Positions 1 through 64,000 of a stretch of 64,000 bases of DNA are shown in pieces. The translations under genes and the position numbers were made by a program. How positions within the stretch are numbered: the first letter of the stretch is position 1; each line of letters begins with the position of its first letter. Location of the stretch: contig JAAELW010000079.1 in assembly GCA_024226235.1 (NCBI GenBank), positions 366-64,365 on the forward strand, in the 5' to 3' direction. Source of the stretch: a bacterium (lineage in GTDB: Bacteria > Myxococcota_A > UBA9160 > UBA6930). Below the pieces are notes generated by a model, which searched no databases, had not been told where the DNA came from, and worked only from the letters and a program-made list of their open reading frames with translations.

Positions 1-1214
1 ACCATCCCTACTGGCTCGAGGATCCGGAGTTCAATCTCGAATTCCACGTGCGTCACATCGCCCTCCCCCATCCGGGCGACTGGCGGCAGCTCTGCATCCA
101 GGTGGCGCGGATCCAGTCGCGGCCGATGGACCTGTCCAAGCCGCTCTGGGAGATGTACGTGATCGAAGGGCTCGACAACGTCGATGACGTGCCGACGGGC
201 AGCTTCGCCGTGATGACGAAGATCCACCATGCGGCCATAGACGGGGTGTCCGGGGCCGAACTGGCCGGGGCCATCCACGATATGTCTCCCGATGCCGAGC
301 CTGCGCCGCCGGACGAAGATTGGCAGCCCGAACGGGAGCCCTCCTACCTGGAGATGGCCGCTCGCACCACGCTCAACAACATTCGCAACCCCTTCAGACT
401 CATGCGCACGGCCGGCGAGACCGTTCCGGGCCTCACGAACTTTTTTGGCAGCTCGCCGGAAGACGAGATCGATGAGGTCAAGGAAGTTCCGCGCACCCGT
501 TTCAACGGCACCATCTCGTGCCATCGGGTCGTCGAAGGCCGGAACTTCTCTCTCCAGGACATCCGTGACATCCGGAAGCGTATCCCGGGCGCGACGGTCA
601 ACGACGTGATCCTCACTGTCTGCGGCGGCGCCCTCCGGAAGTACCTCGAATTCCACCGCGAGCTTCCGGACGAACCGCTTGTGGCCATGGCGCCGATCTC
701 GGTCCGCTCGGATGACGAGACTGGAACGGCCGGCAACCGGATCTCGGCGATGTCCGTAACCCTCTACTCCGATGAGGCCGACCCGCTGGAACGCCTGCGC
801 AAGGTGCAACGGGGCACCAAAGCTTCCAAGAAGACTGCTGAAGCGATTGGTGCCCAGACGATGACCGATGTGGCGCAATTCATGCCCGGCATGTTGACCG
901 GATTGGCAGCACGCCTCTACACCCGGCTCGGCCTTGCGAACGCCATCAAACCCTTCTGCAACACCGTCATCACCAACGTGCCGGGGCCGCAGATCCCGCT
1001 CTACTTCACCGGTGCCAGGATGTGCGCCCTCTACGGAATGGGCCCGGTACTGGACGGCATGGGCATCATCCACCCGGTATTCAGTTGCTCGGGTCGTATC
1101 AGCATCTCGGTGACCGCATGCCGGAAGATGCTCCCGGACCCGGGCTTCTACGCCGACTGCATTCGAGCATCCTTCGATGATCTGCTGGAGAAGGCGCTCG
1201 AGCCGGCGCCGTAG
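1..1214 (+). CDS. WS/DGAT-family wax ester synthase / diacylglycerol acyltransferase, 5'-truncated by window edge
   Basis: Frame 3 is open from base 3; the track ORF 48..1214 starts at an internal GTG. The HHxxxDG active-site motif is present as HHAAIDGVSG. A C-terminal TNVPGPQIPLY block is typical of the family. Stop at 1212-1214. Confidence 0.85.
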   Translation, partial: HPYWLEDPEFNLEFHVRHIALPHPGDWRQLCIQVARIQSRPMDLSKPLWEMYVIEGLDNVDDVPTGSFAVMTKIHHAAIDGVSGAELAGAIHDMSPDAEPAPPDEDWQPEREPSYLEMAARTTLNNIRNPFRLMRTAGETVPGLTNFFGSSPEDEIDEVKEVPRTRFNGTISCHRVVEGRNFSLQDIRDIRKRIPGATVNDVILTVCGGALRKYLEFHRELPDEPLVAMAPISVRSDDETGTAGNRISAMSVTLYSDEADPLERLRKVQRGTKASKKTAEAIGAQTMTDVAQFMPGMLTGLAARLYTRLGLANAIKPFCNTVITNVPGPQIPLYFTGARMCALYGMGPVLDGMGIIHPVFSCSGRISISVTACRKMLPDPGFYADCIRASFDDLLEKALEPAP

Positions 1215-1266
1215 CTCCCCTTCGGGACTGAGTCGGGTTTCGTGCTACTCCTCGCCCGTGAGCAGA

Positions 1267-3528
1267 ATGGCAGTCCTTGCATTCCTGGCTGGAGCGCTCG
1301 GATGCGGATCAACTGAACAAAGCGTCCAGTCATCCGCAGAAACTCCTGAATACGTCGGGGCGCAAGCCTGCGCGAACTGCCATCCCGAAGAAATGGGGCT
1401 CTGGCGAGGCTCCCACCACGATCTCGCCATGCAGGAAGCCGACGCACAGACAGTCCTCGGCGACTTCGAGGATCTGACCTTCGAGCATCGCGGTGAACAC
1501 TTCCGCTTCCACCAACAGGGAGACCGGTTCTTCGTAGAGACCGCGGGTGCGGATGGAGTGACGGACGACTTCGAAATCGGCTTCACATTTGGTGTGGAGC
1601 CGCTGCAGCAGTACCTCGTGCGGCTACCCGGCGGTCGATTGCAGGCGTTGGGAGTGGCATGGGATACGCGGCCAGCAGCGGTTGGAGGCCAGCGCTGGTT
1701 TCACCTGCAGCCCGACGAAGCGATCCCGCCAGGCGATGTCTTGCACTGGACCGGTCCGGCCGGAAACTGGAATGCGATGTGCGCAGACTGTCACTCGACG
1801 AATCTCCAGAAGGGCTACCAGCTGGACGGAGACCGCTACGAGACGCATTGGTCCGAGCTCGACGTCGCGTGCGAGGCCTGTCATGGCCCCGGCTCAGCAC
1901 ATCTCGCCTGGGTTGATTCCGGTGCAGACGCCTCACTGGATGGAGCGGGGCTCGAGGTTCCGCTCGGAAGCAAACGCGTCTGGCAGCTCCGGGAAGAAGC
2001 GCGAATCGCGAGCCGGGCGCCGCCCTCCGAGCCGGGAGGGAGAGGCGAGATCGATGTGTGTGCACCGTGCCACTCCCGCCGCTCCCGGATCGCCGAAGCC
2101 GCGCACGGCGACACTTTTCTCGACCTGTATCGGCCTGCCTTGATCGACGAGGGCTTGTATCACGCGGACGGTCAGATCGAGGACGAGGTCTACGTATGGG
2201 GCTCCTTCGTGCAGAGCCGGATGTACTCGGCAGGGGTCACTTGCAGTGACTGCCACGATCCCCATGGCCTCCGGATCGCCGAGCCGGACGCCGTATGCGC
2301 CGGCTGCCATAGGGCCGAGGCCTTCGACACGCCCGCGCATCACCATCATCCGCCGGGCTCGGCGGGGGCGAGCTGCGTCGCGTGCCACATGCCTTCGCGT
2401 ACCTACATGGTCGTGGATGACCGCCGCGACCACGGCTTTCGCGTGCCACGGCCCGGTGTAAGCGAGCGGATCGGAGCACCGGATCCGTGTACGAGCTGCC
2501 ACTCGGAACGAAGCACTGGCTGGGCTGCTGAAACGATCGCGGATTGGAACGGAGGCTCCGCGGCCCCGCGCGTCCATCCGGGTGAGGTACTTCATGCGGG
2601 TCGACGCCAACTTCCGGGTGCGGCTGCGTCTCTGGCGTCTCTGGCGGACGACCGGGCCCGACCCTCCATCTTGCGCGCGTCGGCTCTCCGATTGCTCGGT
2701 GCCCAACAAGACCCAGCCTGGCTTCCGACACTGCTCGCCGGCCTTCGGGACCCGGAGCCTCTCGTGCGCCTGGTGGCGACCGAGGCTGTGGAAGTGCTTC
2801 CGCCGCGGGATCGTTGGATTGCGCTCGAACCCATGCTGCGCGACGAAGTCGGTACTGTGCGCATCGAGGCTGCCCGGGTCCTTGCACCTCTGCGACGGGG
2901 CATCACCGATCCGCGGGCTTCCAGAAATCTGGATTCTGCGCTCGAGGAGTATCGGGAAGCCCAGCTGCAGAACGCCGATCGACCCGAGAGCCACGTGAAC
3001 CTGGGCCTGTTGCACGACCGGCTCGGTGAGGCCAAGCTGGCCCAGCGTGCCTACCAAACCGCGGTGCGCGTAGGCCCCTGGTTCATGCCGGGCTACATCA
3101 ACCTCGCGGAACTCCACCGTACCCAGGGGCGCGAGCCCGATAGCGAGCGGGTACTGCGGCAGGCACTGACCCACCATCCAGACAGCGCCGACGCACTCCA
3201 TGCGCTCGGTCTCCTGCTCGTTCGACACGGGAAACTCGATCAGGCGCTCGTGTCCCTGGAACGCGCCAGCATCCTGGCCCCGGGCAACCCGCGCTACGCC
3301 TACGCCCATGGCATCGCGCTGAGCTCCACTGGCGACCTGGAAGCAGGGCTGGACGTGCTGGCCCGGGCTCACGAGCGGCACCCGGGCAACCCGGACCTTC
3401 TGGTCGCCCTTGCCACACTGCATCGCGACGCAGGCCAACTGGCCACCGCACGAATCCACGCACAGAAGCTCCTTGCTTTGCGACCCGACGATCCGGGCGC
3501 CCAGGCGCTCATGCGCCAGCTGGAATAG
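1267..3528 (+). CDS. Multihaem c-type cytochrome (8 CxxCH) fused to a HEAT/TPR-repeat C-terminal half; probable lipoprotein
   Basis: Eight haem motifs: CANCH, CADCH, CEACH, CAPCH, CSDCH, CAGCH, CVACH, CTSCH. ATG at 1267 gives MAVLAFLAGALGCGS (signal peptide plus Cys). The track start 1177 overlaps the previous gene. The last ~300 aa read as TPR-like repeats. Confidence 0.85.
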   Translation: MAVLAFLAGALGCGSTEQSVQSSAETPEYVGAQACANCHPEEMGLWRGSHHDLAMQEADAQTVLGDFEDLTFEHRGEHFRFHQQGDRFFVETAGADGVTDDFEIGFTFGVEPLQQYLVRLPGGRLQALGVAWDTRPAAVGGQRWFHLQPDEAIPPGDVLHWTGPAGNWNAMCADCHSTNLQKGYQLDGDRYETHWSELDVACEACHGPGSAHLAWVDSGADASLDGAGLEVPLGSKRVWQLREEARIASRAPPSEPGGRGEIDVCAPCHSRRSRIAEAAHGDTFLDLYRPALIDEGLYHADGQIEDEVYVWGSFVQSRMYSAGVTCSDCHDPHGLRIAEPDAVCAGCHRAEAFDTPAHHHHPPGSAGASCVACHMPSRTYMVVDDRRDHGFRVPRPGVSERIGAPDPCTSCHSERSTGWAAETIADWNGGSAAPRVHPGEVLHAGRRQLPGAAASLASLADDRARPSILRASALRLLGAQQDPAWLPTLLAGLRDPEPLVRLVATEAVEVLPPRDRWIALEPMLRDEVGTVRIEAARVLAPLRRGITDPRASRNLDSALEEYREAQLQNADRPESHVNLGLLHDRLGEAKLAQRAYQTAVRVGPWFMPGYINLAELHRTQGREPDSERVLRQALTHHPDSADALHALGLLLVRHGKLDQALVSLERASILAPGNPRYAYAHGIALSSTGDLEAGLDVLARAHERHPGNPDLLVALATLHRDAGQLATARIHAQKLLALRPDDPGAQALMRQLE

Positions 3529-3548
3529 CTGCAATCCTCTGGCGTACC

Positions 3549-5837
3549 ATGCTCAGGCTCATCTTCATCTTGCTCCTTGCCTCACCCTCGTTCGCGGAAG
3601 AGGTGCAAACCGACGCCCCCGAGGAGGTTCCGTCCGGCATCACGCTGCACATCACGAAGCGAGCGCAGCCACTCGAAGAGAGGGAAGTGACGAGCTCGCT
3701 CGCCACACTCGATCGGGAGGAGATTCGCTACCGCAGCATCGAGCGTCTCTCGGATTTCCTTGCCCGTGTTCCCAATGTGCAGGTCCAGGGCACTTCCGGT
3801 CCGATCGCCATCCGAGGTATCGCACCCAGCCAGGTTTCGGGCTCCCCCGGCGGCCTGACCTCTCCCGTCGCTCAGCACGTGAACGGCATCTTCAAGCCCG
3901 CAGGTGAGATCTCCTACATCGGCCAGTTCTTCGACCTGGAGCGGTTGGAACTGATACGCGGGCCTTCGGGGACCGTGTACGGCCGGTCGGCAACGGCCGG
4001 CGCTCTGGATCTTCGTTGGAGGCGGCCCCATGCCAGTTGGGAGGCATTCGGCGACGTCACCGGGTCGCGCCCCGATGCCGTACTGTTCCGAGGCGGGTTG
4101 AACCTTCCGCTGCTCGGCCAGGGAGACGAGCGGCTGCTCGCCCGCATCTCCCTGCAACGCGAGCGGGCAGACGGTTTCCAGGACGACCCCTCCCTTCGCA
4201 GCAGCCGCGACCCCGAGAATGCCGACGATCTCTCCGCGCGAGCGATCATCACCTCGAAGCTCGGAAACGATTTCTCCGCGGAGCTGCGCGGCCACTACCA
4301 CCACTCGGACGCACTGGGCCTGCAGAGCCGGCCGGCGACCAGCGAATTCCCGCTCGGTGCATTGGCCACACCCTTTGGCGTGTTCGCCACCGATCCGTTT
4401 GCCGGCGCCGCTCAGACCTCGAGCGATCCATTGAAGGTGCGCAGCCGCTCGACGCAACTCGGCGACCCGGTGCTACGGGTACGCGCGATCGATGGTGAGC
4501 TTCGCTGGCGCCTGCCCAGATTGCCCGCGCTTGGCCGACCGCACTTCACAATCCTCGGCGGCTGGGAGAGGCGCGAGCAGGAGAGCGTCTTCGATGTGGA
4601 CGGAACCGAACTCGTCATTGCGGAAGGGGCTATGGACAGCCGCGCCACCACCTGGACCGGTGAGGCCCGCATCGCAACGGACCCGGAGTTACGGAACTAC
4701 CACGCCTTGATCGGTGCGTTCGCATTCCAGGACAGGAGCCACGAAGCCTCCCAGAACCTCACGCCGTTCGGCCCTTTCGACGTAGAGTCACGAAACCGCG
4801 AACGGGGCTTCGCGGTGTTCGCAAGTGGCGGCATCCAGCCCTTCGCGATGCTCGAGCGTGGGCCCGACATCGAGTTGTTCGGTGGTGTGCGCTGGAATCG
4901 CGACAAGTCCCGGGTGGTCGAGACGATCGCGACGGGGCCACTCTCGCCCGGCGGGCAGCTCGACGGAAACGCCGCCTTCGAGGAGGTCACCAGCGAGGCA
5001 GGTCTGCGTTGGCAGGCATCGCCAAACCAGATGCTCTACGCCAAGTGGGCGCGTGGCTACAAACCGGGCCTGCTCGAACTCATCGTGGCCACCGGTACCA
5101 CGAACGCGGTCGATCCGGAAATCGTCGAGACCTTCGAGATCGGAACGCGCAGCCGACTTCTCGGAGGCCGTGTACAGCTCGATCTGACCGGCTTCTTGAG
5201 TTACTACGACGATCTCCAGGTCTTGCAGATCCGAGGGCTGCAGGTCCTGACCGAGAATGCAGCCGAGGCCACGATCTGGGGCATCGAAGCCAGCCTCTCC
5301 GTCGAACCCTTGCCGGGCTGGCAGGTCCGGCTCTCCGCTGCCCATCTGGATGCCACGTTCGACGAGTTCTGCTCCGATGATCCGGCCCAGTTCTTCGCTG
5401 TGTCCGAGCCCGGCTGCCCCGATGCCACGCCGGGAACGATCTTCAACGGGCAGAGCAACCTGGAAGGCAACCAACTCCAGGACGCGCCGCGGTGGAAAGC
5501 ATCGATCTATACCACCTACGCATTTTCACTCGGCGCGCACGGCACATTGAGACCCGTGGCGGAATTCACCTGGACGGACGGCAGCTATCTGCGTCCGTTC
5601 AATCTCGACACGGATCGCCGCAACTCCACGACCTCGACGGATTTGAGATTGATCTGGATGGATGCGAGCGAGCGGGTCTCCGCGGAGATCTTCGTCGAGA
5701 ACCTGGGAAATGATGTGGTCTACGCACGCCGCAGTGTGCTGCCGGAGTTCGCCGGTGGCTTTCCGGTGGGCCTGGGGCTGCTTCCACCGCGCCGCTTCGG
5801 CATCCGACTCGGCTTTCGCTGGGGCAGTCGTCCCTGA
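3549..5837 (+). CDS. TonB-dependent outer-membrane receptor
   Basis: Signal peptide MLRLIFILLLASPSFA. Plug-like block ERLELIRGPSGTVYG. Long beta-barrel-type sequence ending FGIRLGFRW. Starts 20 nt after the cytochrome gene. Confidence 0.85.
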   Translation: MLRLIFILLLASPSFAEEVQTDAPEEVPSGITLHITKRAQPLEEREVTSSLATLDREEIRYRSIERLSDFLARVPNVQVQGTSGPIAIRGIAPSQVSGSPGGLTSPVAQHVNGIFKPAGEISYIGQFFDLERLELIRGPSGTVYGRSATAGALDLRWRRPHASWEAFGDVTGSRPDAVLFRGGLNLPLLGQGDERLLARISLQRERADGFQDDPSLRSSRDPENADDLSARAIITSKLGNDFSAELRGHYHHSDALGLQSRPATSEFPLGALATPFGVFATDPFAGAAQTSSDPLKVRSRSTQLGDPVLRVRAIDGELRWRLPRLPALGRPHFTILGGWERREQESVFDVDGTELVIAEGAMDSRATTWTGEARIATDPELRNYHALIGAFAFQDRSHEASQNLTPFGPFDVESRNRERGFAVFASGGIQPFAMLERGPDIELFGGVRWNRDKSRVVETIATGPLSPGGQLDGNAAFEEVTSEAGLRWQASPNQMLYAKWARGYKPGLLELIVATGTTNAVDPEIVETFEIGTRSRLLGGRVQLDLTGFLSYYDDLQVLQIRGLQVLTENAAEATIWGIEASLSVEPLPGWQVRLSAAHLDATFDEFCSDDPAQFFAVSEPGCPDATPGTIFNGQSNLEGNQLQDAPRWKASIYTTYAFSLGAHGTLRPVAEFTWTDGSYLRPFNLDTDRRNSTTSTDLRLIWMDASERVSAEIFVENLGNDVVYARRSVLPEFAGGFPVGLGLLPPRRFGIRLGFRWGSRP

Positions 5838-5860
5838 CCCGACCATCGGCACAAACGACT

Positions 5861-5887
5861 CGAGCCGAAGGCTTTGCCTCCGGCTCG
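5861..5887. terminator. Imperfect hairpin between convergent genes (candidate bidirectional terminator)
   Basis: CGAGCCG-A-AGGC-TTT-GCCT-C-CGGCTCG sits between the TonB receptor stop (5837) and the PEP-CTERM gene stop (5929). T-rich run on the + side (cgtcatttgtgg). Confidence 0.45.
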
Positions 5888-5928
5888 CGTCATTTGTGGA
5901 ATGCGTTCCCGACGGTTGAATCTTTCCG

Positions 5929-6384
5929 TCAGGAGCGTCGAGACCGTCGGGCTCGGGTGAGGGCAAGGCTGCCGACCCCAAGGCCGAGGAGTGCCAAAGT
6001 TCCGGGCTCGGGCACGTTCGGCGGCACCGTCGTCGCAAAGGTCAACACGATGTTCCCCTTGTGGCGCAACGTGAAATCGAGCTCATTGCCATACATGGTG
6101 ATCGTCTTCTGCCACGTTCGACCACTCGGCTTGGTGATCAGATAATGGACTTCGGTTTCCATATCGGATGGATCATCGGCGAGGTAGCCGAGATCTCCCA
6201 GAGAGACCGTGAATTTGGCCCACCCCTGACCCTCCGTCGCCTGGAACTCGATGCTGGTCTCGTCAACCTGGTCCACAGTCGCCTGCTTGGTGCCGTACAC
6301 ATCGATACTCAAGGCCTGAGCACTGCCGGCCCACAGCAGGCCTGCACCCAACACCAACCCGATCATCATCAACATCTTCCGCAT
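5929..6384 (-). CDS. PEP-CTERM sorting-domain secreted protein
   Basis: C-terminus VPEPGTLALLGLGVGSLALTRARRSRRS matches the PEP motif, TM helix and basic tail. The internal ATG at 6384 gives signal peptide MRKMLMMIGLVLGAGLLWAGSAQA. The upstream 47 codons of the track ORF look non-coding. Confidence 0.8.
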   Translation of the reverse strand: MRKMLMMIGLVLGAGLLWAGSAQALSIDVYGTKQATVDQVDETSIEFQATEGQGWAKFTVSLGDLGYLADDPSDMETEVHYLITKPSGRTWQKTITMYGNELDFTLRHKGNIVLTFATTVPPNVPEPGTLALLGLGVGSLALTRARRSRRS

Positions 6385-6476
6385 GGGATCCCTCCAGCCG
6401 CACAATCGCGGATTCAAACTCGTACGAATGCGTGGTTCGGGATCCGTGTTTGTGTCACTCGGAAGTGAGGTTTTTG

Positions 6477-6501
6477 CCCCCCCCTGGGGGGGGAGAGGGG
6501 G
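6477..6501. repeat. C8-T-G8 homopolymer palindrome followed by AGA-G5
   Basis: Read directly: cccccccc t gggggggg aga ggggg. It lies in the divergent intergenic region 6385-6621. Confidence 0.9.
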
Positions 6502-6621
6502 CATTTGTGCCGAATCCACTCTCAACGTCTGCGGCTGATCCGCCGACCTTTCCTTCGGTCAGCCGCGGCTTCCACTCGACAAGAGGCTTTTGGCCCCAGA
6601 TCCCAGGAGGAACCCATTCCG

Positions 6622-6939
6622 ATGCGATCCATGCCCAGAGCCGCAGCCTGCGCGTTCAGCGCAATCTCACTCGCCTGCTTCATCGAAGTCTCCGGCTCGT
6701 CGTCCGGTACGTTTCCCGGCTCTGGCGGGCTCGAGTCCTCCCTCGAGGCCGAGTTCGGGTCCAGGGCGGGCGGCGCCTCCGCAAGCATCCAATGCCCCTC
6801 TGGCCTGACCGGAACCCAGGGCCACCAGATCGCCTGCCACGGTGAGACCTCGGACGGGTTCACGCTCGAGATCGTCGTTCTGGAGCGCGGCGGGGACGAC
6901 TACCGCTGGGATGTCGTCGAGAGCGTCCCGATCCGCTGA
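6622..6939 (+). CDS. Small secreted hypothetical protein (105 aa)
   Basis: ATG at 6622 is preceded by AGGAGG (6606-6611). N-terminal signal-like MRSMPRAAACAFSAISLACFIEV. Two Cys in the mature part (IQCPSG..IACHGE). Confidence 0.55.
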   Translation: MRSMPRAAACAFSAISLACFIEVSGSSSGTFPGSGGLESSLEAEFGSRAGGASASIQCPSGLTGTQGHQIACHGETSDGFTLEIVVLERGGDDYRWDVVESVPIR

Positions 6940-7020
6940 GCGAGGGACTGGCAGCCCAGGGTCAGCGATGCGGGCCCTTCCCGGCGCATGTTCGTCTCGG
7001 AACGTGCCGGGGCTGCGTCT

Positions 7021-7647
7021 TCACCGACGACCCGCACCCGGGCCATACCGTCCATGGCACCAGAAGACCAACCAGCTGAACACAGGGACCATCAGCACCC
7101 ACGGTAGTTGGGTCTGAAAGGTGATCGCGCGACCCCCGATCTCGAAGAGAACGAAGTTGAACCATGGTCCGGTTGGGATCAGGGGCGCCCAGGACAGTGG
7201 CAACCCGGGCTTCACCTGGTCGTGGATCATGTACTCCACGTAGATGTTCTGTCCAACGAACACGATGGACAAGACCATCAAGGCCGGCCATTTCCACGCC
7301 TTGAAGGCGGTATCCCGAAAACCGTAGATCAGCCAGATCAGAAACAGTCCGATCAGGCAGATCGCTGCGTCGAACAATGAGGTCAGAACCCAATTCAGGT
7401 TCTGCGGAATGGCCTCCGACATGGCCGGTGCGCGGCGGGCGTCCACGGGCAGCCCCCCGACCAGACCAAAGGTGTACCAGACCTCCCAACCCAGTGCGCA
7501 GAGCAGGAACGAGTAGGCATAGACCGCCATCACCCACCGGGGCAGCCTCCCGAAATGGTACAGAGCAATCGTCACCACCAGCGGGACGAATGCCGCGAGG
7601 TAGAGATTCCTCACCACGAAGGCTTGCTGCTCGGTCAGTTCCATCAT
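7021..7647 (-). CDS. Integral membrane protein, function unknown
   Basis: 208-aa ORF with several hydrophobic Trp/Phe-rich helices (FVPLVVTIALY, WVMAVYAYSFLLCALGW, LTSLFDAAICLIGLFLIWLIY and others). Codon bias is typical of the window. Confidence 0.6.
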   Translation of the reverse strand: MMELTEQQAFVVRNLYLAAFVPLVVTIALYHFGRLPRWVMAVYAYSFLLCALGWEVWYTFGLVGGLPVDARRAPAMSEAIPQNLNWVLTSLFDAAICLIGLFLIWLIYGFRDTAFKAWKWPALMVLSIVFVGQNIYVEYMIHDQVKPGLPLSWAPLIPTGPWFNFVLFEIGGRAITFQTQLPWVLMVPVFSWLVFWCHGRYGPGAGRR

Positions 7648-7727
7648 CGATCCGCCCTGGAGTCAGAGTGTGTCGGCATCCGCGGCCAATTCGTCAACGA
7701 ATGGTGTATGCCCGCATGCGGGCTGGG

Positions 7728-8714
7728 TCAGCCGGCCGGTACGACCTCGGGAAGTACCTGCTCGGCCAACAACTCGAGGCTCCGCCAGGCCAGCTTCGGA
7801 GGCAGGCCACCGCAAAGAGGGTGGAGCAGGAGCAGACCGTGGCCGCGGATGTACTCGACGGCCTGGGCCGGCGTGAAGATGCGATAGGGACCCATCGAGG
7901 CGCGCAGCTCATCCACCGTCTTCGCAATCGACTTCGAGACCGATTTGCTCTCCCCGCCCATCCACGCTCCATAGGCCCGGGCGTCGTGGAGGAGATGGGG
8001 TCCCATCTCCTCCCAGGCGCGATCGACATCTTCTGCAACAAACGCAGACGTCACCGTGTCGGAGGGCGGGTTGATGCAGAGCCCGGGTTCGCGACCCAGC
8101 TTGCGGCACTGCGCCGCATAGTACTCGGTGAGCCCGGGGTTCAGGCCCTGGGCCAACATCCCCATACCAAAACGCGCGGCCCGGCGCGCGGCGGCCTGAC
8201 TGTTGCCCCCCATCAAGAGCGTCGGCCCTCCCGGCGTGTGGGGATGCGGTCGCACGCAGATCGTCTCTCCGCGGTAGTCGAACGGCTCTCCGGTGAATGC
8301 CTTTGCGAGCACCTCGAGGCATTCATCCATCCGCCGGCCCCGATCCTTGAAATCGAGCCCGAACATCGCGTACTCGCTGGGCACGTAACCGACCGCAGTG
8401 ACGTAGCTGACCCGGCCGCCACTGGTGAGATCCAGCACCGCCATATCCTCGGCCAGGCGCACCGGATCGTGGAGCGGTAGGACCAACGCTCCAATCTGGA
8501 TGCCGATGTTCGCGGTTCTGGCCGCCATCGCGGAGGCCAGGATCATCGGTGAGGGGAGGTATCCGTCCTCAGAGCCGTGGTGCTCGGAGATCACGATCTG
8601 AACGCAGCCGCGGGCCTCGGCCCAGGCAGTCATCTCGAGTGCTGTCCGATACAGCTCCTCGGTCGTCGCCGACCCGAAGCCCGGCGCCCTCATATCGAAG
8701 CGCATGATGAACAC
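7728..8714 (-). CDS. LLM-class (luciferase-like) flavin-dependent oxidoreductase
   Basis: N-terminal FDMRAP...AEARGCVQIVISEHHGSEDGYLPSP and overall TIM-barrel LLM pattern. GTG start at 8714 is preceded by GGGAG. Confidence 0.8.
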   Translation of the reverse strand: MFIMRFDMRAPGFGSATTEELYRTALEMTAWAEARGCVQIVISEHHGSEDGYLPSPMILASAMAARTANIGIQIGALVLPLHDPVRLAEDMAVLDLTSGGRVSYVTAVGYVPSEYAMFGLDFKDRGRRMDECLEVLAKAFTGEPFDYRGETICVRPHPHTPGGPTLLMGGNSQAAARRAARFGMGMLAQGLNPGLTEYYAAQCRKLGREPGLCINPPSDTVTSAFVAEDVDRAWEEMGPHLLHDARAYGAWMGGESKSVSKSIAKTVDELRASMGPYRIFTPAQAVEYIRGHGLLLLHPLCGGLPPKLAWRSLELLAEQVLPEVVPAG

Positions 8715-8777
8715 GACATCTCCCGATTCCGGATGCCGCGGCGCACTGGATCAGAACGCCACCGGGTGTCTGGGTTT

Positions 8778-10457
8778 CTAGCCGGCCGGAGCGACCATCT
8801 TCGCATAGCCCGCGATGAACGGTGACAGACTCACGTCGTCGACCTCGACGTTGATGATCGACGGCTTCCCGTTGGCGGCGGCGCGGCGGATCGCCGGCAG
8901 GATTTCATCCGGATCCGTCACCCGTTCACCATGGCCATCCCACATGGCGGTCATCTTCTCGTAGGCGCGCATATGTTGCAGTTCGGTATTGCACTGCCCC
9001 TTGCCGGAGATCTCTGTGGGCCGGATGTACTTCTCTGCCAGGCGGATCATCCCCCAGCCCGAGTCGTTGGAGATGACGCAGACTACGGGGATGCCCAGCC
9101 TCGCCATGGTATCCATCTCCATCGGATAGAAACCGAAGCTCCCATCGCCCGTGTACCACAGCACCGGCTTCCGGTTCGCGGCCCAGGCTCCGATCACCAG
9201 GCCAGGGCCCGTGCCGATCGTACCATTGGCTCCCGTCGCATGGATCTGCCCCGGGCGTGCCGCCGTCGACGCCATCCCCATCCACACACTGGCCTCGCCG
9301 CCGTCGATGACGAGATCCCAGTCCCGCGCGTCTTGCTCCAGGAATCTGGCCACCTCCCCCGCGCAGCGGGCCGGATGGACGGGCACACTCGCGTCGCGAA
9401 ACGGCTCGGGCAGGCTGGCCGCTCCGCGACTCTTGTCCGCCCCCGTCCAGGGGTCGCCTGAATTCGGCTCGCACTTGGCTTTGACCGATTCCAGGAGCTG
9501 AGCAGCAATCGGACCCGAACCTCCGACGATTCCCAGGTCTGCGCGAACGTTGAAGCCGATCTGCCTCCGATCGGTGTGTACCTGAATGACCTTCGCGCCG
9601 TCGGGAATCAACCGGCCCGATGCCAGTCTGAAATCGAACCTGCAGCTCATGGCCAGCACGACATCGGCGCCCGCCATGGAGTTGGTCTTCAAGAGTGGAT
9701 TGGCCAATTCGTCGCCGAACAATCCACGGCAGACGTTTCCCGCGATACCCACCGGCATCTTCAGATGCTTCGACAGCTCTGCGATAGCCCCCGCATGCTC
9801 GCCCATCGACCACCGGGCTCCATCGTCGATGATCATCGCCGGACGTTTCGCATTCGCCAGCAGATCGGCCGCCTCCTCGATCCGCTGCGTTTCTCCCTGG
9901 GGAATCGCTATGCGATCGTTGCTTGCCGGGAATCGGACGCTCTTCTCTTCCACCTCGGCAAACACGAGATCCGTGGGCACCTCCAGGTAGACCGGTCCCG
10001 GCGTCGAATCCATCGCATGACGAAAGGCCATGGACACGTATTCGGGAATGCGCTCGGTGCTGGTGATCTTCTTGGCCCACTTGCAGCACGATTCCATCAG
10101 GGTCAGGGTCGACATGTCCTGCAGATCACCCGCATCGCGCTTGCTCATCGCCACGGCCCCGCCGATCTGCAGCAGCGGAATGCTCATGGACTCCGCTTCC
10201 ATCATCCCGGCCGGCGTATTGGCGACACCCGGCCCCGCAGTCGTCACCACCACGGCCGGCTTTCCCGAGGCGCGCGTGTAGGCGATGCAGGCATACACGG
10301 CGGCACATTCATGGCGCGTATCGATCAGCTCGATGCCCGCTTCCCGCATCCCGTAGAAGATCGGCATGATATGTCCGCCGGTCAGGACGAATGCCTTCTC
10401 CACACCCTCATTGGCCAGGGCCTTCCCAAACAACGCTCCGCCGTCGATTGCACTCAT
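8778..10457 (-). CDS. Thiamine-diphosphate enzyme of the acetolactate synthase / oxalyl-CoA decarboxylase / 2-hydroxyacyl-CoA lyase superfamily
   Basis: N-terminal GALFGKALANEGVEKAFVLTGGHIMPIFYG (Pyr domain). C-terminal GTIGTGPGLVIGAW...YTGDGSFGFYPMEMDT..ISNDSGWG (ThDP motif GDGS...N). ATG at 10457 is preceded by GGAGGG. The track start 10526 adds 23 unlikely residues. Confidence 0.85.
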   Translation of the reverse strand: MSAIDGGALFGKALANEGVEKAFVLTGGHIMPIFYGMREAGIELIDTRHECAAVYACIAYTRASGKPAVVVTTAGPGVANTPAGMMEAESMSIPLLQIGGAVAMSKRDAGDLQDMSTLTLMESCCKWAKKITSTERIPEYVSMAFRHAMDSTPGPVYLEVPTDLVFAEVEEKSVRFPASNDRIAIPQGETQRIEEAADLLANAKRPAMIIDDGARWSMGEHAGAIAELSKHLKMPVGIAGNVCRGLFGDELANPLLKTNSMAGADVVLAMSCRFDFRLASGRLIPDGAKVIQVHTDRRQIGFNVRADLGIVGGSGPIAAQLLESVKAKCEPNSGDPWTGADKSRGAASLPEPFRDASVPVHPARCAGEVARFLEQDARDWDLVIDGGEASVWMGMASTAARPGQIHATGANGTIGTGPGLVIGAWAANRKPVLWYTGDGSFGFYPMEMDTMARLGIPVVCVISNDSGWGMIRLAEKYIRPTEISGKGQCNTELQHMRAYEKMTAMWDGHGERVTDPDEILPAIRRAAANGKPSIINVEVDDVSLSPFIAGYAKMVAPAG

Positions 10458-10616
10458 CTCGAATCCCTCCAGGCCGACCGGGTCTTCCGCCGTCCATTTG
10501 CGCTGGAGCGTAGCCGCGATGCCCATCCGATTCGAATTGCGGCGACCGTGCCCTTGTGGAGGGCCTGCGGTCGGCGGGGCATCATGTCTCCCCCGTGTCC
10601 TACCGAAGAGAGACGG

Positions 10617-11369
10617 ATGGCAGGACCTGGTGAACTGGGGATCGCGGCGTTCATCCTGGCCAGCCTGGTCGTGGGCAGCCGACTGATCCTGCTGGCGCGA
10701 CGCACCCGATGTCTACCCGAGTTGGCCCTGGGTGTCGGGCTCTTCACGCTCGGCGGAGTCGACTACCTGCTCAACATGGCTGCGCGGTCCGAAGCGCTTC
10801 TGCCGGACGCCGGGCGTGCCCTCGCCATGATCGCCGCCGTCCACTGTGGAGCCATTGGCATCATCGCAATCGCCGTCTTCACGACTCGGGTCTTCCACCC
10901 CGGTAGTCGAATCGCCGCAGCACTGGTCGGCGCCGCGGGGCTGGCGCTCATCGCTTGCGGAATCGCTCAGGGTCTGACGACCGGCTATCTGGTGGTGGCC
11001 ACCCATGAAGACCCGGCTCTGTTCATTCGAGTCTTCAACCTGATCCAGGCAGCCATCCTGGCGTGGACTGCGGTCGATGCATCCCGCTACGGACGCAAAC
11101 TCGGGCGTCGTGTCAGCCTGGGACTGGAGGATCCGGTGGTATCGGATCGCATCCGTCTGTGGAGCCGGGCGGCGATGATCGCCAGCGGCATCTATGTCAT
11201 CTATGCCGCCGGCGAAGCGCTGGGCGGGGACCTGCTTGCCTCGTCAATCTGGAACCCCGTCCTCGCAGGGCTCGGCTTCAGTTCGGCGACCTGCCTGTGG
11301 CTGGCGTTCTTCCCTCCGCTCGCATATGGACGCTGGATCCGCGAGCGCTCTGCCCGAGCGACGGACTAG
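10617..11369 (+). CDS. Integral membrane protein, function unknown (250 aa)
   Basis: Only the 3' third of track ORF 9576..11369 is plausible; the rest is antisense to the ThDP gene. ATG at 10617 opens ~7 hydrophobic helices (GIAAFILASLVVGSRLILL, GVGLFTLGGVDYLL and others). Confidence 0.6.
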   Translation: MAGPGELGIAAFILASLVVGSRLILLARRTRCLPELALGVGLFTLGGVDYLLNMAARSEALLPDAGRALAMIAAVHCGAIGIIAIAVFTTRVFHPGSRIAAALVGAAGLALIACGIAQGLTTGYLVVATHEDPALFIRVFNLIQAAILAWTAVDASRYGRKLGRRVSLGLEDPVVSDRIRLWSRAAMIASGIYVIYAAGEALGGDLLASSIWNPVLAGLGFSSATCLWLAFFPPLAYGRWIRERSARATD

Positions 11370-11569
11370 CCGCTCGACCCGGGCGCCCACGATTCCGAGG
11401 GTACGGTGAACCTCGGCAGCCCTTGCGTCGGTGTTCGAACCCCAGGACTCCGTTGCCTCGATGTCCTTCTCCGCCACAAAGCGGATGCTGGATTCGCCTG
11501 CCTCGGTGCGGTGGAGGCGAAGCGATGTAGAGTTGGGGGGGCCCGGTTCACCGGCTGGAGGAGACGTGC

Positions 11570-12295
11570 ATGACACAGCAGGAAGAGATTCGCCTGCCGG
11601 TCGCCGGCGGCCGGGACATTCTCGCCCATCTCGCGCTCCCGGAGGGCTCGCAGGGACCGGTTCCGGGCGTGCTGATTCTGCACGAGATCCTGGGATTGAA
11701 CGACGACATCCGTCGGATCGCTGGACGGTTCGCCGAGGCGGGCTACGCCGCCCTGGCACCCGACCTCTTCGAAGGACGTGGCCCCAAACCTGTGTGCATC
11801 GTGCGCATCGCGGCCAATATCGCGAAGGGAGAGGGTCCTGCGGTGGATGACATGTTCGCCGCGCGCAGCTGGCTGGCGGAACATCCCCAGATCGACGGCG
11901 AGCGCCTCGCGGTTGCGGGGTTTTGCATGGGAGGTGGCTTTGCTCTGCTGCTCGGCAGCATCGCGGATTTTCGAGTGGCCTCCCCTCACTACGGCGACGT
12001 GAAACGCGATCCGGAGTCGTACCGCGACATCTGCCCGGTCGTTGGTGGGTACGGCGGACGGGACATGGTCTTCGCCCGCAAGGGCCACCTGCTCAAGTCA
12101 CACCTGGAAGCTCTCGGTGTGCCACACGACGTCAAGATCTACGACGAAGCGGGCCATAGCTACATGAGTCAACACGCCCCTTGGATGATGGCCGTGGCAC
12201 CTTTCACGCCGCTGCGCGCACGCTACGACGAGGCGGCTGCGGAGGATAGCTGGCGGCGTATCCTGACCTTCTTCGACGCGCACCTCAATTCATGA
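11570..12295 (+). CDS. Dienelactone hydrolase family alpha/beta hydrolase
   Basis: PGVLILHEILGLNDDIRRIAGRFAEAGYAALAPDLF plus nucleophile-elbow-like GFCMGG. SD GGAGGAG lies upstream of the ATG. Confidence 0.8.
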   Translation: MTQQEEIRLPVAGGRDILAHLALPEGSQGPVPGVLILHEILGLNDDIRRIAGRFAEAGYAALAPDLFEGRGPKPVCIVRIAANIAKGEGPAVDDMFAARSWLAEHPQIDGERLAVAGFCMGGGFALLLGSIADFRVASPHYGDVKRDPESYRDICPVVGGYGGRDMVFARKGHLLKSHLEALGVPHDVKIYDEAGHSYMSQHAPWMMAVAPFTPLRARYDEAAAEDSWRRILTFFDAHLNS

Positions 12296-12428
12296 AGGCG
12301 CAGAACCTGATTCGATGCCTGTCACCGAATAGATGATCGCCCCGTCGAGCACGGACGGAGCATGCGCAAGGCTCGCAACTAGTTCCCTGGGAATACCTGC
12401 CGGGTTCACCGGCCGCTGGAGGAATCAG

Positions 12429-13286
12429 ATGAAGAAGCACGAACTCAACGAATCGTTTCGCTGGGAGGATCACCGGGGTCCCTTCCGCCTGATCGATTCC
12501 GATCAGGCCCGGCAATTCGACGAACAGGGTTTCCTGGTATTCGAGAACGTCTTCGACGCGGGTGTGATCGATGCCCTCACCAGGGAACTCGACCCCATCG
12601 AGCGCGAGCTCGAGGATGTGGTTCGCGAACACCTCGGCGGAAAGATGTTCATCGTCCGCGCGGGAGAGATCACCTTCACGCCACATGCTGTGACCCGGTC
12701 ACCAAGAGCCAGGGGGCTTACGCAGTGCCAGTTCTTCCGCGATCTGGTGCACGATCTGCTCGGCAACGATGTACGCCTCTACTGGGACCAGACGGTCTAC
12801 AAGAAGCCGGGTACGGTCGATGACTTCCCGTGGCATCAGGACAACGGATACAACTTCGTCGAGCCGCAGCAGTATCTGACCTGCTGGGTGGCATTGACGG
12901 ATGCCGACGAGGAGAACGGCTGCCCGGTGGTACTTCCCGGATTCCATCGAGATGGCACTTGGGACCACGAGAAGACCGACCTTGGCTTCGACTGTGGCGT
13001 GGACGAGAGCGGATCCGAAACCATCGCCGCTCCCGTCAAGGCGGGCAGCGTGGTGGTCTTCTCATCGCTCACGCCACACAAGACGGGGCCGAACCTGACC
13101 ACGGACCGGCCCCGCAAGGCCTACGTGGTTCAGTTTGCTCCGGACGGTGCGAGTACCATCAGCCAAGAGGGCGGCGACATCGTGCGCACCCTCTGCAACG
13201 CCCCCGAGCGGCAGTATCCCGTCCTGGTGGGCGGTGCGGCTCCGCCCGATGATGGCGCAGCGGAATCGGGCGAGTCGCCCGGCTAG
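12429..13286 (+). CDS. Phytanoyl-CoA dioxygenase (PhyH) family Fe(II)/2-oxoglutarate oxygenase
   Basis: QARQFDEQGFLVFENVF opening, WHQDNGY (HxD facial-triad region) and a later TPHKTGPN (His). ATG at 12429 is preceded by GGAGG. Confidence 0.8.
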   Translation: MKKHELNESFRWEDHRGPFRLIDSDQARQFDEQGFLVFENVFDAGVIDALTRELDPIERELEDVVREHLGGKMFIVRAGEITFTPHAVTRSPRARGLTQCQFFRDLVHDLLGNDVRLYWDQTVYKKPGTVDDFPWHQDNGYNFVEPQQYLTCWVALTDADEENGCPVVLPGFHRDGTWDHEKTDLGFDCGVDESGSETIAAPVKAGSVVVFSSLTPHKTGPNLTTDRPRKAYVVQFAPDGASTISQEGGDIVRTLCNAPERQYPVLVGGAAPPDDGAAESGESPG

Positions 13287-13811
13287 TCAGAAGGGCTTCA
13301 CGATCGCGATGAAGAACATCAGGGGGATCAAGACGATGACCACGGGCTCGCTGATCCGGAGAAAGGTCCAATGCTGGCCCATCTTGCGCTCGTGGAGTTC
13401 CATGTCTCCCGATATCCGGATCCGCCTCTTGTTGCCCCCCAGATGTGAGAGGTGGATGTCCACGATTTCCATGGGCACGATCAGGAAGATGCCGATCCAG
13501 AGCATCGCCGTGATGTAGCTCCAGCGCGTCAGGTCGAATCCACCCGCGATCAGCATCAGAATCGCCGTCAGGACGAGAATCGCGAAGGCCACGTGCTCGA
13601 GCATTGCCCCTCGATCGAAGGCCTCCATCATGTGGTTTCGGACCTCCCGAGCCTTCGGGTCGTCGGGCTTTCGTTGTGCACGACGCAGAGCCGGCTTCAG
13701 ATACCATACCCAGGCCACCGACGTGCTGAAGGACCAGATCGCGGCGACCAGGACGTGCACCGACTTGATGACGGCGTAGTGGGGCGAGAGCCATACTCTC
13801 AGCTCATCCAT
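13287..13811 (-). CDS. Small integral membrane protein, function unknown
   Basis: 174 aa with 4 hydrophobic helices. Its stop abuts the PhyH stop (convergent). Confidence 0.55.
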   Translation of the reverse strand: MDELRVWLSPHYAVIKSVHVLVAAIWSFSTSVAWVWYLKPALRRAQRKPDDPKAREVRNHMMEAFDRGAMLEHVAFAILVLTAILMLIAGGFDLTRWSYITAMLWIGIFLIVPMEIVDIHLSHLGGNKRRIRISGDMELHERKMGQHWTFLRISEPVVIVLIPLMFFIAIVKPF

Positions 13812-13821
13812 CGGCTTCCTC

Positions 13822-14487
13822 TCACGAATCCGAATCGTCGCTGGATGCGATTTCGTCGACCGCGGCCATCACATCCATCGAACCCGTCCCGTCTTCGGGC
13901 GCGGGAACCTCGGTGATCGGATCGTCGACATCATCGAACTCGAGTCGGAGAGCGCGGCACATCGTGGCGTGCAGGTCGTAGGTGCATGTGATGTAGGTAA
14001 GTTCGAGGATCTCGATCTCACTCAGCTCTTTGCGCAGGGCGTCGAAGACGGGATCCGGGACCCGGCCACCCTCGAGCACGAGGCAATCCGTGTAGGCGAG
14101 AACTGCGCGCTCGATCGGCGAGAAGCACGTGGCGACCGACCAGGCCGGGACGGCCGCGATCTGCTCTTCGCTGAGCCCCGCATCGCGACCCGCCTTGCAA
14201 TGCTGGGAGAACACGAAACGACTTCCCCGCGCATAGCCGGCGCGCGTTTGCCCCAGCTCGCGCAGCCTCGCCGAGAGCACGCGTTTGGGGCTGCGATAGA
14301 AGCCGAAACCCGCTACCGCGTGGTCGAAACAATCCGGCACACCGGCAAAGACGGTCCACCAATTGCCCGGTGTTCCCGTGGCCGTCCCGGGCGATTCGAC
14401 CGGATCACGATCTCCGAACAGCATTTCGTAGATCGTCTTCGCACCCGCGTGGGCCTCGTGCTTGGGGACTTCTCGTAGTCGGGGCAT
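13822..14487 (-). CDS. Carboxymuconolactone decarboxylase (AhpD-like) family protein with acidic C-terminal tail
   Basis: Pattern ..RELGQTRAGYARGSRFVFSQHCKAGRDAGLSEEQIAAV..ERAVLAYTD.. is typical of the CMD family. Start taken at the internal ATG 14487 (MPRLREVP). Confidence 0.7.
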   Translation of the reverse strand: MPRLREVPKHEAHAGAKTIYEMLFGDRDPVESPGTATGTPGNWWTVFAGVPDCFDHAVAGFGFYRSPKRVLSARLRELGQTRAGYARGSRFVFSQHCKAGRDAGLSEEQIAAVPAWSVATCFSPIERAVLAYTDCLVLEGGRVPDPVFDALRKELSEIEILELTYITCTYDLHATMCRALRLEFDDVDDPITEVPAPEDGTGSMDVMAAVDEIASSDDSDS

Positions 14488-14641
14488 TGCGGACTCCCAT
14501 CCTGATTCGAGCTTCGCGGACATCCGGATCTTCCCGTCGCCCATGCGAAATGGTGCGACCGACGATAGCCCGTCGACAGATCTGGCGATTGTCGCAAGGG
14601 AGCCCCGAGGCCAGAGCACCCACCTTGCTGAACCGCTGGCC

Positions 14642-15727
14642 TCAGGCCAGTGTCGCCTCCCGCGGGTCGGCGAAGGTCAAGCCGCGTTCCTGGAATTCGG
14701 CCCGTTTCTCCTGAGCACTGGAATGCCGCGTGTGAAGGTTCTCCACAGTCTTGGCAGCCCTGTCGACGCGCCAACCCTGGGCCAGGTAGCCATCCACGTG
14801 ACGCTCCGGCACCAATCCGACCCGCAGCAGATTCGGAAGTACGGTGTCGGAAATCGGATCCGCGAGACCGTCCAGATCCAGGTGTTGCTGATCGGAGATC
14901 TCGTCCAGAAACTTCGGCATGAAGCTCGCGAAGTCGACATCCGTCGTCGCCAGAGCTCCGAGCATTGAGGTGAAGCCCGGCTTGCCGGCTCGGCCCCCAA
15001 TGCGCACGATGGCATCGTAGGCCCAATCCTCGAGGCGCTCCCGAACACCGGGGGCCAGGGCGGGTATGCGATCTTGAAGTGTGATCACGCCATAGGCGAC
15101 GTGGCGCGACTCGTCATCGCGAACGTTGCCGATGAAGCTCTTGAAGACAGGCTCCACACCGAGTTCGCTACCGAGCCGAAAGAACGACAGCGCCACGCTC
15201 TCGATGATGACCTGCATCCCCACGCACTTCGCCTCCCAGTCGCGCTCGGCCAGGAGTTCTTCCAGGATGATCTTCAGATCCGGATCGATGGGAAAGCGGC
15301 CCCCCTGGCACTCGAGGTAGCGGGCAAAGACCTCGACGTGGCGGGCTTCATCCACCACCTGGACCGAGGCCGCGAGCTTCGCATTGACATCGGGCACGAC
15401 GTTGACCAGCTGCCCACATGTCATCATGGCCGCTTGCTCGCCGTGAAGGACCTGGGAGACCATGAAGAGATGAAGCACACGAAAGAGCTGCGTCTGCTGT
15501 TCAGAGGGGAGTTCTTGTACACAGGCAAGGCGTGACATGAAATCCGATCGCCGGTCGATGACATCGACGCCCGGCTCGAATTTCCCCCAATCCACATCGA
15601 GATCTGCATCCCACTGATGTCTCTTGGCCTGCGCATAGAGGGTTTGCAGCTTGTCATCTCCAAAATCGTAGTCGTCTTTGAAGTGGCTCTGCAGTCGCGC
15701 CTCCGTGCTGAAGCGAGATAGATCCAT
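14642..15727 (-). CDS. Ferritin-like diiron-carboxylate oxidase/oxygenase
   Basis: Four-helix ligand pattern is visible: LHGEQAA (E), DEARHVEVF (ExxH), IIESVAL (E), DESRHVAYG (ExxH). Confidence 0.7.
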   Translation of the reverse strand: MDLSRFSTEARLQSHFKDDYDFGDDKLQTLYAQAKRHQWDADLDVDWGKFEPGVDVIDRRSDFMSRLACVQELPSEQQTQLFRVLHLFMVSQVLHGEQAAMMTCGQLVNVVPDVNAKLAASVQVVDEARHVEVFARYLECQGGRFPIDPDLKIILEELLAERDWEAKCVGMQVIIESVALSFFRLGSELGVEPVFKSFIGNVRDDESRHVAYGVITLQDRIPALAPGVRERLEDWAYDAIVRIGGRAGKPGFTSMLGALATTDVDFASFMPKFLDEISDQQHLDLDGLADPISDTVLPNLLRVGLVPERHVDGYLAQGWRVDRAAKTVENLHTRHSSAQEKRAEFQERGLTFADPREATLA

Positions 15728-15745
15728 TGCGGCTTCTCCTGAATT

Positions 15746-15777
15746 CGTTCCGTTGAACTCGCGTTTCGTTGAACTCG
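15746..15777 (-). promoter_or_regulatory. Abutting 16-nt tandem direct repeat just upstream of the diiron gene start
   Basis: + strand CGTTCCGTTGAACTCG (15746-15761) then CGTTTCGTTGAACTCG (15762-15777), one mismatch. It lies 19-50 nt upstream of the ATG at 15727. Confidence 0.5.
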
Positions 15778-15980
15778 AATTGGACCCGGCCTGGGCCCTG
15801 GGTTGGTTGCATCCTTCAGCTGCCAGGCCTTGTGGAATCGATCATCTGCCAGCTCGTTCTCGAGACAATGGCACGTCCGAGCTTCCGCAACCGCCAGGAA
15901 TTGCGAAACATCTGTAATATCCCTCTACCGGCTCACGCCGTGAGCCTGCTGGCAGCACCGTCTACCCGATCGATCCATCC

Positions 15981-17324
15981 CTATCCGATCCGTACGCCCT
16001 GCTTCTCTATGGCCTTCTGGACCTGCGAGAGGTTCACATGCCTGCACGGCACGCGTTGCTGAACGGCTATGGCGGCGGCTACGCCCGCACCCTGCCCCGT
16101 GACTGTGCAGCACATCATCTGCCGTGTGGCCGAGGAGGCCGCCTTCTCAGCGGAGACGGATCTTCCAGCAACCAGGAGGTTTTCGACCCGCTGCGGAACG
16201 ACGATGCGGTAGGGAACCTGGAAGTAGCGTCCCGTGGTCGGCATGATGACCTCACCATAGGCGTCCAGGAACTCGGGAAAAATCCCGATGCTGTCGTCGA
16301 ATCGAGCCTGGTTCTTCACGTCTTGCTCGCTGAGGACATACTCTCCGTCTATCCTTCTCGACTCCCGGGTTCCCAGCGACGAGTTGAACGATCTGAGTCT
16401 GGCGTTCTGGAAACCGGGCGCGTATTTCTTCAATGCCTCCAGCGCCCAGATCGCCTTCTGGCGACCGTCCATTTCCGCCCGGGTCAGCTCCCAGACGTCG
16501 ATCGAATCCACACTCAACGTGTGGGCTACGTTGATATTCGTGGCTTCTCCAGCCTCCGTGAGGCCGCCCCAGTAGCCACCGATCGTCGCGTTGGCGGGGA
16601 TCTCCCCGGCTTCCTTGGCCCGATTGAACGGCTCCACGATCCATGTGGAAAACAGGTCGTCTTCCTTGCCCGATGTCCTGTTCGCCCAGTCAGCCAGACG
16701 CGAAGGGTTTTCGCGTACGTATGCGAGAAACTCCGACACGTCCACACCGCTGCAACCAAAGGTCGTCGTCACGGGCATCCGTTCTTCCTTCGGAAGAACG
16801 GAGTACGGCGCGCCGGCACGATGGGCCAGGTCGGCATCTCCCGTGGCATCGATCACGCAACTGGCCAGGATGGCCTGCCTGCCCGACTTGCTTTCAGTGA
16901 TCACGCCCCTCACGCTGCTGCCATCCATGATCGCGTCGACACTGAAGCAGTGCAGGATGGGAACGATGCCGGCCTCCCCCACCAACACATCGGCCACGTA
17001 CTTGAACATGTCTGCGTCCAGGAGTTGTCCCATACCGTCGGGATCGTCGAGGCTGGCTCCCATCTCCAGAGCCCGATGCTCGAACTCCACCCCGATCCCC
17101 CCGGCATCCACGGTCGCTTCGTGTCGATACCAGGCGATGGTTCCGACCATGGCCTGGGTGATATTGCCGCCAAAGCAACCATGGCGCTCCACCAGCATCG
17201 TCTCGACGCCAGTTCGTGCAGATGCCAGCGCCGCAGAGAGTCCGGCCGGGCCGCTGCCCACGACCAGAACCCCGGTTTCTGCGATGACGGGAACCCGTCT
17301 CGACGACTCCGTGATCTCTTTCAC
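15981..17324 (-). CDS. FAD-dependent oxidoreductase (GIDA/FAD_oxidored-like)
   Basis: Dinucleotide fold VLVVGSGPAGLSAALASARTG..VERHGCFGGN at the N-terminus. Confidence 0.8.
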   Translation of the reverse strand: MKEITESSRRVPVIAETGVLVVGSGPAGLSAALASARTGVETMLVERHGCFGGNITQAMVGTIAWYRHEATVDAGGIGVEFEHRALEMGASLDDPDGMGQLLDADMFKYVADVLVGEAGIVPILHCFSVDAIMDGSSVRGVITESKSGRQAILASCVIDATGDADLAHRAGAPYSVLPKEERMPVTTTFGCSGVDVSEFLAYVRENPSRLADWANRTSGKEDDLFSTWIVEPFNRAKEAGEIPANATIGGYWGGLTEAGEATNINVAHTLSVDSIDVWELTRAEMDGRQKAIWALEALKKYAPGFQNARLRSFNSSLGTRESRRIDGEYVLSEQDVKNQARFDDSIGIFPEFLDAYGEVIMPTTGRYFQVPYRIVVPQRVENLLVAGRSVSAEKAASSATRQMMCCTVTGQGAGVAAAIAVQQRVPCRHVNLSQVQKAIEKQGVRIG

Positions 17325-17427
17325 TTCGACCCTCTTTCAGGATGACCTGAAGCCGTTCGTTTGTGCATTCGGACGGCTCGGCGACGCTGACAGCGAACAC
17401 CCGCAGAACACGGAAGGCCCAGCTCCA

Positions 17428-18492
17428 TCAAAGGACCTCGCTCATCTCGACGGGCCGATTCTCCGCGGCCGAGCGCTCGGCCGCCACCCCCATCGCAACG
17501 GCCCTTAGCCCATCATCAGCACTGACCTCGGGAGGCGTTCCGTTGCGAACCGACTCCAGGAAGGCCAGGTGCTGGTAGTAGGTCGCTCCGTGGTGCGTAC
17601 CGGATTCGAGCACCTTCGCTTCGACCGAGACTTCTTCGATCTCGACGCTGCGGGGCTTCCGCTTCCCGATCACCAGGTTCGACTCCGGGATGAAACACTC
17701 GAGCTTTCCCTCGTCTCCGGTCGCGGTGATTTCCTCCATGTGGCGAGACCCCTCGGCGAACATGCAGAGGTCGAGCATGGCCCGCGCCCCGCCCTCGAAA
17801 TCGACGACTACGAACGCGTTGTCGAGGATGTCGGGTACCCGGCCCTGGTATTCCTCGTCGAGATGGTTCACATCCTGAGCGCCCGAAGCGTAGATCCGAA
17901 CCGGCTCCGAGCCCATGATCAGCCGCATCAGGTCGAAGAAGTGGCAGCACTTCTCGACCAACGTTCCTCCGGTGTTTTCCGAGAATCGATTCCAATCCCC
18001 CACCTTGGTCAGGAAGGGCATCCTGTGCTCCCGAATCGCGAGCATGCGGAGCTTCCCGGCCGTCCCCTTTCGCAGCTCCTCGATCAGACGCGCCAGCGGC
18101 GCCATGAAGCGATACTCCATGCCGACCCAGACGACTCCCGGGTGCACAGCGGCCCTCTCGGCAATCCTCTGCGCGTCCTCGACCGTGGTGCAGAGCGGCT
18201 TTTCCACGAGGATGGGTTTGCCGGTCGCGAATACGTCCTCGATCACTCGGGCGTGCGTGTGGTTTGGCGATGCAACCAACAGCACGTCGACCGGAGCCTT
18301 GCTGAGCAGGTCACGGTAGTCCGTGTACTCCTCGACCCCATTCGGGGCGAGAGCCCTGGCCCAGGACCGCGACTTCGCATCGGGATCGGCGAACGCGGTC
18401 ACTTCCGCCCCAGGCAGGATGTCGATGTTGCGAATGTGCTCGTGACCCATCATGCCGGCCCCGATGATCCCGTAGCGAATGATCTCGTCCAT
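17428..18492 (-). CDS. Gfo/Idh/MocA family NAD(P)-dependent oxidoreductase
   Basis: IRYGIIGAGMMGHEHIRNI Rossmann start, EKPL motif (ILVEKPLCTT) and a C-terminal alpha/beta domain. Confidence 0.85.
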   Translation of the reverse strand: MDEIIRYGIIGAGMMGHEHIRNIDILPGAEVTAFADPDAKSRSWARALAPNGVEEYTDYRDLLSKAPVDVLLVASPNHTHARVIEDVFATGKPILVEKPLCTTVEDAQRIAERAAVHPGVVWVGMEYRFMAPLARLIEELRKGTAGKLRMLAIREHRMPFLTKVGDWNRFSENTGGTLVEKCCHFFDLMRLIMGSEPVRIYASGAQDVNHLDEEYQGRVPDILDNAFVVVDFEGGARAMLDLCMFAEGSRHMEEITATGDEGKLECFIPESNLVIGKRKPRSVEIEEVSVEAKVLESGTHHGATYYQHLAFLESVRNGTPPEVSADDGLRAVAMGVAAERSAAENRPVEMSEVL

Positions 18493-18546
18493 TTCCTCTC
18501 CCTCTGCCTCTGCTGAGCAACTGATCAGGCAACCGAGGATCGACAG

Positions 18547-18888
18547 CTACCCGGAATGCGCACACAAGAAATAGCTCAGGGATCGGATGCGGCCTTCCTC
18601 CACGATGAAGAGATCGACCGCATGAATGCTCACTTCATCGGATAGATCGATGTAGACCTCAGCCGCTACGCGGGCGCCATCCGCCAGAAGAGGCCCAGCC
18701 GAGCGTGGGCTCGGACCGGCGCGCTCGATCGTATTTTCGTAGAACTCGCGAATCGCGTCCTTTCCCGTCCTGGTCGTGCCGAGGCCAACCAACGTCGCGT
18801 CGTCGTGAAACAGGTCCACGACCGCCTTGTCACCGGCGCGCATCCTCGAAAAATACTCGGCAACCACGCTCTTCGGATCGCTGGCCAT
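18547..18888 (-). CDS. SnoaL/NTF2-like (ketosteroid-isomerase-fold) small protein
   Basis: 113 aa. VVAEYFSRMRAGDKAVVDLFHDDATLV...GKDAIREFYE is typical of the NTF2-like fold. Confidence 0.7.
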   Translation of the reverse strand: MASDPKSVVAEYFSRMRAGDKAVVDLFHDDATLVGLGTTRTGKDAIREFYENTIERAGPSPRSAGPLLADGARVAAEVYIDLSDEVSIHAVDLFIVEEGRIRSLSYFLCAHSG

Positions 18889-18924
18889 CTTTGTTCCCCT
18901 TCTTGTGGCGAATTGCTCCAGCCG

Positions 18925-20598
18925 TCACGCCTCCTCGACGAAGGGATTGTGCGCTTCGCCGAGCAGAACGTGCTTCATCACCTTGCCGGTCGCATTGCGA
19001 GGGAGAGCCTCGTACCGGAACTCCCATTTCGAGGGCACCTTGAAGTAGGCCAGGGTCTCCGCCACCCATTCCGCGAGAGCATCCGGATCGGGAGACGCAC
19101 CGTCCTCCGGAACCACCACCGCTTTCACCTCCTGTCCGAGCTCGAGGTGATCCGATCCCACGATCGCCACCTCCCGCACGTCCGGATGAGCCTCCAATCG
19201 AAGCTCGATCTCCGCGGGGTACACGTTTTCTCCACCGCGCAGGATCAGATCGCGTTTGCGGGAGTTCAAATACAGATAGCCCTCCTCCAAGCGACCCCAG
19301 TCTCCGGTATCGAGCCAGCCGTCCGCGATCAGGGCCTCCGCAGTGGCCTCCGGCCGACGCCAATACTCCAGCATGACCATCGGGCCGCGGATGAAGACCC
19401 CTCCCTCATCTCCCTCCGGCACGGGCTTGCCCTGTTCGTCGCGAATTTCGATCTCCACGGTGGGAAGCGCCCTACCCACCGAGTAGGGGCGCGTCTTCAG
19501 CTCGTCACCAAATATCAGTGTCGCCAGCGCAGTGCACTCGGTAAGCCCGTAGCCCAGACCCAGGCTGTGGCTTGCTGCAGGAAACACTTCGCGGATGCGC
19601 TCCTGGAGTTCGGGGGACATGGGCGCGCCACCGGATCCAATGCCGCGAAGGCTGGAGAGATCGTGGTCTTCCACTTCTGGATGAAACGCCACGCGATGGG
19701 CCATGGTTCCCATCGGCCCCCAGTTCGTCACGCGCTCGCGTTCGATCGTTTCCATCACGCGCACCGGGTCGAAGCGTCCCGACATCCACACCGTGGTGGC
19801 ACCGCTCATCAGCATGGTGACCGCACCCGTATAGAGCCCCGAAGCGTGGAAGAGCGGCGTGTTGACCAGCACGACGGTGGGCAGTGGCAGGGTCGCCTGT
19901 GGCTCCGGAATTGGCGTCGACAAGGTGACCCGCAGGCCATGGAAGAACTGGAGCCCCGCGAGGGAGATGATGTTGCGGTGGCTATGAACCGCGCCCTTGG
20001 GCCTGCCGGTGGTGCCACTGGTGTAGATGATGACCGCCGGGTCGTCCTCGGCGATCGGCTGGTCGGGAAGCGGCGCGTCGGGATCGCGATTCCAGAGTGC
20101 TTCGAACTCCGACTCGATCTCCACGACCGGAAACGAGAGGGAAACTCCGCGGATCCGCTCGAGGCGGCGCCGATCGCCTATCAACAGCCGGGGATCGCAA
20201 TCCTCGAGACCGAAGAGGATCTCGTCGCGAGCCCACCAGCCGTTCAGTCCCACCGCCACCGCACCCAGACTGGTGGTGGCCCAGAAGGCAACGATCCATT
20301 CCGGGCAGTTGGCGGCCAGGATCGCGACCCGGTCACCGCGGCCAACGCCGTAATCCTCCGCCAGGGTCCTTGCCACGGAAGCCACGGCTCGAAAGTGCTC
20401 AGCGTAGGAGATACGTCGGTCCTCGTAGAGGAGGCACTCCTTGTCGCCGTGGATCACAGAAGCCTCCAGAACTGCACGCAGCGATGGCATGCGCTGTTCG
20501 AAGACACTCAGGGTACGACCGAGAACCTCCGCTCGGCCGACCTCGAAGGGGGCCCCTGGGCCCTGGAGCTGTGTCTCGATTTCTTCCAGGCTGGGCAT
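18925..20598 (-). CDS. Acyl-CoA synthetase (AMP-forming, class I adenylate-forming)
   Basis: IIYTSGTTGRPKGAV P-loop, GYGLTE, DGWLDTGD, and C-terminal NATGKVMK. Confidence 0.9.
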   Translation of the reverse strand: MPSLEEIETQLQGPGAPFEVGRAEVLGRTLSVFEQRMPSLRAVLEASVIHGDKECLLYEDRRISYAEHFRAVASVARTLAEDYGVGRGDRVAILAANCPEWIVAFWATTSLGAVAVGLNGWWARDEILFGLEDCDPRLLIGDRRRLERIRGVSLSFPVVEIESEFEALWNRDPDAPLPDQPIAEDDPAVIIYTSGTTGRPKGAVHSHRNIISLAGLQFFHGLRVTLSTPIPEPQATLPLPTVVLVNTPLFHASGLYTGAVTMLMSGATTVWMSGRFDPVRVMETIERERVTNWGPMGTMAHRVAFHPEVEDHDLSSLRGIGSGGAPMSPELQERIREVFPAASHSLGLGYGLTECTALATLIFGDELKTRPYSVGRALPTVEIEIRDEQGKPVPEGDEGGVFIRGPMVMLEYWRRPEATAEALIADGWLDTGDWGRLEEGYLYLNSRKRDLILRGGENVYPAEIELRLEAHPDVREVAIVGSDHLELGQEVKAVVVPEDGASPDPDALAEWVAETLAYFKVPSKWEFRYEALPRNATGKVMKHVLLGEAHNPFVEEA

Positions 20599-20657
20599 CG
20601 TGCTGTCCTTGTCCTCGGTATCCGGGCCAGGCCGCTCCGCCAGACCTCTCGCGGGAT

Positions 20658-21458
20658 CTATTCGCCCTTGAAATCGGGCTTTCGCTTCTCCTTGAAGGCG
20701 CGTGGTCCTTCGCGGGCGTCCTTGGTGGCGAAGACGGGGCCGCCGATCTCGATCTCCTTCGCGAGCGCATCGGTCTCGCTGTAGCTCTCGTCGATCTCGC
20801 GCAGCATCTTCATGAGCGCACGGATCGAAACGGGGCCGTTGTCGCAGATCACCTCGGCGATCTTCTTCGCTTCAGCCAGAGCCTGGCCCGCAGGCACGAT
20901 CCGCCCCACCAGGCCATAGGCCAGCGCCTCCTCTGCAGTCACATGTCGCGCCGTGAGCAGGATCTCGGCCGCCAGCGTGTAGGGAATCTGTCGACGCAAT
21001 CGCACGCTGGACCCGCCGAGGGGAAAGAGCCCGCGCTTGGCCTCGGTGACACCGAAAATCGCGCCCTCACCCGCTACACGAATGTCGGTGCCCTGGAGGA
21101 TCTCGGTCCCTCCCGCCACCGCGAAACCTTCCACGGCTGCGATGATGGGCTTCATCGGTCGGTTGGCCCGGAGGAGCGCCTGCCAGTGGAGATCGGGCAC
21201 CTCGGCCATCAGCTCGTCGAGTTCTTCATCCCGTTCACCGCCTCCCCCCATGGCCTTGAGGTCAGCTCCTGCACAGAAGACATCGCCACGACCGGTGAGA
21301 ATCGCGACACGCAGGTCGGGGTCCTCGTCGAGCATTCGCCAGGCGCGGTACATGCCCGCCAGCATTCCGCCGCTCAGGGCATTCTTCGCCTCGGGACGGT
21401 TGAGGGTGACGACAAGCGTGTGGCCTTCGCGCTCGAGCAGACAATGGTCGGTGTTCAC
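20658..21458 (-). CDS. Enoyl-CoA hydratase/isomerase (crotonase) family
   Basis: LNRPEAKNAL, FCAGADL, AGGTEILQGTDIRVA, EGPRAFKEKRKP. Clear paralogue of 32817-33620. Confidence 0.9.
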   Translation of the reverse strand: MNTDHCLLEREGHTLVVTLNRPEAKNALSGGMLAGMYRAWRMLDEDPDLRVAILTGRGDVFCAGADLKAMGGGGERDEELDELMAEVPDLHWQALLRANRPMKPIIAAVEGFAVAGGTEILQGTDIRVAGEGAIFGVTEAKRGLFPLGGSSVRLRRQIPYTLAAEILLTARHVTAEEALAYGLVGRIVPAGQALAEAKKIAEVICDNGPVSIRALMKMLREIDESYSETDALAKEIEIGGPVFATKDAREGPRAFKEKRKPDFKGE

Positions 21459-21497
21459 GGGGGCTCCTGAAAATCCTGGGGATCTGTACTGTGCTGC

Positions 21498-22661
21498 CTA
21501 CTCCGGCAACCCGAGGATGGTGACGGCGCAGACCGAGCCGGGGCCGCCCAGGTTGTGGGCCATTCCGAGGCGCGCGTTCTCCACCTGGGCCCCGTCGGCG
21601 CGGCCCTGGAGTTGTTTGGTGATCTCGCAGAGCATCCGACAACCCGTGGCTCCGATCGGATGCCCGAAGCACTTGAGACCACCACTGGCGTTGATCGCAA
21701 CCTTGCCGCCAACGTCCGCGTAACCCTCACGCACGAACTTCGCTGCCTCACCTCGCTCGCAGAATCCGAGATCCTGGATGTTCAGGAGTTCCGTGATGGT
21801 GAAGCAGTCGTGCACTTCGGCCAGATCGATCTCCTCAGCGGGGTTCTTGATCCCCGCCTCCGCATACGCCTGTCTCGCCGCATTCTCGGTGGCTGGGAAG
21901 CCCAGCCAGTCGTAGGCTTCCCGATACATCGGCAGGAAGACGTCCATGCTCAGCACGCTTGCCTTGGTCAGCGCATGATCATGCTTGTGCTTGCTCTTCT
22001 TGGCGATCTCGGGCCGGGTGATCACGACTGCGGCGGCCCCATCGGACATCGCGCAGGCATCGAAACGGCCCAGCGGCCAGGCGATCATCGGCGCGTTGAG
22101 TGCCGTCTCCAGGGTGATCTCCCGCTGGAAGTGGGCCTTGGAATGCTGGGCTCCGTTCTTGTGGTTCTTGACCGCCACTCGGGCGAGATCCTCCCGATCC
22201 CAGCCGTGCTCGTGAAAGGACCGCGTGGCTGCCAGCGCGAACATGCCCGGAGCACTGGAGCCGCGAAACACCGGATGCCCCATGTCCACGGGCAGACCGG
22301 ATCCACCGACGTCCATCAGCTTCTCCACTCCGCAGGCCAGCACCACATCATAGGCTCCGGAAGCGACCGCAAAGCAGGCGTTGCGGAAGGCGTCCATGCC
22401 CGAGGCACAGAAGTTCTCCACGCGCGTGGTCGGCCTTCCAAATAGCTTGAGGGGCTCGGCAGCAACACTGCCACTCAGGCCGGTGAAGTCATAGAGGTTG
22501 CCCACCCAGGTCGCTTCGATGTCATCCGGGGTGATCCCGGCATCGTCCATCGCCTCATACGCGGCCTCCACGATGAGATCTTCGGCGTCCTTCTCCCATT
22601 GCTCACCGAATTTCGTGCAACCAACGCCGATGATGGCTGTCTTGTCCTTCATGCTTCCCAT
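21498..22661 (-). CDS. SCPx/archaeal-type thiolase with intact catalytic residues
   Basis: Nucleophile block VENFCASGMDAF and C-terminal NASGGLKCFGHPIGATG are both present. Confidence 0.85.
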   Translation of the reverse strand: MGSMKDKTAIIGVGCTKFGEQWEKDAEDLIVEAAYEAMDDAGITPDDIEATWVGNLYDFTGLSGSVAAEPLKLFGRPTTRVENFCASGMDAFRNACFAVASGAYDVVLACGVEKLMDVGGSGLPVDMGHPVFRGSSAPGMFALAATRSFHEHGWDREDLARVAVKNHKNGAQHSKAHFQREITLETALNAPMIAWPLGRFDACAMSDGAAAVVITRPEIAKKSKHKHDHALTKASVLSMDVFLPMYREAYDWLGFPATENAARQAYAEAGIKNPAEEIDLAEVHDCFTITELLNIQDLGFCERGEAAKFVREGYADVGGKVAINASGGLKCFGHPIGATGCRMLCEITKQLQGRADGAQVENARLGMAHNLGGPGSVCAVTILGLPE

Positions 22662-22705
22662 GGGATTCCCCTCTCACTTCTTCGCGTTGTCCGTATCGCT
22701 CGCTG

Positions 22706-24121
22706 CTAGGAAGCCGCCTGCGGTACGGGCCGGCATTTCCAGTAGTAGTTGTGAAAGCTCGATGCCTCGTGCAATCGGCGGAAGACCACCTCTGCGGACA
22801 TGCCGATCTCGACCTCTTCCGGGTCACCGTCGGTCATCGAGAGGAAGAGGCGGCCTCCTCCCTCCAGATCCAGCACCAGGCGGGGAACGGGCACGTTCAC
22901 GTACTTGCCATCCTCGAGGTGATCGAGTGTGAAGGTGAAGACCGTGCCGGTCTTGGCCAGCTTGATCTCCTCGATCTCGTCCTTGGTCCCACACTCGCCG
23001 CACACGCGGGGAATCGGGTACAGCACAGCACCGCAACTAGTGCAGCGACCCGCGTGGAAGTTCAGCACCACCTTGATGTCCCGCCAGTAGGTAACGGCTG
23101 AACCACGTGGGTCGACGTCGGTAACCTTCATGAGCTTGCGGAAGCGGGCGTACGAAGTGTAGTTGGGCAGGTTCCTCTTCTGGAGGAGATGTCCGGTCAG
23201 TCCCTTCCGGCCAATGACGGGGGCGAAGTCATCGTCGAGGTCCACCAGGAAGGCATCAGCGCCGTCACCATGGTTCACCACCAGCAGCTTGTCGCCGGCC
23301 TTGGCCTGTTCCAGGGCCCCGGCGAGCATCATCAGTACCAGCGGAGATCCCGGATTGCCCACCGACATGAAGAGCATGTCCTGAAGCTTCGCAGCGTCCA
23401 GACCCAGACTTCGGGCTACCTTCCCCTGGCTTCCCGGATCGCCGGCCGTGATGATTGCGTTGGCGAGATCACCGGGAGCCAGATTCTCGTGGTCGAGAAG
23501 CGCTTTCCCCGCCTCGACGGCGCTCTTCAGATATCCGTATTTGGTCTCCACCTTGGGCTCGAAGGAGCGGATGTAGCGGTCTTCGCTGCGTCGCCAGAAC
23601 CCAAGCTGTTCGCCCGAGGTAGACTCGAAACCGCGCAGCGTTGCAGGCCCTCGTTTGGAGATCAGGATCGCACCGGCCCCATCCCCGAGTAGCTGTTCCC
23701 ACATCGATTCCGGTTCACCGAGACGGCAGTCCGCCGCGACCACCAGGATGCTCCCGGCCGAGCCGGAATCGACAGCATCGACCGCCGCGCGCAAAGCCGT
23801 ACTCGCCGCACGCAGTGAGCCGGTGAAGTCAGCGGTATTGATGTCCCTGCCCATGTCGAGGGCGGCGGCGATCACGCCCGCGCACTGTTTCTCGTCGTAG
23901 GGAGAAGTCGTAGTGGCAAAGTACAGGCCATCGATGGTCGTCGGGTCCAGACCCGTCAGGCAATCCGCACCCGCTGCCACCGCCATCGTGAGACTGTCCT
24001 CGTCGGCATTCGCAACGGACCGCTCGCCGGGAACTGCCGGAACTCCCCACGCACTCGCCATCTCCTGCCTGGAAAGCCTGAACAGGGGGATGTACGCACC
24101 GAATGATGCAATCTTGGCCAT
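22706..24121 (-). CDS. HMG-CoA-synthase-like (thiolase-fold) domain fused to a C-terminal DUF35 zinc-ribbon/OB-fold domain
   Basis: The N-terminus MAKIASFGAYIPLFRLSRQEM..DEDSLTMAV resembles archaeal HMGCS. The C-terminus has CTSCGAVLYPIPRVCGECG followed by an OB-like segment. ATG at 24121; the track start 24274 adds 51 implausible residues. Confidence 0.75.
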   Translation of the reverse strand: MAKIASFGAYIPLFRLSRQEMASAWGVPAVPGERSVANADEDSLTMAVAAGADCLTGLDPTTIDGLYFATTTSPYDEKQCAGVIAAALDMGRDINTADFTGSLRAASTALRAAVDAVDSGSAGSILVVAADCRLGEPESMWEQLLGDGAGAILISKRGPATLRGFESTSGEQLGFWRRSEDRYIRSFEPKVETKYGYLKSAVEAGKALLDHENLAPGDLANAIITAGDPGSQGKVARSLGLDAAKLQDMLFMSVGNPGSPLVLMMLAGALEQAKAGDKLLVVNHGDGADAFLVDLDDDFAPVIGRKGLTGHLLQKRNLPNYTSYARFRKLMKVTDVDPRGSAVTYWRDIKVVLNFHAGRCTSCGAVLYPIPRVCGECGTKDEIEEIKLAKTGTVFTFTLDHLEDGKYVNVPVPRLVLDLEGGGRLFLSMTDGDPEEVEIGMSAEVVFRRLHEASSFHNYYWKCRPVPQAAS

Positions 24122-24254
24122 GGTTTCTTCCTCTTCGAGTAATCGGCGATCGGTCCGTTCTCGTTCGTCCGAGGCAACGTGGAAACGGGACTGTATACGA
24201 TTCTGCCACGGATCCATCGGAGTGTGATCACCCGCTCCATCCGTTTCGAATTCG

Positions 24255-24296
24255 GGAAATGAGGGCCACTTCATTTCCTTGGGGGCAGGGGGGGGG
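24255..24296. repeat. 8-bp-stem hairpin followed by a G5-CA-G9 tract abutting the stop codon of the upstream ligase gene
   Basis: GGAAATGA (24255-62) pairs with TCATTTCC (24271-78). Then tt ggggg ca ggggggggg (24281-24296). The ligase stop (cta on +) is at 24298-24300. Confidence 0.85.
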
Positions 24297-24297
24297 C

Positions 24298-25917
24298 CTA
24301 GCCGGAGATTCCGAGCCGCTCCATCGCTTCCTCTCGCGTGCGCTTGAAATCGGCCTTGCCCGAGGGTGATCGGTAGACTTCAGCTACCCGCACCACGTGC
24401 TTGGGCGCCTTGAAACCGGCCAGGGATGCCTTCACGTGCTCGATGATCGCCGCGCTGTCCAACTCGCCTCCGTGGCTGGAGACGACGGCGGTGATGGCCT
24501 CGCCCCAGCGATCGTCGGGAACACCGACCACCACCGCGTCCTTCACACCGTCGAAACGCTTGACTACCTCTTCCACTTCTTCGGGGAAGACCTTCTCTCC
24601 CCCTGTATTGATGCATACCGAGCCGCGGCCGAGCAGACTGAGAGTGACCCCGTCCTCGTCGACCTCGGCCCAATCGCCGGGAACCGAAAAGCGGCCGGCC
24701 TCGCATTCGACAAAGGTCGCGGCAGTCTTCTCCGGGTCCTTGTAGTAGCCGAGGGGCTGGATGCCACCGACGCCGACCAGCCCGCGCGCCCCGGGTTCAC
24801 TCTCGATGAGTTCGAGGTTCTCGGTGAAGAGCCTCGTGGAGTCCGACAGCTGGAACTTTCCCGTCTGCACCGAGCCCGCCGCGGTGGTGAAGCTGATGCC
24901 AAGGCCGACGGCCTCCGAGGACCCGAATGCATCGGCCAGCACCAGGCCCGAGTGGTGGGCCAACAAACGCTGCTTCGTCTCCTCGCTCCACATCACTCCG
25001 GACGATGCGATCATGAACACGCTGCTGATGTCGTACGCGTCGGGATGCTCCTCGAGTTCCTTGGCCATGGGCTTGGCAAAGGGATCACCCACGATGGTGA
25101 TGGAGTTGATCTTCTCCGCACCCACGGTGCGCCACAGCTCAGCCGGATCGAACTTCCTGGGGTTCCCGAGGACGACCACGACGCCTCCACTGAACCAGGC
25201 AATCATCGCCTGAAACCAGCCCGTACCGTGCATCAGCGGCGGGCCGATCAGCGAGCGGTAGCGGACGGGCGGATTTTCCACGTAAGCGCGGTAGGCCTCT
25301 TCGGTCTCAGGAGTGGGGCCCGCACCGCCGCCGCCAAAGCGGGTAAAGATGTCGGCCTGACGCCACATCACTCCCTTGGGCAACCCGGTGGTGCCACCGG
25401 TGTAGAGGAGCATCAGATCGTCCGAACCATGTCTGGCCTCGACCGCGGGGCGATCGGTTTCAGCGGTGGCTTCGTAAGGTGCGGCACCGGCAATCGAGGC
25501 GATGTCATAGTCTCCGGCCTCTTCGACTACGAGCACACCCACGACCCGGGGCAGGTCGGGCAGCACCTTCTCGAGTAACGGGGCGAATTCCTCGTGCACC
25601 ACCACGATCTCGGCATCCGAGTTGTCGAGCAGGTAACGCAGCTCGTCTGCCTGGTAGCGATAGTTGACGTTGACGGGGACCAACGAGGACTTGAACGCCG
25701 CGTAGATGGACTCCATGTAGGCCGGATGGTTGTAGGTATAGACGGCGACCTTGCCCTGGCGTGTCGCACCGCACCCGGTCATCCACGCCGAGATGTTTCG
25801 GGCTCGACGTTCGACCTGGCTCCAGGTCATGCGTCGATCGCCCTGGATCAAGCTCTCTTCGTCAGCGCGGATTTCGGCGACGATGTCGAGAGCTTGGGCG
25901 AGGTTGCCGATGACCAT
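24298..25917 (-). CDS. Acyl-CoA synthetase (FadD-like, medium/long or polycyclic acyl substrate type)
   Basis: LLYTGGTTGLPKGVMW P-loop and C-terminal SPSGKADF. Paralogue of 28660-30297. Confidence 0.9.
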   Translation of the reverse strand: MVIGNLAQALDIVAEIRADEESLIQGDRRMTWSQVERRARNISAWMTGCGATRQGKVAVYTYNHPAYMESIYAAFKSSLVPVNVNYRYQADELRYLLDNSDAEIVVVHEEFAPLLEKVLPDLPRVVGVLVVEEAGDYDIASIAGAAPYEATAETDRPAVEARHGSDDLMLLYTGGTTGLPKGVMWRQADIFTRFGGGGAGPTPETEEAYRAYVENPPVRYRSLIGPPLMHGTGWFQAMIAWFSGGVVVVLGNPRKFDPAELWRTVGAEKINSITIVGDPFAKPMAKELEEHPDAYDISSVFMIASSGVMWSEETKQRLLAHHSGLVLADAFGSSEAVGLGISFTTAAGSVQTGKFQLSDSTRLFTENLELIESEPGARGLVGVGGIQPLGYYKDPEKTAATFVECEAGRFSVPGDWAEVDEDGVTLSLLGRGSVCINTGGEKVFPEEVEEVVKRFDGVKDAVVVGVPDDRWGEAITAVVSSHGGELDSAAIIEHVKASLAGFKAPKHVVRVAEVYRSPSGKADFKRTREEAMERLGISG

Positions 25918-25953
25918 TGCGAACTCCTTCTCTGCTGCGATCTGCCCTTGTGT

Positions 25954-27078
25954 TCATTCCTCGAGCAGCGTTGTCATTCGTTCCACGGTGTCGAAGAGTT
26001 CATCGATCACATCGGAGACCACCTTCCGAGCCGATCGCACCTGATTCATGCTGCCCACGACCTGGCCTGCAATCGTGACCGTCAGCTCCGCCGCAGTGGC
26101 ATTGCCCGCCAGTGCCGCTCTGAACGCGCGCTGCGTCGCGTCCGAGGTGGCCAGAAGCTGCAGCGGCATGGGCAACGTTCCAGGTGAGTTCGGCCCCTCC
26201 CACTCTTCGGTCCAGCCGCTGCGCAGCATACGTGCCGGCTTGCCGGTAATGCTGCGTGAGCGGACCGTGTCGCTCGAACTGGCCGCAAGCAGCCGATCGG
26301 TCACGAGAGGCTCCGCGTCGCTCTCTTTCGTCGTGAGCCAGATCGAGCCCATCCACACTCCCTGCGCACCGAGAGCCATCGCCGCCGCCATCTGGCGCCC
26401 GGAGCCGATCCCGCCGGCCGCGAGAACCGGCAGGGGCGCCACCGCATCGACCACCTCCGGCACCAACACCATCGTCGAAACCTCCCCCGTGTGGCCACCC
26501 GCCTCGGTCCCGGCGGCCACGATGATGTCGACACCCGCGGCCTTCTGATTCTTGGCCTGATCCGCGCGCCCTACCAGTGCTGCCACCTGCACCCCCGCTG
26601 CGTGCGCGCGCGCGATCACATCGGCCGGCGGCGGACCGAGAGCATTCGCGAGCAGCTTGATCGGATGGCTCATCGCGACGTCGACCAGCGCCCGGCCCAT
26701 GTTGTCCGACCAGCCGAGCAGGCTCTCGAAATGCGGCGCATCCTCGGATAGCGGGGGAACATCGTACCGGGCGAGCAACTCCTCCAGGAATCGCTTGTGC
26801 TCGTCGGGGATCAGCTTTTCGAGATCCAGCTTCTCGAGGCCACCCTGCTCCTTGCCCACGTAGGCGGCGGGGATCACGACATCGACTCCGTAGGGCTTCC
26901 CATTGACGTTCTCGTCGATCCACGTCAGTTCGCGCTCGAGCTCGTCGGGCGTGAAGACCAGCGCGCCGAGCACACCCATGCCCCCCGCATTCGTCACCGC
27001 GGCCACCACATCGCGACAGTGGCTGAAGGCGAAGATCGGATACTCGATTCCGAGCGATTCGCAGATGGAGACGCGCAT
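25954..27078 (-). CDS. Nitronate monooxygenase / FabK-like FMN oxidoreductase (NMO family)
   Basis: LGIEYPIFAFSHCRDVVAAVTNAGGMGVLG opening and a later AAGGIGSGRQMAAAMALGAQGVWMGS. ATG at 27078 (MRVSICE) with GGAG upstream. Confidence 0.8.
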   Translation of the reverse strand: MRVSICESLGIEYPIFAFSHCRDVVAAVTNAGGMGVLGALVFTPDELERELTWIDENVNGKPYGVDVVIPAAYVGKEQGGLEKLDLEKLIPDEHKRFLEELLARYDVPPLSEDAPHFESLLGWSDNMGRALVDVAMSHPIKLLANALGPPPADVIARAHAAGVQVAALVGRADQAKNQKAAGVDIIVAAGTEAGGHTGEVSTMVLVPEVVDAVAPLPVLAAGGIGSGRQMAAAMALGAQGVWMGSIWLTTKESDAEPLVTDRLLAASSSDTVRSRSITGKPARMLRSGWTEEWEGPNSPGTLPMPLQLLATSDATQRAFRAALAGNATAAELTVTIAGQVVGSMNQVRSARKVVSDVIDELFDTVERMTTLLEE

Positions 27079-27294
27079 TTTGGATGCTCCAATTCCAGGG
27101 CTTGATGGGATTCCGGCGTTGCCTGGATTCTTCTGTGGCATTCGACTCGAGTCAAGGAGGGTGGCCAGAGCCTTCTCTGCGGTGTCATCGAGAAGGAGGT
27201 AACGTGTGGCCACAAAAGGGCGTCATGGCGAGCGGCGCCGGGTCCGTTCCCATGGCTCTCAATCAGCCCTGAACAGACTCGAAAGGCCGTCGGT

Positions 27295-28635
27295 TTGTCA
27301 CGAGAACTCGATCTCAGCGTAGACCCGGCCAAGGAGTATCAGCGCAAGCTGATCGCAGCGGATGAGGCCGCCGGCATGGTGAACTCCGGAGAGTTGATCT
27401 ACATGCCGAGCACCCACCAGCCTCCAGCCATCCTGGCCGCATTGGCGGCGCGCGAGGAAGAACTGGAAGACGTCGCGATTCGCAGTGTCGTGATTCCGAA
27501 CATGGGATGGTTCCGCGAAGACGCACGCAAAGCCTGGAACCTGCAGGTCCAGTACGCCATGGCGCCCGACAACCGCGAGGCGCTGACCGATCGACTGATC
27601 GACTTCCACCCCTTTCACATGATTCAGCAGCACAAGGCAGCGGACTTCCGACCCGAGGAGGGTCGGCCCATCGACATCCTGATGCTGGTCGTATCCCCGC
27701 CGAACGAAAAGGGCTATGTCTGCATCGGCAACGCGTGTTGGGATGCGGTCACCAGTGTCGCCAGGGCGGGCAAGGTGATCGTCGAGATTTCACCGGCCAT
27801 CCCGCGAACGTGTGGCGACGCCTGGATCCACGTCTCACAGATCGATGCCTTCGTGTCGGGAGATCGCGTGCGCCTGGCCGCACCAGATCCCGACCCGGCC
27901 AGCTTCCCCGATGTGGATCGCAGGATCGCCGCCAACGTCAAGAGCCTCGTACGGGATGGCGACACCTTGCAGATCGGCCTCGGCAAACACACAGCGGCCT
28001 TGGCACTGCTCGGCGCTTTCGACGATGCCAACGATCTGGGGTTCTTTGCTGAACTCACGATCCCGGGCACAGTGAATCTTGCAAGGCGGGGCATCATCAA
28101 TTCCAGGCGCGCGGATGTCCACCCCAACCAATTCATCGCCTGTTGCATGGGCAATAGCCCCGAAGACCTCGAATACATCGAGAACAACCCCTTCTTCCAG
28201 ATGAAATCATACGAGCACACCAACGACCCGCGCGTCATCGCCCAGCACGAACACATGCTCACCTTGAATGGCGCATTGATGGTCGACCTGAGCGGACAGA
28301 TAGGCGTCTATGCAATCGGCCCCCGGGTCTACAGCGGTACCGGCGGACAGCTGGCCTTTCATCTGGGCGCCTCCATGGCCCGGCAGGGACGTGCCTGCAC
28401 AGTGCTTCCCTCGACGGCCCAGGCCGGAAAGATCTCCACCATCGTCCCGAAGTTCGAGGCGGGACAGATCGTCTCGATCCCACGCGAACTGGCGGACACG
28501 ATCGTGACAGACCACGGCATCGCCAGACTGCACGGCAAGACCGTGCGCGAACGCTCCGAGGAACTCATCCTCGCCGCACATCCGGACCACCGGGATTGGT
28601 TGCGCGACGAGGCCAAGCGTCTCTACTACCCGTGA
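27295..28635 (+). CDS. Acetyl-CoA hydrolase/transferase family CoA-transferase (4-hydroxybutyrate CoA-transferase-like)
   Basis: Family blocks MVDLSGQIG and YSGTGGQLAF. N-terminal EYQRKLIAADEAAGMVNSGELIY. TTG start as given by the track. Confidence 0.8.
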   Translation: MSRELDLSVDPAKEYQRKLIAADEAAGMVNSGELIYMPSTHQPPAILAALAAREEELEDVAIRSVVIPNMGWFREDARKAWNLQVQYAMAPDNREALTDRLIDFHPFHMIQQHKAADFRPEEGRPIDILMLVVSPPNEKGYVCIGNACWDAVTSVARAGKVIVEISPAIPRTCGDAWIHVSQIDAFVSGDRVRLAAPDPDPASFPDVDRRIAANVKSLVRDGDTLQIGLGKHTAALALLGAFDDANDLGFFAELTIPGTVNLARRGIINSRRADVHPNQFIACCMGNSPEDLEYIENNPFFQMKSYEHTNDPRVIAQHEHMLTLNGALMVDLSGQIGVYAIGPRVYSGTGGQLAFHLGASMARQGRACTVLPSTAQAGKISTIVPKFEAGQIVSIPRELADTIVTDHGIARLHGKTVRERSEELILAAHPDHRDWLRDEAKRLYYP

Positions 28636-28659
28636 AGCACCCTTGACGATCGGTCGCAG

Positions 28660-30297
28660 CTACCCCTCGACCAGACCTCGTCTGCTGGCCGCATACGCCT
28701 CGGCCCATTGATAGTCGGGCTTCCCGCTTGGCGCCCGTTGGATCTCGTCGACCACATGCAATTCCCGGGGAACCTTGTATCCGGCGATCTGCGTGCGGAT
28801 CTCCTTCTGTATTTCGTCGAGGGAGATCTTCCTGTCATTCCGCACTGCAACCACTGCAGTCACCTTGCGACCCCAACGTTCATCGGGTGTGCCCACCACC
28901 AGGCAATCGAGAATGTCGGGATGGGCCTTCAACGCCTGCTCGACCTCTTCCGGAAATATCTTCTCACCGCCGGAGTTGATGCAGTTGGAACCGCGACCGA
29001 ATACGGTAATCGACTCATCCTCTTCCAGCTGTGCAGCATCACCGGTCAACAACCAGGCCTTGCCTTCCACTTGAATGACCGTTCTGGCCGTCTTCTCGGG
29101 ATCGCCGTAGTAACCGACAGGGAGATAGCCTGAACGCGCGAAGATCCCCATCTCGCCGGGTTGGGCCCGACGTGCGGGTCGACCCTCTTCTTCGACGATG
29201 ACATCCATGAATTCGCTGCGTGCCACATTGCCGAGACCCGCCGAGGTCTTCCTCTGTCCGCTGTCCATTCCCATCTGGCCCGATTCCGAAGAACCGAAGG
29301 CATTGGTGATGACAACATTGGGGAAGATCCGCTTGAACTCCTGTTGCTTGGAATCAGAGAAGACCGCACCCCCCGAACCGACGCTCAATACACAGCCGAG
29401 CTCCCAGCGATCGGGATTCGCCTTCAAGGTATCCAACAAGGGAACCGCCATGGCATCACCGACGATGGATATGGTGTTGATCTTTTCCTTCTCGACGAGA
29501 TCCCATACCTGCTCACCCTTGATGGACCTGTTCGGGTTGAGCACGAGTTTGTTGCCCGCCAGCATCTGGATACACGCGTACCACCAGCAAGCTCCGTGCA
29601 TCAGAGGGGCCAAAGCAATGCCGGAAAGGGTCAGGCCCTCCGTGGCGCGCGAGACGATGTCCTCGGGCTCGTGACAGGGGCCATCCGGATGAAAATGGCC
29701 ACCACCACCCATCCCAGCGAAGAACACCGATTTGTGCGGCCACATCACACCCTTGGGCATGCCGGTCGTACCACCGGTATAGAGAATGAACAGGTCGTCA
29801 TCAGCGCGCTGTTCGAAATCCCTTTGCGAGCTTCCTCCGCGGATTGCGGCTTCAAATTCTGTCGCACCGATCCCCGCCAATGCGAAGTCACTGCCGTCTT
29901 CCACTGAGATGAACAGCTTCAGGTCCGGAACCGAACCCCGTACCGCCTCGATCGCGGGAATGAATTCCCGACCGTGGATGCATGCCACCAGATCGGCATC
30001 ATCGAAGATGTAGAGAAGCTCCGCATCCACGTAGCGGTAGTTGACGTTGATCGGTACCGCACGGACCTTGAAACAGGCCAACATGCCTTCGAGGTATTCG
30101 TTGCAGTTGTACATGTAGAGACCGACGTGATCCCCAGCCTCGACGCCATGGTCTTTCAGGAAGTGCGCCAGGCGATTGGCACGTTCTTCCAACTCGCCGA
30201 AAGTGGATCGTGCCTCACCGCAGACCAGAGCCTCGCGTTCGGGCATGGCGTCCGCGACGAGTTCGAAGAGGTCGGCAATGTTGAAGGTCCTCTTCAT
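28660..30297 (-). CDS. Acyl-CoA synthetase (FadD-like)
   Basis: ILYTGGTTGMPKGVMW, FGSSESG, and C-terminal APSGKPDY. Confidence 0.9.
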   Translation of the reverse strand: MKRTFNIADLFELVADAMPEREALVCGEARSTFGELEERANRLAHFLKDHGVEAGDHVGLYMYNCNEYLEGMLACFKVRAVPINVNYRYVDAELLYIFDDADLVACIHGREFIPAIEAVRGSVPDLKLFISVEDGSDFALAGIGATEFEAAIRGGSSQRDFEQRADDDLFILYTGGTTGMPKGVMWPHKSVFFAGMGGGGHFHPDGPCHEPEDIVSRATEGLTLSGIALAPLMHGACWWYACIQMLAGNKLVLNPNRSIKGEQVWDLVEKEKINTISIVGDAMAVPLLDTLKANPDRWELGCVLSVGSGGAVFSDSKQQEFKRIFPNVVITNAFGSSESGQMGMDSGQRKTSAGLGNVARSEFMDVIVEEEGRPARRAQPGEMGIFARSGYLPVGYYGDPEKTARTVIQVEGKAWLLTGDAAQLEEDESITVFGRGSNCINSGGEKIFPEEVEQALKAHPDILDCLVVGTPDERWGRKVTAVVAVRNDRKISLDEIQKEIRTQIAGYKVPRELHVVDEIQRAPSGKPDYQWAEAYAASRRGLVEG

Positions 30298-30303
30298 GGC
30301 AGG

Positions 30304-31437
30304 CTAGATCACCCCCGTATCGCGGAATGACGCGATCTCATCGCTGCTGAAGCCCGCCTCGCCGAGCACCTCGTCGCTATGCTCTCCGAGCTTGGCCGGG
30401 CCGGCGCCGAGGTCGGCTGTCGTACGCGAGAAGCGCGGTGCGGGACGTGGTTGCCGAACACCGTCATTCACGGGAAATGCTGCCCGCGCGGCGTTGTGCG
30501 GATGCTCGTGGGCTTCGGACATGGCGAGGACCGGGGCAAAGCAGGCGTCGCTGTTCTCGAATACAGCGCACCACTGGTCCCGGGTCTTCGTCTTGAAGAT
30601 TTCCGACAGTCGCTCCTTGAGGGCCGGCCACTGGCTTTGATCCATCTGCTCGGGCAGGTCGGCACCCGCGAGACCCAGCCGCTCGACGAGGCTGGCGTAG
30701 AACTGGGGTTCGATGGAGCCGATCGACACCCACTTGCCGTCGGCGGTCTCGTATACTTCGTAGAAGTGGGCACCCGAGTCGAGCATGTTCGTACCGCGCT
30801 CCTCGCTCCACCAGCCCGCCTGGTGCGCACCGTAGATACTGGTGAGCAGAAGCGAGACGCCGTCCACCATCGCAGCGTCGACGACCTGCCCCTGACCACT
30901 GCCCTTCGTCTCGAGCAGCGCGCACACGATGCCAAAGGCCATCAGCAATCCGCCTCCCCCGAAATCTCCGACCAGGTTGAGCGGAATGGCGGGCTTCTCT
31001 CCCTTCCGGCCAATCGCGTGAAGAGCACCCGTCAGGGACACGTAGTTGATGTCGTGGCCCGCCTCCTGGGCGAGAGGACCCTCCTGTCCCCATCCCGTCA
31101 TGCGGCCGTAGACGAGACGCGGGTTGCGTTCCAGGCAAGCGTCGGGCCCGATTCCGAGCCTTTCTGTCACGCCCGGGCGGAAGCCTTCGACGAAACCATC
31201 TGCTCCTTCGACGAGACGCATGACGACATCGACGCCCGCTGGCTTCTTCAAATCGACGCAGATACAGCGCTTTCCGCGATTGACGAGATCGGCAGGTCCC
31301 GTGGGAAAGGTGCCACCCCCGGGGCGCTCGATACGGATCACATCCGCCCCCATGTCACCAAGAACCATCGCGGCAAACGGCCCGGGGCCGAGGCCGGATA
31401 TCTCGATGATTCGTGTTCCTTGCAACGGACCCATCAC
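30304..31437 (-). CDS. Alpha-methylacyl-CoA racemase-like family III CoA-transferase-fold protein
   Basis: GPLQGTRIIEISGLGPGPFAAMVLGDMGADVIRIERPG opening plus AGHDINYVSLTGALH, the racemase-type HD(I)NY block. Its stop lies 6 nt upstream of the start (30297) of the downstream ligase gene. Confidence 0.8.
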   Translation of the reverse strand: MMGPLQGTRIIEISGLGPGPFAAMVLGDMGADVIRIERPGGGTFPTGPADLVNRGKRCICVDLKKPAGVDVVMRLVEGADGFVEGFRPGVTERLGIGPDACLERNPRLVYGRMTGWGQEGPLAQEAGHDINYVSLTGALHAIGRKGEKPAIPLNLVGDFGGGGLLMAFGIVCALLETKGSGQGQVVDAAMVDGVSLLLTSIYGAHQAGWWSEERGTNMLDSGAHFYEVYETADGKWVSIGSIEPQFYASLVERLGLAGADLPEQMDQSQWPALKERLSEIFKTKTRDQWCAVFENSDACFAPVLAMSEAHEHPHNAARAAFPVNDGVRQPRPAPRFSRTTADLGAGPAKLGEHSDEVLGEAGFSSDEIASFRDTGVI

Positions 31438-31533
31438 GACTCTCCTTGATCTGTTTGGTCTGCGCGGTGGTCCGGCGAGCAGGGCACGAGGCTTCCGGCC
31501 TCCGCACGTCGGACGATATTCCTGGTTTCGTCT

Positions 31534-32760
31534 CTATCCGACGCGATGCGCCTCGAAAGTCTGCGCGCCAGCGTTCTCGTCGAGCAGATGGCGGGCAATC
31601 GTGAGAATCTGGATTTCGGTCGTTCCTCCGCCCAGCTCGAGAAGCTTGGCATCGCGTACGAGGCGTTCCACCTCGTACTCGGATATGTAGCCGTAGCCCC
31701 CAAGAATGTGGATCGCTTGCTGCGTGACTCGTGAGCCCACTTCTGCAACGTATAGCTTGGCCGCACAAGCATCGATGACCGAACCGGTCTGTTGCTTTGC
31801 ATAGACGATACGACGGCTGTTGCTGATATCCACGTACATGCGTGCGAGGCGTTCCTGTACGAGTTGATAGTTCGCGATCGGCTGACCGCCCTGTTCGCGG
31901 CTCTTCGCATACTCCAGCGCAATCTCGAATGCCTTCTCCGCGAGTGCATAACTCAGCGTCGCGATACCCAGGCGTTCTCCGGCCAGAGACTTGCGGACGT
32001 GATCTCGGTCCTCGACGCCACGGCCCAGGAGGTTGTCCGCGGGCACCTCCACGTCATCGAAGAAGACTTCACCGGTGGGGGAGGTCTTCATTCCCATTTT
32101 GTGGAACGGCTTGCTGGTGGTCACACCCTTCCACTCTCTTTCCACGATGTAGGCCTGAATCGCACCCGTGTCTGCATCCTTGGCATAGACGAGGAAGACA
32201 TCTCCATATGGGGCGTTGGTGATGAAGGTCTTGGAGCCATTCAGGATGTAGGAATCACCGGTCTTCTTTGCCGTCGTCCGCATCGAACCGAAGGCATCCG
32301 ATCCGGCGCCCGGCTCCGTCAAGCACCAACAACCGATCTTCTGCCCGCGCAGCACTGACGGCACGTATTTCTTGATCTGCTCGGGCGTACCATGCTTACG
32401 GATGTTGCCAGCACAGAGCCCGACACTCACGCCCCATGAGCTGCAAAGGCCCGGATTGACGCGAGCCATCTCGATGGTGAGCTGATTTCCCGCAAAGGTG
32501 ACGATCCGTTTCGTTTCCTCGTCATCGTCCGCGGGTTCGGCCGAGCTCTCGCCGTTCTTCACACCACCGGTGCTTTCGAGCCAATCCGCATCGGGAGCCA
32601 GGCCAAGGTCGGCGATCATCTGCTCGATGAAGGGAAAGGGCAGGATCTCCTGGTTCTCGAGCTGCTCGGTCAGAGGCGCGAGTTCGTTCTCCATGTACTT
32701 GCGGAACTGATCGCGGATGCCGCGTTCCATATCTGTGAACTGAACATCGTATACGGCCAT
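31534..32760 (-). CDS. Acyl-CoA dehydrogenase
   Basis: CLTEPGAGSD and C-terminal GGYGYISEYEVERLVRDAKLLELGGGTTEIQ. ATG at 32760 is preceded by GGGAGG. Confidence 0.9.
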   Translation of the reverse strand: MAVYDVQFTDMERGIRDQFRKYMENELAPLTEQLENQEILPFPFIEQMIADLGLAPDADWLESTGGVKNGESSAEPADDDEETKRIVTFAGNQLTIEMARVNPGLCSSWGVSVGLCAGNIRKHGTPEQIKKYVPSVLRGQKIGCWCLTEPGAGSDAFGSMRTTAKKTGDSYILNGSKTFITNAPYGDVFLVYAKDADTGAIQAYIVEREWKGVTTSKPFHKMGMKTSPTGEVFFDDVEVPADNLLGRGVEDRDHVRKSLAGERLGIATLSYALAEKAFEIALEYAKSREQGGQPIANYQLVQERLARMYVDISNSRRIVYAKQQTGSVIDACAAKLYVAEVGSRVTQQAIHILGGYGYISEYEVERLVRDAKLLELGGGTTEIQILTIARHLLDENAGAQTFEAHRVG

Positions 32761-32816
32761 GTCGACCTCCCAGGCCAGCATCGCCGAGCCGCCAACCGTC
32801 GTGCAGTGCGCTCGGC

Positions 32817-33620
32817 TCAGTGTCCCTTGAAGACGGGCTTGCGCTTTTCCAGGAAGGCGCGCGGTCCCTCGACTGCGTCCTTTGATTGCAAGACCGGCAT
32901 GCCGTAGCCGGTTTCGATCCCGAAGGCCTGCTCCTCGGGCAGCATGTCGGTCTCGCGCAATGTCGCGAGAATGGCCGTCACCGCGAGGGGGCCGTTCTCG
33001 GCAATGCGCTCGGCGATCTCCCGGGCCTTGGCAACGGCCTGGCCATCGGGCACGACGTGATTGATCAAGCCCAGCTCGAAGGCCCGTGCCGCGGTGAAGT
33101 CCTCGCCCACGAGAAGGATCTCGGCCGCGACCGCATAGGGGATCTGGCGGCGCAGCCGCACGACCGAGCCTGCCATCGGAAACAGCCCGCGCTGCACTTC
33201 GGTGACTCCGAACATGGCACTCTCGCCGGCGACGCGGATGTCGGTGCCCTGCAGGATCTCGGTCCCGCCCGCGCGCGCGAAACCCTCGGCGGCCAGAATC
33301 ACCGGTTTCTTCGGTCGGTGGGTCTTGAGCCAGGCACCCATGATCAGCGGCGGCTCACCCACGGCCCGCTTCATCCAATCGTTCTCGAGCTTTCCTGCCG
33401 TGAGCTTGGAGATCTCCGAGAGATCCATCCCAGCACAGAAGGTGTCCCCCTTCCCCGTGAGAATGGCGACGCGAAGATCATCATCGGCGTCCAGCTGGAG
33501 CCAGGCGTCATAGAGACGACACATGGCCTCGCAGTTGACCGCGTTCTTCTTCTCCGGGCGGTTCAAGGTGACGGTCAGGATCGCTCCGTCCTTCTCGACA
33601 AGCACAGCGGGGGCGGACAT
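32817..33620 (-). CDS. Enoyl-CoA hydratase/isomerase (crotonase) family
   Basis: LNRPEKKNAV, FCAGMDL, AGGTEILQGTDIRVA, EGPRAFLEKRKP. Confidence 0.9.
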   Translation of the reverse strand: MSAPAVLVEKDGAILTVTLNRPEKKNAVNCEAMCRLYDAWLQLDADDDLRVAILTGKGDTFCAGMDLSEISKLTAGKLENDWMKRAVGEPPLIMGAWLKTHRPKKPVILAAEGFARAGGTEILQGTDIRVAGESAMFGVTEVQRGLFPMAGSVVRLRRQIPYAVAAEILLVGEDFTAARAFELGLINHVVPDGQAVAKAREIAERIAENGPLAVTAILATLRETDMLPEEQAFGIETGYGMPVLQSKDAVEGPRAFLEKRKPVFKGH

Positions 33621-33671
33621 TGAATCTCCTCATGCTCGGGGCGTACCGGCTGTCACTGTGACAGATCCGGA

Positions 33672-34826
33672 TCAACTGAAGCTCGGGTTCGGATCCGAAC
33701 TCACGATCCACATCGCGAAGTAATTCGAGGCTCCACCGTAGGCGTGACCGAGGGCAACACGTGCGCCATCCACCTGGTAGTCGCCAGCGGTACCGCGGAC
33801 CTGGTTTGCAGCTTCGAGGCAGCGAACCATCCCCGACGCACCGATCGCGTTGGAAGAGAGAACACCGCCCGACATGTTCACCGGGAAATCACCACCGAGC
33901 TCGGTCGCACCCGAGTCGGTCATCTTCCAGCCGTCGCCCTCGTCGGCGATCAGGTGGCCTTCGAGCCACATCGGTTCGAACCAGCTGAAGGGGACATAGA
34001 GCTCGGCACAATCGATCTGGCGACGCGGATCGGTGATACCGGCCTTCTTGTACAAGGCCTTCGCACACTCCACACCCGCTGCCGGCTTCACCGGATCGCG
34101 GCCGGGGAATACCGTGAATTCGGTCCGCTTCGCATGAGCGAGCACCCAGGCGGGAGGTCGCGGCGTTCGCTTCGCACCGGCAACCGTCGTAATCACCATG
34201 GCCGCCGCACCGTCGGAGGAAGGGCACGCCTCGAAGAAGTGGAGGGGATCCCAGAGCATCGGGCTCTCCTTCACCTTCTCGATTGTAATTCCCTCCATCT
34301 GCAGATGTGCGTACGGATTCTTGAGCGCGTTCAAGCGATCCTTGACCGCGACCTTCCAGCCAATGTGCGGAGGCGCGCCACTCCTCTTGATGTACTCGCG
34401 AATCCATGGAGCGAAAGAACCGCCGGCACCGGCTCCTCCGCTACGGCCGCCACTCAGCGCCCACATGAAGTCGCCCTCGCTCTGCTTCTCGTACGCCAGG
34501 GTGAGAACCGTCTCATACATGCCGCTCTCGACAAGCGTCGCCGCGCTGATGGCGGTGGATGCGCCCACCGAGCCCGCAGTGTGGACGCGGTGAATGGGCT
34601 TGCCCACCGCATTCAGAGCATCCGCGAGCGATAGCTCGGGCATCATCACGCCCTCGAGGGCATCCGGAGCCTTGCCGATCACGACCGCATCGATGTCCGC
34701 AAAAGTCAGTTCCGCATCCTCGAGCGCGCGCAATGCAGCCTCGCGGACGAGACCATCCAGCGAGAGCGGGAGGCAACGGTCGTACTTGGTCTGCCCGAGT
34801 CCGACGACTCCACAGCGCTCGGCCAT
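33672..34826 (-). CDS. Thiolase-fold protein lacking the canonical nucleophile (Ltp-type, candidate retro-aldolase subunit)
   Basis: SCPx-like fold, but the nucleophile block reads VHTAGSVGASTAI (no Cys). The C-terminal block reads NMSGGVLSSNAIGASG (no GHP). Confidence 0.75.
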   Translation of the reverse strand: MAERCGVVGLGQTKYDRCLPLSLDGLVREAALRALEDAELTFADIDAVVIGKAPDALEGVMMPELSLADALNAVGKPIHRVHTAGSVGASTAISAATLVESGMYETVLTLAYEKQSEGDFMWALSGGRSGGAGAGGSFAPWIREYIKRSGAPPHIGWKVAVKDRLNALKNPYAHLQMEGITIEKVKESPMLWDPLHFFEACPSSDGAAAMVITTVAGAKRTPRPPAWVLAHAKRTEFTVFPGRDPVKPAAGVECAKALYKKAGITDPRRQIDCAELYVPFSWFEPMWLEGHLIADEGDGWKMTDSGATELGGDFPVNMSGGVLSSNAIGASGMVRCLEAANQVRGTAGDYQVDGARVALGHAYGGASNYFAMWIVSSDPNPSFS

Positions 34827-35887
34827 CAGGACTCTCCTTCCAGAATGCAGAGCAGGTTCTGCTGCAGTGCGGGTCCACTGGCCGCATGCCCGAGACCGCG
34901 TCCCGCTTCACCCGCGCGGATTCGGCGCGCCAGTTCGATGACTCGTGTCAGACCGGTCGCCATCACCGGATGACCACAGAGCGGCCCGCCGGAGGGGTTG
35001 ATCCTGGTGTGGTCGCCGAGGTCGAGTGCCTGGCGCAGAACGATCTCCTCGGGGCTGTAGCGAACGCAGAGCTCCGCCATATCGAGAGAGCCCGGGTCGA
35101 GACCCAGATGGCGCGCTGCAATACGCGACGATGGGGAGTCCGTCAGGTCGCGCAGGCCCAGGTGGTGGGATTCGATGCGATGGTCGATGCCGCGGATCCA
35201 AACCGGCTTCTCGCAAAGCTCGCGCGCACGGTGACCACGCGCGATGAGCATGGCCGATGCGCCATCGGAGATGGGCGGCAGGTCGTGTTTGCGGAGCGGC
35301 GAGGCATAGTACGGCTCTTCCAGCAGGTTTTCGGCGGGGATGTCCTTGGCGACCTGCGCGTATGGATTCGAAAGGGCATCGCGCCGGCTTCGCGAGACGA
35401 CCTCCGCGAAATCGCGCTCGCTGGCCTTCCCGGCCTGGAGCAAAGCGCTGGCCTGAAGTCCGGCCACGGAAACCGGATCGAGGCCGATCGGCGCATGAAC
35501 ATAGGGATCGGCCTGGAGAGGGAAGATCTCCCGCGGAGTGCCCGGCGACGATTTTCCGGAACCCGCGACCAGCGCGAGATCGATGTCCCCCATCTGGAGG
35601 CGCACGAACGCCTCGAAGAGCGCCCAGGCCCCATCCATCTCGACATGGGACTCATAGACCGGCGGCCAGGCACCAAAGCCGTCCACATTCGCGATGAAGC
35701 AGAATGGAGAGCCCGAAAGGTAGTCACTGCTGCCGGCAATCGTGAAATCGATCTGGTGCCGGTCGAGCCCGGTTTCCTCCAGAATCTGGTTCACGAGCCC
35801 CATCAACATCGACGGCTCGGTATCGGGGTAGCTTCGAACACAGGGCGTCTGCGCATAGGCGACGATCGCAATCTCTTCGGCCAACAC
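34826..35887 (-). CDS. Thiolase-fold protein lacking the N-terminal nucleophile Cys (partner subunit)
   Basis: The nucleophile region reads HVEMDGAWALFEA (no Cys). The C-terminal NPSGGPLCGHPVMATG is retained. Its stop overlaps the next gene's start by 1 nt (TGATG). Confidence 0.75.
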   Translation of the reverse strand: MLAEEIAIVAYAQTPCVRSYPDTEPSMLMGLVNQILEETGLDRHQIDFTIAGSSDYLSGSPFCFIANVDGFGAWPPVYESHVEMDGAWALFEAFVRLQMGDIDLALVAGSGKSSPGTPREIFPLQADPYVHAPIGLDPVSVAGLQASALLQAGKASERDFAEVVSRSRRDALSNPYAQVAKDIPAENLLEEPYYASPLRKHDLPPISDGASAMLIARGHRARELCEKPVWIRGIDHRIESHHLGLRDLTDSPSSRIAARHLGLDPGSLDMAELCVRYSPEEIVLRQALDLGDHTRINPSGGPLCGHPVMATGLTRVIELARRIRAGEAGRGLGHAASGPALQQNLLCILEGES

Positions 35888-36885
35888 TAGATCTGCTCCG
35901 GAAATTCTTCACGGGGAACGTCGGGCTCACCGGTGGGCTCCCAGCGCTCGATCACGTTCCCAGTGGTGAAGATCATCCAGCTGTTGTCCACGTTGTCGAC
36001 GTTGCGCTCGGCGACGGGCTTGAAAATCGCACGCAGGCGCATTCCCTCTCGGAACTCGTCCACGGGAATGTTGTAGATGTTCTGCATGGTGAGGGGTTGG
36101 TCCGAGCCGTCGAGGAAGATCGATGCGCTGACATAGGGCTCCGTCTCCGTCTGGCCCTTGTACTGGATCGGCGTGATCACCGTAAAGGAGGTGGCCGTGC
36201 CCGTGGGAGCGAGTTCCACGTCGTCAGCCTCGGTCATCAGCACGCGCGCCATTGGGTCGTAGCCCTTGCCCGGAATGGAGACACTGCCACTCACGGGGCT
36301 ACGCTGCCCAATGAACTTCCCATCGAGCAGCCCCTGCGCATAGCGAGCGCGGGACGGGTAGAGGTTCTCGTCGAACGTGAGCGAAATCAGGTGCGTGCTG
36401 ATTTCTACCTCACCCTCACCCGGCTCGATGGCCATGTCCAGCGCATCGGCTTCGGGCACGAAATAGACATCGCTGATTGCACCGGTGCGTTCCTCGCGGA
36501 ACTGCGCCTTCACCCGCATGCCGTTCGACATGGCCTCCGGGCCCGAAGCCTTGACAGCGTGGGTCATCGCGGTGTCGGCCCCGTCCAGCTTCACCTGCGC
36601 AAACGCAAAGGGTTCCCGGAAAGGATGTTTGCGCGAAGGCTCGGCAATCCATGTCCAGAACTCGACACACCCCATGGGCCCGACTTCGACGAAGTCCGGG
36701 CTCAGGGTCTCGCCCGTTTCCGGGTCGAACTCAAGCGGCGGACAGAGGACGCGACTCCCACATCGGATACCCAGGATGCGACCATCACGGAGTGCGGTCA
36801 GGAAGGGTCCGATCACGGGGCCGAGGGTCCGGGTGTAGGGATACTCGAGGGTAAAGGAGGTAGGAAATTCCGACATGGCCACCAT
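35887..36885 (-). CDS. Tandem double DUF35/OB-fold protein (degenerate zinc ribbons)
   Basis: 332 aa. The first half has RCGSRVLCPP..EFDPETGE plus an OB-like segment. The second half repeats the OB-like pattern without Cys. There is a 1-nt stop/start overlap with the downstream thiolase-fold gene. Confidence 0.65.
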   Translation of the reverse strand: MVAMSEFPTSFTLEYPYTRTLGPVIGPFLTALRDGRILGIRCGSRVLCPPLEFDPETGETLSPDFVEVGPMGCVEFWTWIAEPSRKHPFREPFAFAQVKLDGADTAMTHAVKASGPEAMSNGMRVKAQFREERTGAISDVYFVPEADALDMAIEPGEGEVEISTHLISLTFDENLYPSRARYAQGLLDGKFIGQRSPVSGSVSIPGKGYDPMARVLMTEADDVELAPTGTATSFTVITPIQYKGQTETEPYVSASIFLDGSDQPLTMQNIYNIPVDEFREGMRLRAIFKPVAERNVDNVDNSWMIFTTGNVIERWEPTGEPDVPREEFPEQI

Positions 36886-36942
36886 GTTCTTGTTGCGAGA
36901 TCAGTTGGCGCGTGGCCACAGATCCGGTTGTCAGCCCTCGCT

Positions 36943-38523
36943 TCAGGGAGCCAGGTATTGGGCGGCCAGCTCCGCTGCGTTGAGTCCGCCGGCCATCGCG
37001 TTGCTGACACCTCCCCCCGGACGGACCCAATGGCCACACAGAAAGATGTTCTCGACGGGTGATCGCTGCGGGATGGAATCCTGCACCTGGTTTGGCGAGT
37101 AGCGCCAACCCACGTAGGCACCGCCGCGATTCTCGGTAAACCGCTCGATCGTGACGGGTGTCGCCAGCTCCAGCACCTCGGCGTGCTTCTCGAGATCGGG
37201 GATACCGAGAGCCCGCTCCATCTTCTCGATCAGCTGCGGGAGCAGGCGATCCTTCAGGGCCTTGTAGGCGCGACCGCGGTGCCGATCCGTACCGAGCGCT
37301 TCTTCGTAGATCTCCGGTGACGCGAGAAGCATCGTAGCCACGATGCTCTTGCCCTTGGGGCAACAGGTCGGATCGATATTGCTGTAGATCGTCGCCGCCG
37401 CCCAGGGAAGATCCGAGTAGTCGCCGCTGACGGCGCCCTTCACGAAGAATGGTGAGTCGCCGCCAGCCTTCCAACTGCGAGAGATCTCGCAGTCGGTGAT
37501 GCCCATGGCGGGCAGGTCCAGGTCGAGACCCGCGAAGAGAGTCAGAGCGGAGATGCTCGGGCGCCGCTGGTTGATGCCTCGTACATACTCGTCGGGCAGG
37601 GTCCCCTGCGGACACAGTCTGCTCGCAAATGCAGTCACATCCCCCCCGTGAATCACAGTACGCGCCCGCGCCGAGATCGAGCGGCCTGCTCTCCGTCGCG
37701 AGACGATGCCCGAGGCACGGCCCCCGTCGAAGCTGATCTCACTGACACCCTGGTCGAGAAGCAGCGTGCCACCTCGCTCCTCGAAGAGCTCGGCGAGCAC
37801 CTGGGTCATCCGCCCCGAGCCACCCTTCGGATAGTAGGCCTGGCCACCGCCGACGCGAAACACCAGATCGCACATGATGGCAAGACTGGCATCGAGTTCG
37901 TTCGAACTCGTGCCCAGGAAACCGCTCGGGATGGCGAGCATCAGCTCGATCAGATCGGGATCCGAAACGTGTTCCCTCAACACCTCCGGAGCCTTCCTTC
38001 CGCCGAGGCCTGAATAAAGCTCCACTTCTTCGGCCAGCTTGCTGGATTCCTCGACAACCAGGTCCTCGCCGGCGTCTTGAGCCGTCAACAGGGCCTCGGC
38101 CATGGAACCGTACTTCCCATAGAAGCTGCGTATGCCCTCCTGCTCGTCGGGAAAGTTCTTGATCAGCATCTCGACGTGTCCGTCCAGAGCCCAGGGAAGC
38201 GTGACATCCGTGCCGCGCTCCTCGTCCACCCTGCGCCCGAAATCGTCGAGATGAATGAACTCGACGCGCTCCTGTGCGCCGATCCGCTCGAGAAGCCGGT
38301 AGGTCATCCCCCCCGGAGCACAGCCATTGATCACGTGGTTCGACGCCTCGAAGCGGTAGCCTTTGCGCTCGAAGTTCACGGTGCATCCACCAGGTACGCC
38401 GTGTTTCTCGAGCATCAGCACGCGATGCCCAGAAGCCGCCAGTGAGTTTCCCGCCATCAGGCCGGCCAATCCCGCACCGATCACGATCGCGTCGAACTCG
38501 CCGAGGTCTTCGATCTCAGTCAT
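36943..38523 (-). CDS. CrtI/phytoene-desaturase-family (RetSat-like) NAD(P)/FAD-dependent oxidoreductase
   Basis: FDAIVIGAGLAGLMAGNSLAASGHRVLMLEKHGVPGG, with C-terminal ..FLCGHWVRPGGGV. ATG at 38523 is preceded by GAGGAG. Confidence 0.8.
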   Translation of the reverse strand: MTEIEDLGEFDAIVIGAGLAGLMAGNSLAASGHRVLMLEKHGVPGGCTVNFERKGYRFEASNHVINGCAPGGMTYRLLERIGAQERVEFIHLDDFGRRVDEERGTDVTLPWALDGHVEMLIKNFPDEQEGIRSFYGKYGSMAEALLTAQDAGEDLVVEESSKLAEEVELYSGLGGRKAPEVLREHVSDPDLIELMLAIPSGFLGTSSNELDASLAIMCDLVFRVGGGQAYYPKGGSGRMTQVLAELFEERGGTLLLDQGVSEISFDGGRASGIVSRRRAGRSISARARTVIHGGDVTAFASRLCPQGTLPDEYVRGINQRRPSISALTLFAGLDLDLPAMGITDCEISRSWKAGGDSPFFVKGAVSGDYSDLPWAAATIYSNIDPTCCPKGKSIVATMLLASPEIYEEALGTDRHRGRAYKALKDRLLPQLIEKMERALGIPDLEKHAEVLELATPVTIERFTENRGGAYVGWRYSPNQVQDSIPQRSPVENIFLCGHWVRPGGGVSNAMAGGLNAAELAAQYLAP

Positions 38524-38710
38524 GCAAGGCTCCTCTTGGTGCCGATCCGGCGTCAGGGCACAGGGCTCTCTCCGCACGGAATCTGGAATCAGGCCCCCGA
38601 CGATAGACCGGTTCGGGATCTCCGGACAAGTGGACCAATATCCACCGGGTCCGGGGACCCCGCTGCAGGCTGTTTCGTGACCGGGAGCCCGAACCTGGAG
38701 ATATCCCCTG

Positions 38711-39259
38711 CTAGTCGATGAACGCCCACAGAAGCCGCCGGCTCTTCGCGTCGAGGCCGTCCGGGTTCGGCACCAGGTAGAGATCTCCAGCGACATCCTT
38801 GATCAGGAGTCCGTCCCCTGACATCCCCCGGGGCCACTCATCCCGAAGCGTCTGGAAGCTCCGCATGCCCTGGGCGGTCCGGACGCGGAATCTGCGGATC
38901 TCGATCTCCTCTTCCACTTCGAGCACGGCCTCGACGACGAACACGAAGCCCGCCTCGAGAAGCGCCGTCCCGAGCGCCCGCTGCGCCGTGTACGGGAGAT
39001 CGCTGAGATCGCGCACGAGCGCCACCTCGTCTTCGTCGCGATCGCGGAGCGAGACGAAGCGAGTGGGTTTCGACCAGGGGAAGCAGCGCACCGGGCGCAC
39101 CGAGCATGTGCGATCGGCAGTGCGTGCCCACAGCTGACCGTCGGAGCCGCGCCAGAGTTCGACGCCCGGCATCGGCCGCCGCGGAGCCTGATGGGTAACG
39201 GCCCGTCCCCGCCGCGCGCGTGTCAGGTCCTTCTTCTCTCTCTTCTGGATATCGGTCAT
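38711..39259 (-). CDS. DUF1854 family protein
   Basis: Pattern CFPWSKPTRFVSLRD..DEVALVRDLSDL......LLIKDVAGDLYLVPNPDGLDAKSRRLLWAFID matches my recollection of DUF1854. It starts 10 nt after the ABC gene stop. Confidence 0.7.
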   Translation of the reverse strand: MTDIQKREKKDLTRARRGRAVTHQAPRRPMPGVELWRGSDGQLWARTADRTCSVRPVRCFPWSKPTRFVSLRDRDEDEVALVRDLSDLPYTAQRALGTALLEAGFVFVVEAVLEVEEEIEIRRFRVRTAQGMRSFQTLRDEWPRGMSGDGLLIKDVAGDLYLVPNPDGLDAKSRRLLWAFID

Positions 39260-39269
39260 GGTCGTCCTC

Positions 39270-41576
39270 TCACTCGTTCTCTTGACCTTGGAGTTGCTGC
39301 TGCAACTGCCAGAGGTGCCGGAATGTCCCGTCGGGTTTCTCCAGCAGTTCGGTGGGCGTCCCACTCTCGGTGAGCCGCCCGTCTTCGATCACGAAGATGC
39401 GATCGGCTCTTCGCAAGGTGGAGAGCCTGTGCGCGATTGCGAACACGGTGCGCCCGGAGGTCAGTCGCTCGAGAGCTTCCTGGATCTTGAACTCGGTCTC
39501 GGTATCGACCGAGCTGGTCGCCTCGTCGAGCACCAGGATGCGCGGATCGTGCAGGATGGCCCGGGCGATCGAGATGCGCTGACGTTCCCCGCCAGAGAGC
39601 GTCTGCCCGCGTTCACCTACCATCGTCTCGTAGCCACTGGGCAACTTGCAGAGGAAATCGTGAGCGTTTGCGGTCGTGGCGGCCTCGACCACATCGTCCA
39701 CACTCGCCTCCGGCGAGCCGTAACGGATGTTCTCCATCACCGTCCCATGAAAGAGGTACGGATCCTGGAGGACCATCCCGAGCTGCCGCCGGAAGCTGCC
39801 CGTTTCGAGCTGCCGCACGTCGATGCCGTCGATCAGCACGCACCCGCCGGTCACGTCGTAGAAGCGTGCTAGCAGGTTCGTCACCGTGGTCTTCCCACCG
39901 CCGGACGGGCCGACGAGACCGACCATCTCCCCGGACTCCACCGCGAACGAGATCCCCTGTACCACCTGGCGCACGCCGTCATAGCCGAACGTCACGTTCT
40001 GGAACTCGACCTTGCCTTCGAGGGGCTCGAGCCGCACGGGGCGACCCTTGTCGACCACCTGGGGCTCCGTATCCAGGACCTCGAAAATGCGATGGGCCGA
40101 GCTGGTCGCCCGGTTCATGATGCGCGCCATCTGCCCGATGATCTCGATCGGCTGGATGAACATGGTCATGTAGAGCAGGAACGCGATGAACGTCCCCGAA
40201 GTGAGAGTGGCCTCCAGGCCGGAATCGCCCGGCAGCACCCGCGGCAGAGCGAACACCCAGACGAGCACGACCATCCCGCGCACTGCCAACATCAATGCCG
40301 GCCAGAACGACGTCCAGACTTCGTGAATTCGATTGAACTCATCGGTCACGTTGTGATTGCGAGCACCGAAACGCTGCTTCTCCCTGCCCTCCTGATGGAA
40401 GGCCTTCACGACCTTCATGCCCGGAACCGTGTCGGACACGATGTCCGTCAGCGCGCTCCACTTGCGCCAGGCCCTCAGGAACAGGCGGTTCATTCGATGG
40501 CCGTGGATGTAGACCCACAGACACAGGAACGGCACCGGCAATGTCATGATCAACCCGAGCTTCCAATCCAGGTGGATCAGCACCGCCGAGAGCCCGACCA
40601 ACATCACCAACGAGAGCGATACATCGACGATCCCGAGCGCCAGGAACTCCCAGAGCCGGTCCGTATCCGCAGTCACCCGGGTGATCAGGCTGCCGGTCTT
40701 CTTGCGCGAGTAGAACGAGAGCGACAGCTTCTGCAGGTGCTCGTAGAGCTCGGTGCGGAGATCCCGCGCCACGTGTTCGCCCAGTACGGCCATCCATCGC
40801 AGGCGCGCCCAGGCCGCCAGCTGCCGCAGGAAGTAGCTTCCGGCGATGGCGCCAACCGCGGTCCAGGCGACTTGCTCCACCTCGGCGAGGGTCTTCACCC
40901 CATCCTGGACCGGACGAATCACCTCGTCGACGAGGAAGCCCGTCAGGTAGGGCGGCACGAGCGAGAGCGCTGTCAGTACCGCTGCCGATGCCATGCCGAA
41001 GATGACCTTCCCCCGATAGGGCTGCAGGTAGCCCAGCAGGCGCCAGACGACGGCCAGATCGTTTCCCGCAACGAGGGCCTGCGCCTCCCGGATGGGCCCG
41101 GCAACGCTGTCCACATACTCTCCGTCAGCATCCGCAGAAAGTTCCGCCGGCGAGCCTTCGAGAGCGCGTTCGACCAGGAACTGCAGACTTTCCATCGCAC
41201 GCCGCTGACGGTGGGTAAAACGCACCCGGGCGAGCGCCGGCTGCCCGGGCTCACCGAGAAAGCGCAATGTATTGCAGGTGAGGCCCGGATCGAGCCGCAT
41301 CGCGTGGATCGCCTCGCGGGCAAACGTCTGCACTTCGAGCTCGCCGCTGACGGCACGGGCAATGGCCACATGGCGCGGCCCGAGGGCGACCCACGATTCG
41401 GTGAGCTTCAGGCTTCCGTCGAGGTCGGCCAGCGCATACAGCTGAACCGGATCGCCACCCCAGCCATCCTCGATGGCCTGGCGCACGGCTCGCGGCATCG
41501 AGATGGGCTGATCGGTGTAGCGCTCGAGGATCTGGCGGTCTGTATTGACGGGTGTTCGGGTCGAGTGGGTGAGCAT
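39270..41576 (-). CDS. ABC exporter, fused permease/ATPase, with a ~170-aa N-terminal cytoplasmic extension
   Basis: Six-helix TMD, Walker A GPSGGGKTT, signature LSGGERQRI, Walker B ILVLDEATS. The first ~170 aa have no TM helix. Confidence 0.9.
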   Translation of the reverse strand: MLTHSTRTPVNTDRQILERYTDQPISMPRAVRQAIEDGWGGDPVQLYALADLDGSLKLTESWVALGPRHVAIARAVSGELEVQTFAREAIHAMRLDPGLTCNTLRFLGEPGQPALARVRFTHRQRRAMESLQFLVERALEGSPAELSADADGEYVDSVAGPIREAQALVAGNDLAVVWRLLGYLQPYRGKVIFGMASAAVLTALSLVPPYLTGFLVDEVIRPVQDGVKTLAEVEQVAWTAVGAIAGSYFLRQLAAWARLRWMAVLGEHVARDLRTELYEHLQKLSLSFYSRKKTGSLITRVTADTDRLWEFLALGIVDVSLSLVMLVGLSAVLIHLDWKLGLIMTLPVPFLCLWVYIHGHRMNRLFLRAWRKWSALTDIVSDTVPGMKVVKAFHQEGREKQRFGARNHNVTDEFNRIHEVWTSFWPALMLAVRGMVVLVWVFALPRVLPGDSGLEATLTSGTFIAFLLYMTMFIQPIEIIGQMARIMNRATSSAHRIFEVLDTEPQVVDKGRPVRLEPLEGKVEFQNVTFGYDGVRQVVQGISFAVESGEMVGLVGPSGGGKTTVTNLLARFYDVTGGCVLIDGIDVRQLETGSFRRQLGMVLQDPYLFHGTVMENIRYGSPEASVDDVVEAATTANAHDFLCKLPSGYETMVGERGQTLSGGERQRISIARAILHDPRILVLDEATSSVDTETEFKIQEALERLTSGRTVFAIAHRLSTLRRADRIFVIEDGRLTESGTPTELLEKPDGTFRHLWQLQQQLQGQENE

Positions 41577-41626
41577 CGGATGGGCTTTCTTGCCCGGGTC
41601 CGAGCCCTGGAAGGTCGATCAAACGA

Positions 41627-41662
41627 AAACGGCCTTCCGGGCTCGCACCCGGAAGGCCGTTT
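41627..41662 (-). terminator. Rho-independent terminator (minus-strand direction)
   Basis: Perfect 15-bp stem AAACGGCCTTCCGGG / CCCGGAAGGCCGTTT with a 6-nt loop. On the minus transcript it is followed by UUUUCGUUUG. It sits between the small ORF stop (41677) and the ABC start (41576). Confidence 0.85.
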
Positions 41663-41676
41663 GAAACGGCGGATTC

Positions 41677-41859
41677 CTAGGGTGCTGGGATTCTGCGAAT
41701 GGGCTGGTGCTTCTTGGCCGGACCACGGGGAACCCCGAAGAGGGACAGGCGATCGTCACCGATGAGGATGACGGGGGCGCAACACGCACCAGCGGCCGTG
41801 ACGACCGCATCGCGTTCCCGGATTTGCTGGCTCCGGGTCTGCCTCATGATCTGACTCAT
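41677..41859 (-). CDS. Small basic ORF (60 aa) with an adjacent Cys-Cys pair; hypothetical
   Basis: Sequence MSQIMRQTRSQQIRERDAVVTAAGACCAPVILIGDDRLSLFGVPRGPAKKHQPIRRIPAP. GGAGG lies 14 nt upstream, a promoter-like element upstream, and a strong terminator directly downstream. Third-position GC is about 73% by my count, similar to neighbouring genes. Confidence 0.45.
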   Translation of the reverse strand: MSQIMRQTRSQQIRERDAVVTAAGACCAPVILIGDDRLSLFGVPRGPAKKHQPIRRIPAP

Positions 41860-41893
41860 GGTCTGTGGGTACACCTCCGGCAGTTGAAAATGC

Positions 41894-41922
41894 ACCATAG
41901 TCGGGTGCCCAGGCCAAAGCAA
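41894..41922 (-). promoter_or_regulatory. Sigma70-like promoter candidate for the small ORF / ABC leader
   Basis: Minus strand reads TTGCTT (41922-41917), 17 nt, then TATGGT (41899-41894). It is about 35 nt upstream of the small-ORF ATG. Confidence 0.45.
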
Positions 41923-41954
41923 GCGAGAACTTGGACGCGCTACCCTCGACCACC

Positions 41955-43157
41955 ATGTGTGATACCGCTGTCCGAGTGCTTCCGGATCGCGTGCTGTTCG
42001 CGAAGAACTCGGACCGCGATCCGAACGAAGCCCAGCTCTTGGAGTGGCAGCCGGCCCGCGAGCACCGGGCCGGCTCGCCGTTGCGCTGCACCTGGATCCG
42101 GATTCCCCAAGCCCGGCGAACTCATGCGGTGCTGCTCTCGCGGCCCTTCTGGATGTGGGGCGCCGAGATCGGCGCAAACGAGCATGGCGTGGTGATCGGC
42201 AACGAGGCCGTATTCACCAATCAGCCCCTCGGACCGGCCAGCCTGACGGGGATGGATCTGCTTCGACTGGGGCTCGAGCGCGCATCGAGCGCCGAGCAGG
42301 CCCTCGCCGTGATCACCCAACTGCTCGCAGAGCACGGCCAGGGCGGAGGCTGCGGACATGAAGACCGCTCCTTCTCGTACCACAACAGCTACATCATCGC
42401 GGATCCTCGCTGCGCGTTCGTGCTCGAGACCGCCGGCCAGGAATGGACCAGCGAGCGGGTCGTAGGTGCGAGAAGCATCTCGAACGGACTCACGATCGAG
42501 CCCTTCGCAAACCGATACATGGATGGTCTTCGGACGAAGGCGGCCAGCGCGCGAGCGCGGCGCGCTTGCACCGAAGCACGCGCCGCCGTTGCCAAGACCC
42601 CTGCCGACATGATGGCGCTCCTGCGAGACCACGGGAGCCACCACATCGGGCCGCAATACGCGAAATTCAATGGCGGAATGGGTGCACCGTGTGTCCATGC
42701 AGGGGGCCTCGTAGTGAACTCACAAACGACGGGTTCTTGGGTCGCCGAACTCTCCCCGGATCGGGTTTCCCACTGGGTCACCGCTACCGCAGCGCCCTGC
42801 ACATCGCTGTTCAAGCCAATCGCGGTGGACGAACCCCTCGACCTGGGCCCGGAACCCACGGACCAATACGATCCGACGACACTCTGGTGGCGACACGAAC
42901 GCCTGCACCGGCAGTTGATGCGGGACCCGGAAGGCCTGATGAGCGCGATCGTCCAGGAACGCGACCACATCGAAGCGGGTTGGCTGGGGGAGCCTCCGAA
43001 CCCGGAAAAGGCCTTTGCCGAAGGTGACCGGCTGCTTGAAAATTGGACCGACCGCGCATTGGCTGCCAGCATGTCGGACCGGCGGCCCTTCTGGGCCCGC
43101 CGGTACTGGAAGAGTCGCGCCGATCGAGCGGGCTTCCCGGGTGATGGAAGGGGCTGA
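41955..43157 (+). CDS. Ntn-hydrolase, peptidase C69 / secernin-like (N-terminal Cys nucleophile)
   Basis: ATG at 41955 gives MCDTAVRVLPDRVLFAKNSDRDPNE, with Cys directly after Met as in C69/secernin-type Ntn hydrolases. Later block WGAEIGANEHGVVIGNEAV. Confidence 0.7.
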   Translation: MCDTAVRVLPDRVLFAKNSDRDPNEAQLLEWQPAREHRAGSPLRCTWIRIPQARRTHAVLLSRPFWMWGAEIGANEHGVVIGNEAVFTNQPLGPASLTGMDLLRLGLERASSAEQALAVITQLLAEHGQGGGCGHEDRSFSYHNSYIIADPRCAFVLETAGQEWTSERVVGARSISNGLTIEPFANRYMDGLRTKAASARARRACTEARAAVAKTPADMMALLRDHGSHHIGPQYAKFNGGMGAPCVHAGGLVVNSQTTGSWVAELSPDRVSHWVTATAAPCTSLFKPIAVDEPLDLGPEPTDQYDPTTLWWRHERLHRQLMRDPEGLMSAIVQERDHIEAGWLGEPPNPEKAFAEGDRLLENWTDRALAASMSDRRPFWARRYWKSRADRAGFPGDGRG

Positions 43158-43287
43158 GCGTCTGGTGCTGCAGTTCGAGATCGGTTGACATCCCCGCAAC
43201 GTCCTGGATCCTTGGTGATTCCGGCTCCCGGCCCCGGCACGATGGACGCGCCACTGGGACTCCACTGAAACACCCCTGGAGGGACCC

Positions 43288-44316
43288 ATGGCAAACCGCC
43301 CTTCGAACGATCCGCGCACCGTCGCAGTCGTCGGGGCCACCGGAGCCGTCGGGGAGGTCGTTCTACGGCTCCTGGCCGAACGCGACTTTCCGGTGGGCGA
43401 ACTGCGGGCGCTGGCGAGCGAACGCTCCGCCGGAAGGACTGTCGCGTTTGCTGGCCGAGACGTGGTCGTCCAGGAGGCCCGGCCGGAAGCCTTCGACGGC
43501 GTCGATTTCGCATTCTTCGCAGCGACCGGGAGCCTTTCGAAGACACTGGCTCCCGAGGTCGCAAAACGCGGTGGCATTGCGATCGACAAGTCGAATACCT
43601 GGCGTCTGAACGATGAGGTTCCGCTGGTGGTACCGGAGATCAACCCGGACGCGCTGGAAAAGCACAAGGGCATCGTCGCATGCCCCAACTGCACGACCAT
43701 CGGGTTCGTCATGGCACTCGAGCCCCTCCACCGGGAGGCCGGAGTGAAATCGGTCGTCGTCACCACCTTGCAGGCGGTCAGCGGGTCGGGCAAGCCGGGC
43801 ATCGAAGAGCTGACGCGCCAGAAGGCGGAGATCGATCGCGGCGAAGCACCGACCCCGGACTTCTATCCCATACCGATCGCCGACAATGCCCTTCCCCTCT
43901 GCGAGAGCTTTCGCGAGGACGGCTATTCCACCGAAGAGATCAAGCTGCTGAACGAGACTCGAAAGATCATGAGCGCGCCCCAGATGGATGTGTCCATGAC
44001 CTGCGTGCGGGTACCCGTGCCGATCGGCCACTCGGCGACCCTGTTGGTCGAAACCGAGCGAACGATCTCTCCGGAGCGTGCCCGTGAGGTTCTCTCGGCC
44101 TTCCCCGGAGTCGAGGTGATGGACGATCCTTCGGAAAACGTCTTCCCGACGGCCATGGATGTAAGTGGCCGCGACGAAGTGCTCGTCGGACGTGTGCGCA
44201 AGGACCTGGCAAGCGATCGGCTCTGGCTGTGGCAGGTTTCGGACAACCTCCGCAAGGGCGCAGCGACGAACGCGATCCAGATCGCCGAAGAGATGATTCG
44301 TCGCGGCCTGAAGTAG
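43288..44316 (+). CDS. asd: Aspartate-semialdehyde dehydrogenase
   Basis: VAVVGATGAVGEVVLRLL Rossmann start, active-site block IVACPNCTTIG, and RVPVPIGHS later. Confidence 0.9.
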   Translation: MANRPSNDPRTVAVVGATGAVGEVVLRLLAERDFPVGELRALASERSAGRTVAFAGRDVVVQEARPEAFDGVDFAFFAATGSLSKTLAPEVAKRGGIAIDKSNTWRLNDEVPLVVPEINPDALEKHKGIVACPNCTTIGFVMALEPLHREAGVKSVVVTTLQAVSGSGKPGIEELTRQKAEIDRGEAPTPDFYPIPIADNALPLCESFREDGYSTEEIKLLNETRKIMSAPQMDVSMTCVRVPVPIGHSATLLVETERTISPERAREVLSAFPGVEVMDDPSENVFPTAMDVSGRDEVLVGRVRKDLASDRLWLWQVSDNLRKGAATNAIQIAEEMIRRGLK

Positions 44317-44322
44317 GCGACG

Positions 44323-44742
44323 ATGCCTTCCAATGGAGAACCCGGCGCCGCCACACACAGGGTGCTGCTTCGCTATATCGCCTTTCAACTTCCGGGATTG
44401 GCCGTGTTCTCTCTGGGTGCGACAGCTGCGGTCGAGTGGATGGAGCTGCCTTTGAACGTGGCGCTCACGGCGGTTGGGTTGTGGATGGTGAAGGACGCGG
44501 TGATGTTCCGCTTCGTGCGCAAGGCCTACGAGCCTGGCGACGGGCGAACACCGCGTGACGTGCGCGATTGCCGTGGAGTGGCAACCGAAGAACTCGGGCC
44601 GGAGGGCTACGTGCGCATAGGTTCCGAGCTGTGGCGCGCCCGCGTCACAGAGGGTTGCCCGCCGATCGCCGAGGGAGGGGCCATCCGCGTGCTCGAGGTT
44701 CGCGGCCTGACCGTCGTCGTAGATCGCGAGCCCCGGGAATGA
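44323..44742 (+). CDS. NfeD-family membrane protein (C-terminal OB domain)
   Basis: Two hydrophobic helices followed by GYVRIGSELWRARV..GGAIRVLEVRGLTVVV. It starts 6 nt after asd. Confidence 0.7.
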   Translation: MPSNGEPGAATHRVLLRYIAFQLPGLAVFSLGATAAVEWMELPLNVALTAVGLWMVKDAVMFRFVRKAYEPGDGRTPRDVRDCRGVATEELGPEGYVRIGSELWRARVTEGCPPIAEGGAIRVLEVRGLTVVVDREPRE

Positions 44743-45581
44743 AGGGAGCGGCTGCGTTCGACCGGCTGCTCGAGCTGCTGAAGCTCGAGACCCTGGATCG
44801 GGATCTATTCGTCGGTGGCACGCCTCGCGGGGAGGGACGACTCTTTGGTGGGCTCGTAGCTGCCCAGGCTGCCGTCGCGGCGATGGAAACCGTCGAGAAT
44901 CGGTCGCTGCATTCCCTGCATGCGTATTTCTTGCGACCGGGTCGGCATGAAACGCCGATCCGCTTCGTCGTTCACCGGATTCGCGACGGTGGCTCCTTCA
45001 CCACCCGACGGGTAGTCGCCTATCAAGCGGGCGAGGCCATCTTCAATCTGTCCACGAGCTTCGCAAGACCCGAGGAGGGCATCTCTCACCAGACGCCACC
45101 GCCGGAAGCGCCCGGCCCCGAGGGCCTACCCGATTGGGAAGAGCTGCGGGCCCGCATGCTGGGCAAGCCGGACGCTGTACGTCACCAGCCGATCGAGGTA
45201 CGCGTCTGCGACCCGGACGATCCGGATGGGGCTCCCCAGGAACCTCGCAAGCGCATCTGGTTCCGTCCGACTGGCACCGTGCCCGAAGACCCGCGCATCC
45301 ACACGGCACTGCTCGTCTACGCGAGCGACCGCACGCTGATCTCCACGGCCTCGCGCCCCCACGGCCTGTGCTGGGGGAAGCGCATGGTGGCGAGCCTCGA
45401 CCACGCGATGTGGATCCACCGGGAACCGCGTTTCGACGACTGGGTGCTCTACGCTTCGGAGAGCCCCGTAGCTCATGCGGCTCGCGGCCTGGTATTCGGC
45501 GGGATGTACGACCGCGAGGGGCACCGCATCGCTTCTGTGGCTCAAGAAGGGCTGATCCGCGCTCCACGACCGTCGTCCTAG
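44739..45581 (+). CDS. tesB: Acyl-CoA thioesterase II
   Basis: LLELLKLETLDRDLFVG...GRLFGGLVAAQA...SLHAYFLRPG...DGGSFTTRRV. The ATG overlaps the NfeD stop (ATGA). The track ORF start 44568 is spurious. Confidence 0.85.
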   Translation: MKGAAAFDRLLELLKLETLDRDLFVGGTPRGEGRLFGGLVAAQAAVAAMETVENRSLHSLHAYFLRPGRHETPIRFVVHRIRDGGSFTTRRVVAYQAGEAIFNLSTSFARPEEGISHQTPPPEAPGPEGLPDWEELRARMLGKPDAVRHQPIEVRVCDPDDPDGAPQEPRKRIWFRPTGTVPEDPRIHTALLVYASDRTLISTASRPHGLCWGKRMVASLDHAMWIHREPRFDDWVLYASESPVAHAARGLVFGGMYDREGHRIASVAQEGLIRAPRPSS

Positions 45582-46003
45582 AGCAGGTAGGTCTGCTCCT
45601 CCGAGAGCGGCGACGAACCGATGGCGTTGAAGGTGCTCACCTTGAAGAACCCGGAAGACGTGCCTTTGGGGAACAGCAAGTGGACCTCGATCCCACCTGG
45701 CTTCGAAGCGTCGCGAGTCACCTCGGTGAACAGGGTGAGCTCCGTCCCGTCGATCTGGGTCACGTTGTACTCGATCACTTCCACGATCCCAGTCCCGAGA
45801 TCGTAGGTCGAGAACGACCCGAAGGTGATGGCAGCCACATCCTCGGGCTGCCCCGCATCAACTCTCCAGATGGTCAGTCCAACGACTTGGCTATCCTCGA
45901 AATCGGGGATCTCGATGTGCAGGGCTCGGAGGTTGCAGCCGGTTGCGATCGTACTCGTGGCCAACAGCAGGGCCAGGCCGAAAAAGCGCAGTGTGCGTCC
46001 CAT
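45578..46003 (-). CDS. Probable lipoprotein, function unknown
   Basis: ATG at 46003 is preceded by GAGGGA and gives MGRTLRFFGLALLLATSTIATGC. Its stop codon shares the palindrome CTAG (45578-45581) with the convergent tesB stop. Confidence 0.55.
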   Translation of the reverse strand: MGRTLRFFGLALLLATSTIATGCNLRALHIEIPDFEDSQVVGLTIWRVDAGQPEDVAAITFGSFSTYDLGTGIVEVIEYNVTQIDGTELTLFTEVTRDASKPGGIEVHLLFPKGTSSGFFKVSTFNAIGSSPLSEEQTYLL

Positions 46004-46174
46004 GACTATTTCCCTCATTCAATTCTCGATGTTGATCGGAAAGGCAGGGACCCAAAAAAGTGATTGGGGGCACCAACCCCCACCAGAATCGAAAGAGAAG
46101 CCCCGAGGGGGCGCCGACAGCCGTGAACCCATCAAGGCGCTGAGCCGTATCTAGTTGCGCGCCTGGGAGAAGAA

Positions 46175-46507
46175 ATGCCGATGAATCGCATCGATCTGGA
46201 AGACCGACCGAAGGCCTTGACCGAATGGCATCGGGGCCACCCCGAGGGCCGGATTGCCGGAGTCTGCGCGGGGCTGGCGGCCGAATTCGACATCCCCATC
46301 ACGCTCGTACGTGCGGGTTTCCTGCTCGGCGGCCTGCTGGGCCCGTCGGTGATCCTGACCGTCGGCCTCTACGGCGTCCTGTGGTTCCTGATGCCCGGGC
46401 AGCCCAGTGCCGAATCCGGCCTCGACAGGGTCGTTGACGCGATCACCTCGCTGAGTGGTGAGGCAAGAGAGCACGTGGAACGCTCGGACGCAGACTTCGA
46501 CCGATAG
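46175..46507 (+). CDS. PspC-domain membrane protein
   Basis: GRIAGVCAGLAAEFDIPITLVRAGFLL followed by a TM helix. Confidence 0.75.
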   Translation: MPMNRIDLEDRPKALTEWHRGHPEGRIAGVCAGLAAEFDIPITLVRAGFLLGGLLGPSVILTVGLYGVLWFLMPGQPSAESGLDRVVDAITSLSGEAREHVERSDADFDR

Positions 46508-46544
46508 AAGAGTTCCGATCAACGGCTGCGTGTACGATTGCCCC

Positions 46545-47306
46545 ATGAATGCAGAGATGGGAGCGATCGAGCGTGCGGCTTTCGATGCCTGGCCCGCAGC
46601 GGAGGTCCAGGAACTCGGTAGCTGGCGTCTACGCTTCAACCATGGGGTGACGAACAGGGGCAATTCGGTCTGGCCAGGAGGCCCGGAGTGTCCGGACGTC
46701 CGCGAAATCGACGAAAACCTGGATGCGGCAGAGGGTTTCTACCGTGAGCGCGGGTGCCCTGCCCTGTTCCAGCTCACGCCTCTCGCCCAACCGGGAAGCC
46801 TCGACAGCAGACTCGAAACGCGTGGCTACCAGAGGGTGTCACCGGTTCACGTCCAATCCGCCGAAGCCTTGCCGGTTGCCGAGCTACCCATCCGCACCGC
46901 ACTGCACACCGGTTGTGATGACCAGCCCTCACCCGCCTGGATCGATCTGGCGACCCACCGTGGGCGCTATTCCGGAACCCAGGCCGACATCTTCCTCGCG
47001 ATGCTCGAGAAGTTGGGAGGTCGAGCAGGTTTCGGCTGGGCCGGCGAGGGAGACGAGATCGCTGCGACGGGAATGGTCGTCGCCGCTCCACCCTGGGCCG
47101 GCATCTTCGCAATGCGCACACAGGAAATCGCACGAGGCCAGGGACTCGGCCGGTCCGTACTCGTCGCGCTCGCTCGCTGGGCAACCAGCCGAGGCGCTCG
47201 CCACCTCTACCTCCAGGTCGAGCAGGACAACGCGCCTGCGCAATCCCTCTATCAGAGAGCAGGCTTCGAGCTCCGCTACCCCTACCACTATCGAAGGGCT
47301 CCCTAG
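46545..47306 (+). CDS. GNAT-family N-acetyltransferase
   Basis: The C-terminal half has the acetyl-CoA site pattern ..RTQEIARGQGLGRSVLVAL..ARHLYLQVEQDNAPAQSLYQRAGF. Start at the internal ATG 46545. Confidence 0.75.
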   Translation: MNAEMGAIERAAFDAWPAAEVQELGSWRLRFNHGVTNRGNSVWPGGPECPDVREIDENLDAAEGFYRERGCPALFQLTPLAQPGSLDSRLETRGYQRVSPVHVQSAEALPVAELPIRTALHTGCDDQPSPAWIDLATHRGRYSGTQADIFLAMLEKLGGRAGFGWAGEGDEIAATGMVVAAPPWAGIFAMRTQEIARGQGLGRSVLVALARWATSRGARHLYLQVEQDNAPAQSLYQRAGFELRYPYHYRRAP

Positions 47307-47337
47307 ACGCAGCGGAGGAGACGCTCCTCTGTTGCGT
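47307..47337. terminator. Hairpin between convergent genes (candidate bidirectional terminator)
   Basis: ACGCAGCGGAGGAG-acg-CTCCTCTGTTGCGT: a 14-bp stem with two G-U pairs on the + transcript, followed by UUUA. It fills the whole gap between the GNAT and lyase stops. Confidence 0.5.
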
Positions 47338-48384
47338 TTACAGGGAGTAGGCTTTGGCCATCTCGGGATCGCGGGCGGCGATGAGTTTGGCGAGCTCGAC
47401 CATCACCTTGCATTGCTTGACGGTGGCGTCGTCCTGCATCTTGCCGTCGATCATCACGGTGCCAGAGCCGTCACCCATTTCGTCGATCACCTTCACTGCC
47501 CAGGCCACTTCGTCCGGCGGCGGACTGAAGACGTTGCGAGCGATGTCGATCTGCTTCGGGTGGAGCGACCAGGCACCGACGCAACCCATCAGGAATGCGT
47601 TGCGGAACTGGTCTTCGCAGGCGAGGGAATCGGCGATGTCACCGAAGGGGCCGTAGAACGGCAGGATGCCGGTAGCCGCACAGGCATCGACCATGCGTGC
47701 CAGCGTGTAGTGCCAGAGATCCTGCTGGGCGACGGCCCGCGGAGCGTTCTCGTCTTCCTTCGGATCCTCACGCACCAGGTAGCCTGGATGGCCGCCACCG
47801 ACGCGCGTCGTCTTCATACGGCGGCTCGCCGCCAGGTCCGCCGGCCCCAGACTCATGCCTTGCATTCGCGGGCTCGCGAGGGCGATCTCCTCGACATTGG
47901 CTACGCCCTGGGCGGTCTCGAGAATGGCGTGTACGAGGATCGGCCGCTCGAGTGAATGCTTGGCTTCGAGCTGCGCGAGCAGCTGATCCACGTAGTGGAT
48001 GTCCCAGGGGCCTTCGACCTTGGGGATCATCACCACGTCGAGTTTGTCGCCGGCCTCAGCAACGATTTGCAACATGTCGTCCAGGAACCAAGGGCTGTCG
48101 AGGCTGTTCACCCGCGACCAGAACTGGGTCGTCCCGAAATCCGTATCCCGCGCGATCTTGCACAGACCCTCGCGAGCGGCCTCCTTGTTCTTCACGTCGA
48201 TCGCGTCCTCGAGGTTGGCGAGGATGATGTCCACCTTCTTGGCGATGTCCGGCACCTTCACGGCCATGCGCGGATTCGAGGGATCGAAGAAGTGGATCAT
48301 CCGCGAGGGACGCGCCGGAATATCGATCCAGGGCGTGGGTGCACCGATGGCGAGGGGCCTGCCGATGTTTCGGGGGTTGCGCAT
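47338..48384 (-). CDS. mcl: L-malyl-CoA / beta-methylmalyl-CoA lyase-like (HpcH/HpaI-CitE family)
   Basis: 348 aa from ATG 48384 (AGGAG upstream). Long collinear blocks match my recollection of Chloroflexus/Rhodobacter Mcl: [65 protein letters not shown]. Confidence 0.75.
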
Positions 48385-48442
48385 GGGTTTCTCCTGCTTC
48401 GAGGCGTGCAAAAGGAATGGCGGGCGATTCTAGCGAATAGGC

Positions 48443-51400
48443 CTATACGGTCACTGGGGGTAGGGGAGCCTTGGGCTTGCGGTGGAGCTTGGCCCGCAGC
48501 CACTCGAGACCGTCATCGAGCACCAGGTAGAAAACAGGCACGATCAGCAGCGTGAGCGCAGTCGACGAGATCATTCCTGCACCCGTGGCCACGGCCATCG
48601 GCGCACGGCTCTCGGAGCCGGGGCCAATGCCGAGTGCAGCGGGAGCCACACCAAAGATCATCGAAAGTGCGGTCATCAGCACGGGCCGCATGCGAATCGG
48701 CGCGGCGGTCGTCATCGCTGTAACCTTGTCCATGCCCTGTTCGCGCAACTGGTTGGCGTAGTCCACCAACAGGATGGAATTCTTCGTCGCGAGCCCGAAG
48801 AGCAGGATGATGCCGATCATCGAGAAGATGTTCAGCGTCATCCCCCTGAGGAAGAGCCCCCCGTAAGCGCCGACCATGGCCAGAGGCAGGGCGAACATGA
48901 CCGTCAGCGGGTGGACCAGGCTCTCGAACTGAGCGGCCAGGATCATGTAGATGACGAGGATGGCCAGCACCATCGCAAAACCCAACTCCTGGAACGAAGC
49001 AAGGAACTCCTCGGAACCACCCGAAGCGATGAGCCTCACATCTTCGGGAAGGATGTCAGCGGCGATCGCGTGGGCCTCGGCCAGAGCCTTCCCCAGGTCC
49101 TTGCCCTCCAGATTCGCCGAGATCTTCACGCTTCGCTGACGATTCGTCCGGGTGATCGTCGATGGAGCTGCGGTCTTCTCGATCTTCACGAGGTTTCGAA
49201 GCTCGATCACATCCCCTGTCCGTGTACGGACGTAGAGGCCGAGAATCGACTGCGGATCGTCGCGATCCTCCTGCTCGAGGCGCATGCGAATGTCGTAACG
49301 GTTCCCCGCCTCCTTGAACGTCCCGACGCGAAGGCCACCTATCATCGCCTGCACGGTGGATGCCAGCTGGTCGGCATCGACACCGAGCGATGCAGCCTTC
49401 TCACGGTCTGGAATGACCCGGACCTCAGGACTGCCCAGCTTCAAGCTCTTGTTGAGACCCACGTAGCCACCGCGCGCACGGAGTTCATCGATCAGCTTCT
49501 CCCCCAGTTGGTCGAGGGTCGAGAGTTCGACGTTGCCCTGAAGCTCCACCTCCATATCGCTGCTGTCGGAGCTGCCGCCGAAACCAGACATATCGCTCAC
49601 GCGAACCTTCATTCCTGGGATTTCAGAGAGAACCTCCCGCGCCTCACGAACGATCTCCTGAGCGCTGCGTTCCCGCTCAGCTCGATTCTTGAACATGACG
49701 AACATGATGCCCCGGGTGGGATCCGAGCCGCTGCTCGATCCCCCGGTACCAGCACCAGCGAACGCACCAGCAACCTCCGGCTGGCTGAGCACCCAATCCT
49801 CGGCGCGTTTCAGCATCTCCAGGGTTCCTTCCGGGCTCGTCCCGGGCGGTGTCTCGATGGTGATGAACATGCGCCCTTCGTCCGAAGACGGAAAGAACTC
49901 GGCTCCGAGCTGACCCGCCAGACCGAAGGCGGCAAAGAACGTGAGAGTTGCCACCAGGAGCGTGACCGCCCTGTGCTCGACCGACCAGCCGAGCATCTTC
50001 CGGTAGCCGCGTTCCAGCGCATCCAACCAACGTTCGAAGGTGTCGTAGATGCTGCCGTGGGCTCTCTTCTTGGGTGGCGGAATGCGTGCTGCAAGCATGG
50101 GTGTCAAGGTCAGCGCAACGAAAAGCGAGATCATCACGGCGGCGGCCACCGTCGCGCCGAATTCGCCCAGGAAATTTCCGACTAGTCCATCCACGAAGAT
50201 CACCGGAAGGAACACCACGGCGATGGAGACGGTTGCGGCAGTCGCGGCAAACGCCACCTCGCGAGCACCCTTCGACGCAGCGACATGTGGCTCCTCGCCA
50301 AGATCCCTATGGCGCTCGATGTTCTCGAGCACCACGATGGCGTCGTCGATGACCACGCCCACCGCCAGCGTGAGAGCCAACAACGTCATCGAGTTGAGCG
50401 TGTAGTCGAGCATCCACATCACGCTGAAGGTCGTGATCAGTGAAAACGGGATCGCCAACGCCACCACCAGAGTCGGACGGAAGCGGCGAAGGAATACGAA
50501 GACTGTCAGCGTCGCGAGCAGTGCACCGAACCAGAGGCTGAAGATCGCCTCCTCCACGGATTCGCGGACCGAACGGGAGAAATCCGCGACTCCGTCCCCT
50601 TCCTTGAAGCGCATGTCCTCCGGCAACGTCTCCTGGATCTTCGCGAGCCGACGGCGAACCTCATCGGCCACGGCAACCGTATTTCCGTCGGAGGTCTTCA
50701 CCACTCCGATTCCGACTGCCGGCCCACCGTCGTAGCGCGAGTAGTAGCGTTGGTCCTCGACGCCATCTTCCACACGGGCCACATCCCGGAGGCGAATCGG
50801 AGCCCCGTTCTCGAAGGCAAGCACCATGTCCGCGAGTTCATCGACCGTCCGGTATTCGGCATCGGTCTTCACGGAGAACTCGACCATGCCACCTTCGACC
50901 ACACCGCCGGGCCGCTCGATATGCTCGCGCCGAAGACTCGTGATCACGTCGGTTGCCGCAAGACCGCGGGCGCGCAATGCGTTGCCATCCAGCCAGATAC
51001 GAATCTCGCGATTCAGCTCTCCGAAGACCTCGATCCCGGCGACGCCGGTGATCGTCTCGACGAGGGGTTTGACCTGATGCTTGACGAACTCGCTGGCCTC
51101 GCTCTGGGGGCGCGGGCTGAGAAGCGGCACCCACATGATCGGAAAGCCGCCGAAATCGAACTTGCTGACGACGGGTGGTTCCATCTCCTCGGGCAGATCG
51201 AAGCGAGCCCGTTCCACCCGATCGCGCACGTCCTGGGTGGCTGCATCGAGATCCGTGCCGAGCACGAACTCGACCGAGATCGAAGTCCGCCCCTGCCTGG
51301 ATTGGGACGAAAGCCTCCGAACGCCTTCGATCGTGTTCAGATGCTCCTCGAGCGGGTCCGTGACGTCCTCCTCCATCACCTCGGGGCTCGCACCCTCCAG

Positions 51401-51550
51401 GAGCCCGGTCACGCCCACGACGGGGAACTCCATGTCCGGGTAGGCGTTGACGCCGAGGCGCACGAAGCCAAGCACACCGAACACGATCAGCGAGAGCGAC
51501 ACCATCCACGTGAGGATGGGTCGCCGGATGAAGAGATCGATCCAGTTCAA
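48443..51550 (-). CDS. RND efflux transporter, inner-membrane permease (AcrB/HAE family)
   Basis: 1035 aa. N-terminal FIRRPILTWMVSL, twelve TM helices and two large loops. Confidence 0.9.
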   Translation of the reverse strand: MNWIDLFIRRPILTWMVSLSLIVFGVLGFVRLGVNAYPDMEFPVVGVTGLLEGASPEVMEEDVTDPLEEHLNTIEGVRRLSSQSRQGRTSISVEFVLGTDLDAATQDVRDRVERARFDLPEEMEPPVVSKFDFGGFPIMWVPLLSPRPQSEASEFVKHQVKPLVETITGVAGIEVFGELNREIRIWLDGNALRARGLAATDVITSLRREHIERPGGVVEGGMVEFSVKTDAEYRTVDELADMVLAFENGAPIRLRDVARVEDGVEDQRYYSRYDGGPAVGIGVVKTSDGNTVAVADEVRRRLAKIQETLPEDMRFKEGDGVADFSRSVRESVEEAIFSLWFGALLATLTVFVFLRRFRPTLVVALAIPFSLITTFSVMWMLDYTLNSMTLLALTLAVGVVIDDAIVVLENIERHRDLGEEPHVAASKGAREVAFAATAATVSIAVVFLPVIFVDGLVGNFLGEFGATVAAAVMISLFVALTLTPMLAARIPPPKKRAHGSIYDTFERWLDALERGYRKMLGWSVEHRAVTLLVATLTFFAAFGLAGQLGAEFFPSSDEGRMFITIETPPGTSPEGTLEMLKRAEDWVLSQPEVAGAFAGAGTGGSSSGSDPTRGIMFVMFKNRAERERSAQEIVREAREVLSEIPGMKVRVSDMSGFGGSSDSSDMEVELQGNVELSTLDQLGEKLIDELRARGGYVGLNKSLKLGSPEVRVIPDREKAASLGVDADQLASTVQAMIGGLRVGTFKEAGNRYDIRMRLEQEDRDDPQSILGLYVRTRTGDVIELRNLVKIEKTAAPSTITRTNRQRSVKISANLEGKDLGKALAEAHAIAADILPEDVRLIASGGSEEFLASFQELGFAMVLAILVIYMILAAQFESLVHPLTVMFALPLAMVGAYGGLFLRGMTLNIFSMIGIILLFGLATKNSILLVDYANQLREQGMDKVTAMTTAAPIRMRPVLMTALSMIFGVAPAALGIGPGSESRAPMAVATGAGMISSTALTLLIVPVFYLVLDDGLEWLRAKLHRKPKAPLPPVTV

Positions 51551-52710
51551 CGCAAGGCCTTCGAAGGCGCGGCACTGCCCGCCGCCATGTCAGGTGCGTC
51601 GGCCGCCACGTTCATCTCACTCCGCTCTTCACTTCCATCCGGATTCCGTCGCGAGACGAGCATGTCATCGGAGAGCGCTGCGTGGCCACGAACCACGATC
51701 ACATCCCCGACGCCCAGCCCAGAGATGATCTCGATCTGCCCCCCCAGATGAATTCCTGCCTCGACGGCCACCCGATGCACCCGATTCTCCGCGTCCACCG
51801 TGTAGACGATCTGGCCTTCGGCCCGCAGCAGCACGGCTTGCTGCGGCACGACCAACGCCTTCTCGCGTGTCGCTACGCCGAGATCCGCTCGCGCAAACAG
51901 ACCGGGCCGCAGGCGCCCATCGCCATTCGAAATCCGCGCCTTCACCCGCAACGTCCGCGTTCGTCGATCGATCCGCGGAGAGATGACCGAGACCTCACCC
52001 GTGAAGATCTCCTCCGGATACGGAGAAACACGAACGGCGACCTTCATCCCGAGCCGCACGCGTGCTGAATCCCGCTCTGCGACACTGAATTCGACCTCGA
52101 TCGGATCGAGCGCGACCAGGTCGAAGAGCTCTTGCCCGACCCGCACGTACTCTCCCCTGGAAACCTCCCGGGAGGCGATCAGCCCTGAGAATGGCGCGCG
52201 CACCTGGCTGTCTTCTACCGCCCGAGCCGCGACGCCAACCCGTGCTCCTGCCGCCTGCCTGCGGGAACGGGCCAGGGAAAGGGCCGTCTTCGCCTTGTCC
52301 AATGCCTGACTGGACGCGATCTTGCGATCGAAGAGCTGCTGCCTTCGGACCAGCTCGCGCTGCTGCTCCTCCAGATTCGCCACGGCTTCGGCGAGACGCG
52401 CGCGAGCATCGGCCAACTCGAGTTCGCGCTTCTGCGGATCGATCGAGAGCAGCAGATCGCCCTCTTCGACCCTGTCGCCTTCGTCGATCTGGAGCTCGGT
52501 AATCCGTCCGGCCACCTCGGATGCAAGAGTCGCCGAATCCTTGGCCAGGAGCTCGCCCGTGGCTTCGATCTGCTCCTCGAGCGTCACGAGTTCCACCTCC
52601 TGCACGACCACGGGACGAGCCGTAATGTTGATGTCTTGCGGTGCATCGGAGCACGCAAGGGCCGCGAGCGCGAGACACCCGACCCATCTCGGATTTGCGA
52701 GACCTAGCAT
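51547..52710 (-). CDS. RND periplasmic adaptor (membrane fusion protein, HlyD family)
   Basis: Signal peptide with Cys (LAALACS), a coiled-coil segment and beta-barrel blocks (VRAPFSGLI). 4-nt overlap with the permease gene. Confidence 0.85.
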   Translation of the reverse strand: MLGLANPRWVGCLALAALACSDAPQDINITARPVVVQEVELVTLEEQIEATGELLAKDSATLASEVAGRITELQIDEGDRVEEGDLLLSIDPQKRELELADARARLAEAVANLEEQQRELVRRQQLFDRKIASSQALDKAKTALSLARSRRQAAGARVGVAARAVEDSQVRAPFSGLIASREVSRGEYVRVGQELFDLVALDPIEVEFSVAERDSARVRLGMKVAVRVSPYPEEIFTGEVSVISPRIDRRTRTLRVKARISNGDGRLRPGLFARADLGVATREKALVVPQQAVLLRAEGQIVYTVDAENRVHRVAVEAGIHLGGQIEIISGLGVGDVIVVRGHAALSDDMLVSRRNPDGSEERSEMNVAADAPDMAAGSAAPSKALR

Positions 52711-53342
52711 TTCGATTCCCTCTTCCCTCTGCGGCTGACCTTGCCTCGGACGGGCTCGACCAGCCCGCGCAGCAACGCGCCGATGGCGTCCTCATCAAGA
52801 GTCTTCGACCAGGGTCGGTCCGGTCGATGGATGCGACCGGAAATCAGCCCATGACACAGCGCCCAGAGTGCCTGTGCGGCGCTCTGCGGATTCCCGGTGC
52901 GCAACCGGCCTTCCTCCCAGAGCCGCCCCCAGATCTGCTCGAAGCGGGTACGGGCCTCGTCGATCACTTCCGGGGGTTGCCAGTCCTGGCCCCGCGGAAG
53001 GAAGTGCAGCTGATAGTGGTTCGGATGACGGATGCCGTAGCGCACGAAGATCTGCGCCAGCCGGGTCAGATCTTCGATCAGATCCCCACTTTGCGGTGCA
53101 CGATCGAATTGTTCCAGGAGCTGCTCGAAGCCCTGAGCGAGGAGCGCATCCAGCAGACCATCCTTGTCCCCGAAGTGCTGATAGATCGTGGGGGCCGTGT
53201 AGCCACAACGCTCGACCAGGCGACGGATGGAGAAGGCATCCTGTCCCCCTTCCGAAAGCAGGGCCTCACTGGCGTCCAGGATCGCATGCCGCGCTTCGGC
53301 GCGACGCTCGCGCCGGCGCTCTTGTTGGGTCTGGGCACTCAT
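52704..53342 (-). CDS. TetR/AcrR-family transcriptional regulator
   Basis: HTH block AFSIRRLVERCGYTAPTIYQHFGDKDGLL. Start taken at ATG 53342 (MSAQTQQERRR). Its 3' end overlaps the adaptor gene start by 7 nt. Confidence 0.85.
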   Translation of the reverse strand: MSAQTQQERRRERRAEARHAILDASEALLSEGGQDAFSIRRLVERCGYTAPTIYQHFGDKDGLLDALLAQGFEQLLEQFDRAPQSGDLIEDLTRLAQIFVRYGIRHPNHYQLHFLPRGQDWQPPEVIDEARTRFEQIWGRLWEEGRLRTGNPQSAAQALWALCHGLISGRIHRPDRPWSKTLDEDAIGALLRGLVEPVRGKVSRRGKRESKC

Positions 53343-53375
53343 GCTGGATGGGGATTCGGGGTCCGGGGGCGCGGG

Positions 53376-53390
53376 TTGAACGCCGTTCAA
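53376..53390. promoter_or_regulatory. 15-bp palindrome upstream of the TetR/RND operon (candidate operator)
   Basis: TTGAAC-GCC-GTTCAA read directly, 34 nt upstream of the preferred TetR start. Confidence 0.4.
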
Positions 53391-53442
53391 GATAGCTAAC
53401 AGCGTTAAACCTTCAAGGCAGACAGGCGGATGGGTGGGCCGA

Positions 53443-54564
53443 TCAGGCAGCGTCCGCGGCGATCAGCTTGCCCAGGCGGCGTAGCTGTTGGCTCTCACCG
53501 CCAAGGGTGAGTTCGATGTGTCGGGCGTAGAGGTAGTAGCGATGCAACGGGTACTCACGGTCGACGCCGACGCCACCGTGGAGGTGGACAGCAGCCCGAA
53601 CGATCCGTGCACCGCCGTCCGCGGCCCAAGCCTTGGCGACGGCCGTCTCTGCCGCCGCGCTCTTGCCCTCGTGAATCCGCCAGGCCGCCTGGAGGGAGGT
53701 GAGCCGCACGGCCTCGGTGTCGATGAACGCGTCGGCAGCGCGTTGCCCAACCGCTTGAAAGGTGGCGATCGGCTGATCGAACTGCTTGCGCGTCTTGGTG
53801 TACTCGGCGGTCAGCCGCAACGCTTCCCGGCAGACCCCCGCGGCCAACGCTGAGAGCGCCGCCGTCGCTCTTAGAGCGATCCAGCGCACGATCTCACGAC
53901 CCTGCGACGCGTCGCCCAGCAGAGCGTCCCCTCCTACCCGTACGCCGGTAAGCGCGAAGGCGGATTCCGGCTGAGCCGAGGTCGTCTTCAGGTCTTCTCG
54001 CGTGAGTCCCGAAACCCCGGCCCTGACCAGGAACACTGCCACGTCGTCTCCCAGACGCGCCGGGACCAGGATCGCATCCGCGAGTGGGCCGGCCGGAACG
54101 CAGATCTTCTCGCCCTCCAGCACCCAGCCATCGCCCTCGGCCCGAGCCGTGGTGCCCGGCTCGTCGATCTCACGGAAGGGCTCCACCAGTGCACTGGTCA
54201 CGATCGTCTCGCCCCGGGCGATGCCCGGAAGCCATGCTTCCTTCTGGGCGTCATTGCCGAACTGCACCAGGGGCATCGCTCCGAGCACGCTGCTCTCGAG
54301 CAACGGCACCGGCGCGACGCTCCGGCCGACCTCCTCCAGGATCCCGGTGATCTCGAGGAAGCCGAGCCCCGCCCCGCCGAACTCTTCGGGCACGACCACT
54401 CCCACCAGGCCCGCCTCCACGAGCTTGTCCCAGAGCCCAGGATCGAAACGTGGGCCGCCGCTCCGCTCAGTGGCCTGAAGGGCCTCCTGGCTGCAGTGGT
54501 CCTCGAGAATCTGGCGTGCGAGCTCGATCACCGCCGCCTGGTCGTCGCTGTATCGGAAGTCCAT
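53443..54564 (-). CDS. Acyl-CoA dehydrogenase family protein (second of an adjacent pair)
   Basis: MDFRYSDDQAAVIELARQIL opening with C-terminal HLHGGVGVDREYPLHRYY. The track ORF start 54936 is spurious. Confidence 0.85.
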   Translation of the reverse strand: MDFRYSDDQAAVIELARQILEDHCSQEALQATERSGGPRFDPGLWDKLVEAGLVGVVVPEEFGGAGLGFLEITGILEEVGRSVAPVPLLESSVLGAMPLVQFGNDAQKEAWLPGIARGETIVTSALVEPFREIDEPGTTARAEGDGWVLEGEKICVPAGPLADAILVPARLGDDVAVFLVRAGVSGLTREDLKTTSAQPESAFALTGVRVGGDALLGDASQGREIVRWIALRATAALSALAAGVCREALRLTAEYTKTRKQFDQPIATFQAVGQRAADAFIDTEAVRLTSLQAAWRIHEGKSAAAETAVAKAWAADGGARIVRAAVHLHGGVGVDREYPLHRYYLYARHIELTLGGESQQLRRLGKLIAADAA

Positions 54565-54587
54565 CGTCTGTTGTCTCCACGCTCTCG

Positions 54588-55769
54588 CTAGTGCCTGGGA
54601 ATCCGAGGAAGACCCAATCCGAACAATCCGATCAGGTCGCGCTGGATTTCGTTGGTCCCGCCGCCGAAGGTGAGGATCACCAACGCGCGGTAGTAGGTCT
54701 CGCAACTGCCCTTGGCGACGGCGTGCGCCGAGCCCCGGACCAGGTAGCCCGGCTGCTCCAGCACCTCCATCATCAGCCGAAGCGCATCCATGAAGAACTC
54801 CGTGCCGAAGACCTTCGTCGACGAGGCATCCGCTGCGGACAGCGTGCCTTGCTCGGCCGACCAGGCCACCTTCCAGTTGATCAGCCGCAGGAACGAGATG
54901 CCCTTGTAGACCTTCGCCAGGTTGAGCTGCACCCAATCCTCGTCGATCAATCGACGCCCGTCGGGCAGCTCGGTCTCACGCGCGTAGGCGACGACGCTGT
55001 CGTAGCAGCCCTCGATCATGCCGGTGGAGCAGATCGTCACGCGCTCGTGGTTGAGCTGATTGGTGATCAACTTCCAGCCCCTGTTGAGGCCGCCGACGAT
55101 GTTCTTCGCCGGGACCCTGGCGTTCTCGAAGAAGACCTGATTGATGTTGTGCTCGGAGAGCAGATCGAGAGGTTGGATCTCGATGCCTTCGGTGTTCTTG
55201 AGGTCCACGATGATCATCGAGATGCCCGCGTGCTTGGGAGCCTCGGGGTCGGTTCGCACGGCGAGCCAGCAGTAGTCTGCACCCCCCGCGAGACTGGTCC
55301 AGGTCTTCTGCCCGTTGATCAGATACTCGTCACCATCGAGCTCGGCACGGCACTGCAGCGACGCAAGGTCCGTACCCGCCCCCGGTTCCGAGTAGCCGAT
55401 GCAGAACTCCACCTCGCCGGCCGCGATCTTCGGCAGATAGAATTGCTTCTGCTCCTCGGTCCCGAAGGCCATCAGGGTGGGGCCCACCGTATTGGTCGAG
55501 AGCATCGGGATCGGTGCACCACAGCGCATCGATTCGTCGAAGAAGATGAAATGATCGATCTCGCCGCGACCGCGTCCGCCGTATTGTTCGGGCCAGCCGA
55601 AACACAGCCATCCATCCCTGGCCATCTGCTTGCGAATCGCCTTGGTCCGCGATCCGAAGCCGTGCTCTTCCGCCAGCTCAGCCCGGACCTCCGGGGTCAG
55701 GAGCTTGTCGTAGTAGGCGCGCAGCTCTTTGCGCAACGCCTCCTGCTCTTCACTGTATCCGATGTACAT
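54588..55769 (-). CDS. Acyl-CoA dehydrogenase family protein (first of an adjacent pair)
   Basis: MYIGYSEEQEALRKELRAYY opening, GYSEPGAGTD, and C-terminal TFGGGTNEIQRDLI. GGAGAAAG lies upstream of ATG 55769. Confidence 0.85.
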   Translation of the reverse strand: MYIGYSEEQEALRKELRAYYDKLLTPEVRAELAEEHGFGSRTKAIRKQMARDGWLCFGWPEQYGGRGRGEIDHFIFFDESMRCGAPIPMLSTNTVGPTLMAFGTEEQKQFYLPKIAAGEVEFCIGYSEPGAGTDLASLQCRAELDGDEYLINGQKTWTSLAGGADYCWLAVRTDPEAPKHAGISMIIVDLKNTEGIEIQPLDLLSEHNINQVFFENARVPAKNIVGGLNRGWKLITNQLNHERVTICSTGMIEGCYDSVVAYARETELPDGRRLIDEDWVQLNLAKVYKGISFLRLINWKVAWSAEQGTLSAADASSTKVFGTEFFMDALRLMMEVLEQPGYLVRGSAHAVAKGSCETYYRALVILTFGGGTNEIQRDLIGLFGLGLPRIPRH

Positions 55770-55812
55770 GGTCTTTCTCCGTGGCTGCCAGTCATTCGAG
55801 GGTGAGGCACGC

Positions 55813-58191
55813 TCAGACGCCCTGCGGCCATTCGCCAATCACCTTCTCTGCTCTGAGCGCTTCGATCTGTGCGTCATCATGGCCGAGCTCGCGCAGGATC
55901 TCGGCATTGTGTTGGCCGAGCACCGGCGCCGCGCATTGCAGCCAGCTCTCGATACTCGCAAAGCGGAAGGGCACCGCCATCGTCGCCTGGGTACCCACGA
56001 TCGGGTGCGAAACCTCCTCGTGGAACCCGCGCGCAACCAACTGTGGGTGCTCGGCCAGGCTGCGAGGATCCACGACGGGGGCAGCCGGCACGCCGACGGC
56101 GATCAGCTCCGCGACGCAGCGATCGCGATCGAGGCTCGAAAACACCTCTGCCAGCCGCCGGTCGAGGGCATCCCGATGACGGTGTCGCTCCGTTAGCTCG
56201 GGTCCCGCACCGGTCGCCCAGGCCGGACGACCGAGCCAATCGACGAGCGCTGCCCACTGGGCCTCAGTGGCAACAGAGAGGGCCAGCCATTGCTGGCTCG
56301 TAGCAGGGTCGTGCCCCCTGCAGGCGTAGAGGCCCTGCGGAGCGGTCTCGGGGCTCCGGTTCCCCTGGCGTTCCATCAGGTGCCCGTGTCCCGTGTATTC
56401 GATCACCTGCTCGGCGGTGACGTTCAGAACGGCTTCCAGCATCGCGCATTCCACGAAGTGGCCGCGCTGGTCACGGTCGCACTCGGCCATCGCGACGAGC
56501 AGCGCAAAGGCGGCGTGCATGCCCGCAATCGGATCACATGGACCGCGCTGGATGCGCGGTTGGTCCTCCACGTGGCCCGTCAGCCAGGAGAGTCCAGCCA
56601 TCTGCTCCATGGTCGCCGCAAAGCCCACGAACTCGCGCCAAGGCCCGTCGAGACCAAAGGCCGGCATGCGGACGTAGTGGCAGCGCGGATTCAGCGCCTG
56701 CACCTTCTCCCAGCTGATATCGAAGCCATCCATCACCCGGGGGCTGAAGTTCTCGATCAGTACGTCCGCTTCGGCGACCAGCGACTCGAAGATCGCCATG
56801 CCCTTCGGCTGGGAGATGTCGAGCGCCAGACCGCGCTTGTTCGAGTTCGCGGAGAGGAAGACGAAGCTGCACTCCCACCAGTTCTCGTGCTGTGCGGCGA
56901 AGGTTCCGCCCACCGCACGGGCGCCGTCCATGCGCTGAACGGACTCGACGTGGATGACGTCGGCCCCGAGCGTGGCCATCATCTGCGTGGCGATCGGACC
57001 CGCCCACCAGGTCGTCGTATCGAGGATCCGGAGGCCCTGCAGGGGCAGACGCCTCTTGCCGGACTCGGGCGCCGGCTTGGCTTCGCGGGGCTCGATACGA
57101 CCCTGGTGTTCACCCAGGGCGGGCGCGGGTCGCGGAGGCTCGGGGGGCTGCCCGTCGATCCGATAGGGCAGACGGGGTCGGCGGAATCCACCGGACGGAT
57201 CCTCGATGAAGACGCCGCGCGCCCGCATCTGTTCGTGCTCGAGAACGGTCTGACCATTGCAGATCGGAGCGACGGGGATGCGAAGCATCTGTGCGAGTTT
57301 GATGATCTCCTCGCTGTCGTGCGTGTGGGTGTAGGCGTGGACGATCTCCTCCCAGTCCTCCAGCCGTGAGAGACGTTGCACGAACGCATCGAACTCGCCG
57401 GATTCGCGCAGATCCGGCCGTTCGATCATCAGCAGGAAGTCGGACATCTGCTGCGCCGAGTAGGTGGTGAAGCCGACGAAGCCATCCCGGGTGGGTTCGA
57501 TGGAGGGCGTTTCCATGTTCGGCAGCGAACCGACGACAGGCGGGCGTCCGAGAATGCCCCACATCAAGTCGAGGTAGCAGTTGGTCACCAGCGCAGTCGC
57601 TTCGTGCAGAGAGAAGTCGATGTGCTCACCGTGGCCGGTCGCCAGGCTATTCCGCACGGCGGCAAGCGCCGCCACCGCAGCGAAGCAGCCACCGGTCCAC
57701 TCGGACACGCGCCCACCCGCCTGGTAGGGCTCCGCACCAGGACGCCCCCTCGCTCCGAGTGAGCCGCTCTCTGCCTGGATCGTGAAGTCAGTGGAAGGTC
57801 GGCCGGCCAAAGGTCCCGTCAGCCCGAAGGGCGTGATCGAGAGGACGACGAGCGCCGGATGGCGCCCGCAAAGAGCGTTCCGATCGTAGGCGCCCGGCGG
57901 GAGATCCTCGATCAGGAGTTCGGCACCTGTGAGCAGCGCTTCGAACTCTTGCGAGGGGTCGTCGTCGAGACGGCCGATCACACCGCGTTTCGAGGCGTGC
58001 AGGTAGCGGAATAGCCCACCGTCCTCGTCCCCGAGCTCGGCGCTGGAGGCTGTCCACCGGCGCAGCGCATCCCCGTCGGGCGGTTCGACCTTGATCACGT
58101 CCGCGCCCGCGTCGGCAAACATCTTGCCGACGTACGAGCCGGCGATGCCGCTTGCGAGGTCGATCACCCGGATGTCCTTCAGACCCTCCAC
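55813..58191 (-). CDS. Tandem fusion of two family III (CaiB/BaiF) CoA-transferase domains
   Basis: Domain 1 opens IRVIDLASGIAGSYVGKMFADAGADVIKVEPPDG. A Pro-rich linker GQPPEPPRPAPALGEHQGRIEPREAKPAP follows. Domain 2 opens LRILDTTTWWAGPIATQMMATLGADVIHVES. The start is uncertain: the ORF is open to ATG 58341, but the first 50 residues look non-coding, so GTG 58191 is preferred. Confidence 0.8.
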   Translation of the reverse strand: MEGLKDIRVIDLASGIAGSYVGKMFADAGADVIKVEPPDGDALRRWTASSAELGDEDGGLFRYLHASKRGVIGRLDDDPSQEFEALLTGAELLIEDLPPGAYDRNALCGRHPALVVLSITPFGLTGPLAGRPSTDFTIQAESGSLGARGRPGAEPYQAGGRVSEWTGGCFAAVAALAAVRNSLATGHGEHIDFSLHEATALVTNCYLDLMWGILGRPPVVGSLPNMETPSIEPTRDGFVGFTTYSAQQMSDFLLMIERPDLRESGEFDAFVQRLSRLEDWEEIVHAYTHTHDSEEIIKLAQMLRIPVAPICNGQTVLEHEQMRARGVFIEDPSGGFRRPRLPYRIDGQPPEPPRPAPALGEHQGRIEPREAKPAPESGKRRLPLQGLRILDTTTWWAGPIATQMMATLGADVIHVESVQRMDGARAVGGTFAAQHENWWECSFVFLSANSNKRGLALDISQPKGMAIFESLVAEADVLIENFSPRVMDGFDISWEKVQALNPRCHYVRMPAFGLDGPWREFVGFAATMEQMAGLSWLTGHVEDQPRIQRGPCDPIAGMHAAFALLVAMAECDRDQRGHFVECAMLEAVLNVTAEQVIEYTGHGHLMERQGNRSPETAPQGLYACRGHDPATSQQWLALSVATEAQWAALVDWLGRPAWATGAGPELTERHRHRDALDRRLAEVFSSLDRDRCVAELIAVGVPAAPVVDPRSLAEHPQLVARGFHEEVSHPIVGTQATMAVPFRFASIESWLQCAAPVLGQHNAEILRELGHDDAQIEALRAEKVIGEWPQGV

Positions 58192-58255
58192 CCAGGCTAC
58201 CGACGTGTCTCGCGGGTCATTCCCTCTCCTCTCGGACTCCAGCCTTCGGGCGATT

Positions 58256-58297
58256 GAATCGGACGAGAGTCTGAAGTATCGTACGCTTGTCCGATTC
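58256..58297. promoter_or_regulatory. 9-bp inverted repeat pair in the divergent TetR / CoA-transferase control region
   Basis: GAATCGGAC (58256-64) and GTCCGATTC (58289-97), separated by 24 nt. A second inverted repeat, CAGCAG-n9-CTGCTG, lies just downstream. Confidence 0.35.
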
Positions 58298-58378
58298 GCC
58301 GGGCAACCATCCGATCCGTCCACCTGCAGCAGTTCGCCCATCTGCTGGAGGCTGTTGCAAGGGAGGGGGCCACGTCGC

Positions 58379-58999
58379 GTGTCGAAGGCGCCCCTCGAAC
58401 TGCTCCAGACCTACCGCCGCACCCAGATCCTGAAAGCCGCGAGCGAAGTGATCAGCGAAAGCGGTTACGACCGATCCTCGGTCGACCAGATCGCCAAGCG
58501 CGCCGGTCTCAGCCGCAGCACCATCTACGAGTATTTCCCGTCGAAGGACGAGATCCTGAAGGGATGCTTCGCCGCCCAACGCGAGGATCTCGCCGAGTCG
58601 CTGGCCCGACGCATCGACCGCGCCAGCGGAATGGAGCAGCAGCTCGCGGCCTTCTTCGAAATCTGTCTGTCACGAGTCGACCGGAACCGCGAGTTCTTCC
58701 GGGCGATCGCGTTCCCGATCCCCCTCTACGAGGCCACAGCCCAGGAAGGGCCGGGCAGCACGGAGTTCGCGCTGGTGCTCAAGAACTTCAACGACGAAAT
58801 GGACCGGATCCTCGACGACGGTCTCGGGCGAGGCGAACTCCGGCAGCCGGTCGGGCCAGCGGAGCGGGACAGCCTGGGCACGCTCCTCGTGGGCGCGATG
58901 AGCGCTCGGAGCCGGCTCGACGCACCGCCTCCGATCGAAGAGTCGGCCGCCTCGCTCGCGAGCTTCGCCCTTCGCGGCCTGGGCTTCGCGCTCGACTAG
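58379..58999 (+). CDS. TetR-family transcriptional regulator
   Basis: GTG at 58379 is preceded by GGGAGGGGG. HTH block YDRSSVDQIAKRAGLSRSTIYEYFPSKDEIL. Confidence 0.85.
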   Translation: MSKAPLELLQTYRRTQILKAASEVISESGYDRSSVDQIAKRAGLSRSTIYEYFPSKDEILKGCFAAQREDLAESLARRIDRASGMEQQLAAFFEICLSRVDRNREFFRAIAFPIPLYEATAQEGPGSTEFALVLKNFNDEMDRILDDGLGRGELRQPVGPAERDSLGTLLVGAMSARSRLDAPPPIEESAASLASFALRGLGFALD

Positions 59000-59058
59000 C
59001 ACACTCATTCGCCGACGATCGCGATCGATCGCGGCACCCTTGACCCCTCGAATGGACG

Positions 59059-59634
59059 ATGACCGAAACCGAAATGGACGAACTGAGAGAACGACTCGAG
59101 AAGTACGTCGGCAAGCCAATGGGCGCGGCGGCAGTTGCACCCGACCCGGTCAACCTGCCGATGATTCGGCATTGGGTGGCCGCGTTGGACGACCAGAACC
59201 CCGTGTACCTCGATCAGGAAGCGGCAGCCGGGAGTCGCTTCGGTGGGATCGTCGCCCCTCCGGCCATGCTGCAGGCCTGGACGATGCCCAGCCCCAAGAT
59301 CGAGGGCATCGCGGAGCGCGGCGGTGCGCCCAGGGAGAGTCGGGGCGAGAATCCGATTTCCATTCTCGACGAGGCCGGCTACGTCGGCACGCTGGCGACC
59401 AACTCCGAGCTCGAATTCCTCCGCTATCTGCGGCCGGGCGACCACCTCCACACGACCATGGAGCTCGAATCCATTTCGAGCCGCAAGAACACCAGCCTCG
59501 GACAGGGCTACTTCATCACCTGGGTGACGAACTACTTCGCGGGCGACGAGGAAATCGTGGGCAAGCAGCTCTTCCGCATTCTCAAGTTCGACCCAAGCAG
59601 CATCGACCCCAGCAGCCTGAAAGGTTCAGGATGA
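59059..59634 (+). CDS. Hot-dog fold protein, MaoC N-terminal-like (ChsH-type hydratase subunit)
   Basis: 191 aa. VNLPMIRHWVAALDDQNPVY and hot-dog-like beta segments. Its stop overlaps the next gene's start (ATGA). Confidence 0.7.
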   Translation: MTETEMDELRERLEKYVGKPMGAAAVAPDPVNLPMIRHWVAALDDQNPVYLDQEAAAGSRFGGIVAPPAMLQAWTMPSPKIEGIAERGGAPRESRGENPISILDEAGYVGTLATNSELEFLRYLRPGDHLHTTMELESISSRKNTSLGQGYFITWVTNYFAGDEEIVGKQLFRILKFDPSSIDPSSLKGSG

Positions 59635-60056
59635 AGACCGCGATCCCCAGTAGCAACGTCAAGGTCGGTCACGAGCTTCCCGAGTTCGCGCTTCCGGTCA
59701 CCTCGACGGTGATCGTCGCGGGCGCGATCGCATCGCGCGACTTCATGCCCGCACATCACGATCCCGAGTACGCCCGCGGTCAGGGAGCACCTGACATCTT
59801 CATGAACATCCTCACGACCAACGGCTACGTTGCGCGCTACGTGACCGATTGGGCCGGGTCGGAGGCGATGATCCGCACCATCCGGATCCGACTCGGGGGG
59901 CCCGCGGTCCCGGGCCAGCTCCTGCGCTTCACGGGGCAAGTGACGGCTGTGGGTGAGGAGGCCGACGAGCGAGTGATCGAGGTGACACTTCGCGCCGTCA
60001 ACGATCTCGGTGAACACGCCACGGGGACCGTCGTGGTCACCCTGCCGCTCACATGA
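59631..60056 (+). CDS. MaoC-like (R)-specific enoyl-CoA hydratase subunit
   Basis: 141 aa. SRDFMPAHHDPEYA resembles the MaoC hydratase motif. There is an ATGA overlap on both sides. Confidence 0.75.
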   Translation: MKTAIPSSNVKVGHELPEFALPVTSTVIVAGAIASRDFMPAHHDPEYARGQGAPDIFMNILTTNGYVARYVTDWAGSEAMIRTIRIRLGGPAVPGQLLRFTGQVTAVGEEADERVIEVTLRAVNDLGEHATGTVVVTLPLT

Positions 60057-61276
60057 CTGGACGCAAAGCACACATCGTCGGCGTCGGAGAGACGCTCTAC
60101 ACACGCTGGGGCAAGATCGGCGACGTGACGGAGCACGCCCTCGCATGCCAGGCGATCGGTCGCGCCGTCGAGGACGCGGGGCTCGACCTATCCGACGTCG
60201 ACGGCCTCGCTTCCTTCGCCGAGGACCGCAACGAGGCGACCTTCCTCGCGGCGGAGCTTGGGCTCCCCTCGCTGCGCTTCGCCAACATGGTTTGGCTGCC
60301 CGGTGGAGGAGGTGGCTGCGCCGCGGTGGGCAACGCGGCGATGGCAGTGGAAACCGGCCAGGCCGAAGTGGTCGTGGTCTACCGTTCGCTCTGTCAGGGG
60401 CAGTTCTTCCGCTTCGGGGCCGCGGGCAGGGACCCGACAGCGCCGGTCGATCCGGCCCCGCCGACCGTCAAGCCGGCAGGCTCCCTGATGCTGGCCTCGA
60501 TGGGCTTCGCCATGCCCTACGGCCTGCTGATGGCCGCTGCCGCCTACGCCCTGCCGACCCGTCGCCACATGCATCTCTACGGCACCACGACCGAGCAGCT
60601 CGGAATGTTGGCAGTGACCTTTCGGGAGCACGCCAGCCGCAATCCCCGCGCGGTGATGGGCGGGCGCCCGATGACCTTGGCCGACCACCAGGCTTCTCCG
60701 ATGATCGCCGACCCGCACCGCCTGTTCGACTGCTGCCTCGAAAGTGACGGCGCCTGCGCCGTGGTCGTCACCACCGAGGAGCGCGCACGCGATCTCGCGA
60801 AGCGGCCCGTAGAGATCCTCGCGAGCGTGCAGGGTGCACCCAAGGGCTACGGCTTCGGCCCCTTCACCAACGCCAACATCGCCGACGAGATCTACGCTAC
60901 CGGCGGCACCGAGGAGATGGCGAATCGACTCTGGGAAAAGGCCGGTCTCGGCCCGAGCGATGTCGACGTCGCCGAGATCTACGACCACTTCACCGGCTGT
61001 GTCCTGATGCAGCTCGAGGACTACGGCTTCTGCAAGAGAGGGGAAGGTGGACCCTTCATCGAGAGCGGCGCACTCGCCTGGCGAGGTGGAAGCCTGCCCA
61101 CCAACACCCACGGCGGAAGCCTCTCCGAGGCCTACATCCACGGTCTCAACCACGTCGTCGAGGGTGTCCGCGCGCTGCGCGGTGAATCGACCAGTCCCGT
61201 CGAGGGCGCCGAAGTCGGCCTCGTCACGAGCGGAGCCTGCGTTCCATCGAGCGCCGTCTTGCTCGGGCGACGCTAG
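60053..61276 (+). CDS. Thiolase-fold lipid-transfer-protein (Ltp)-type enzyme
   Basis: KAHIVGVGETLYTRWG opening. GGGGGCAAVGNAA retains a Cys, but the C-terminal block reads NTHGGSLSEAYIHGLNH (no GHP), as in Ltp2-like aldolase/thiolase proteins. Confidence 0.8.
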   Translation: MTGRKAHIVGVGETLYTRWGKIGDVTEHALACQAIGRAVEDAGLDLSDVDGLASFAEDRNEATFLAAELGLPSLRFANMVWLPGGGGGCAAVGNAAMAVETGQAEVVVVYRSLCQGQFFRFGAAGRDPTAPVDPAPPTVKPAGSLMLASMGFAMPYGLLMAAAAYALPTRRHMHLYGTTTEQLGMLAVTFREHASRNPRAVMGGRPMTLADHQASPMIADPHRLFDCCLESDGACAVVVTTEERARDLAKRPVEILASVQGAPKGYGFGPFTNANIADEIYATGGTEEMANRLWEKAGLGPSDVDVAEIYDHFTGCVLMQLEDYGFCKRGEGGPFIESGALAWRGGSLPTNTHGGSLSEAYIHGLNHVVEGVRALRGESTSPVEGAEVGLVTSGACVPSSAVLLGRR

Positions 61277-61284
61277 GGGAACAG

Positions 61285-61728
61285 ATGAGCGAGCGTTTCT
61301 TTCCCGACAGCATGCCGCCGCCGCTGGCGGATTCTACGACGCTCCCCTGGTGGGAGGCAGCAGCGGATCATCGCCTGGTCGTGCAGCGCTGCACACCGTG
61401 TGGGCACACCCGCCTACCTCCGGCGCCCATCTGTCCGGAGTGTCGATCCACCGAGTCCGACTGGCAGGAGGTATCCGGCCGCGGCCGTGTCTACACCTAC
61501 ACTGCGGTCCACCGGCCGATCGCCGCCGGACAGGAACTGCCCTTCATCATCGCGGTGATCTCGCTCGAGGATGCCGGCGGTCTGCGGATCATCTCGAACC
61601 TGGTCGGCACCCCACCCGAGGCGGTCACGATCGACATGCCGGTCGAGTTGGTCTGGGAAGACATGAGCGCCGAGCTGTCCATTCCACGTTTCCGCCCCGT
61701 TCCGACCCCCCCTTCCGATGAAGACTGA
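61285..61728 (+). CDS. Stand-alone DUF35 zinc-ribbon/OB-fold protein
   Basis: CTPCGHTRLPPAPICPECRS ribbon followed by the OB segment GRGRVYTYTAVH. Confidence 0.8.
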   Translation: MSERFFPDSMPPPLADSTTLPWWEAAADHRLVVQRCTPCGHTRLPPAPICPECRSTESDWQEVSGRGRVYTYTAVHRPIAAGQELPFIIAVISLEDAGGLRIISNLVGTPPEAVTIDMPVELVWEDMSAELSIPRFRPVPTPPSDED

Positions 61729-61768
61729 TCACTGATGGCTGGAAGATCCCCCCCCTGCAGGAGAAGAC

Positions 61769-63235
61769 ATGACCACCGAATCCACTCCCACCAATCTCCG
61801 CTTCCTGATCATCGGAGCTGGAATGTCCGGAATCCTCAGCGCCATCAAGCTGCGAGAGGCCGGCATCGACAACTTCGCGATCTACGAGAAGGCGGATCGC
61901 CTGGGTGGAACCTGGCGAGAGAACGAGTACGCGGGTGTGGCCTGCGACGTGCCCTCGCATCTCTACAGCTACTCGTTCTCCCCGAACCCGGAGTGGACTC
62001 ATCGCTTCTCGCCCGGCGCCGAGATCCAGGCCTATTTCGAAGAGGTCGCGCGTGGCTACGGCGTGGACTCGCTGATCCAATACGGCAAGGAGATCACCCG
62101 CTGCGAGTACCGGGACGGACGATGGCGAATCGAGATGACCGACGGATCGAGCGACGAAGGCGACTTCGTCATCGCGGCGACTGGCGTCCTCCACCACCCT
62201 GCCTACCCCGACATCGAAGGCCTCGAATCCTTCGGGGGCACGACCTTCCACAGCGCACGTTGGAATCACGACGAGTCATTGAAGGGCAAGCGTGTCGGGC
62301 TCATCGGAACGGGCTCGACCGCGATCCAGATCGTGTCGGCGCTGATCGACGAGGTCGGGGAACTCTCCGTCTTCCAGCGCACCCCCCAATGGGTGCTGCC
62401 CGTCGAGAACACTGCCTACTCCGAGGACGAGAAGGCCGAGTTCCGCAAGAACCCCGCGGCGATGCGGGAGATCCGGGACGAGATCGCTCGCCAGTTCGTC
62501 GATGGCTTCGCCAACATCCTCGGTGACGTGAAATCGCCGCTGCTGGAGCTGATTCACACCACATGCGAGGCCAATCTCAACGACAACGTTCGCGATCCGG
62601 AACTCAAGGAGAAGCTGCGCCCCGACTACAGGGCTGCCTGCAAGCGCCTGATCATGTCTGAGGATTTCTACGATGCCATCCAGAAGCCCAACGCGAAGGT
62701 CGTCGTCGAGGGAATCGAGCGGATCGAGGAATCCGGAGTGCGGACTTCCGACGGACAGCTGCACGAGCTGGACGTACTCATCCTGGCGACTGGGTTCCGC
62801 GTCGATCGTTTCATGCGCCCGATGGAGGTGGTCGGCCGCGGCGGCAAGACTCTCGAAGATGCATGGGACAACGGCCCGATTGCCTACCTGGCGATATCGA
62901 TCCCCGACTTCCCGAACCTCTTCATGCTGAATGGTCCCAACGGACCCGTCGGGAACTTCTCCCTGATCGACGTCGCCGAGCTGCAGTTCTCTTACATCAT
63001 GCAACTGGTCGATCGGGTTCGATCCGGCTCCTGCAAGGAACTCAGCGTCTCGCAAGACGCGATGGATCGCTTCGACGAAGAGCGCAAGAAAGCCGCCAAG
63101 ACGACGATCTGGGCCAGCGGCTGCAAGAGCTGGTATCTCGATGCAGACGGAGTGCCGGCCGCCTGGCCTTGGACGTTCGACCGGTTCCGGCAGGAGATGG
63201 AGGGGCCTCGCCTCGAAGACTACGAGGTGAAGTAA
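61769..63235 (+). CDS. Baeyer-Villiger / flavin-containing monooxygenase (class B)
   Basis: FLIIGAGMSGILSA (FAD), BVMO fingerprint FGGTTFHSARW (FxGxxxHxxxW), and GLIGTGSTAIQ (NADPH). Confidence 0.85.
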   Translation: MTTESTPTNLRFLIIGAGMSGILSAIKLREAGIDNFAIYEKADRLGGTWRENEYAGVACDVPSHLYSYSFSPNPEWTHRFSPGAEIQAYFEEVARGYGVDSLIQYGKEITRCEYRDGRWRIEMTDGSSDEGDFVIAATGVLHHPAYPDIEGLESFGGTTFHSARWNHDESLKGKRVGLIGTGSTAIQIVSALIDEVGELSVFQRTPQWVLPVENTAYSEDEKAEFRKNPAAMREIRDEIARQFVDGFANILGDVKSPLLELIHTTCEANLNDNVRDPELKEKLRPDYRAACKRLIMSEDFYDAIQKPNAKVVVEGIERIEESGVRTSDGQLHELDVLILATGFRVDRFMRPMEVVGRGGKTLEDAWDNGPIAYLAISIPDFPNLFMLNGPNGPVGNFSLIDVAELQFSYIMQLVDRVRSGSCKELSVSQDAMDRFDEERKKAAKTTIWASGCKSWYLDADGVPAAWPWTFDRFRQEMEGPRLEDYEVK

Positions 63236-63308
63236 CTCACCCGAGTGACGGCAGACCCGGGACCACGGGCCCAAGAGGGTCCGATACCCGACGCCTGCTC
63301 CATCTCGC

Positions 63309-64000
63309 TCAGCTGGTCGCCATCAAGAACGAGCCCCGTTTCGGAAAGAGCGCCTCGAGGAGCCCCGGCTCCTTCACCTGGACGTCAGGGAAGGCCGCCT
63401 CCAGCTCCTCGATGGAGCGATGACCCAGGAGCAGGTGAAGGAAGGTGAGATCGGGGAAGGCCGCGTCGCCCGGCTCTTCCGTGCTCGGACGCCATGGCGT
63501 CGCGCGGACGAGACGACCCTTCTGCCATAGAAGACGCACGCCGCTCTTGTAGAAACTCAACGAGAGCGTGCCGTCATGGCCCCCAAAGCACGACTCGGCC
63601 AGGCGAGCTTCGAGCGCCGGTGCCACGTGGAGCAGGAAGCCGGGCAGATCGGCGACCCGCACGTACCAGGCGTAGGGCCGGCGCCGCTTGCCAGCGCCTC
63701 GGAGTACTTCGAATGCCGGGTGATCGGCTCCGAGCGCCAATGCGGCACCGGTGTGCTCGGTCTTGCTGGTCTTTTCCAGCCCGCTCCCGAATTCGCGAAG
63801 GTGGTGCAACGCGGCCATCAGCGGTGGCCTCCAACTGATCCCGTTCGCCACTTCGAGGAAGGGCGTCCAGGTATGCCCGCGGTCGATGAGAATCGGCACA
63901 TGATTGAACACGGCCCGGGGTTCCCCGCTCTCGGTTTCGACGATCTTCAGCGAACGGGTCTGGGTCGTGAGCGGATGACGACCATCGATCTCGAACTTCC
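63309..64000 (-). CDS. Hypothetical protein, 5' end at or beyond the window edge (possibly Eis-like GNAT/SCP2-type C-terminal region)
   Basis: The track ORF 63309..63911 starts at a GTG, but by my reading the same frame stays open to base 63998. Family assignment is a weak impression only. Confidence 0.4.
   Translation of the reverse strand, partial: KFEIDGRHPLTTQTRSLKIVETESGEPRAVFNHVPILIDRGHTWTPFLEVANGISWRPPLMAALHHLREFGSGLEKTSKTEHTGAALALGADHPAFEVLRGAGKRRRPYAWYVRVADLPGFLLHVAPALEARLAESCFGGHDGTLSLSFYKSGVRLLWQKGRLVRATPWRPSTEEPGDAAFPDLTFLHLLLGHRSIEELEAAFPDVQVKEPGLLEALFPKRGSFLMATS

Follow-up and report, generated by a model that had tools for sequence, protein, structure and literature searches.

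A Probable Patchwork of Acyl-CoA Degradation Units Around a Sterol-Side-Chain-Type Module in a Candidatus Binatia Genome

The genes at 8778-36885 of a 64-kb stretch of DNA from a Candidatus Binatia MAG (hereafter, the window) probably represent a patchwork of fatty-acid-type degradation units around a known sterol-side-chain-type module, rather than a single alpha-plus-beta-oxidation island. The origin is indicated by the ThDP enzyme encoded here, which matches the NCBI MAG protein P0121 and a protein in GCA_024227775.1 exactly and has its closest orthologues in Candidatus Binatia MAGs. An initial annotation had suggested that the region could be a bacterial counterpart of peroxisomal alpha-oxidation, for which the genes and their neighbourhoods provide no good evidence. 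The genes that it listed (ThDP, PhyH, family III protein, thiolase, three ligases, crotonases and flanks) are all present and correctly located. ACADs had been listed in the plural for the region; one lies there (31534-32781), while two others are found outside it, at 53443-55838.

Organization of the Region

Rather than forming one operon, the genes are spread over at least four transcription units, a mosaic devoted to acyl-CoA catabolism. The ThDP gene (8778..10457, minus strand) encodes a 559-aa protein with all three TPP domains and belongs to a third, divergent transcription unit. The gene immediately downstream encodes a luciferase-like (LLM) oxidoreductase (7728..8714, minus strand; Pfam Bac_luciferase, 8.6e-43) and is probably co-transcribed with it; the NCBIfam F420/FMN LLM models remain below their cut-offs for this protein. 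Across 159 bp, the plus-strand unit begins with a 250-aa protein, unk250 (10617..11369), which has no significant Pfam match and is called in the NCBI record (L004, 5527-6279). It is followed by a dienelactone hydrolase (DLH)-family esterase (11570..12295; Pfam DLH, 8.8e-42) and the 285-aa PhyH-superfamily Fe(II)/2-oxoglutarate dioxygenase (12429..13286; Pfam PhyH, 2e-32).

The PhyH gene converges with a long run of minus-strand genes. The adjoining 174-aa membrane protein (13287..13811, minus strand) is hydrophobic in sequence and has no Pfam match. It is 94% identical in the locus L001, where it occupies the same place relative to PhyH, and is a conserved convergent neighbour of PhyH in both. 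Next is an accessory redox set assigned through Pfam (13822..18888, minus strand), comprising a CMD-family protein, an AurF-like di-iron protein, an FAD oxidoreductase, a GFO/IDH/MocA dehydrogenase and a SnoaL-like protein. The conserved core of the related locus L104 lacks this set, and the AurF-like gene found upstream of that core is a different one (35% identity).

At the other end, the gene for a CrtI/carotenoid-isomerase-family flavoenzyme (36943..38523, minus strand; Pfam Amino_oxidase) precedes the core, with a gap of 57 bp and in the same orientation. The protein scores below the cut-offs of the NCBIfam carotenoid isomerase and CrtI-family models, and L104 has none at the matching position. 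The flanks include a WS/DGAT gene (48-1214) and an FMO/BVMO-like flavoprotein (61769-63235). The 40-64 kb part of the window holds more ACADs, a double family III CoA-transferase, a thioesterase, another thiolase-like/DUF35 pair and the FMO/BVMO.

The Conserved Backbone Module

The core has the gene order DUF35x2, Ltp4-like, Ltp3-like, crotonase, ACAD, NMO, ligase, HMGCS-DUF35 and SCP2 thiolase. This order is kept in L104/L105, from another MAG, with identities to the window proteins of 87% for DUF35x2, 89% for both the Ltp4-like and Ltp3-like proteins, 95% for the crotonase (ECH2), 87% for the ACAD, 75% for the NMO, 85% for the ligase (Lig2), 83% for HMGCS-DUF35 and 88% for the SCP2 thiolase. 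The initial annotation had omitted much of this backbone, namely both thiolase-like genes without the Cys, the three DUF35 units, the HMGCS-like fusion and the NMO. A further locus, L103, retains the order DUF35x2-Ltp4-Ltp3-NMO, with its Ltp3, Ltp4 and DUF35 proteins 72-80% identical to those of the window. In Tsukamurella tyrosinosolvens (L110), an NMO, a crotonase, an AMP-ligase, an OB-fold protein and two thiolase-domain proteins share 40-60% identity; their neighbours are a P450 and a protein annotated as “steroid 3-ketoacyl-CoA thiolase”. The NMO adjoins DUF35-Ltp4-Ltp3 in both L103 and L110.

It could be proposed that the co-location is incidental: with this many acyl-CoA, PhyH, ThDP and luciferase-like paralogues in the genome, such a mix would turn up in any stretch of 64 kb, and the units would serve unrelated substrates. 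The additional acyl-CoA genes at 40-64 kb and the highly variable neighbourhoods of the ThDP, PhyH and MCR orthologues fit this idea. It is nonetheless very improbable, as the 10-gene core keeps its order and high identity across MAGs and the racemase sits inside this core, not beside it.

The Ltp3-like and Ltp4-like thiolase-fold proteins and the double-DUF35 protein (33672..36885, minus strand) were assigned from NCBIfam models and motifs. The two thiolase-fold proteins pass PRK08313 (570 vs 514) and PRK07937, “lipid-transfer protein” (458 vs 419), which we take to be the Ltp3 and Ltp4 of M. tuberculosis, respectively, also in view of the Tsukamurella synteny. Both are without the nucleophilic Cys and carry YVPF and CVRY in place of HDCF. 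Together with the double-DUF35 protein, they are predicted to form a retro-aldolase-type complex for C-C cleavage. Aldolase activity is put forward only as a prediction, since the YVPF of the Ltp3-like protein shares only its Tyr with the aldolase motifs YDHF and YDCY.

Steroid side-chain retro-aldolases are established as complexes of thiolase-fold and DUF35 proteins (PMC12329534), and PMC6273163, citing Wilbrink 2012, describes the aldol-lyases Ltp3 and Ltp4 as essential for C24-branched sterol side chains. In M. tuberculosis the order is Rv3521, ltp4, ltp3, with fadD19 and echA19 near (PMC6429209). The backbone is homologous to the actinobacterial sterol side-chain degradation gene set of the ligase/echA19/Rv3521-ltp4-ltp3 type.

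The remaining core genes also lie on the minus strand: ECH2 (32817-33620) and the ACAD (31534-32781), both assigned through Pfam, and the pair of Lig2 and the NMO-family FMN oxidoreductase (24298..27078). Lig2 is an acyl-CoA AMP-ligase (24298-25917) that passes PRK07798 (579 vs 543), and the NMO is FabK-like (174 bits). The HMGCS-like domain is fused to a DUF35 zinc-ribbon/OB domain (22706..24274) with a CTSC...CGEC zinc ribbon. The fusion matches 6esq_I (96 bits) and PhlA (94 bits) in the PDB, with its DUF35 part matching 6esq_E (55 bits); the NCBIfam archaeal HMGCS model gives 199 bits, below its cut-off. The SCP2-type thiolase (21498..22661) passes PRK06157 (511 vs 403) and carries Cys85 in CAS, HDCF284 and GHP333. 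Judged by these motifs it is intact, as initially described. The fusion and this thiolase resemble the thiolase/HMGCS/DUF35 and PhlACB complexes. The minus strand also carries the crotonase ECH1 (20658-21458; ECH_1, 2e-57) and Lig1 (18925-20598), a CasG-like acyl-CoA AMP-ligase scoring 690 bits on the NCBIfam model of the steroid-24-oyl-CoA synthetase CasG, whose cut-off is 750.

The Racemase and Its Insert

The family III protein (30304-31437, minus strand) is, by sequence, a true alpha-methylacyl-CoA racemase and MCR/AMACR orthologue, as had been suspected. Against the MCR of M. tuberculosis (1x74) it scores 424 bits (E 5e-126), and the catalytic His/Asp motifs AGHDINY and NLVGDFGGG are conserved. 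It belongs to an insert (27295..31437) with a plus-strand acetyl-CoA hydrolase/transferase-family CoA-transferase and the minus-strand Lig3 (28660-30297), an acyl-CoA AMP-ligase that passes PRK07798 with 665 bits. The insert is absent between the ACAD and NMO in L104/L105, and the GC content falls to 0.594 at 28-30 kb. The L104/L105 core contains no PhyH, ThDP enzyme or racemase; these three are lineage-specific additions, contrary to the expectation that the gene set would be co-conserved in relatives.

The machinery for beta-oxidation of 2-methyl-branched acyl-CoA (racemase, thiolase, ligases, crotonases and ACAD) is real, but its novelty needs to be qualified. MCR serves cholesterol side-chain catabolism, and MCR-type chemistry together with SCP2/Ltp-type enzymes is already known from actinobacterial sterol side-chain loci.

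This raises the question of whether the region is itself dedicated to the side chains of sterols or steroids (or of hopanoid- or bile-acid-like compounds), as a Binatia counterpart of the actinobacterial C24-branched genes with the nucleus handled elsewhere in the genome. The synteny of Ltp3/Ltp4/DUF35, NMO, crotonase and ligase with the Tsukamurella locus, the CasG-like ligase, the role of MCR, and the KshA_C Rieske protein and P450-ferredoxin fusion beside the closest PhyH relative are all consistent with this. Against it, the 64-kb window has no ring-cleavage or 3-ketosteroid genes (KshA, KstD, Hsa). The CasG score falls short of its cut-off, Ltp-type/DUF35 complexes also take non-steroid substrates (BbsAB, PhlACB, archaeal HMGCS), and published genomic analysis of Binatota stresses alkanes and methylotrophy (bioRxiv 10.1101/2020.09.14.296780). 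Such a dedicated role is possible, though unlikely.

The ThDP Enzyme and the PhyH Dioxygenase

Under the alpha-oxidation scheme, PhyH would 2-hydroxylate a 3-methyl-branched acyl-CoA and the ThDP enzyme would cleave the product to formyl-CoA and an aldehyde shortened by one carbon. Oxidation of this aldehyde, perhaps by the LLM enzyme, would yield the 2-methyl acid, which would enter beta-oxidation through the racemase and SCP2 thiolase.

Support for this scheme comes from the ThDP enzyme, whose nearest characterized relatives are formyl-CoA-forming lyases. Its best PDB matches are ApbHACL/S (215 bits), AcHACL (185) and benzaldehyde lyase (BAL; 180), with ALS at 141 or less. In the Foldseek ranking ALS does not appear before rank 50, the 49 places above it being taken by HACL/S, AcHACL, OXC, BAL and carboligases derived from or related to BAL. 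AcHACL is its sister in 129 of 300 bootstraps of an NJ tree. Position 257 is R or K in 95 of 120 orthologues and aligns with the CoA-phosphate Arg of CoA-dependent enzymes, a residue absent in BAL and ALS. Glu475 is conserved and lies on the active-site helix (compared with PMC8760513). The GGH and LQD motifs are common to the enzyme and AcHACL, but GGH and L-Q also occur in BAL, which uses no CoA. The enzyme is about 30% identical to each of HACL, OXC and BAL and passes no NCBIfam cut-off (HACL model, 218 vs 600; OXC model, 203 vs 557). It has neither the G-[I/F]-P loop nor the R-K-x-Q-x3-W lid of HACL/S, and the second Arg that binds CoA is missing too. Membership of the characterized HACL or OXC families was rejected on these grounds. 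The enzyme does lie on the HACL/OXC/BAL side of its superfamily, away from ALS and the sulfoacetaldehyde enzymes, a placement that leaves the initial reading of this protein standing. It is a deep-branching lineage within the HACL/OXC/benzaldehyde-lyase group, with putative CoA dependence.

The PhyH protein is an orphan of the PhyH superfamily, of the hydroxylase type; H136-x-D138, H217 and R229 do not vary across 25 homologues. It scores 62 bits to EvdO2, 44 to PHYHD1, 42 to SnoK and 34 to human PHYH; being no closer to the latter than to enzymes with non-CoA substrates, it was rejected as the phytanoyl-CoA hydroxylase orthologue initially suggested. Foldseek does not discriminate among members of the superfamily.

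The scheme is further favoured by the position of the PhyH gene, 2 kb from the ThDP gene in the divergent unit, by the true racemase and SCP2 thiolase within 20 kb, and by the family III CoA-transferase that adjoins the ThDP orthologue in L012. The pairing itself is not conserved: orthologous PhyH occurs in 0 of 12 other ThDP-orthologue loci and the ThDP enzyme in 0 of 5 PhyH-orthologue loci. An LLM gene also lies near ThDP orthologues in L009, L010, L013 and L021, the window being the fifth context. In the closest relative, the PhyH, 90% identical to that of the window, instead has a P450, the KshA-like Rieske protein and an ACAD as neighbours. These lineages carry multiple PhyH paralogues, making chance adjacency plausible. 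PhyH and the ThDP enzyme are separately transcribed neighbours whose adjacency is lineage-specific, and alpha-oxidation by this pair is improbable.

Proposed Role of the Patchwork

Under the preferred reading of a patchwork around a sterol-side-chain-type module, the observed family assignments, catalytic motifs and synteny suggest the following order of reactions. The ligases would form the CoA ester of a bulky or methyl-branched carboxylic acid, the ACAD would introduce a 2-enoyl double bond and a crotonase would hydrate it. A 3-hydroxyacyl-CoA dehydrogenase of the ordinary kind is missing from the cluster in the window; L104 carries an SDR and a carboxyltransferase, and the window is without both. 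The intact SCP2 thiolase would then perform thiolytic C-C cleavage. Where a beta-branch blocks oxidation, the Cys-less Ltp3/Ltp4-DUF35 complex may carry out retro-aldol cleavage instead. The racemase is a lineage-specific insertion into the middle of the module, as are the CoA-transferase and additional ligase that accompany it. The presence of a true racemase at this position suggests that the organism handles 2-methyl-branched substrates of an isoprenoid- or sterol-side-chain-like kind.

Gene Content and Transcriptional Organization

Genes in the window, which has a G+C content of 62–67%, were chosen by third-position G+C and annotated by Pfam. The genes listed in the initial annotation were all recovered, with their coordinates correct. 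These comprise the ThDP enzyme (8778–10457, minus strand, 559 aa), identical to protein P0121 of the NCBI MAG GCA_024227775.1, to which the window corresponds, the PhyH protein (12429–13286, plus strand, 285 aa), the family III protein, here termed the racemase (30304–31437), and the SCP2-type thiolase (21498–22661). Three AMP-ligases (Lig1, 18925–20598; Lig2, 24298–25917; Lig3, 28660–30297) and two crotonases are also present, with the WS/DGAT, DLH, CrtI-family flavoenzyme and FMO/BVMO-like genes in the flanks. One ACAD lies within the range to which these enzymes had been ascribed; the two others are located outside it, at 53.4–55.8 kb. Several genes were missing from that list: two Cys-less thiolase-like genes (33672–35887), a double-DUF35 gene (35887–36885), an HMGCS-like/DUF35 fusion (22706–24274) and a FabK-like gene of the NMO family (25954–27078).

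The catabolic genes are arranged in a long minus-strand run of three units. The first extends from the CrtI-like gene through Lig3 (38.5 to 28.7 kb), the second from NMO through a GFO/FAD oxidoreductase (27.1 to 16 kb), and the third holds the AurF-like, CMD and unk174 genes (15.7 to 13.3 kb). The run is interrupted by a plus-strand CoA-transferase (27295–28635). The unk250-DLH-PhyH unit (10617–13286, plus strand), in which PhyH is the last gene, is convergent with the run, and the ThDP gene, with a luciferase-like gene (LLM) downstream, diverges from this unit across 159 bp. As these genes map to separate strands and units, the four “peroxisomal” activities are distributed over at least three transcription units.

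Other parts of the window carry further gene groups. Between the WS/DGAT and the catabolic genes (1177–5837), a TonB-dependent receptor comes after a multihaem-cytochrome/TPR/HEAT protein, whose length is 699–783 aa according to the start codon chosen and 699 aa as called by NCBI. An HpcH/HpaI (citryl/malyl-CoA-lyase-like) aldolase precedes an AcrB-type RND pump, a membrane-fusion protein and a TetR regulator at 47338–53390. At 53443–58341, two ACADs precede an 842-aa protein that consists of a tandem pair of family III CoA-transferase domains; TetR regulators lie to either side. The plus strand holds a second small module (59059–63235), in which a MaoC/FAS1-dehydratase-like protein, a thiolase-like protein and a stand-alone zinc-ribbon DUF35 protein precede an FMO/BVMO-like flavoprotein.

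The Racemase and the SCP2-Type Thiolase

The reading of the family III protein as a racemase was confirmed, and it is a true member of the MCR/AMACR group. It matches M. tuberculosis MCR (1x74, 8rmw) over its whole length (residues 1–348) at 424 bits (E = 5e-126), with at most 144 bits against family III CoA-transferases. The AGHDINY (His126) and NLVGDFGGG (Asp156) motifs are identical to those of MCR, so that the catalytic pair is kept. The thiolase at 21498–22661 had been described as intact, and this also holds. It passes the NCBIfam model PRK06157 (511 against a cut-off of 403) and contains the nucleophile in C85-A-S together with HDCF284, NASGG324 and GHP333. An exact-sequence look-up of this thiolase gave no record.

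A Conserved Core with an Ltp3/Ltp4-DUF35 Module

Syntenic loci were sought with NMO as the probe. Two loci (L104 and L105), assigned to a related MAG, share, at 75–95% identity, the order double-DUF35, Ltp4-like, Ltp3-like, crotonase, ACAD, NMO, ligase, HMGCS-DUF35 fusion and thiolase. A third (L103) retains double-DUF35, Ltp4, Ltp3 and NMO. In a fourth (L102), where NMO is 79% identical, no core genes lie upstream, and the contig stops approximately 700 bp beyond NMO. In L104 and L105, a carboxyltransferase (acyl-CoA carboxylase beta-type) and an SDR are found between NMO and the ligase (11158–13580), and the window lacks both. Carboxylation is the other known route past beta-methyl or beta-alkyl branches.

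Relative to L104, the window carries an additional CoA-transferase/Lig3/MCR block between ACAD and NMO. In the region of the Lig3 gene (28000–30000), G+C falls to 0.594 against approximately 0.63 in the surroundings, and Lig3 is below the third-position G+C filter. Both features are consistent with a more recent insertion of the block.

The two Cys-less thiolase-like proteins, Ltp3-like and Ltp4-like, pass the NCBIfam models PRK08313 and PRK07937 (the latter named “lipid-transfer protein”) and lack both the nucleophilic cysteine of CxS and the HDCF motif. The start of the Ltp4-like gene is overlapped by the double-DUF35 gene, whose product gave no match in a PDB sequence search. The best annotated relatives of the Ltp4-like protein are actinobacterial (44–54% identity). 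In the locus from Tsukamurella (L110), NMO, a crotonase and an AMP-ligase are followed by an OB-fold protein and two thiolase-domain proteins, adjoining a P450 and an annotated “steroid 3-ketoacyl-CoA thiolase”. This locus and the window have the same families in the same local order, with the OB-fold/DUF35 protein next to two Cys-less thiolase-fold proteins and with crotonase, AMP-ligase and NMO adjacent. Lig1 scores 690 with the CasG steroid-24-oyl-CoA synthetase model, just short of the cut-off of 750.

The module resembles the genes for sterol side-chain degradation in Actinobacteria such as M. tuberculosis and Rhodococcus. In M. tuberculosis, the order is Rv3521, ltp4, ltp3, near fadD19 and echA19 (PMC6429209). 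Ltp3 and Ltp4 are described as aldol-lyases that C24-branched sterol side chains require (PMC6273163). Steroid side-chain retro-aldolases have been reported as complexes of thiolase-fold and DUF35 proteins (PMC12329534; PMC10398937). In Ltp2-ChsH2(DUF35) and the proteobacterial Sal-Shy aldolases, DUF35 scaffolds the thiolase-fold enzymes that cleave C–C bonds, and the families of the window module are alike. However, at the Y-D-[H/C]-[F/Y] motif, YDHF/YDCY in the known aldolases, the Ltp3-like protein has Y-V-P-F, in which the tyrosine alone is kept, and the Ltp4-like protein has C-V-R-Y. A racemase for 2-methyl branches is a further feature shared with the sterol side-chain systems. The window differs from them in its host, an uncultured Binatia bacterium rather than an actinobacterium, and in having no steroid-nucleus genes nearby. 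It also adds the MCR-ligase-CoA-transferase insert and an HMGCS-like/DUF35 fusion that has an SCP2 thiolase of its own.

The fusion protein matches 6esq_I, 6esq_E and PhlA in the PDB and scores 199 with the HMGCS profile, below the cut-off of 244. As in the archaeal thiolase/HMG-CoA synthase/DUF35 complex and PhlACB, an SCP2-type thiolase is paired with an HMGCS-like protein and a DUF35 zinc-ribbon/OB protein. Unlike in those systems, the DUF35 domain is fused to the HMGCS-like protein, and the pair resides within a catabolic beta-oxidation cluster instead of serving mevalonate or phloroglucinol biosynthesis.

Family Placement of the ThDP Enzyme

Sequence, fold and tree all place the ThDP enzyme on the HACL/OXC side of its superfamily and not with acetolactate synthase (ALS). 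In a phmmer search of the PDB, HACL/S (215–184 bits) ranks ahead of AcHACL, the actinobacterial 2-hydroxyisobutyryl-CoA lyase (185), and BAL (180), and far ahead of OXC (144–136) and ALS (at most 141). Identity is 30% to ApbHACL/S, 30% to AcHACL, 28% to BAL, 26% to OXC and 24% to ALS. With the AF2 model (pLDDT 83), the top 49 Foldseek matches are HACL/S, AcHACL, OXC, BAL and BAL-derived or related carboligases (formolase, HKA synthase), with ALS entering the list at rank 50. A neighbour-joining tree was built from 483 ungapped columns with 300 bootstraps and BsALS as the outgroup. The BAL, O. formigenes OXC and B. subtilis AlsS sequences in it were checked to be identical to 2ag0, 2c31 and 4rjj. 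The family forms a separate deep branch within the AcHACL/BAL/HACL-OXC group, with AcHACL as a weak sister (129 of 300 bootstraps).

None of the curated NCBIfam thresholds is reached, including those of HACL and OXC. The best model is PRK05858 (295 against 587), and the scores are 218 against 600 for HACL (NF058623), 203 against 557 and 180 against 739 for OXC (PRK09259 and TIGR03254), and 223 against 538 for ALS (TIGR00118). Acetolactate synthase was rejected as an assignment on this profile score, far below the cut-off, and on the outgroup position of ALS in fold and tree; sulfoacetaldehyde acetyltransferase was rejected on an Xsc profile score that is also far below its cut-off.

The active-site residues were checked against the features described by Kim et al. 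(PMC11271303) and Zahn et al. (PMC8760513). The catalytic glutamate is present (E50). The G-[I/F]-P loop is replaced by G27-G28-H29 and the [F/Y]-[Q/E] pair by L112-Q113, both as in AcHACL and BAL. ApbHACL/S binds acyl-CoA through two arginines, R260 and R400 (PMC11271303). The position of the first is occupied by K257, with R or K in 95 of 120 orthologues. This column is aligned to ARS/TRA in all four CoA-dependent references, AcHACL among those sharing the basic residue, which BAL and ALS lack. The position of the second aligns with G394/M395, and no basic residue is found there in the family. The ADP-binding arginine pair is half kept (R273; T152).

The lid region also differs. AcHACL has a long C-terminal lid of residues 556–590 (PMC8760513). 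The ThDP enzyme ends at residue 559 in ...DDVSLSPFIAGYAKMVAPAG, with neither this lid nor the HACL/S lid motif R-K-x-Q-x3-W. At the E493 position of AcHACL it has an isoleucine, and a conserved glutamate (Glu475) lies four residues on, in the same predicted helix. On balance, the enzyme is a lyase-group ThDP enzyme that belongs to no characterized HACL or OXC family, with no cut-off passed and the second CoA arginine and the lid absent. CoA dependence is plausible.

The PhyH Protein

The PhyH protein (Pfam PhyH, 2e-32) contains H136-x-D138, H217 and Arg229, invariant among 25 homologues, which represent a hydroxylase-type Fe(II) triad and the 2OG arginine. The initial annotation suggested the role of PHYH for it, and orthology to PHYH is not upheld. 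In the PDB, human PHYH (2a1x) scores 34 bits, behind EvdO2 (62), PHYHD1 (44) and SnoK (42) and close to EctD (32). At approximately 21% identity, PHYH is no nearer a relative of the protein than are enzymes acting on non-CoA substrates. No NCBIfam profile was passed or approached. The AF2 model (pLDDT 92.8) returns matches from the PhyH superfamily, and Foldseek is unable to separate PHYH from PHYHD1, SnoN/K and SyrB2 because E is approximately 1e-15 for all of them. To our knowledge, there is no sequence signature for acyl-CoA binding in PhyH-type enzymes.

Two other assignments were rejected. A halogenase is contradicted by Asp138 in the HxD motif, and an ectoine hydroxylase by a score of 36 bits against a cut-off of 336. 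The protein is an orphan in its superfamily, outside the ectoine-hydroxylase, halogenase and PHYH clades, and since it falls in none of these, its substrate class is not readable from sequence.

The convergent neighbour of PhyH encodes a multi-pass membrane protein of 174 aa that matches no Pfam family (13287–13811; 4178–4702 in L001, the closest relative) and is 94% identical in that relative, though the surroundings otherwise differ. A Coq4-family gene adjoins PhyH orthologues in two independent lineages (L003, 11086–11814; L106, 6562–7275). In L106 and L107, PhyH orthologues are found near a neutral ceramidase, a sphingomyelinase-like Exo_endo_phos protein, a fatty-acid desaturase and a fatty-acid hydroxylase (L106, 9801–12961). 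These neighbours hint at a lipid or sphingolipid role of PhyH orthologues.

Conservation of the Gene Neighbourhood

ThDP orthologues of 66–79% identity occur in MAGs of Binatia, Pseudomonadales, Alphaproteobacteria, Acidobacteriota and Thermodesulfobacteriota, the closest being in Candidatus Binatia genomes, and they constitute an unusually well-conserved orphan family. An orthologous PhyH gene lies within 10 kb of the ThDP orthologue in none of 12 loci outside the source MAG. In one Pseudomonadales lineage, a PhyH paralogue of 28% identity lies 8 kb away. Neighbours vary widely, and no conserved partner gene was found in these neighbourhoods, which include EamA, glyoxalase, ROK, ADH/SDR/ADC, a glycyl-radical enzyme, acyl-CoA carboxylase, OYE, a hydrolase and a sulfatase. 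A luciferase-like gene is near the ThDP gene in five contexts, the window included, and glyoxalase also recurs, in both cases loosely. In one locus (L012), a family III CoA-transferase adjoins the ThDP orthologue.

Conversely, the ThDP enzyme is near the PhyH orthologue (63–90% identity) in none of five loci. The relative with 90% identity shares only the 174-aa membrane protein with the window as a neighbour and is otherwise flanked by a P450-ferredoxin fusion, an ACAD and a KshA-like Rieske gene. PhyH paralogues occur in multiple copies, three or four of them within 7 kb in L108 and L109. A metagenome scan with the racemase gave 80 loci of up to 66% identity. Among 35 long loci, none had PhyH, ThDP, NMO or Ltp4 beside the racemase orthologue. 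MCR is too widespread, and its neighbourhoods are therefore uninformative on this cluster. PhyH, ThDP and MCR were sought in the core of L104 and L105, and none is there.

These distributions do not bear out a single co-conserved alpha-/beta-oxidation island. The window shares with the peroxisomal PHYH-HACL1-AMACR-SCPx pathway an AMACR orthologue with the His/Asp pair and an SCP2-type thiolase with HDCF, and it has a PhyH-superfamily dioxygenase and a ThDP lyase-group enzyme nearby. Unlike HACL1, the ThDP enzyme lies outside the HACL/S-OXC clade, and the four genes are in separate units and are not co-conserved. Of the isoprenoid-acid island first proposed, the branched-chain beta-oxidation part is supported, and the peroxisome-like alpha-oxidation part finds no support in orthology or conservation, though it keeps a small probability for the ThDP enzyme.

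It could still be argued that ThDP-LLM and the divergent unk250-DLH-PhyH unit form an acyl-CoA alpha-oxidation unit. PhyH would act as the 2-hydroxylase and the ThDP enzyme, as a new HACL lineage related to AcHACL/HACL2, as the lyase. Acting on 3-methyl-branched or 2-hydroxy fatty acids, the unit would take off the carboxyl carbon and supply the racemase, SCP2-thiolase and Ltp machinery. The divergent gene pair and K257 suit such a scheme; the missing second arginine, the low PHYH score and the 0 of 12 and 0 of 5 loci speak against it, and we regard it as improbable. If true, this would be the first bacterial locus uniting the four peroxisomal activities. A bacterial PhyH and HACL alpha-oxidation route would be notable if demonstrated, with low odds on present evidence.

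Proposed Pathway and Its Meaning

The preferred explanation is branched-chain beta-oxidation with an Ltp3/Ltp4-DUF35 module. The ligases would form the CoA ester, which ACAD would desaturate and the crotonase would hydrate. C–C cleavage would then be either thiolytic, by the SCP2 thiolase, or retro-aldol, by Ltp3/Ltp4-DUF35, with the latter used where a branch at the beta-carbon blocks oxidation of the tertiary alcohol. MCR would turn 2R-methyl into 2S-methyl esters, allowing the cycles that release propionyl-CoA to proceed. Beta-branched substrates may thus be handled without alpha-oxidation. Acyclic isoprenoid acids or the side chains of sterol- or hopanoid-type compounds are possible substrates; no ring-degradation genes are found in the window.

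The ThDP lineage is the most interesting loose end, being widespread over several phyla and placed next to formyl-CoA lyases that serve synthetic C1 chemistry. The beta-oxidation explanation would extend known biology and overturn none. If it is true, the branched side-chain module Ltp3/Ltp4-DUF35, studied until now in Actinobacteria, is also present in uncultured Binatia, where it is combined with a racemase. This would help to predict which bacteria in the environment degrade methyl-branched lipids, sterol side chains and isoprenoid acids among them.

Follow-up and report, generated by a model that had tools for sequence, protein, structure and literature searches.

What does a protein related to 3-hydroxy-3-methylglutaryl-CoA synthase (HMGCS) do beside a thiolase in a bacterium, if its HMGCS-like domain has lost the residues needed for catalysis? 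This question is raised by two adjoining genes in the 64,000-nucleotide stretch of DNA analysed here (the window), in which a first-pass annotation had described an apparently dead HMGCS/FabH-like domain fused to a DUF35 module, next to an intact thiolase and in a catabolic context.

The fusion gene and its two domains

The reading frame of the fusion gene runs from 22706 to 24274 on the (−) strand, to which all coordinates below refer, and is open over 522 aa in the ORF listing. Close homologues of the encoded protein are all 468-471 aa long with the N-terminus MAxIASFGAY, and a GAGGAAG ribosome-binding site lies ~7 nt 5' of the ATG at 24121. Homologue lengths, N-terminus and ribosome-binding site therefore identify the 471-aa gene at 22706..24121, the one proposed originally, as having the right start.

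Comparison to PDB sequences shows that residues 4-332 resemble HMGCS of M. thermolithotrophicus (6esq_I, E = 2e-26) and PhlA (E = 6e-25), and that residues 343-465 resemble the DUF35 chain 6esq_E (E = 7e-14, or 7e-15 with the domain alone as query). An AlphaFold2 model of moderate confidence (pLDDT 71, pTM 0.65), submitted to Foldseek, matched 6et9_I/6esq_I best (target-normalised TM 0.83), followed by PhlA and MucA. On the basis of these matches and of the alignment described below, aa 1-335 (23117..24121) were assigned to a catalytically dead HMGCS/FabH-like domain of the thiolase fold. The DUF35 module (aa 343-465, 22727..23095) combines a four-Cys rubredoxin-like zinc ribbon with an OB fold and ends in the conserved motif FHNYYWKCRP. 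The zinc-ribbon cysteines (nt 22991-23044) have the spacing C360-x2-C363 ... C374-x2-C377 and are invariant in 137-138 of 138 fused representatives of the family. Pfam matches were ACP_syn_III (104-158), zf-ChsH2 (357-379) and OB_ChsH2_C (387-448); the OB-fold model PF01796 scored above its cut-off (38.6 vs 27.1) and the zinc-ribbon model PF12172 slightly below (21.8 vs 23.2). The earlier description of an HMGCS/FabH-like N-terminal domain is thus upheld by both sequence and fold, and that of a C-terminal CxxC..CxxC zinc ribbon with an OB fold by Pfam and the match to 6esq_E. In the alignment, the 6ESQ HMGCS is matched through its final residues and the 6ESQ DUF35 protein from residue 3 on, and the fusion is therefore an end-to-end join of two proteins.

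Loss of the catalytic residues across the family

The catalytic tetrad of archaeal HMGCS (6ESQ), E82/C114/H238/N270, aligns with T71/L103/T225/N256 of the fusion protein, such that Thr stands in place of E82 (T71, 23909-23911), Leu in place of C114 (L103, 23813-23815) and Thr in place of H238 (T225, 23447-23449), and the Asn is kept (N256, 23354-23356). The fusion protein reads FATTTSPYDEK vs. VGSESHPYAVK in the archaeal enzyme, and ADFTGSLRAAST vs. ADLEFACKAGT. With these substitutions, the nucleophile, the acid and the base are therefore all gone from the HMGCS-like domain. The first-pass annotation had quoted the motif TTTSPYDE and the nucleophile region as containing neither Glu nor Cys; both read exactly as claimed, and the loss of the Glu-Cys-His triad that it suspected is confirmed by the alignment to 6ESQ.

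The family comprises 477 clusters at 50% identity (E ≤ 1e-30), and we aligned 138 diverse fused representatives of clusters at this identity level (33-50% identity); P0221, a gene of 723 aa that looks chimeric or misassembled, was disregarded. No representative carries Cys at the position of C114 or Glu at that of E82, and His is found at the H238 position in 2 of the 138; the tetrad Asn varies across the family (47/138). Glu, Cys and His are likewise absent from all 55 genomic homologues and from four homologues from cultured organisms (29-34% identity). A conserved nucleophilic Cys elsewhere in register, a finding that would have spoken against a dead domain, was sought in the same 138 sequences and not found: Cys54 is kept in 95% of close relatives but in 85/138 of the wider family, and is thus not family-wide, and cysteines near the old nucleophile occur sporadically (+2 in 15/138 and −1 in 5/138).

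The motifs that carry the substitutions, [FL]A[ST]T[TS]xP[YF]xEK and DxxxSLRxGT, are in turn conserved in the family, with T71 present in 120, E77 in 127, K78 in 114, S102 in 114, L103 in 102 and R104 in 126 of the 138 representatives. Fixation of the substitutions throughout the family means that the loss of the triad is not a chance event. Sequence identity is 60-87% in the dead domain against 70-98% in the corresponding partner thiolases, which indicates purifying selection on the dead domain.

The partner thiolase and conservation of the pair

The thiolase gene (21498..22661, 387 aa) begins 44 nt past the stop codon of the fusion gene, on the same strand and with its own ribosome-binding site, GAGAGGGG. 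It encodes a thiolase of the SCP2/archaeal-type class (Thiolase_C_1), in which HDCF replaces the Cys of the C-terminal CxG motif and the GHP His is present. The catalytic set is intact, consisting of Cys85 in ENFC85ASG (22407-22409), His284 and Cys286 in EVH284DC286F (21804-21812) and His334 in GH334PIGA (21660-21662), in agreement with the Cys (ENFCASG) and His (GHPIGATG) noted at first reading. Scores were 510.9 for the NCBIfam model PRK06157 (cut-off 403) and 147 bits for PF22691. Among solved structures, it is most closely related to acetoacetyl-CoA thiolases of archaeal type (7yvy, 3e-70; 6esq_A, 5e-66), far more so than to PhlC (5e-27). The Cys, HDCF, NxSGG and GHP motifs are kept in all of 54 partner thiolases.

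In a locus table based on BLAST, the fusion and thiolase genes adjoin and are co-oriented in ~50 of 55 loci from Bacteria and Archaea, and the order of fusion gene followed by thiolase gene is also found in metagenome-assembled genomes of Asgard archaea and Halobacteriota. Cultured carriers of the fused gene include N. tardaugens, Rhodococcus DK17 and Haloferax mediterranei. Some rows of a neighbourhood table built from an ORF caller seem to lack the thiolase, but these gaps are artefacts of antisense ORFs called in the high-GC loci ('cluster 3', for instance, lies antisense to the thiolase gene). When neighbourhoods were clustered, no third gene proved to be conserved universally beside the pair, the context of which varies by lineage. 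In Dehalococcoidia, the pair lies among housekeeping genes and is followed by SDR genes, and, given this housekeeping setting, a catabolic role of the pair is not universal. One natural longer fusion, P0269, has the architecture pseudo-HMGCS::DUF35::SDR::SCP2, which ties the pseudo-HMGCS::DUF35 module to the preceding step of beta-oxidation.

Gene neighbourhood in the window

Downstream of the thiolase, the next gene encodes an EchA19-like enoyl-CoA hydratase (20658..21458; PRK07799, 369 bits vs. a cut-off of 316) that does not reach the cut-off of the EchA19 model itself (346 vs. 400 bits), and an acyl-CoA synthetase at 18925..20598 resembles the steroid-24-oyl-CoA synthetase CasG, below the cut-off of that model (690 vs. 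750 bits). Another acyl-CoA synthetase (PRK07798; 24298..25917) is encoded immediately upstream of the fusion gene, and its orthologue adjoins the pair in loci L001, L012, L034, L035 and L037. The window further encodes an alpha-methylacyl-CoA racemase (30304..31437; E = 5e-126 to M. tuberculosis MCR, 1X74), an acyl-CoA dehydrogenase (31534-32781), a second EchA19-like hydratase (32817-33620), an Ltp3/Ltp4-like pair, a PhyH and a 2-hydroxyacyl-CoA-lyase-like (HACL-like) enzyme. Among the genes of the window surveyed with Pfam, none encoded a PKS or NRPS. These neighbours point to beta-oxidation of methyl-branched acyl-CoAs, and the racemase, hydratases, ligases, acyl-CoA dehydrogenase, PhyH and HACL-like enzyme bear out the catabolic bacterial context that had been assumed for the pair.

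Function of the pair and alternative explanations

The reading that we consider probable is that the fusion protein is a non-catalytic subunit of a thiolase complex, in which the chemistry is performed by the thiolase, in the thiolytic direction, as part of beta-oxidation. The evidence thereby supports the first-pass proposal of a pseudo-HMGCS::DUF35 scaffold for the neighbouring thiolase, although complex formation, reaction direction and substrate are points that we infer. The protein would consist of an HMGCS-derived thiolase-fold domain without Glu, Cys and His, a linker of ~10 residues and a DUF35 zinc-ribbon/OB scaffold, and would most likely assemble with the thiolase into a hetero-oligomer like those of archaeal thiolase/HMGCS/DUF35 and of PhlACB/MucABC. 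All chemistry would then fall to the thiolase, with Cys85 as the acyl acceptor, the His284/Cys286 pair of HDCF and His334, and the reaction would be thiolytic cleavage of a 3-oxoacyl-CoA within a beta-oxidation pathway. The dead domain and DUF35 may maintain the solubility and proper assembly of the thiolase, and may close the inter-subunit chamber in which CoA binds. Judging from the neighbouring genes only, the substrate in the window is probably a 2-methyl-branched 3-oxoacyl-CoA that is isoprenoid- or steroid-side-chain-like.

A bolder version of this reading, which we regard as possible but doubtful, holds that the pair is an ancient module maintained by purifying selection in Bacteria, Asgard archaea and haloarchaea, rather than the evolutionary intermediate without a pathway that the authors of the P. 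fluorescens study took their pair to be (PMC12960953). The pseudo-enzyme would then provide the platform for docking and for the CoA chamber in a beta-oxidation metabolon, as a degradative counterpart of the archaeal complexes for mevalonate and fatty-acid synthesis. The dehydrogenase or hydratase of the preceding step would be recruited by the pseudo-enzyme (compare the pseudo-HMGCS::DUF35::SDR::SCP2 fusion), which would also determine specificity for bulky or methyl-branched 3-oxoacyl-CoAs.

Conservation of the former active-site loops across the 138 representatives could mean that the HMGCS-like domain has gained a new catalytic or ligand-binding role instead of serving purely as a scaffold. 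The loops TTxPY..EK and D..SLR.GT would then form a new site, for a hydrolase, decarboxylase or aldolase step or for binding bulky or branched acyl groups, and the subunit would set specificity. Such a change of function, which we judge unlikely, agrees with the continuous chamber that PhlACB and MucABC keep between their two thiolase-fold subunits, and another activity was also considered by the authors who studied N. tardaugens (PMC7793797). However, no conserved nucleophile or general base is present in the 138 representatives, constraints on the fold or interface could also explain the conservation of the loops, in PhlACB only residues of PhlC act on or contact the substrate (PMC6392133), and the P. 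fluorescens complex carries out plain thiolysis that depends on the His of its ACAT, activity being almost lost when the HDxF His is changed to Tyr (PMC12960953). The same complex, which cleaves acetoacetyl-CoA and forms none from acetyl-CoA (PMC12960953), speaks against a biosynthetic pair, that is, a condensing ketothiolase complex making acetoacetyl-CoA or longer 3-oxoacyl-CoAs that downstream reductases would pull, comparable to the archaeal mevalonate or the Sulfolobus KT/DUF35 complex. Biosynthesis would suit the close relationship of the thiolase to archaeal biosynthetic acetoacetyl-CoA thiolases, the Dehalococcoidia loci with their SDR genes, and the occurrence of the family in Asgard archaea; with the HMGCS dead, however, there is no exergonic partner enzyme, and the neighbours in the window and of plasmid-borne homologues are degradative (acyl-CoA dehydrogenases, hydratases, ligases, racemase and oxygenases), so that we consider this direction improbable.

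Two further functions are suggested by the best matches. PhlA and MucA are among the closest in both sequence and structure, and their HMGS-like subunit is likewise dead, as would be expected if the pair were a CoA-independent C-acyltransferase of the PhlACB/MucABC (Friedel-Crafts) type in secondary metabolism. This is very improbable, given that the window thiolase keeps the HDxF motif (as HDCF) lost in PhlC and MucB and is much nearer to archaeal ACAT, that DUF35 is fused with no separate PhlB, and that the flanks contain no PKS/NRPS gene. Least credible of all, to the point of being negligible, is the function stated in databases, where such proteins are named '3-hydroxy-3-methylglutaryl CoA synthase': NCBIfam HMGCS models are indeed the top matches of the fusion protein, but below their cut-offs (NF003274, 198.7 vs. 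244; TIGR00748, 142 vs. 353), and a genuine HMG-CoA synthase (EC 2.3.3.10) is at odds with the replacement of Glu, Cys and His, as HMG-CoA synthesis is abolished in the archaeal enzyme by a quadruple mutation of the tetrad (PMC12960953).

Under the preferred reading, in which the fusion protein is the non-catalytic partner in a thiolase encoded by two genes, the name 'HMG-CoA synthase' would falsely suggest a mevalonate pathway for many genomes of uncultured Dehalococcoidia, Binatia, Myxococcota and Asgard archaea, and metabolic reconstructions would be corrected accordingly. This reading would also assign a thiolase step in catabolic clusters, such as the edc cluster for estrogen and branched-chain or steroid-side-chain-like clusters as in the window. 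The family, being large and conserved in Bacteria as well as Archaea, is a good system for studying why a dead enzyme domain is kept.

Comparison with known systems

Earlier examples of dead HMGCS-like subunits are PhlA and MucA. PhlACB of P. protegens and MucABC of Streptococcus share with the window pair the combination of two thiolase-fold proteins and DUF35, in which PhlA and MucA are dead and the thiolase-like subunit has the active Cys, and all parts are needed for activity, as shown for the three subunits of PhlACB (PMC6392133). They differ in that DUF35 is a separate protein (PhlB, with a long N-terminal tail), in that PhlC and MucB act on phenolic or tetramic-acid acceptors without an HDxF motif, in their PKS/NRPS clusters, and in the tetrad substitutions, which are C/G/Q/D vs. 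T/L/T/N in the window protein. Dependence of an SCP2-type thiolase-fold enzyme on a DUF35 partner, mostly in the catabolism of CoA esters, is also known from the benzoylsuccinyl-CoA thiolase BbsAB, of which BbsB uses the HDxF motif, from the steroid aldolases Ltp2-ChsH2(DUF35) and Sal-Shy, and from KT/DUF35, the core of the Sulfolobus fatty-acid synthase. Unlike the window pair, all of these are without an HMGCS-like domain, and the aldolases Ltp2 and Sal are without the Cys nucleophile.

A functional analogy only is offered by peroxisomal SCPx (SCP2-thiolase), which belongs to the HDCF class and acts on 2-methyl-branched acyl-CoAs in beta-oxidation of pristanic and bile acids, together with AMACR, PhyH and HACL1-type enzymes; the AMACR, PhyH and HACL1 enzyme types are encoded in the window. 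SCPx carries a fused SCP2 domain and is not known to need an HMGCS-like or DUF35 partner. The archaeal complex of M. thermolithotrophicus (6ESQ/6ET9) is the best match for the HMGCS-like domain as well as for DUF35, and ranks second, behind 7yvy, for the thiolase; in 6ESQ, CoA is bound at an interface built from all three proteins. The HMGCS of this complex, however, is a working enzyme that drives the endergonic condensation towards mevalonate, whereas the HMGCS of the window is dead and its context degradative.

A further counterpart lies in the edc cluster of N. tardaugens, where EGO55_13555/13550 comprise a fused 'HMG-CoA synthase'/OB-fold protein beside an acetyl-CoA acyltransferase in an operon of beta-oxidation type, and where the puzzling 'HMG-CoA synthase' beside the thiolase had been flagged (PMC7793797). 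A plasmid-borne homologue from Novosphingobium sp. ES2-1, in an edc-type estrogen-degradation operon, matches residues 2-465 of the window protein (34% identity) and has none of Glu, Cys and His. Unlike those in the window, the neighbours in the edc cluster are estrogen-specific (the P450 edcA, an extradiol dioxygenase and the oxidoreductase EdcC).

The closest counterpart by architecture and motifs is the PfACAT/HMGS-DUF35 complex of P. fluorescens, purified and assayed in a study published in January 2026 (Nat Commun, PMC12960953) and found to make no HMG-CoA. As in the window, a tetrad-less HMGS-like domain and DUF35 form one polypeptide, adjoined by an ACAT-type thiolase with Cys, HDxF and GHx and with no PKS/NRPS nearby. 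In contrast, the window locus lies within a clearly catabolic set of genes and its protein keeps the Asn of the tetrad. Judging from proteobacterial homologues, the P. fluorescens protein is probably only about 30% identical to that of the window; none of 57 plasmid matches was a Pseudomonas sequence. The architecture of a fused dead HMGCS and DUF35 with a thiolase is thus already published and assayed, and the window gene is one more member of a widespread kind.

Architecture and active site of the fusion protein

The minus-strand ORF from 24274 to 22706 is open over 522 aa. Closely related homologues are 468-471 aa long with the N-terminus MAxIASFGAY, and a ribosome-binding site (GAGGAAG) lies upstream of the ATG at 24121; on these grounds the fusion gene occupies 22706-24121 (−) and encodes 471 aa, as in the first-pass annotation. 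Pfam resolves the product into a FabH-type ACP_syn_III segment followed by DUF35, in the form of a ChsH2-type zinc ribbon and the OB fold of the ChsH2 C-terminus. Among PDB sequences, residues 4-332 match the HMG-CoA synthase (HMGCS) of Methanothermococcus thermolithotrophicus (6esq_I, E = 2e-26), as well as PhlA (5m3k_A, 6e-25) and MucA (9vbo_A), the HMGS-like subunits of the three-part C-acyltransferases PhlACB and MucABC, and residues 343-465 match the DUF35 chain of the archaeal complex (6esq_E, 7e-14 for the whole protein and 7e-15 for the domain alone). The alignments cover HMGCS nearly to its final residue and DUF35 from residue 3, with a linker of ~10 residues, so that the two proteins are here joined end to end. 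An AlphaFold2 model of moderate confidence (32 homologues as input; pLDDT 71, pTM 0.65) retrieved 6et9_I/6esq_I as the top Foldseek match in the PDB (TM 0.83, target-normalised), followed by PhlA and MucA, and then by bacterial HMGCS and FabH. The 6esq_I and Foldseek matches bear out the HMGCS/FabH-like N-terminal domain that had been read from the sequence, and Pfam and 6esq_E do the same for the C-terminal zinc ribbon and OB fold.

The catalytic tetrad of archaeal HMGCS consists of E82, C114, H238 and N270 (PMC12960953). In a HMMER alignment and two MAFFT alignments that included 6esq_I, these positions correspond to T71, L103, T225 and N256 of the fusion protein (codons checked directly in the DNA), such that the nucleophile, general acid and general base are all gone and the Asn alone is kept. 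The fusion protein reads FATTTSPYDEK vs. VGSESHPYAVK in archaeal HMGCS, and ADFTGSLRAAST vs. ADLEFACKAGT. Both fusion strings had been given exactly by the first-pass annotation, and the Glu-Cys-His loss that it proposed, with no Glu and no Cys at those positions, was confirmed by these alignments.

The partner thiolase

The thiolase gene (21498-22661, −) lies 44 nt past the fusion stop codon and has its own ribosome-binding site, GAGAGGGG. Its product comprises Thiolase_N and Thiolase_C_1 (Pfam) and scores above the NCBIfam PRK06157 cut-off. Among solved structures, acetoacetyl-CoA thiolases of archaeal type are nearest (7yvy, 3e-70; 6esq_A, 5e-66), followed by BbsB and SCP2-thiolases, with PhlC, the thiolase-like subunit of PhlACB, far weaker (5e-27). 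The motifs are intact, namely Cys85 (ENFCASG), His284 and Cys286 (HDCF), Asn324 (NASGG) and His334 (GHP), and the prediction of an intact archaeal-type thiolase thus holds.

Spread and conservation of the family

A word-indexed search found 2,834 relatives of the fusion protein at E ≤ 1e-5 among 8,000 scored candidates; the 120 matches listed are 58-100% identical, almost all of 468-476 aa, and named 'HMG-CoA synthase' or 'OB-fold domain-containing protein' in their sources. When all representatives of 50%-identity clusters were searched, 477 clusters matched at E ≤ 1e-30, and among the best 150 of these, 138 representatives are 430-500 aa long and align nearly all end to end with the fusion protein. 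Conservation was counted over these 138 full-length representatives, and loci over the 55 full-length cases among 61 genomic loci.

The Glu, Cys and His are absent from all 55 full-length genomic homologues; among the 138 representatives, no Glu, no Cys and two His occupy the respective columns. The substituted loops are conserved as [FL]A[ST]T[TS]xP[YF]xEK and DxxxSLRxGT, as are the zinc ribbon's four cysteines and, near the C-terminus, a Y-x-W-K motif. The last is the core (Y459-x-W461-K462, in 135-137 of 138) of FHNYYWKCRP, residues 456-465 (window 22727-22756), which is almost invariant among close relatives; archaeal DUF35 has SYGYKFVP instead, and the motif possibly has a role in the CoA chamber or at an interface. 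A thiolase follows directly downstream on the same strand in ~50 of the 55 loci, and every partner thiolase examined retains Cys, HDCF and GHP. Identity to the window proteins is 60-87% for the dead domain where the partner thiolase has 70-98%; the dead domain evolves somewhat faster, yet clearly under constraint.

Full-length fused homologues in bacterial MAGs carry the labels Deltaproteobacteria, Myxococcota, Binatia, Dehalococcoidia and other Chloroflexota, Acidobacteriota, Actinomycetota, Clostridia and Spirochaetota, with a further one in Desulfovirgula thermocuniculi; archaeal ones belong to Promethearchaeota (Asgard) and Halobacteriota. Archaeal loci with a fused triad-less protein and an adjacent thiolase include L040, L043, L045-L050, L053 and L060 (Asgard MAGs), L036 (Halobacteriota MAG) and L064 (Haloferax mediterranei pHME505). 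A GNAT acetyltransferase gene and a ~346-aa gene without a Pfam match recur just upstream in the Asgard loci, and on pHME505 the order is reversed, thiolase first, in a cluster with paaK, a 3-hydroxyacyl-CoA dehydrogenase and a hydratase. Plasmid-borne homologues of cultured hosts (26-34% identity), including Novosphingobium, Sphingobium, Rhodococcus, Mycobacterium avium, Variovorax, Azoarcus and many haloarchaea, lie beside an 'acetyl-CoA acetyltransferase' in beta-oxidation-type clusters, and the four aligned likewise lack the catalytic residues. One cluster representative, P0269 (911 aa), is a natural four-part fusion of dead HMGCS-like domain, DUF35, short-chain dehydrogenase (SDR) and SCP2 sterol-transfer domain.

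Genomic neighbourhood and candidate substrate

Around the pair, the window encodes three acyl-CoA synthetases (one CasG/steroid-24-oyl-CoA-synthetase-like, 690 bits with the cut-off at 750), two hydratases resembling EchA19, one acyl-CoA dehydrogenase, a flavoenzyme resembling NMO/FabK and an acetyl-CoA hydrolase/transferase. An alpha-methylacyl-CoA racemase (30304-31437, −; E = 5e-126 to M. tuberculosis MCR, 1X74), a TPP enzyme nearest to 2-hydroxyacyl-CoA lyase/synthase (8778-10526, −; 2e-62) and a PhyH-family dioxygenase (12333-13286, +) are enzyme types of phytanic/pristanic-acid alpha-/beta-oxidation and suggest a catabolic island for methyl-branched acyl-CoAs. A second thiolase-fold/DUF35 set (33672-36885, −) comprises an Ltp3-like protein (PRK08313, 570 bits; cut-off 514), a 'lipid-transfer protein' resembling Ltp4 (PRK07937, 458 bits; cut-off 419) and a protein of 332 aa in which two OB_ChsH2_C stretches occur without a CxxC zinc ribbon. 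As neither Ltp-like protein has the nucleophilic Cys or HDCF, both look aldolase-like, as does Ltp2. At three other loci (L005, L008, L010) such a trio lies immediately upstream of the fusion-thiolase pair. As a whole, these genes recall the catabolism of sterol side chains and of phytanic/pristanic acid, and we therefore tentatively propose 2-methyl-branched 3-oxoacyl-CoAs as thiolase substrates in the window. In Dehalococcoidia, the pair lies among housekeeping genes (e.g., glutamine synthetase, lipoyl synthase, SDRs), so that the same substrate everywhere is unlikely.

Downstream of the thiolase operon, the same strand carries a run of oxidoreductases (13822-18888, −): a 113-aa SnoaL/NTF2-like protein, a dehydrogenase of the Gfo/Idh/MocA type, a flavoprotein of the FAD_oxidored family (306 bits), a weak match to AurF/R2-like di-iron proteins and a member of the carboxymuconolactone decarboxylase family. 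Elsewhere lie a protein of 842 aa that contains two stretches of CoA-transferase family III (55813-58341, −), another acyl-CoA dehydrogenase (53443-54936, −), and an AcrB-type RND efflux pump (952 bits) with a membrane-fusion protein (48443-52710, −). A TPR/multihaem-cytochrome-like protein is followed by a TonB-dependent receptor (1177-5837, +), which indicates a diderm host. Long ORFs antisense to real genes, e.g., 18805-20784 (+) and 20097-21470 (+), are common, as expected at ~63% G+C, and are not genes.

Proposed role and alternatives

The best-supported reading is that the pair forms a two-gene heteromeric degradative thiolase; complex formation, reaction direction and substrate we infer for the present locus. 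The thiolase would perform the chemistry, and the dead-HMGCS::DUF35 protein would help it to assemble, keep it soluble and form part of the CoA chamber. Through its added SDR and SCP2 domains, P0269 ties the module to the step of 3-hydroxyacyl-CoA dehydrogenase, and hints at a possible recruitment of neighbouring pathway enzymes by the pseudo-enzyme. Family-wide triad loss, conserved pairing, degradative neighbours and the Pseudomonas fluorescens precedent all support the scaffold in a catabolic setting that was first proposed from the sequence.

The complex characterised from P. fluorescens pairs an HMGS-DUF35 fusion without the E-C-H-N tetrad with an ACAT that keeps Cys, HDxF and GHx; it cleaves acetoacetyl-CoA and forms neither HMG-CoA nor acetoacetyl-CoA, and a His to Tyr mutant of HDxF is nearly inactive (PMC12960953). 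A biosynthetic, condensing role of the pair is possible in some lineages, but is contradicted by these assays and by the catabolic gene contexts. Neofunctionalisation of the HMGCS-like domain would fit the conservation of the former active-site loops; we consider it unlikely, as the domain has no conserved nucleophile. A true HMG-CoA synthase is ruled out by the lost triad and family scores below threshold, and a PhlACB-type acyltransferase because the thiolase retains HDCF and the Pfam survey of the window found no PKS/NRPS genes.

Comparison with known systems

The HMGS-like subunits of MucABC and PhlACB are catalytically dead and only the thiolase-like subunit contacts the substrate, yet all subunits are required; in 6ESQ, the CoA site is an interface built from all three proteins (PMC12960953, PMC6392133). 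In the estradiol-induced edc cluster of N. tardaugens, an 'HMG-CoA synthase' (EGO55_13555) next to a thiolase had been noted as puzzling, and its ability to condense was doubted (PMC7793797); the plasmid homologue of Novosphingobium ES2-1 lies in a syntenic cluster. The fusion/thiolase architecture had already been described in January 2026 (PMC12960953, Nat Commun), where 1,030 bacterial HMGS/ACAT/DUF35 loci were mined, 1,001 of them without secondary-metabolism neighbours; the first-pass reading, made from sequence alone, anticipated that publication. In architecture and motifs, the window pair matches the P. fluorescens proteins, except that the tetrad Asn (N256) is kept. The present analysis adds that these dead fusions form a large family, maintained by purifying selection and found in both Archaea and Bacteria, that the family recurs in defined catabolic clusters, and that the module can be extended by further beta-oxidation domains. 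Taken together, these findings argue against the published view of an evolutionary intermediate that lacks a pathway.

Follow-up and report, generated by a model that had tools for sequence, protein, structure and literature searches.

Three anciently diverged DUF35-associated gene sets for predicted carbon-carbon bond cleavage in the genome of an uncultured Myxococcota-type bacterium

Four DUF35 domains lie in three gene sets

We analyzed a 64,000-nucleotide stretch of contig JAAELW010000079.1 (the window), which belongs to an uncultured Myxococcota-type genome, for domain content, catalytic-residue status, family membership, phylogeny, synteny, and phyletic pattern. The original prediction counted four DUF35 domains, arranged in three different architectures, and placed each next to a thiolase-fold gene and a hydratase. 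This arrangement was confirmed: the genes were all present where they had been placed, all three DUF35 genes had Pfam OB_ChsH2_C/zf-ChsH2 matches, and a whole-genome scan independently recovered the same four domains. The genes fall into three modules with their neighbors, as follows.

18925-20598 (-), acyl-CoA ligase, FadD19/CasG-like (Pfam AMP-binding)
20658-21458 (-), crotonase ECH_A, EchA19-like enoyl-CoA hydratase (ECH_1, E = 2e-57)
21498-22661 (-), module 1 SCP2/archaeal-type thiolase, catalytically intact by its motifs (PRK06157, 511 bits, above cutoff)
22706-24121 (-), module 1 pseudo-HMG-CoA-synthase (HMGCS) domain fused to a Zn-ribbon DUF35 (Pfam and PDB matches)
24298-25917 (-), acyl-CoA ligase, PRK07798 subfamily (FadD2)
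25954-27213 (-), NMO/FabK-like FMN oxidoreductase (Pfam NMO)
28660-30297 (-), acyl-CoA ligase, PRK07798 subfamily (FadD3)
30304-31437 (-), family III CoA-transferase (Pfam CoA_transf_3, E = 7e-86)
31534-32781 (-), acyl-CoA dehydrogenase, ACAD1 (Pfam Acyl-CoA_dh N, M, and C domains)
32817-33620 (-), module 2 crotonase ECH_B, EchA19-like enoyl-CoA hydratase (ECH_1, E = 2e-50)
33672-34826 (-), module 2 Ltp3-like thiolase-fold protein without the nucleophile Cys (PRK08313, 570 bits; cutoff, 514)
34826-35887 (-), module 2 Ltp4-like thiolase-fold protein without the nucleophile Cys, CGHP kept (PRK07937, 458 bits; cutoff, 419)
35887-36885 (-), module 2 tandem double DUF35, Rv3521 type, without zinc-binding Cys (two OB_ChsH2_C stretches)
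36943-38796 (-), CrtI/carotenoid-isomerase-family flavoprotein, upstream of the Ltp3/Ltp4/tandem DUF35 trio (Pfam Amino_oxidase)
53443-55838 (-), two acyl-CoA dehydrogenase (ACAD) genes, ChsE-like pair (Pfam)
55813-58341 (-), tandem (two-domain) family III CoA-transferase (two CoA_transf_3 stretches)
58091-58999 (+), TetR-family regulator, divergent from the ACAD/CoA-transferase genes and upstream of module 3 (TetR_N at ORF residues 113 to 157)
59059-59634 (+), module 3 hotdog-fold hydratase subunit, ChsH2-like minus its DUF35 (FAS1_DH_region, E = 1.6e-13)
59631-60056 (+), module 3 MaoC hydratase subunit, ChsH1-like (MaoC_dehydratas, E = 1.5e-8)
60053-61276 (+), module 3 Ltp2-type retro-aldolase (E = 5.6e-81 to TcLtp2, 6ok1_A)
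61285-61728 (+), module 3 stand-alone DUF35, intact Cys4 zinc ribbon (OB_ChsH2_C, E = 9e-20; zf-ChsH2, E = 3e-12)
61769-63235 (+), flavin monooxygenase (BVMO/FMO-like), downstream of the DUF35 gene (Pfam FMO-like, Pyr_redox_3)

Positions 33672 to 35887 had been claimed as one thiolase-fold gene; the fold assignment holds, but the stretch comprises two translationally coupled genes, Ltp3-like (33672-34826) and Ltp4-like (34826-35887), and the latter overlaps its neighbor on either side by 1 nt. The MaoC pair consists of 59059-59634 and 59631-60056, the second of which overlaps each of its two neighbors by 4 nt; in the ORF listed as 59040-60056, the first ~197 residues are out of frame. The ORF of the fused HMGCS-like/DUF35 gene stays open to 24274 (22706-24274), and we placed the most likely start at 24121 because homologs begin to align there. 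The ORFs of the ACAD pair overlap as listed, and the downstream gene probably starts near 54.58 kb; the TetR gene probably starts later than 58091.

Module 1 encodes a thiolase and a pseudo-HMGCS-DUF35 fusion

The module 1 thiolase carries Cys85 in a CASG motif, HDCF at 284, and GHP at 333, and among solved structures it is closest to 7yvy and 6esq_A. The adjoining HMGCS-like domain has the 6esq HMGCS and PhlA as its top PDB hits. Relative to 6esq, Glu82, Cys114, and His238 are replaced by Thr, Leu, and Thr, while Asn270 is retained, and the Glu/Cys/His losses are common to all 57 aligned homologs. The fused DUF35 (Pfam match at residues 408 to 499 of the long ORF) carries a CTSC...CGEC motif. 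Judged from its genes, module 1 is of the ACAT/HMGS-DUF35 type, a kind shown in 2026 to carry out thiolysis. In that study, the Pseudomonas fluorescens ACAT has the Cys, HDxF, and GHx motifs, its fused HMGS-DUF35 partner lacks the E-C-H-N tetrad, and the complex cleaves acetoacetyl-CoA and does not synthesize HMG-CoA (Nat Commun 2026, PMC12960953). This complex is related to PhlABC/MucABC as well as to the archaeal thiolase/HMGCS/DUF35 complex (PDB 6ESQ).

Compared by the features given there, the window pair likewise joins an SCP2/archaeal-type thiolase with the CxS Cys, HDxF, and GHx to an HMGS-like domain stripped of catalytic residues, with a Cys4-ribbon DUF35 on its C terminus and no PKS or NRPS genes found in the window. 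Unlike its described counterpart, the window protein keeps the tetrad Asn, and the pair belongs to a Myxococcota/Dehalococcoidia clade (the fusion protein is ~46% identical to the sole gammaproteobacterial homolog recovered). It also lies inside a CoA-ligase/hydratase/Ltp3-Ltp4 catabolic cluster, whereas the published complex is described there as unrecruited to a defined pathway. BbsAB (benzoylsuccinyl-CoA thiolase, PDB 7PXP) and Sal-Shy of Comamonas (PDB 9MYR) similarly have a thiolase-fold dimer flanked by a DUF35 subunit or domain, and BbsB has HDxF thiolase chemistry in common with the module 1 thiolase. However, matches to BbsAB are far weaker (BbsB model, 204 bits against a cutoff of 750; BbsA model, 37 against 250), and the window Ltp2-like protein has YDHF instead of the Sal-type YDCY. 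We propose that module 1 is a true beta-ketothiolase that would remove acetyl- or propionyl-CoA from 3-oxoacyl-CoAs via thiolysis, partnered by a catalytically dead HMG-CoA-synthase-like domain with its fused zinc-ribbon DUF35.

Module 2 matches the actinobacterial Ltp3/Ltp4 set

By sequence, module 2 is composed of an EchA19-like hydratase, Ltp3, Ltp4, and a Cys-less tandem DUF35. In alignment, the Ltp3-like protein has Gly at the Cys position and Tyr at the HDxF/YDHF position. The tandem DUF35 contains no CxxC pairs and so has no zinc ribbon, whereas CxxC...CxxC is kept in the fused and stand-alone DUF35 domains. Its halves are 28% identical to each other, and the best PDB fold matches of its AF2 model (pLDDT 85.8) are the DUF35 partners of Ltp2, Sal, archaeal thiolase/HMGCS, PhlABC, and BbsAB; none of 1751 homologs carries a functional name.

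The gene order agrees with the actinobacterial Rv3521-ltp4-ltp3 set that accompanies EchA19 and FadD19 (Mycobacterium tuberculosis Rv3515c-Rv3523; Rhodococcus rhodochrous ltp3/ltp4, Wilbrink 2012), and it is kept in 14/14 Actinomycetota loci and in at least 75 of 80 loci across phyla. Both sets also have two thiolase-folds without the Cys nucleophile, with PRK07937 and PRK08313 above cutoff in the window, and EchA19-like hydratase, NMO, and FadD genes as neighbors. In trio loci of cultured actinobacteria, these neighbors are homologous to the window genes: the adjoining NMO is 48 to 58% identical, and the ligase beside the set in Nocardia, Saccharopolyspora, and Amycolatopsis is 42 to 45% identical to FadD3. 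Identities to orthologs from cultured actinobacteria are 58 to 65% for Ltp3, 45 to 54% for Ltp4, and 36 to 44% for the tandem DUF35. The window set differs in its Gram-negative Myxococcota-type host and in the linkage of the trio to a thiolase/HMGS-DUF35 pair, a link that Actinomycetota do not show.

By genetic evidence, both ltp3 and ltp4 are needed for C24-branched sterol side chains, and their products have been proposed to form a heteromeric aldol-lyase (PMC6678751). Our literature search found no biochemical study of the Ltp3/Ltp4 reaction, which has been deduced solely from Rhodococcus knockouts; the likeness to the window set is by genes. By this likeness, module 2 would be a heteromeric aldolase in which the EchA19-like crotonase feeds Cys-less Ltp3/Ltp4 for retro-aldol cleavage of beta-hydroxyacyl-CoAs with a fully substituted beta carbon, and the zinc-free double DUF35 may supply one OB domain for each of the two unlike subunits.

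Module 3 resembles the igr aldolase with a separate DUF35

Module 3 sits 17 kb from module 2, and the intervening genes are unrelated (ABC exporter, asd, thioesterase, and RND pump). Its Ltp2 conserves both catalytic tyrosines, Tyr 294 and Tyr 344, and scores 420 bits with PRK07855, under the cutoff of 469; the stand-alone DUF35 carries CTPC...CPEC. As in ChsH1-ChsH2-Ltp2 of the igr operon (M. tuberculosis; Thermomonospora curvata Ltp2-ChsH2DUF35, PDB 6OK1), two hotdog/MaoC genes precede an Ltp2 homolog with both Tyr residues, an ACAD pair lies close by, and the DUF35 has a Cys4 ribbon. In contrast to that system, the window DUF35 has a gene of its own that follows ltp2 rather than forming the ChsH2 C terminus, and the set comes with a BVMO-like gene and a tandem family III CoA-transferase. 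Stand-alone DUF35 partners are known elsewhere, as in ChsH4/Atf1 of Mycolicibacterium neoaurum. Compared with the ACAD pair that adjoins fadD17-like genes in Nocardia loci, the window pair shows 40% and 48% identity. We suggest that module 3 is an igr-like terminal aldolase, in which a heteromeric MaoC hydratase and Ltp2 would take off the last propionyl-CoA and the free-standing DUF35 would replace the usual ChsH2 C-terminal domain.

The modules differ in history and distribution

Module 3 is present in the complete same-genus genome G128 with 77 to 91% identity and synteny, and it stands alone there. The ACAD pair is syntenic in G128 (80% and 89% identity), and the tandem CoA-transferase and TetR regulator are 77% and 63% identical, respectively; the flavin monooxygenase does not adjoin module 3 in that genome. 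Neither G128 nor a second same-genus genome, G068, has close copies of module 1 or 2, and close orthologs of both modules occur in the same nine other genomes. The two modules are directly adjacent at three other loci and form one cluster in L012/G161, where ACAD1 is also syntenic (87% identity). A FadD2 homolog adjoins the fusion gene at five loci; within the window, FadD2 and FadD3 are 36% identical. Among 80 trio loci sampled across phyla, one has the thiolase/HMGS-DUF35 pair beside Ltp3/Ltp4; in Actinomycetota loci the pair is absent from the vicinity of the trio, and in Dehalococcoidia, Binatia, and Asgard archaea it is found with no Ltp3/Ltp4. Together, modules 1 and 2 make up a patchy, co-inherited accessory cluster that forms one operon in some genomes, and module 3 is a vertically inherited part of the genus genome.

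The two crotonases had been called paralogs with three common motifs, and we found all three motifs in both proteins, at 54% identity. ECH_A scores 369 bits with PRK07799, above cutoff, and 346 bits with the EchA19 model, below its cutoff of 400; ECH_B scores 351 bits with PRK07799, also above cutoff. Each falls in its own clade (SH-aLRT 99 for ECH_A; same-genus orthologs at 78 to 79% identity included for ECH_B).

The genome encodes 12 proteins with a total of 14 DUF35 domains, along with some 18 SCP2-type thiolase-folds. All 14 domains adjoin a thiolase-fold gene; adjacency is therefore a general rule and not a peculiarity of the window. Under uniform placement, finding 3 of the 12 proteins within 39 kb has p of about 0.035, and 4 of the 14 domains, p of about 0.0015. 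With so many such genes in the genome, proximity alone is weak evidence.

Origin and possible function of the three modules

The original prediction explained the locus by local duplication, in which a single unit of hydratase, C-C lyase, and DUF35 OB scaffold was copied and rewired three times in this lineage. The crotonases are each other's nearest paralogs within the genome (54 to 55% identity), and the trees of the DUF35 domains mirror those of their thiolase-fold partners, as co-duplication would have it. However, the four thiolase-fold proteins are 25 to 30% identical and form four separate deep clades (SH-aLRT 97 to 100), and the DUF35 domains, at most 31% identical, fall into four matching clades. 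Orthologs of the same architecture also extend to other phyla: those of module 1 occur in Dehalococcoidia and Asgard archaea, and those of modules 2 and 3 in Actinomycetota. For both ECH_A and ECH_B, the clade includes orthologs from six or more other genomes, and additional EchA19-like lineages fall between the two; module 3 has MaoC hydratases in place of crotonases. Comparison with relatives likewise revealed different inheritance among the modules, module 3 being present in a same-genus genome without close copies of the other two. We therefore consider local duplication highly improbable. The sequences instead identify the sets as known, separate, and anciently diverged kinds, one a predicted true thiolase and two predicted thiolase-shaped aldolases, and the mirrored trees point to co-diversification of DUF35 and partner only in a deep sense.

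With moderate confidence, we favor reading the region as a catabolic island for CoA-activated lipids whose side chains are branched or attached to a ring, in which three old, separately evolving C-C cleaving kinds each have their own DUF35. From gene content we infer the complexes, their reactions and order, and the substrate class. By analogy, the modules would correspond to the three C-C cleavage kinds of actinobacterial sterol side-chain degradation: a debranching aldolase (module 2), a beta-ketothiolase (module 1), and a terminal aldolase (module 3), acting on sterol- or isoprenoid-like acyl-CoAs. The earlier functional idea of successive or alternative side-chain shortening on one substrate class thus survives and is strengthened by this analogy. 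A rather unlikely alternative is that the modules serve unrelated pathways and are close only incidentally in a genome crowded with such genes; module 1 might be a Bbs-type thiolysis system for short-chain or alicyclic/aromatic acyl-CoAs, while module 2 might act on one branched lipid and module 3, with its own TetR gene beside it, on another steroid or terpenoid. The abundance of DUF35 proteins beside thiolase-fold genes, the modest protein-level clustering, the isolation of module 3 in G128 and behind transport and housekeeping genes in the window, and the occurrence of the module 1 pair without Ltp3/Ltp4 are all compatible with this. Against it stand the common phyletic pattern of modules 1 and 2, their single operon in several genomes, and the paralogs of all three module types within one ~100-kb region of G128 (2.27 to 2.38 Mb). 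Moreover, neighbors of all three modules are homologous to one actinobacterial sterol side-chain gene set (FadD19/CasG-like, EchA19-like, FadD17-like, ChsE-like ACAD pair, Ltp2/3/4). Nor does a biosynthetic module 1, a PhlABC/MucABC-type C-acyltransferase or condensing enzyme, seem at all probable, even though the HMGS-like domain has PhlA and MucA-type structures among its top PDB hits and PhlA, too, lacks the HMGCS Cys and Glu. The window thiolase retains the HDxF His, which PMC12960953 describes as required for thiolysis and lost in PhlC and MucB; in the same study, the closest characterized architecture, PfACAT/HMGS-DUF35, cleaves acetoacetyl-CoA and does not condense. The window neighbors are CoA ligases, hydratases, ACAD, and CoA-transferases, with no PKS or NRPS found.

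For the favored catabolic island, the most likely substrate is sterol-, steroid-, or isoprenoid-like, again by analogy; the ligase beside ECH_A fits the steroid-24-oyl-CoA synthetase model CasG best among NCBIfam models (690 bits; cutoff, 750). The window contains no P450, 3-ketosteroid dehydrogenase, 3-ketosteroid hydroxylase, biotin carboxylase, or MFE-2-type 3-hydroxyacyl-CoA dehydrogenase, so several sterol-pathway steps are not encoded here. The flavoprotein upstream of the trio matches TIGR02730 and TIGR02734, both weakly. Elsewhere in the same genome, contig C214 carries a canonical set with a ChsH2-fused DUF35, a FadA5 "steroid 3-ketoacyl-CoA thiolase" equivalog above cutoff, and a second diDUF35-Ltp4-Ltp3; the MaoC part of its MaoC-DUF35 fusion is 40% identical to the 59059-59634 protein of module 3.

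Gene organization and source of the locus

The window has a G+C content of 63%. Its genes for a TonB-dependent receptor and for an AcrB-type pump point to a diderm bacterium as its source. The nearest public loci belong to MAGs labeled Deltaproteobacteria or Myxococcota, and the source assembly, in which the window lies on contig C79, comprises 5.07 Mb on 564 contigs and is ~90% complete. All genes named in the original prediction were found in the window, and the crotonase motifs quoted there occur in both crotonases. Two gene calls were revised. The stretch at 33672-35887, taken as a single thiolase-fold gene next to the tandem DUF35 gene, does encode thiolase-fold protein but consists of two genes; the MaoC pair is present, but the first part of the ORF listed for it (59040-60056) is out of frame. 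The HMGS-like/DUF35 fusion protein probably starts at 24121. Below, module 1 denotes the thiolase and fusion genes (the pair) with crotonase ECH_A beside them; module 2 denotes the tandem DUF35, Ltp4-like, and Ltp3-like genes (the trio) with crotonase ECH_B; and module 3 denotes the operon at 59059-61728.

Genes of the three modules and their neighbors (position, strand, product)
35887-36885, minus, tandem DUF35 protein
34826-35887, minus, Ltp4-like protein
33672-34826, minus, Ltp3-like protein
32817-33620, minus, crotonase ECH_B
Below ECH_B in coordinates, minus, ACAD, family III CoA-transferase, and ligase (28660-30297)
Between the ligase at 28660-30297 and the NMO-like gene at 25954-27213, plus, acetyl-CoA hydrolase/transferase-family protein
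25954-27213, minus, NMO-like oxidoreductase; with it, also minus, another ligase from the subfamily of 28660-30297
22706-24121, minus, HMGS-like/DUF35 fusion protein
21498-22661, minus, thiolase
20658-21458, minus, crotonase ECH_A
18925-20598, minus, third ligase
59059-61728, plus, operon with an overlapping pair of hotdog/MaoC genes and genes for an Ltp2-like protein and a 147-aa DUF35 protein
Divergent from the 59059-61728 operon, TetR gene, tandem CoA-transferase, and two ACADs

The three modules are a juxtaposition of old enzyme families

Genome-wide, 14 DUF35 domains occur in 12 proteins, each of which adjoins a thiolase-fold gene. Three of these 12 proteins lie inside 39 kb (p ~0.035 under uniform placement); the clustering is real but modest. 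The original prediction explained it by a unit of hydratase, C-C lyase, and DUF35 protein that had been duplicated three times. Pairwise identities and three trees (thiolase-fold, DUF35, and crotonase) contradict this account and rule out recent local duplication. The thiolase-fold proteins of the window are mutually only 25 to 30% identical, the fused and free DUF35 domains share 31% identity, and the halves of the tandem DUF35 protein barely match the others. A tree of 70 sequences placed the four thiolase-fold proteins in four clades (SH-aLRT, 97 to 100), each of which includes orthologues from other genomes, and never as sisters. The DUF35 tree likewise contained four clades matching those of the thiolase-fold proteins, with the two halves of the tandem protein as sisters, which indicates that DUF35 and its partner co-diversified, but anciently.

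Within the genome, the closest paralogue of ECH_A is ECH_B, and vice versa. Each has its own orthologue clade (SH-aLRT, 99) spanning at least six genomes, with other EchA19-like lineages between them. Both scored above the cut-off of PRK07799 and below that of the EchA19 equivalog NF051848 (346 bits for ECH_A and 340 bits for ECH_B; cut-off, 400), and thus we describe them as EchA19-like rather than as EchA19 equivalogs. The apparent triplicated module is thus a juxtaposition of three old enzyme families.

Module 1 resembles a recently characterized ACAT/HMGS-DUF35 complex

The thiolase of module 1 scored above the PRK06157 cut-off and retains all three thiolase motifs, CxS (CASG at residue 85, with the nucleophile Cys), HDxF (HDCF at 284), and GHx (GHP at 333). 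Its gene lies 44 nt downstream of the fusion gene, and this pair is kept in ~58 of 62 related loci. Residues 408 to 499 of the fusion protein match Pfam zf-ChsH2 and OB_ChsH2_C. The best alignments of the HMGS-like domain are to PhlA and to the HMGCS in the archaeal complex 6ESQ; compared with 6esq_I, the domain has lost Glu82 (Thr), Cys114 (Leu), and His238 (Thr) but kept Asn270. The Glu, Cys, and His losses are common to all 57 aligned homologues, a set spanning Myxococcota-type MAGs, Dehalococcoidia, Binatia, Bacillota, Halobacteriota, and Asgard archaea.

This architecture matches that of a Pseudomonas fluorescens complex of an ACAT with a fused HMGS-DUF35 protein, described in 2026. Its HMGS tetrad is dead and its thiolase Cys, HDxF, and GHx are intact; the complex cleaves acetoacetyl-CoA and makes no HMG-CoA; the HDxF His is required; and, in the authors' view, no pathway has yet recruited the complex (PMC12960953). 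Module 1 shares with it the intact thiolase motifs, the HMGS-like losses, the fused DUF35, and the adjacent thiolase gene, but differs in retaining the tetrad Asn. Because of the matching architecture, we assign module 1, on its sequence features, to this known and recently characterized kind. By analogy with the P. fluorescens complex, the one for which this activity is shown, it would carry out thiolysis of a 3-oxoacyl-CoA and would not synthesize HMG-CoA.

Other functions were considered for module 1. An active HMG-CoA synthase or a mevalonate role was rejected, because the Glu, Cys, and His are missing at 22706-24121 and in every homologue, Asgard proteins included. The same thiolase and HMGS-like/DUF35 fusion occur at the Asgard archaeal loci L040, L042, L045-L049, L051, L053, and L061, where Glu, Cys, and His of the HMGCS have already disappeared; thus, the dead-HMGS fusion is neither a bacterial invention nor the HMGCS of the Asgard mevalonate pathway. 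The likeness to PhlA raises the prospect of a PhlABC-like acyltransferase, which is unlikely given the retained HDxF His and the catabolic setting. That the pair stands in for FadA5 in this organism was rejected at the genome level, since a FadA5 equivalog is encoded on contig C214.

Across phyla, the commonest conserved neighbor of the thiolase/HMGS-DUF35 pair is a short-chain dehydrogenase of ~300 aa (15 of 62 loci; e.g., L026:5690-6658), the N terminus of which resembles the MFE-2, or (R)-3-hydroxyacyl-CoA dehydrogenase, type. Such a neighbor fits a role of the pair in beta-oxidation. A search of the window for an MFE-2-type 3-hydroxyacyl-CoA dehydrogenase found no copy.

Module 2 encodes Ltp3- and Ltp4-like proteins with a tandem DUF35 partner

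The two thiolase-fold proteins of module 2 match PRK08313 (Ltp3-like; 570 bits against a cut-off of 514) and PRK07937 (Ltp4-like; 458 bits against 419), which we take to be the subfamilies of Mycobacterium tuberculosis Ltp3 and Ltp4, as named actinobacterial loci support. In alignments, the nucleophile Cys is absent from both, and neither has a C[AS][ST]G motif; a Tyr occupies the HDxF/YDHF position of one, and CGHP is retained in the other. The tandem DUF35, ltp4, and ltp3 genes are joined in the window by 1-nt overlaps, and their order is kept in all 14 Actinomycetota loci of a 151-genome sample and in at least 75 of 80 loci across phyla, among them Nocardia, Saccharopolyspora, Amycolatopsis, Microbispora, Actinomadura, and many Acidimicrobiia. 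The trio in cultured actinobacteria is accompanied by an NMO gene (48 to 58% identical to 25954-27213), a ligase (42 to 45% identical to 28660-30297), and an EchA19-like crotonase (50 to 58% identical to the window homologue); Nocardia trio loci also have an ACAD pair that is 48% and 40% identical to the window pair at 53.4 to 55.8 kb.

The trio corresponds in M. tuberculosis to Rv3521, which is a conserved hypothetical, with ltp4 and ltp3, in the vicinity of echA19 and fadD19 (PMC6429209). On genetic evidence from Rhodococcus only, both ltp3 and ltp4 are needed for C24-branched sterol side chains, and Ltp3 and Ltp4 are proposed to form a heteromeric aldol-lyase (PMC6678751). Our literature search found no biochemical study of Ltp3/Ltp4 or tandem DUF35 proteins. 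By analogy, the putative role of module 2 is removal of a C24 branch by aldol-lyase activity.

The tandem protein contains two Pfam DUF35 stretches, and its halves are 28% identical. Its AlphaFold model (pLDDT, 85.8) has as best PDB folds the DUF35 partners of Ltp2, Sal, the archaeal thiolase/HMGCS, PhlABC, and BbsAB. A PDB sequence search returned no match even at an E value of 1, and the fold search alone recognized it. The CxxC pair is absent, and thus neither half can bind zinc as the fused and free DUF35 domains can. The tandem zinc-free DUF35 may provide one OB domain to each of two unlike subunits, Ltp3 and Ltp4, an arrangement that would mirror the two DUF35 domains flanking the Ltp2 or Sal homodimer. 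The resulting structural hypothesis is that the protein acts as a single-chain staple for the predicted heterodimer.

Directly upstream of the tandem DUF35 gene lies a gene for a 617-aa flavoprotein of the CrtI/carotenoid-isomerase family (36943-38796), a region with ~72% DNA identity in the same-genus genome G068. In the interval that separates module 2 from module 3, an HpcH/CitE-family (acyl-CoA) lyase-like gene (47338-48411) adjoins the RND pump.

Module 3 is an Ltp2 unit with a split DUF35

The Ltp2-like protein of module 3 matched Ltp2 of T. curvata (PDB code 6OK1) with an E value of 5.6e-81. Both catalytic tyrosines, Tyr294 and Tyr344 in T. curvata numbering, are kept: YDHF and SEAYIHG align with YDHF and GEAYIHG of 6ok1_A. 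PRK07855 was its best-scoring model, at 420 bits and thus under the cut-off of 469. The two overlapping hotdog genes directly upstream match FAS1_DH_region and MaoC. Whereas igr-type ChsH2 has a C-terminal DUF35, the DUF35 of module 3 is a separate gene after ltp2. This split form is also found in the comparison genomes G128 and G162, and contig C214 of the source genome carries the fused ChsH2-DUF35 form. DUF35 partners that stand alone have precedents, e.g., ChsH4 (PMC10398937).

Transport and housekeeping genes separate module 3 from the rest, and the TetR gene lies divergently upstream of it. The whole unit (ACAD pair, tandem CoA-transferase, TetR, MaoC pair, Ltp2, and DUF35) is syntenic and 63 to 91% identical in G128, a complete genome of the same genus, with TetR lowest at 63%. 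The two-domain family III CoA-transferase at 55813-58341 is conserved with module 3 in G128 (77%). Its paralogues lie directly beside thiolase/HMGS-DUF35 pairs in G128 (C1, ~2.377 Mb, within locus L072; 53%) and at locus L034 (70%), making this a recurring association.

Modules 1 and 2 are inherited differently from module 3

Comparison with the genomes of relatives, as suggested with the original prediction, separated modules 1 and 2 from module 3. Close orthologues of the fusion protein (at least 72% identical) and of the tandem DUF35 protein (at least 65%) occur in the same genomes (G008, G151, G154, G157, G159, and G161-G164). Both same-genus genomes are without them and have only paralogues of ~40% and ~47% identity. 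At three related loci (L004, L008, and L010), the tandem DUF35, Ltp4, Ltp3, fusion, and thiolase genes follow in this order with nothing between, and in G161 modules 1 and 2 form one contiguous cluster. Compared with G162, the module 1 thiolase is 98% identical and Ltp2 only 85 to 86%. Given this phyletic pattern, the linkage, and the G162 identities, the data fit a picture in which modules 1 and 2 share a mobile accessory cluster and module 3 descends vertically. The coupling of pair and trio is no universal rule: of 80 trio loci from various phyla, only 1 has the pair, and in Dehalococcoidia the pair occurs with no trio. The link is thus lineage specific.

Paralogues of all three module types also lie within ~110 kb in G128 (C1:2270000-2384000). 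This region includes Ltp2-like genes, a half tandem-DUF35 with Ltp4/Ltp3, two EchA19-like genes, a FadD19-like gene, thiolase/HMGS-DUF35, a tandem CoA-transferase, and DUF35 with Ltp2.

Putative pathway and substrate

Two window ligases belong to the subfamily that adjoins ltp3/ltp4 in actinobacteria, and the best model for the third (18925-20598) is the steroid-24-oyl-CoA synthetase CasG (690 bits; cut-off, 750). With this CasG-like enzyme and the two further ligases, two EchA19-like hydratases, the trio, a ChsE-like ACAD pair, and a MaoC pair with Ltp2, the window by homology assembles putative counterparts of the actinobacterial sterol side-chain genes. Degradation of the sterol side chain involves three kinds of C-C cleavage: an aldol-lyase acts on the C24 branch, a thiolase serves the ordinary cycles, and the last propionyl unit falls to the Ltp2 aldolase (PMC6678751, PMC12329534). 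By analogy, modules 2, 1, and 3 would map onto these three activities, which makes successive shortening on one substrate class, as originally predicted, a reasonable function, although not one reached through triplication. The initial observation is confirmed and its interpretation partly supported, and all three architectures are of known kinds.

The aspect of most interest is the catabolic context of the ACAT/dead-HMGS-DUF35 pair, together with its lineage-specific coupling to Ltp3/Ltp4. The locus puts this recently described complex in a defined catabolic setting. A tentative proposal, which we hold with more doubt than confidence, is that in this lineage the pair serves as the dedicated beta-ketothiolase of a debranching route, where it follows directly on the Ltp3/Ltp4/tandem-DUF35 aldolase, and that both spread together horizontally. 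In a plausible order of steps, ECH_B would perform the hydration, Ltp3/Ltp4 would cleave the tertiary beta-hydroxyacyl-CoA by a retro-aldol reaction to a beta-keto acid, one of the adjacent ligases or CoA-transferases would re-activate this acid, and the module 1 complex would cleave the beta-ketoacyl-CoA by thiolysis. If so, two different DUF35-stapled thiolase-superfamily machines would act in succession on one route and would have spread jointly among bacteria of the Myxococcota type and others from the sea or from sediment.

The genome holds a second, canonical steroid-type side-chain cluster at C214:11446-31954, which encodes ACADs, ChsH2 with fused DUF35, ChsH1, Ltp2, a FadA5 equivalog, an MFE-2-type SDR, and tandem DUF35/Ltp4/Ltp3. 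The FadA5 protein scored 581 bits against the NCBIfam cut-off of 515 for the steroid 3-ketoacyl-CoA thiolase equivalog, a cut-off exceeded in none of 14 control genomes. The window set is thus a second, divergent one and perhaps serves a different side chain. The window is without a P450, ring-degrading genes, and a biotin carboxylase. The sole Rieske oxygenase of the genome with a KshA_C domain is short (324 aa; C62:26303-27277); its neighbors, read by eye, resemble a TetR regulator and a short-chain dehydrogenase, and no recognizable steroid-ring cluster was seen among them. Uncultured Myxococcota-type bacteria are likely degraders of sterol- or isoprenoid-like lipids, with canonical and variant gene sets.

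Acyclic isoprenoid acids are hinted at as an alternative substrate by a PhyH-family dioxygenase (12333-13286) and a ThDP enzyme (8778-10526), the NCBIfam matches of which include 2-hydroxyacyl-CoA lyase, under cut-off. Such a combination of PhyH and an enzyme like 2-hydroxyacyl-CoA lyase would be reminiscent of the alpha-oxidation of 3-methyl-branched acids. Genes for a luciferase-like monooxygenase (7728-8714) and a dienelactone hydrolase (11570-12295) lie nearby. Downstream of the ligase, crotonase, and thiolase genes, six co-oriented genes (13287-18888) encode a small hypothetical protein, an AhpD/CMD-like protein, an AurF-like diiron protein, an FAD oxidoreductase (PF12831), a Gfo/Idh/MocA dehydrogenase, and a SnoaL-fold protein.
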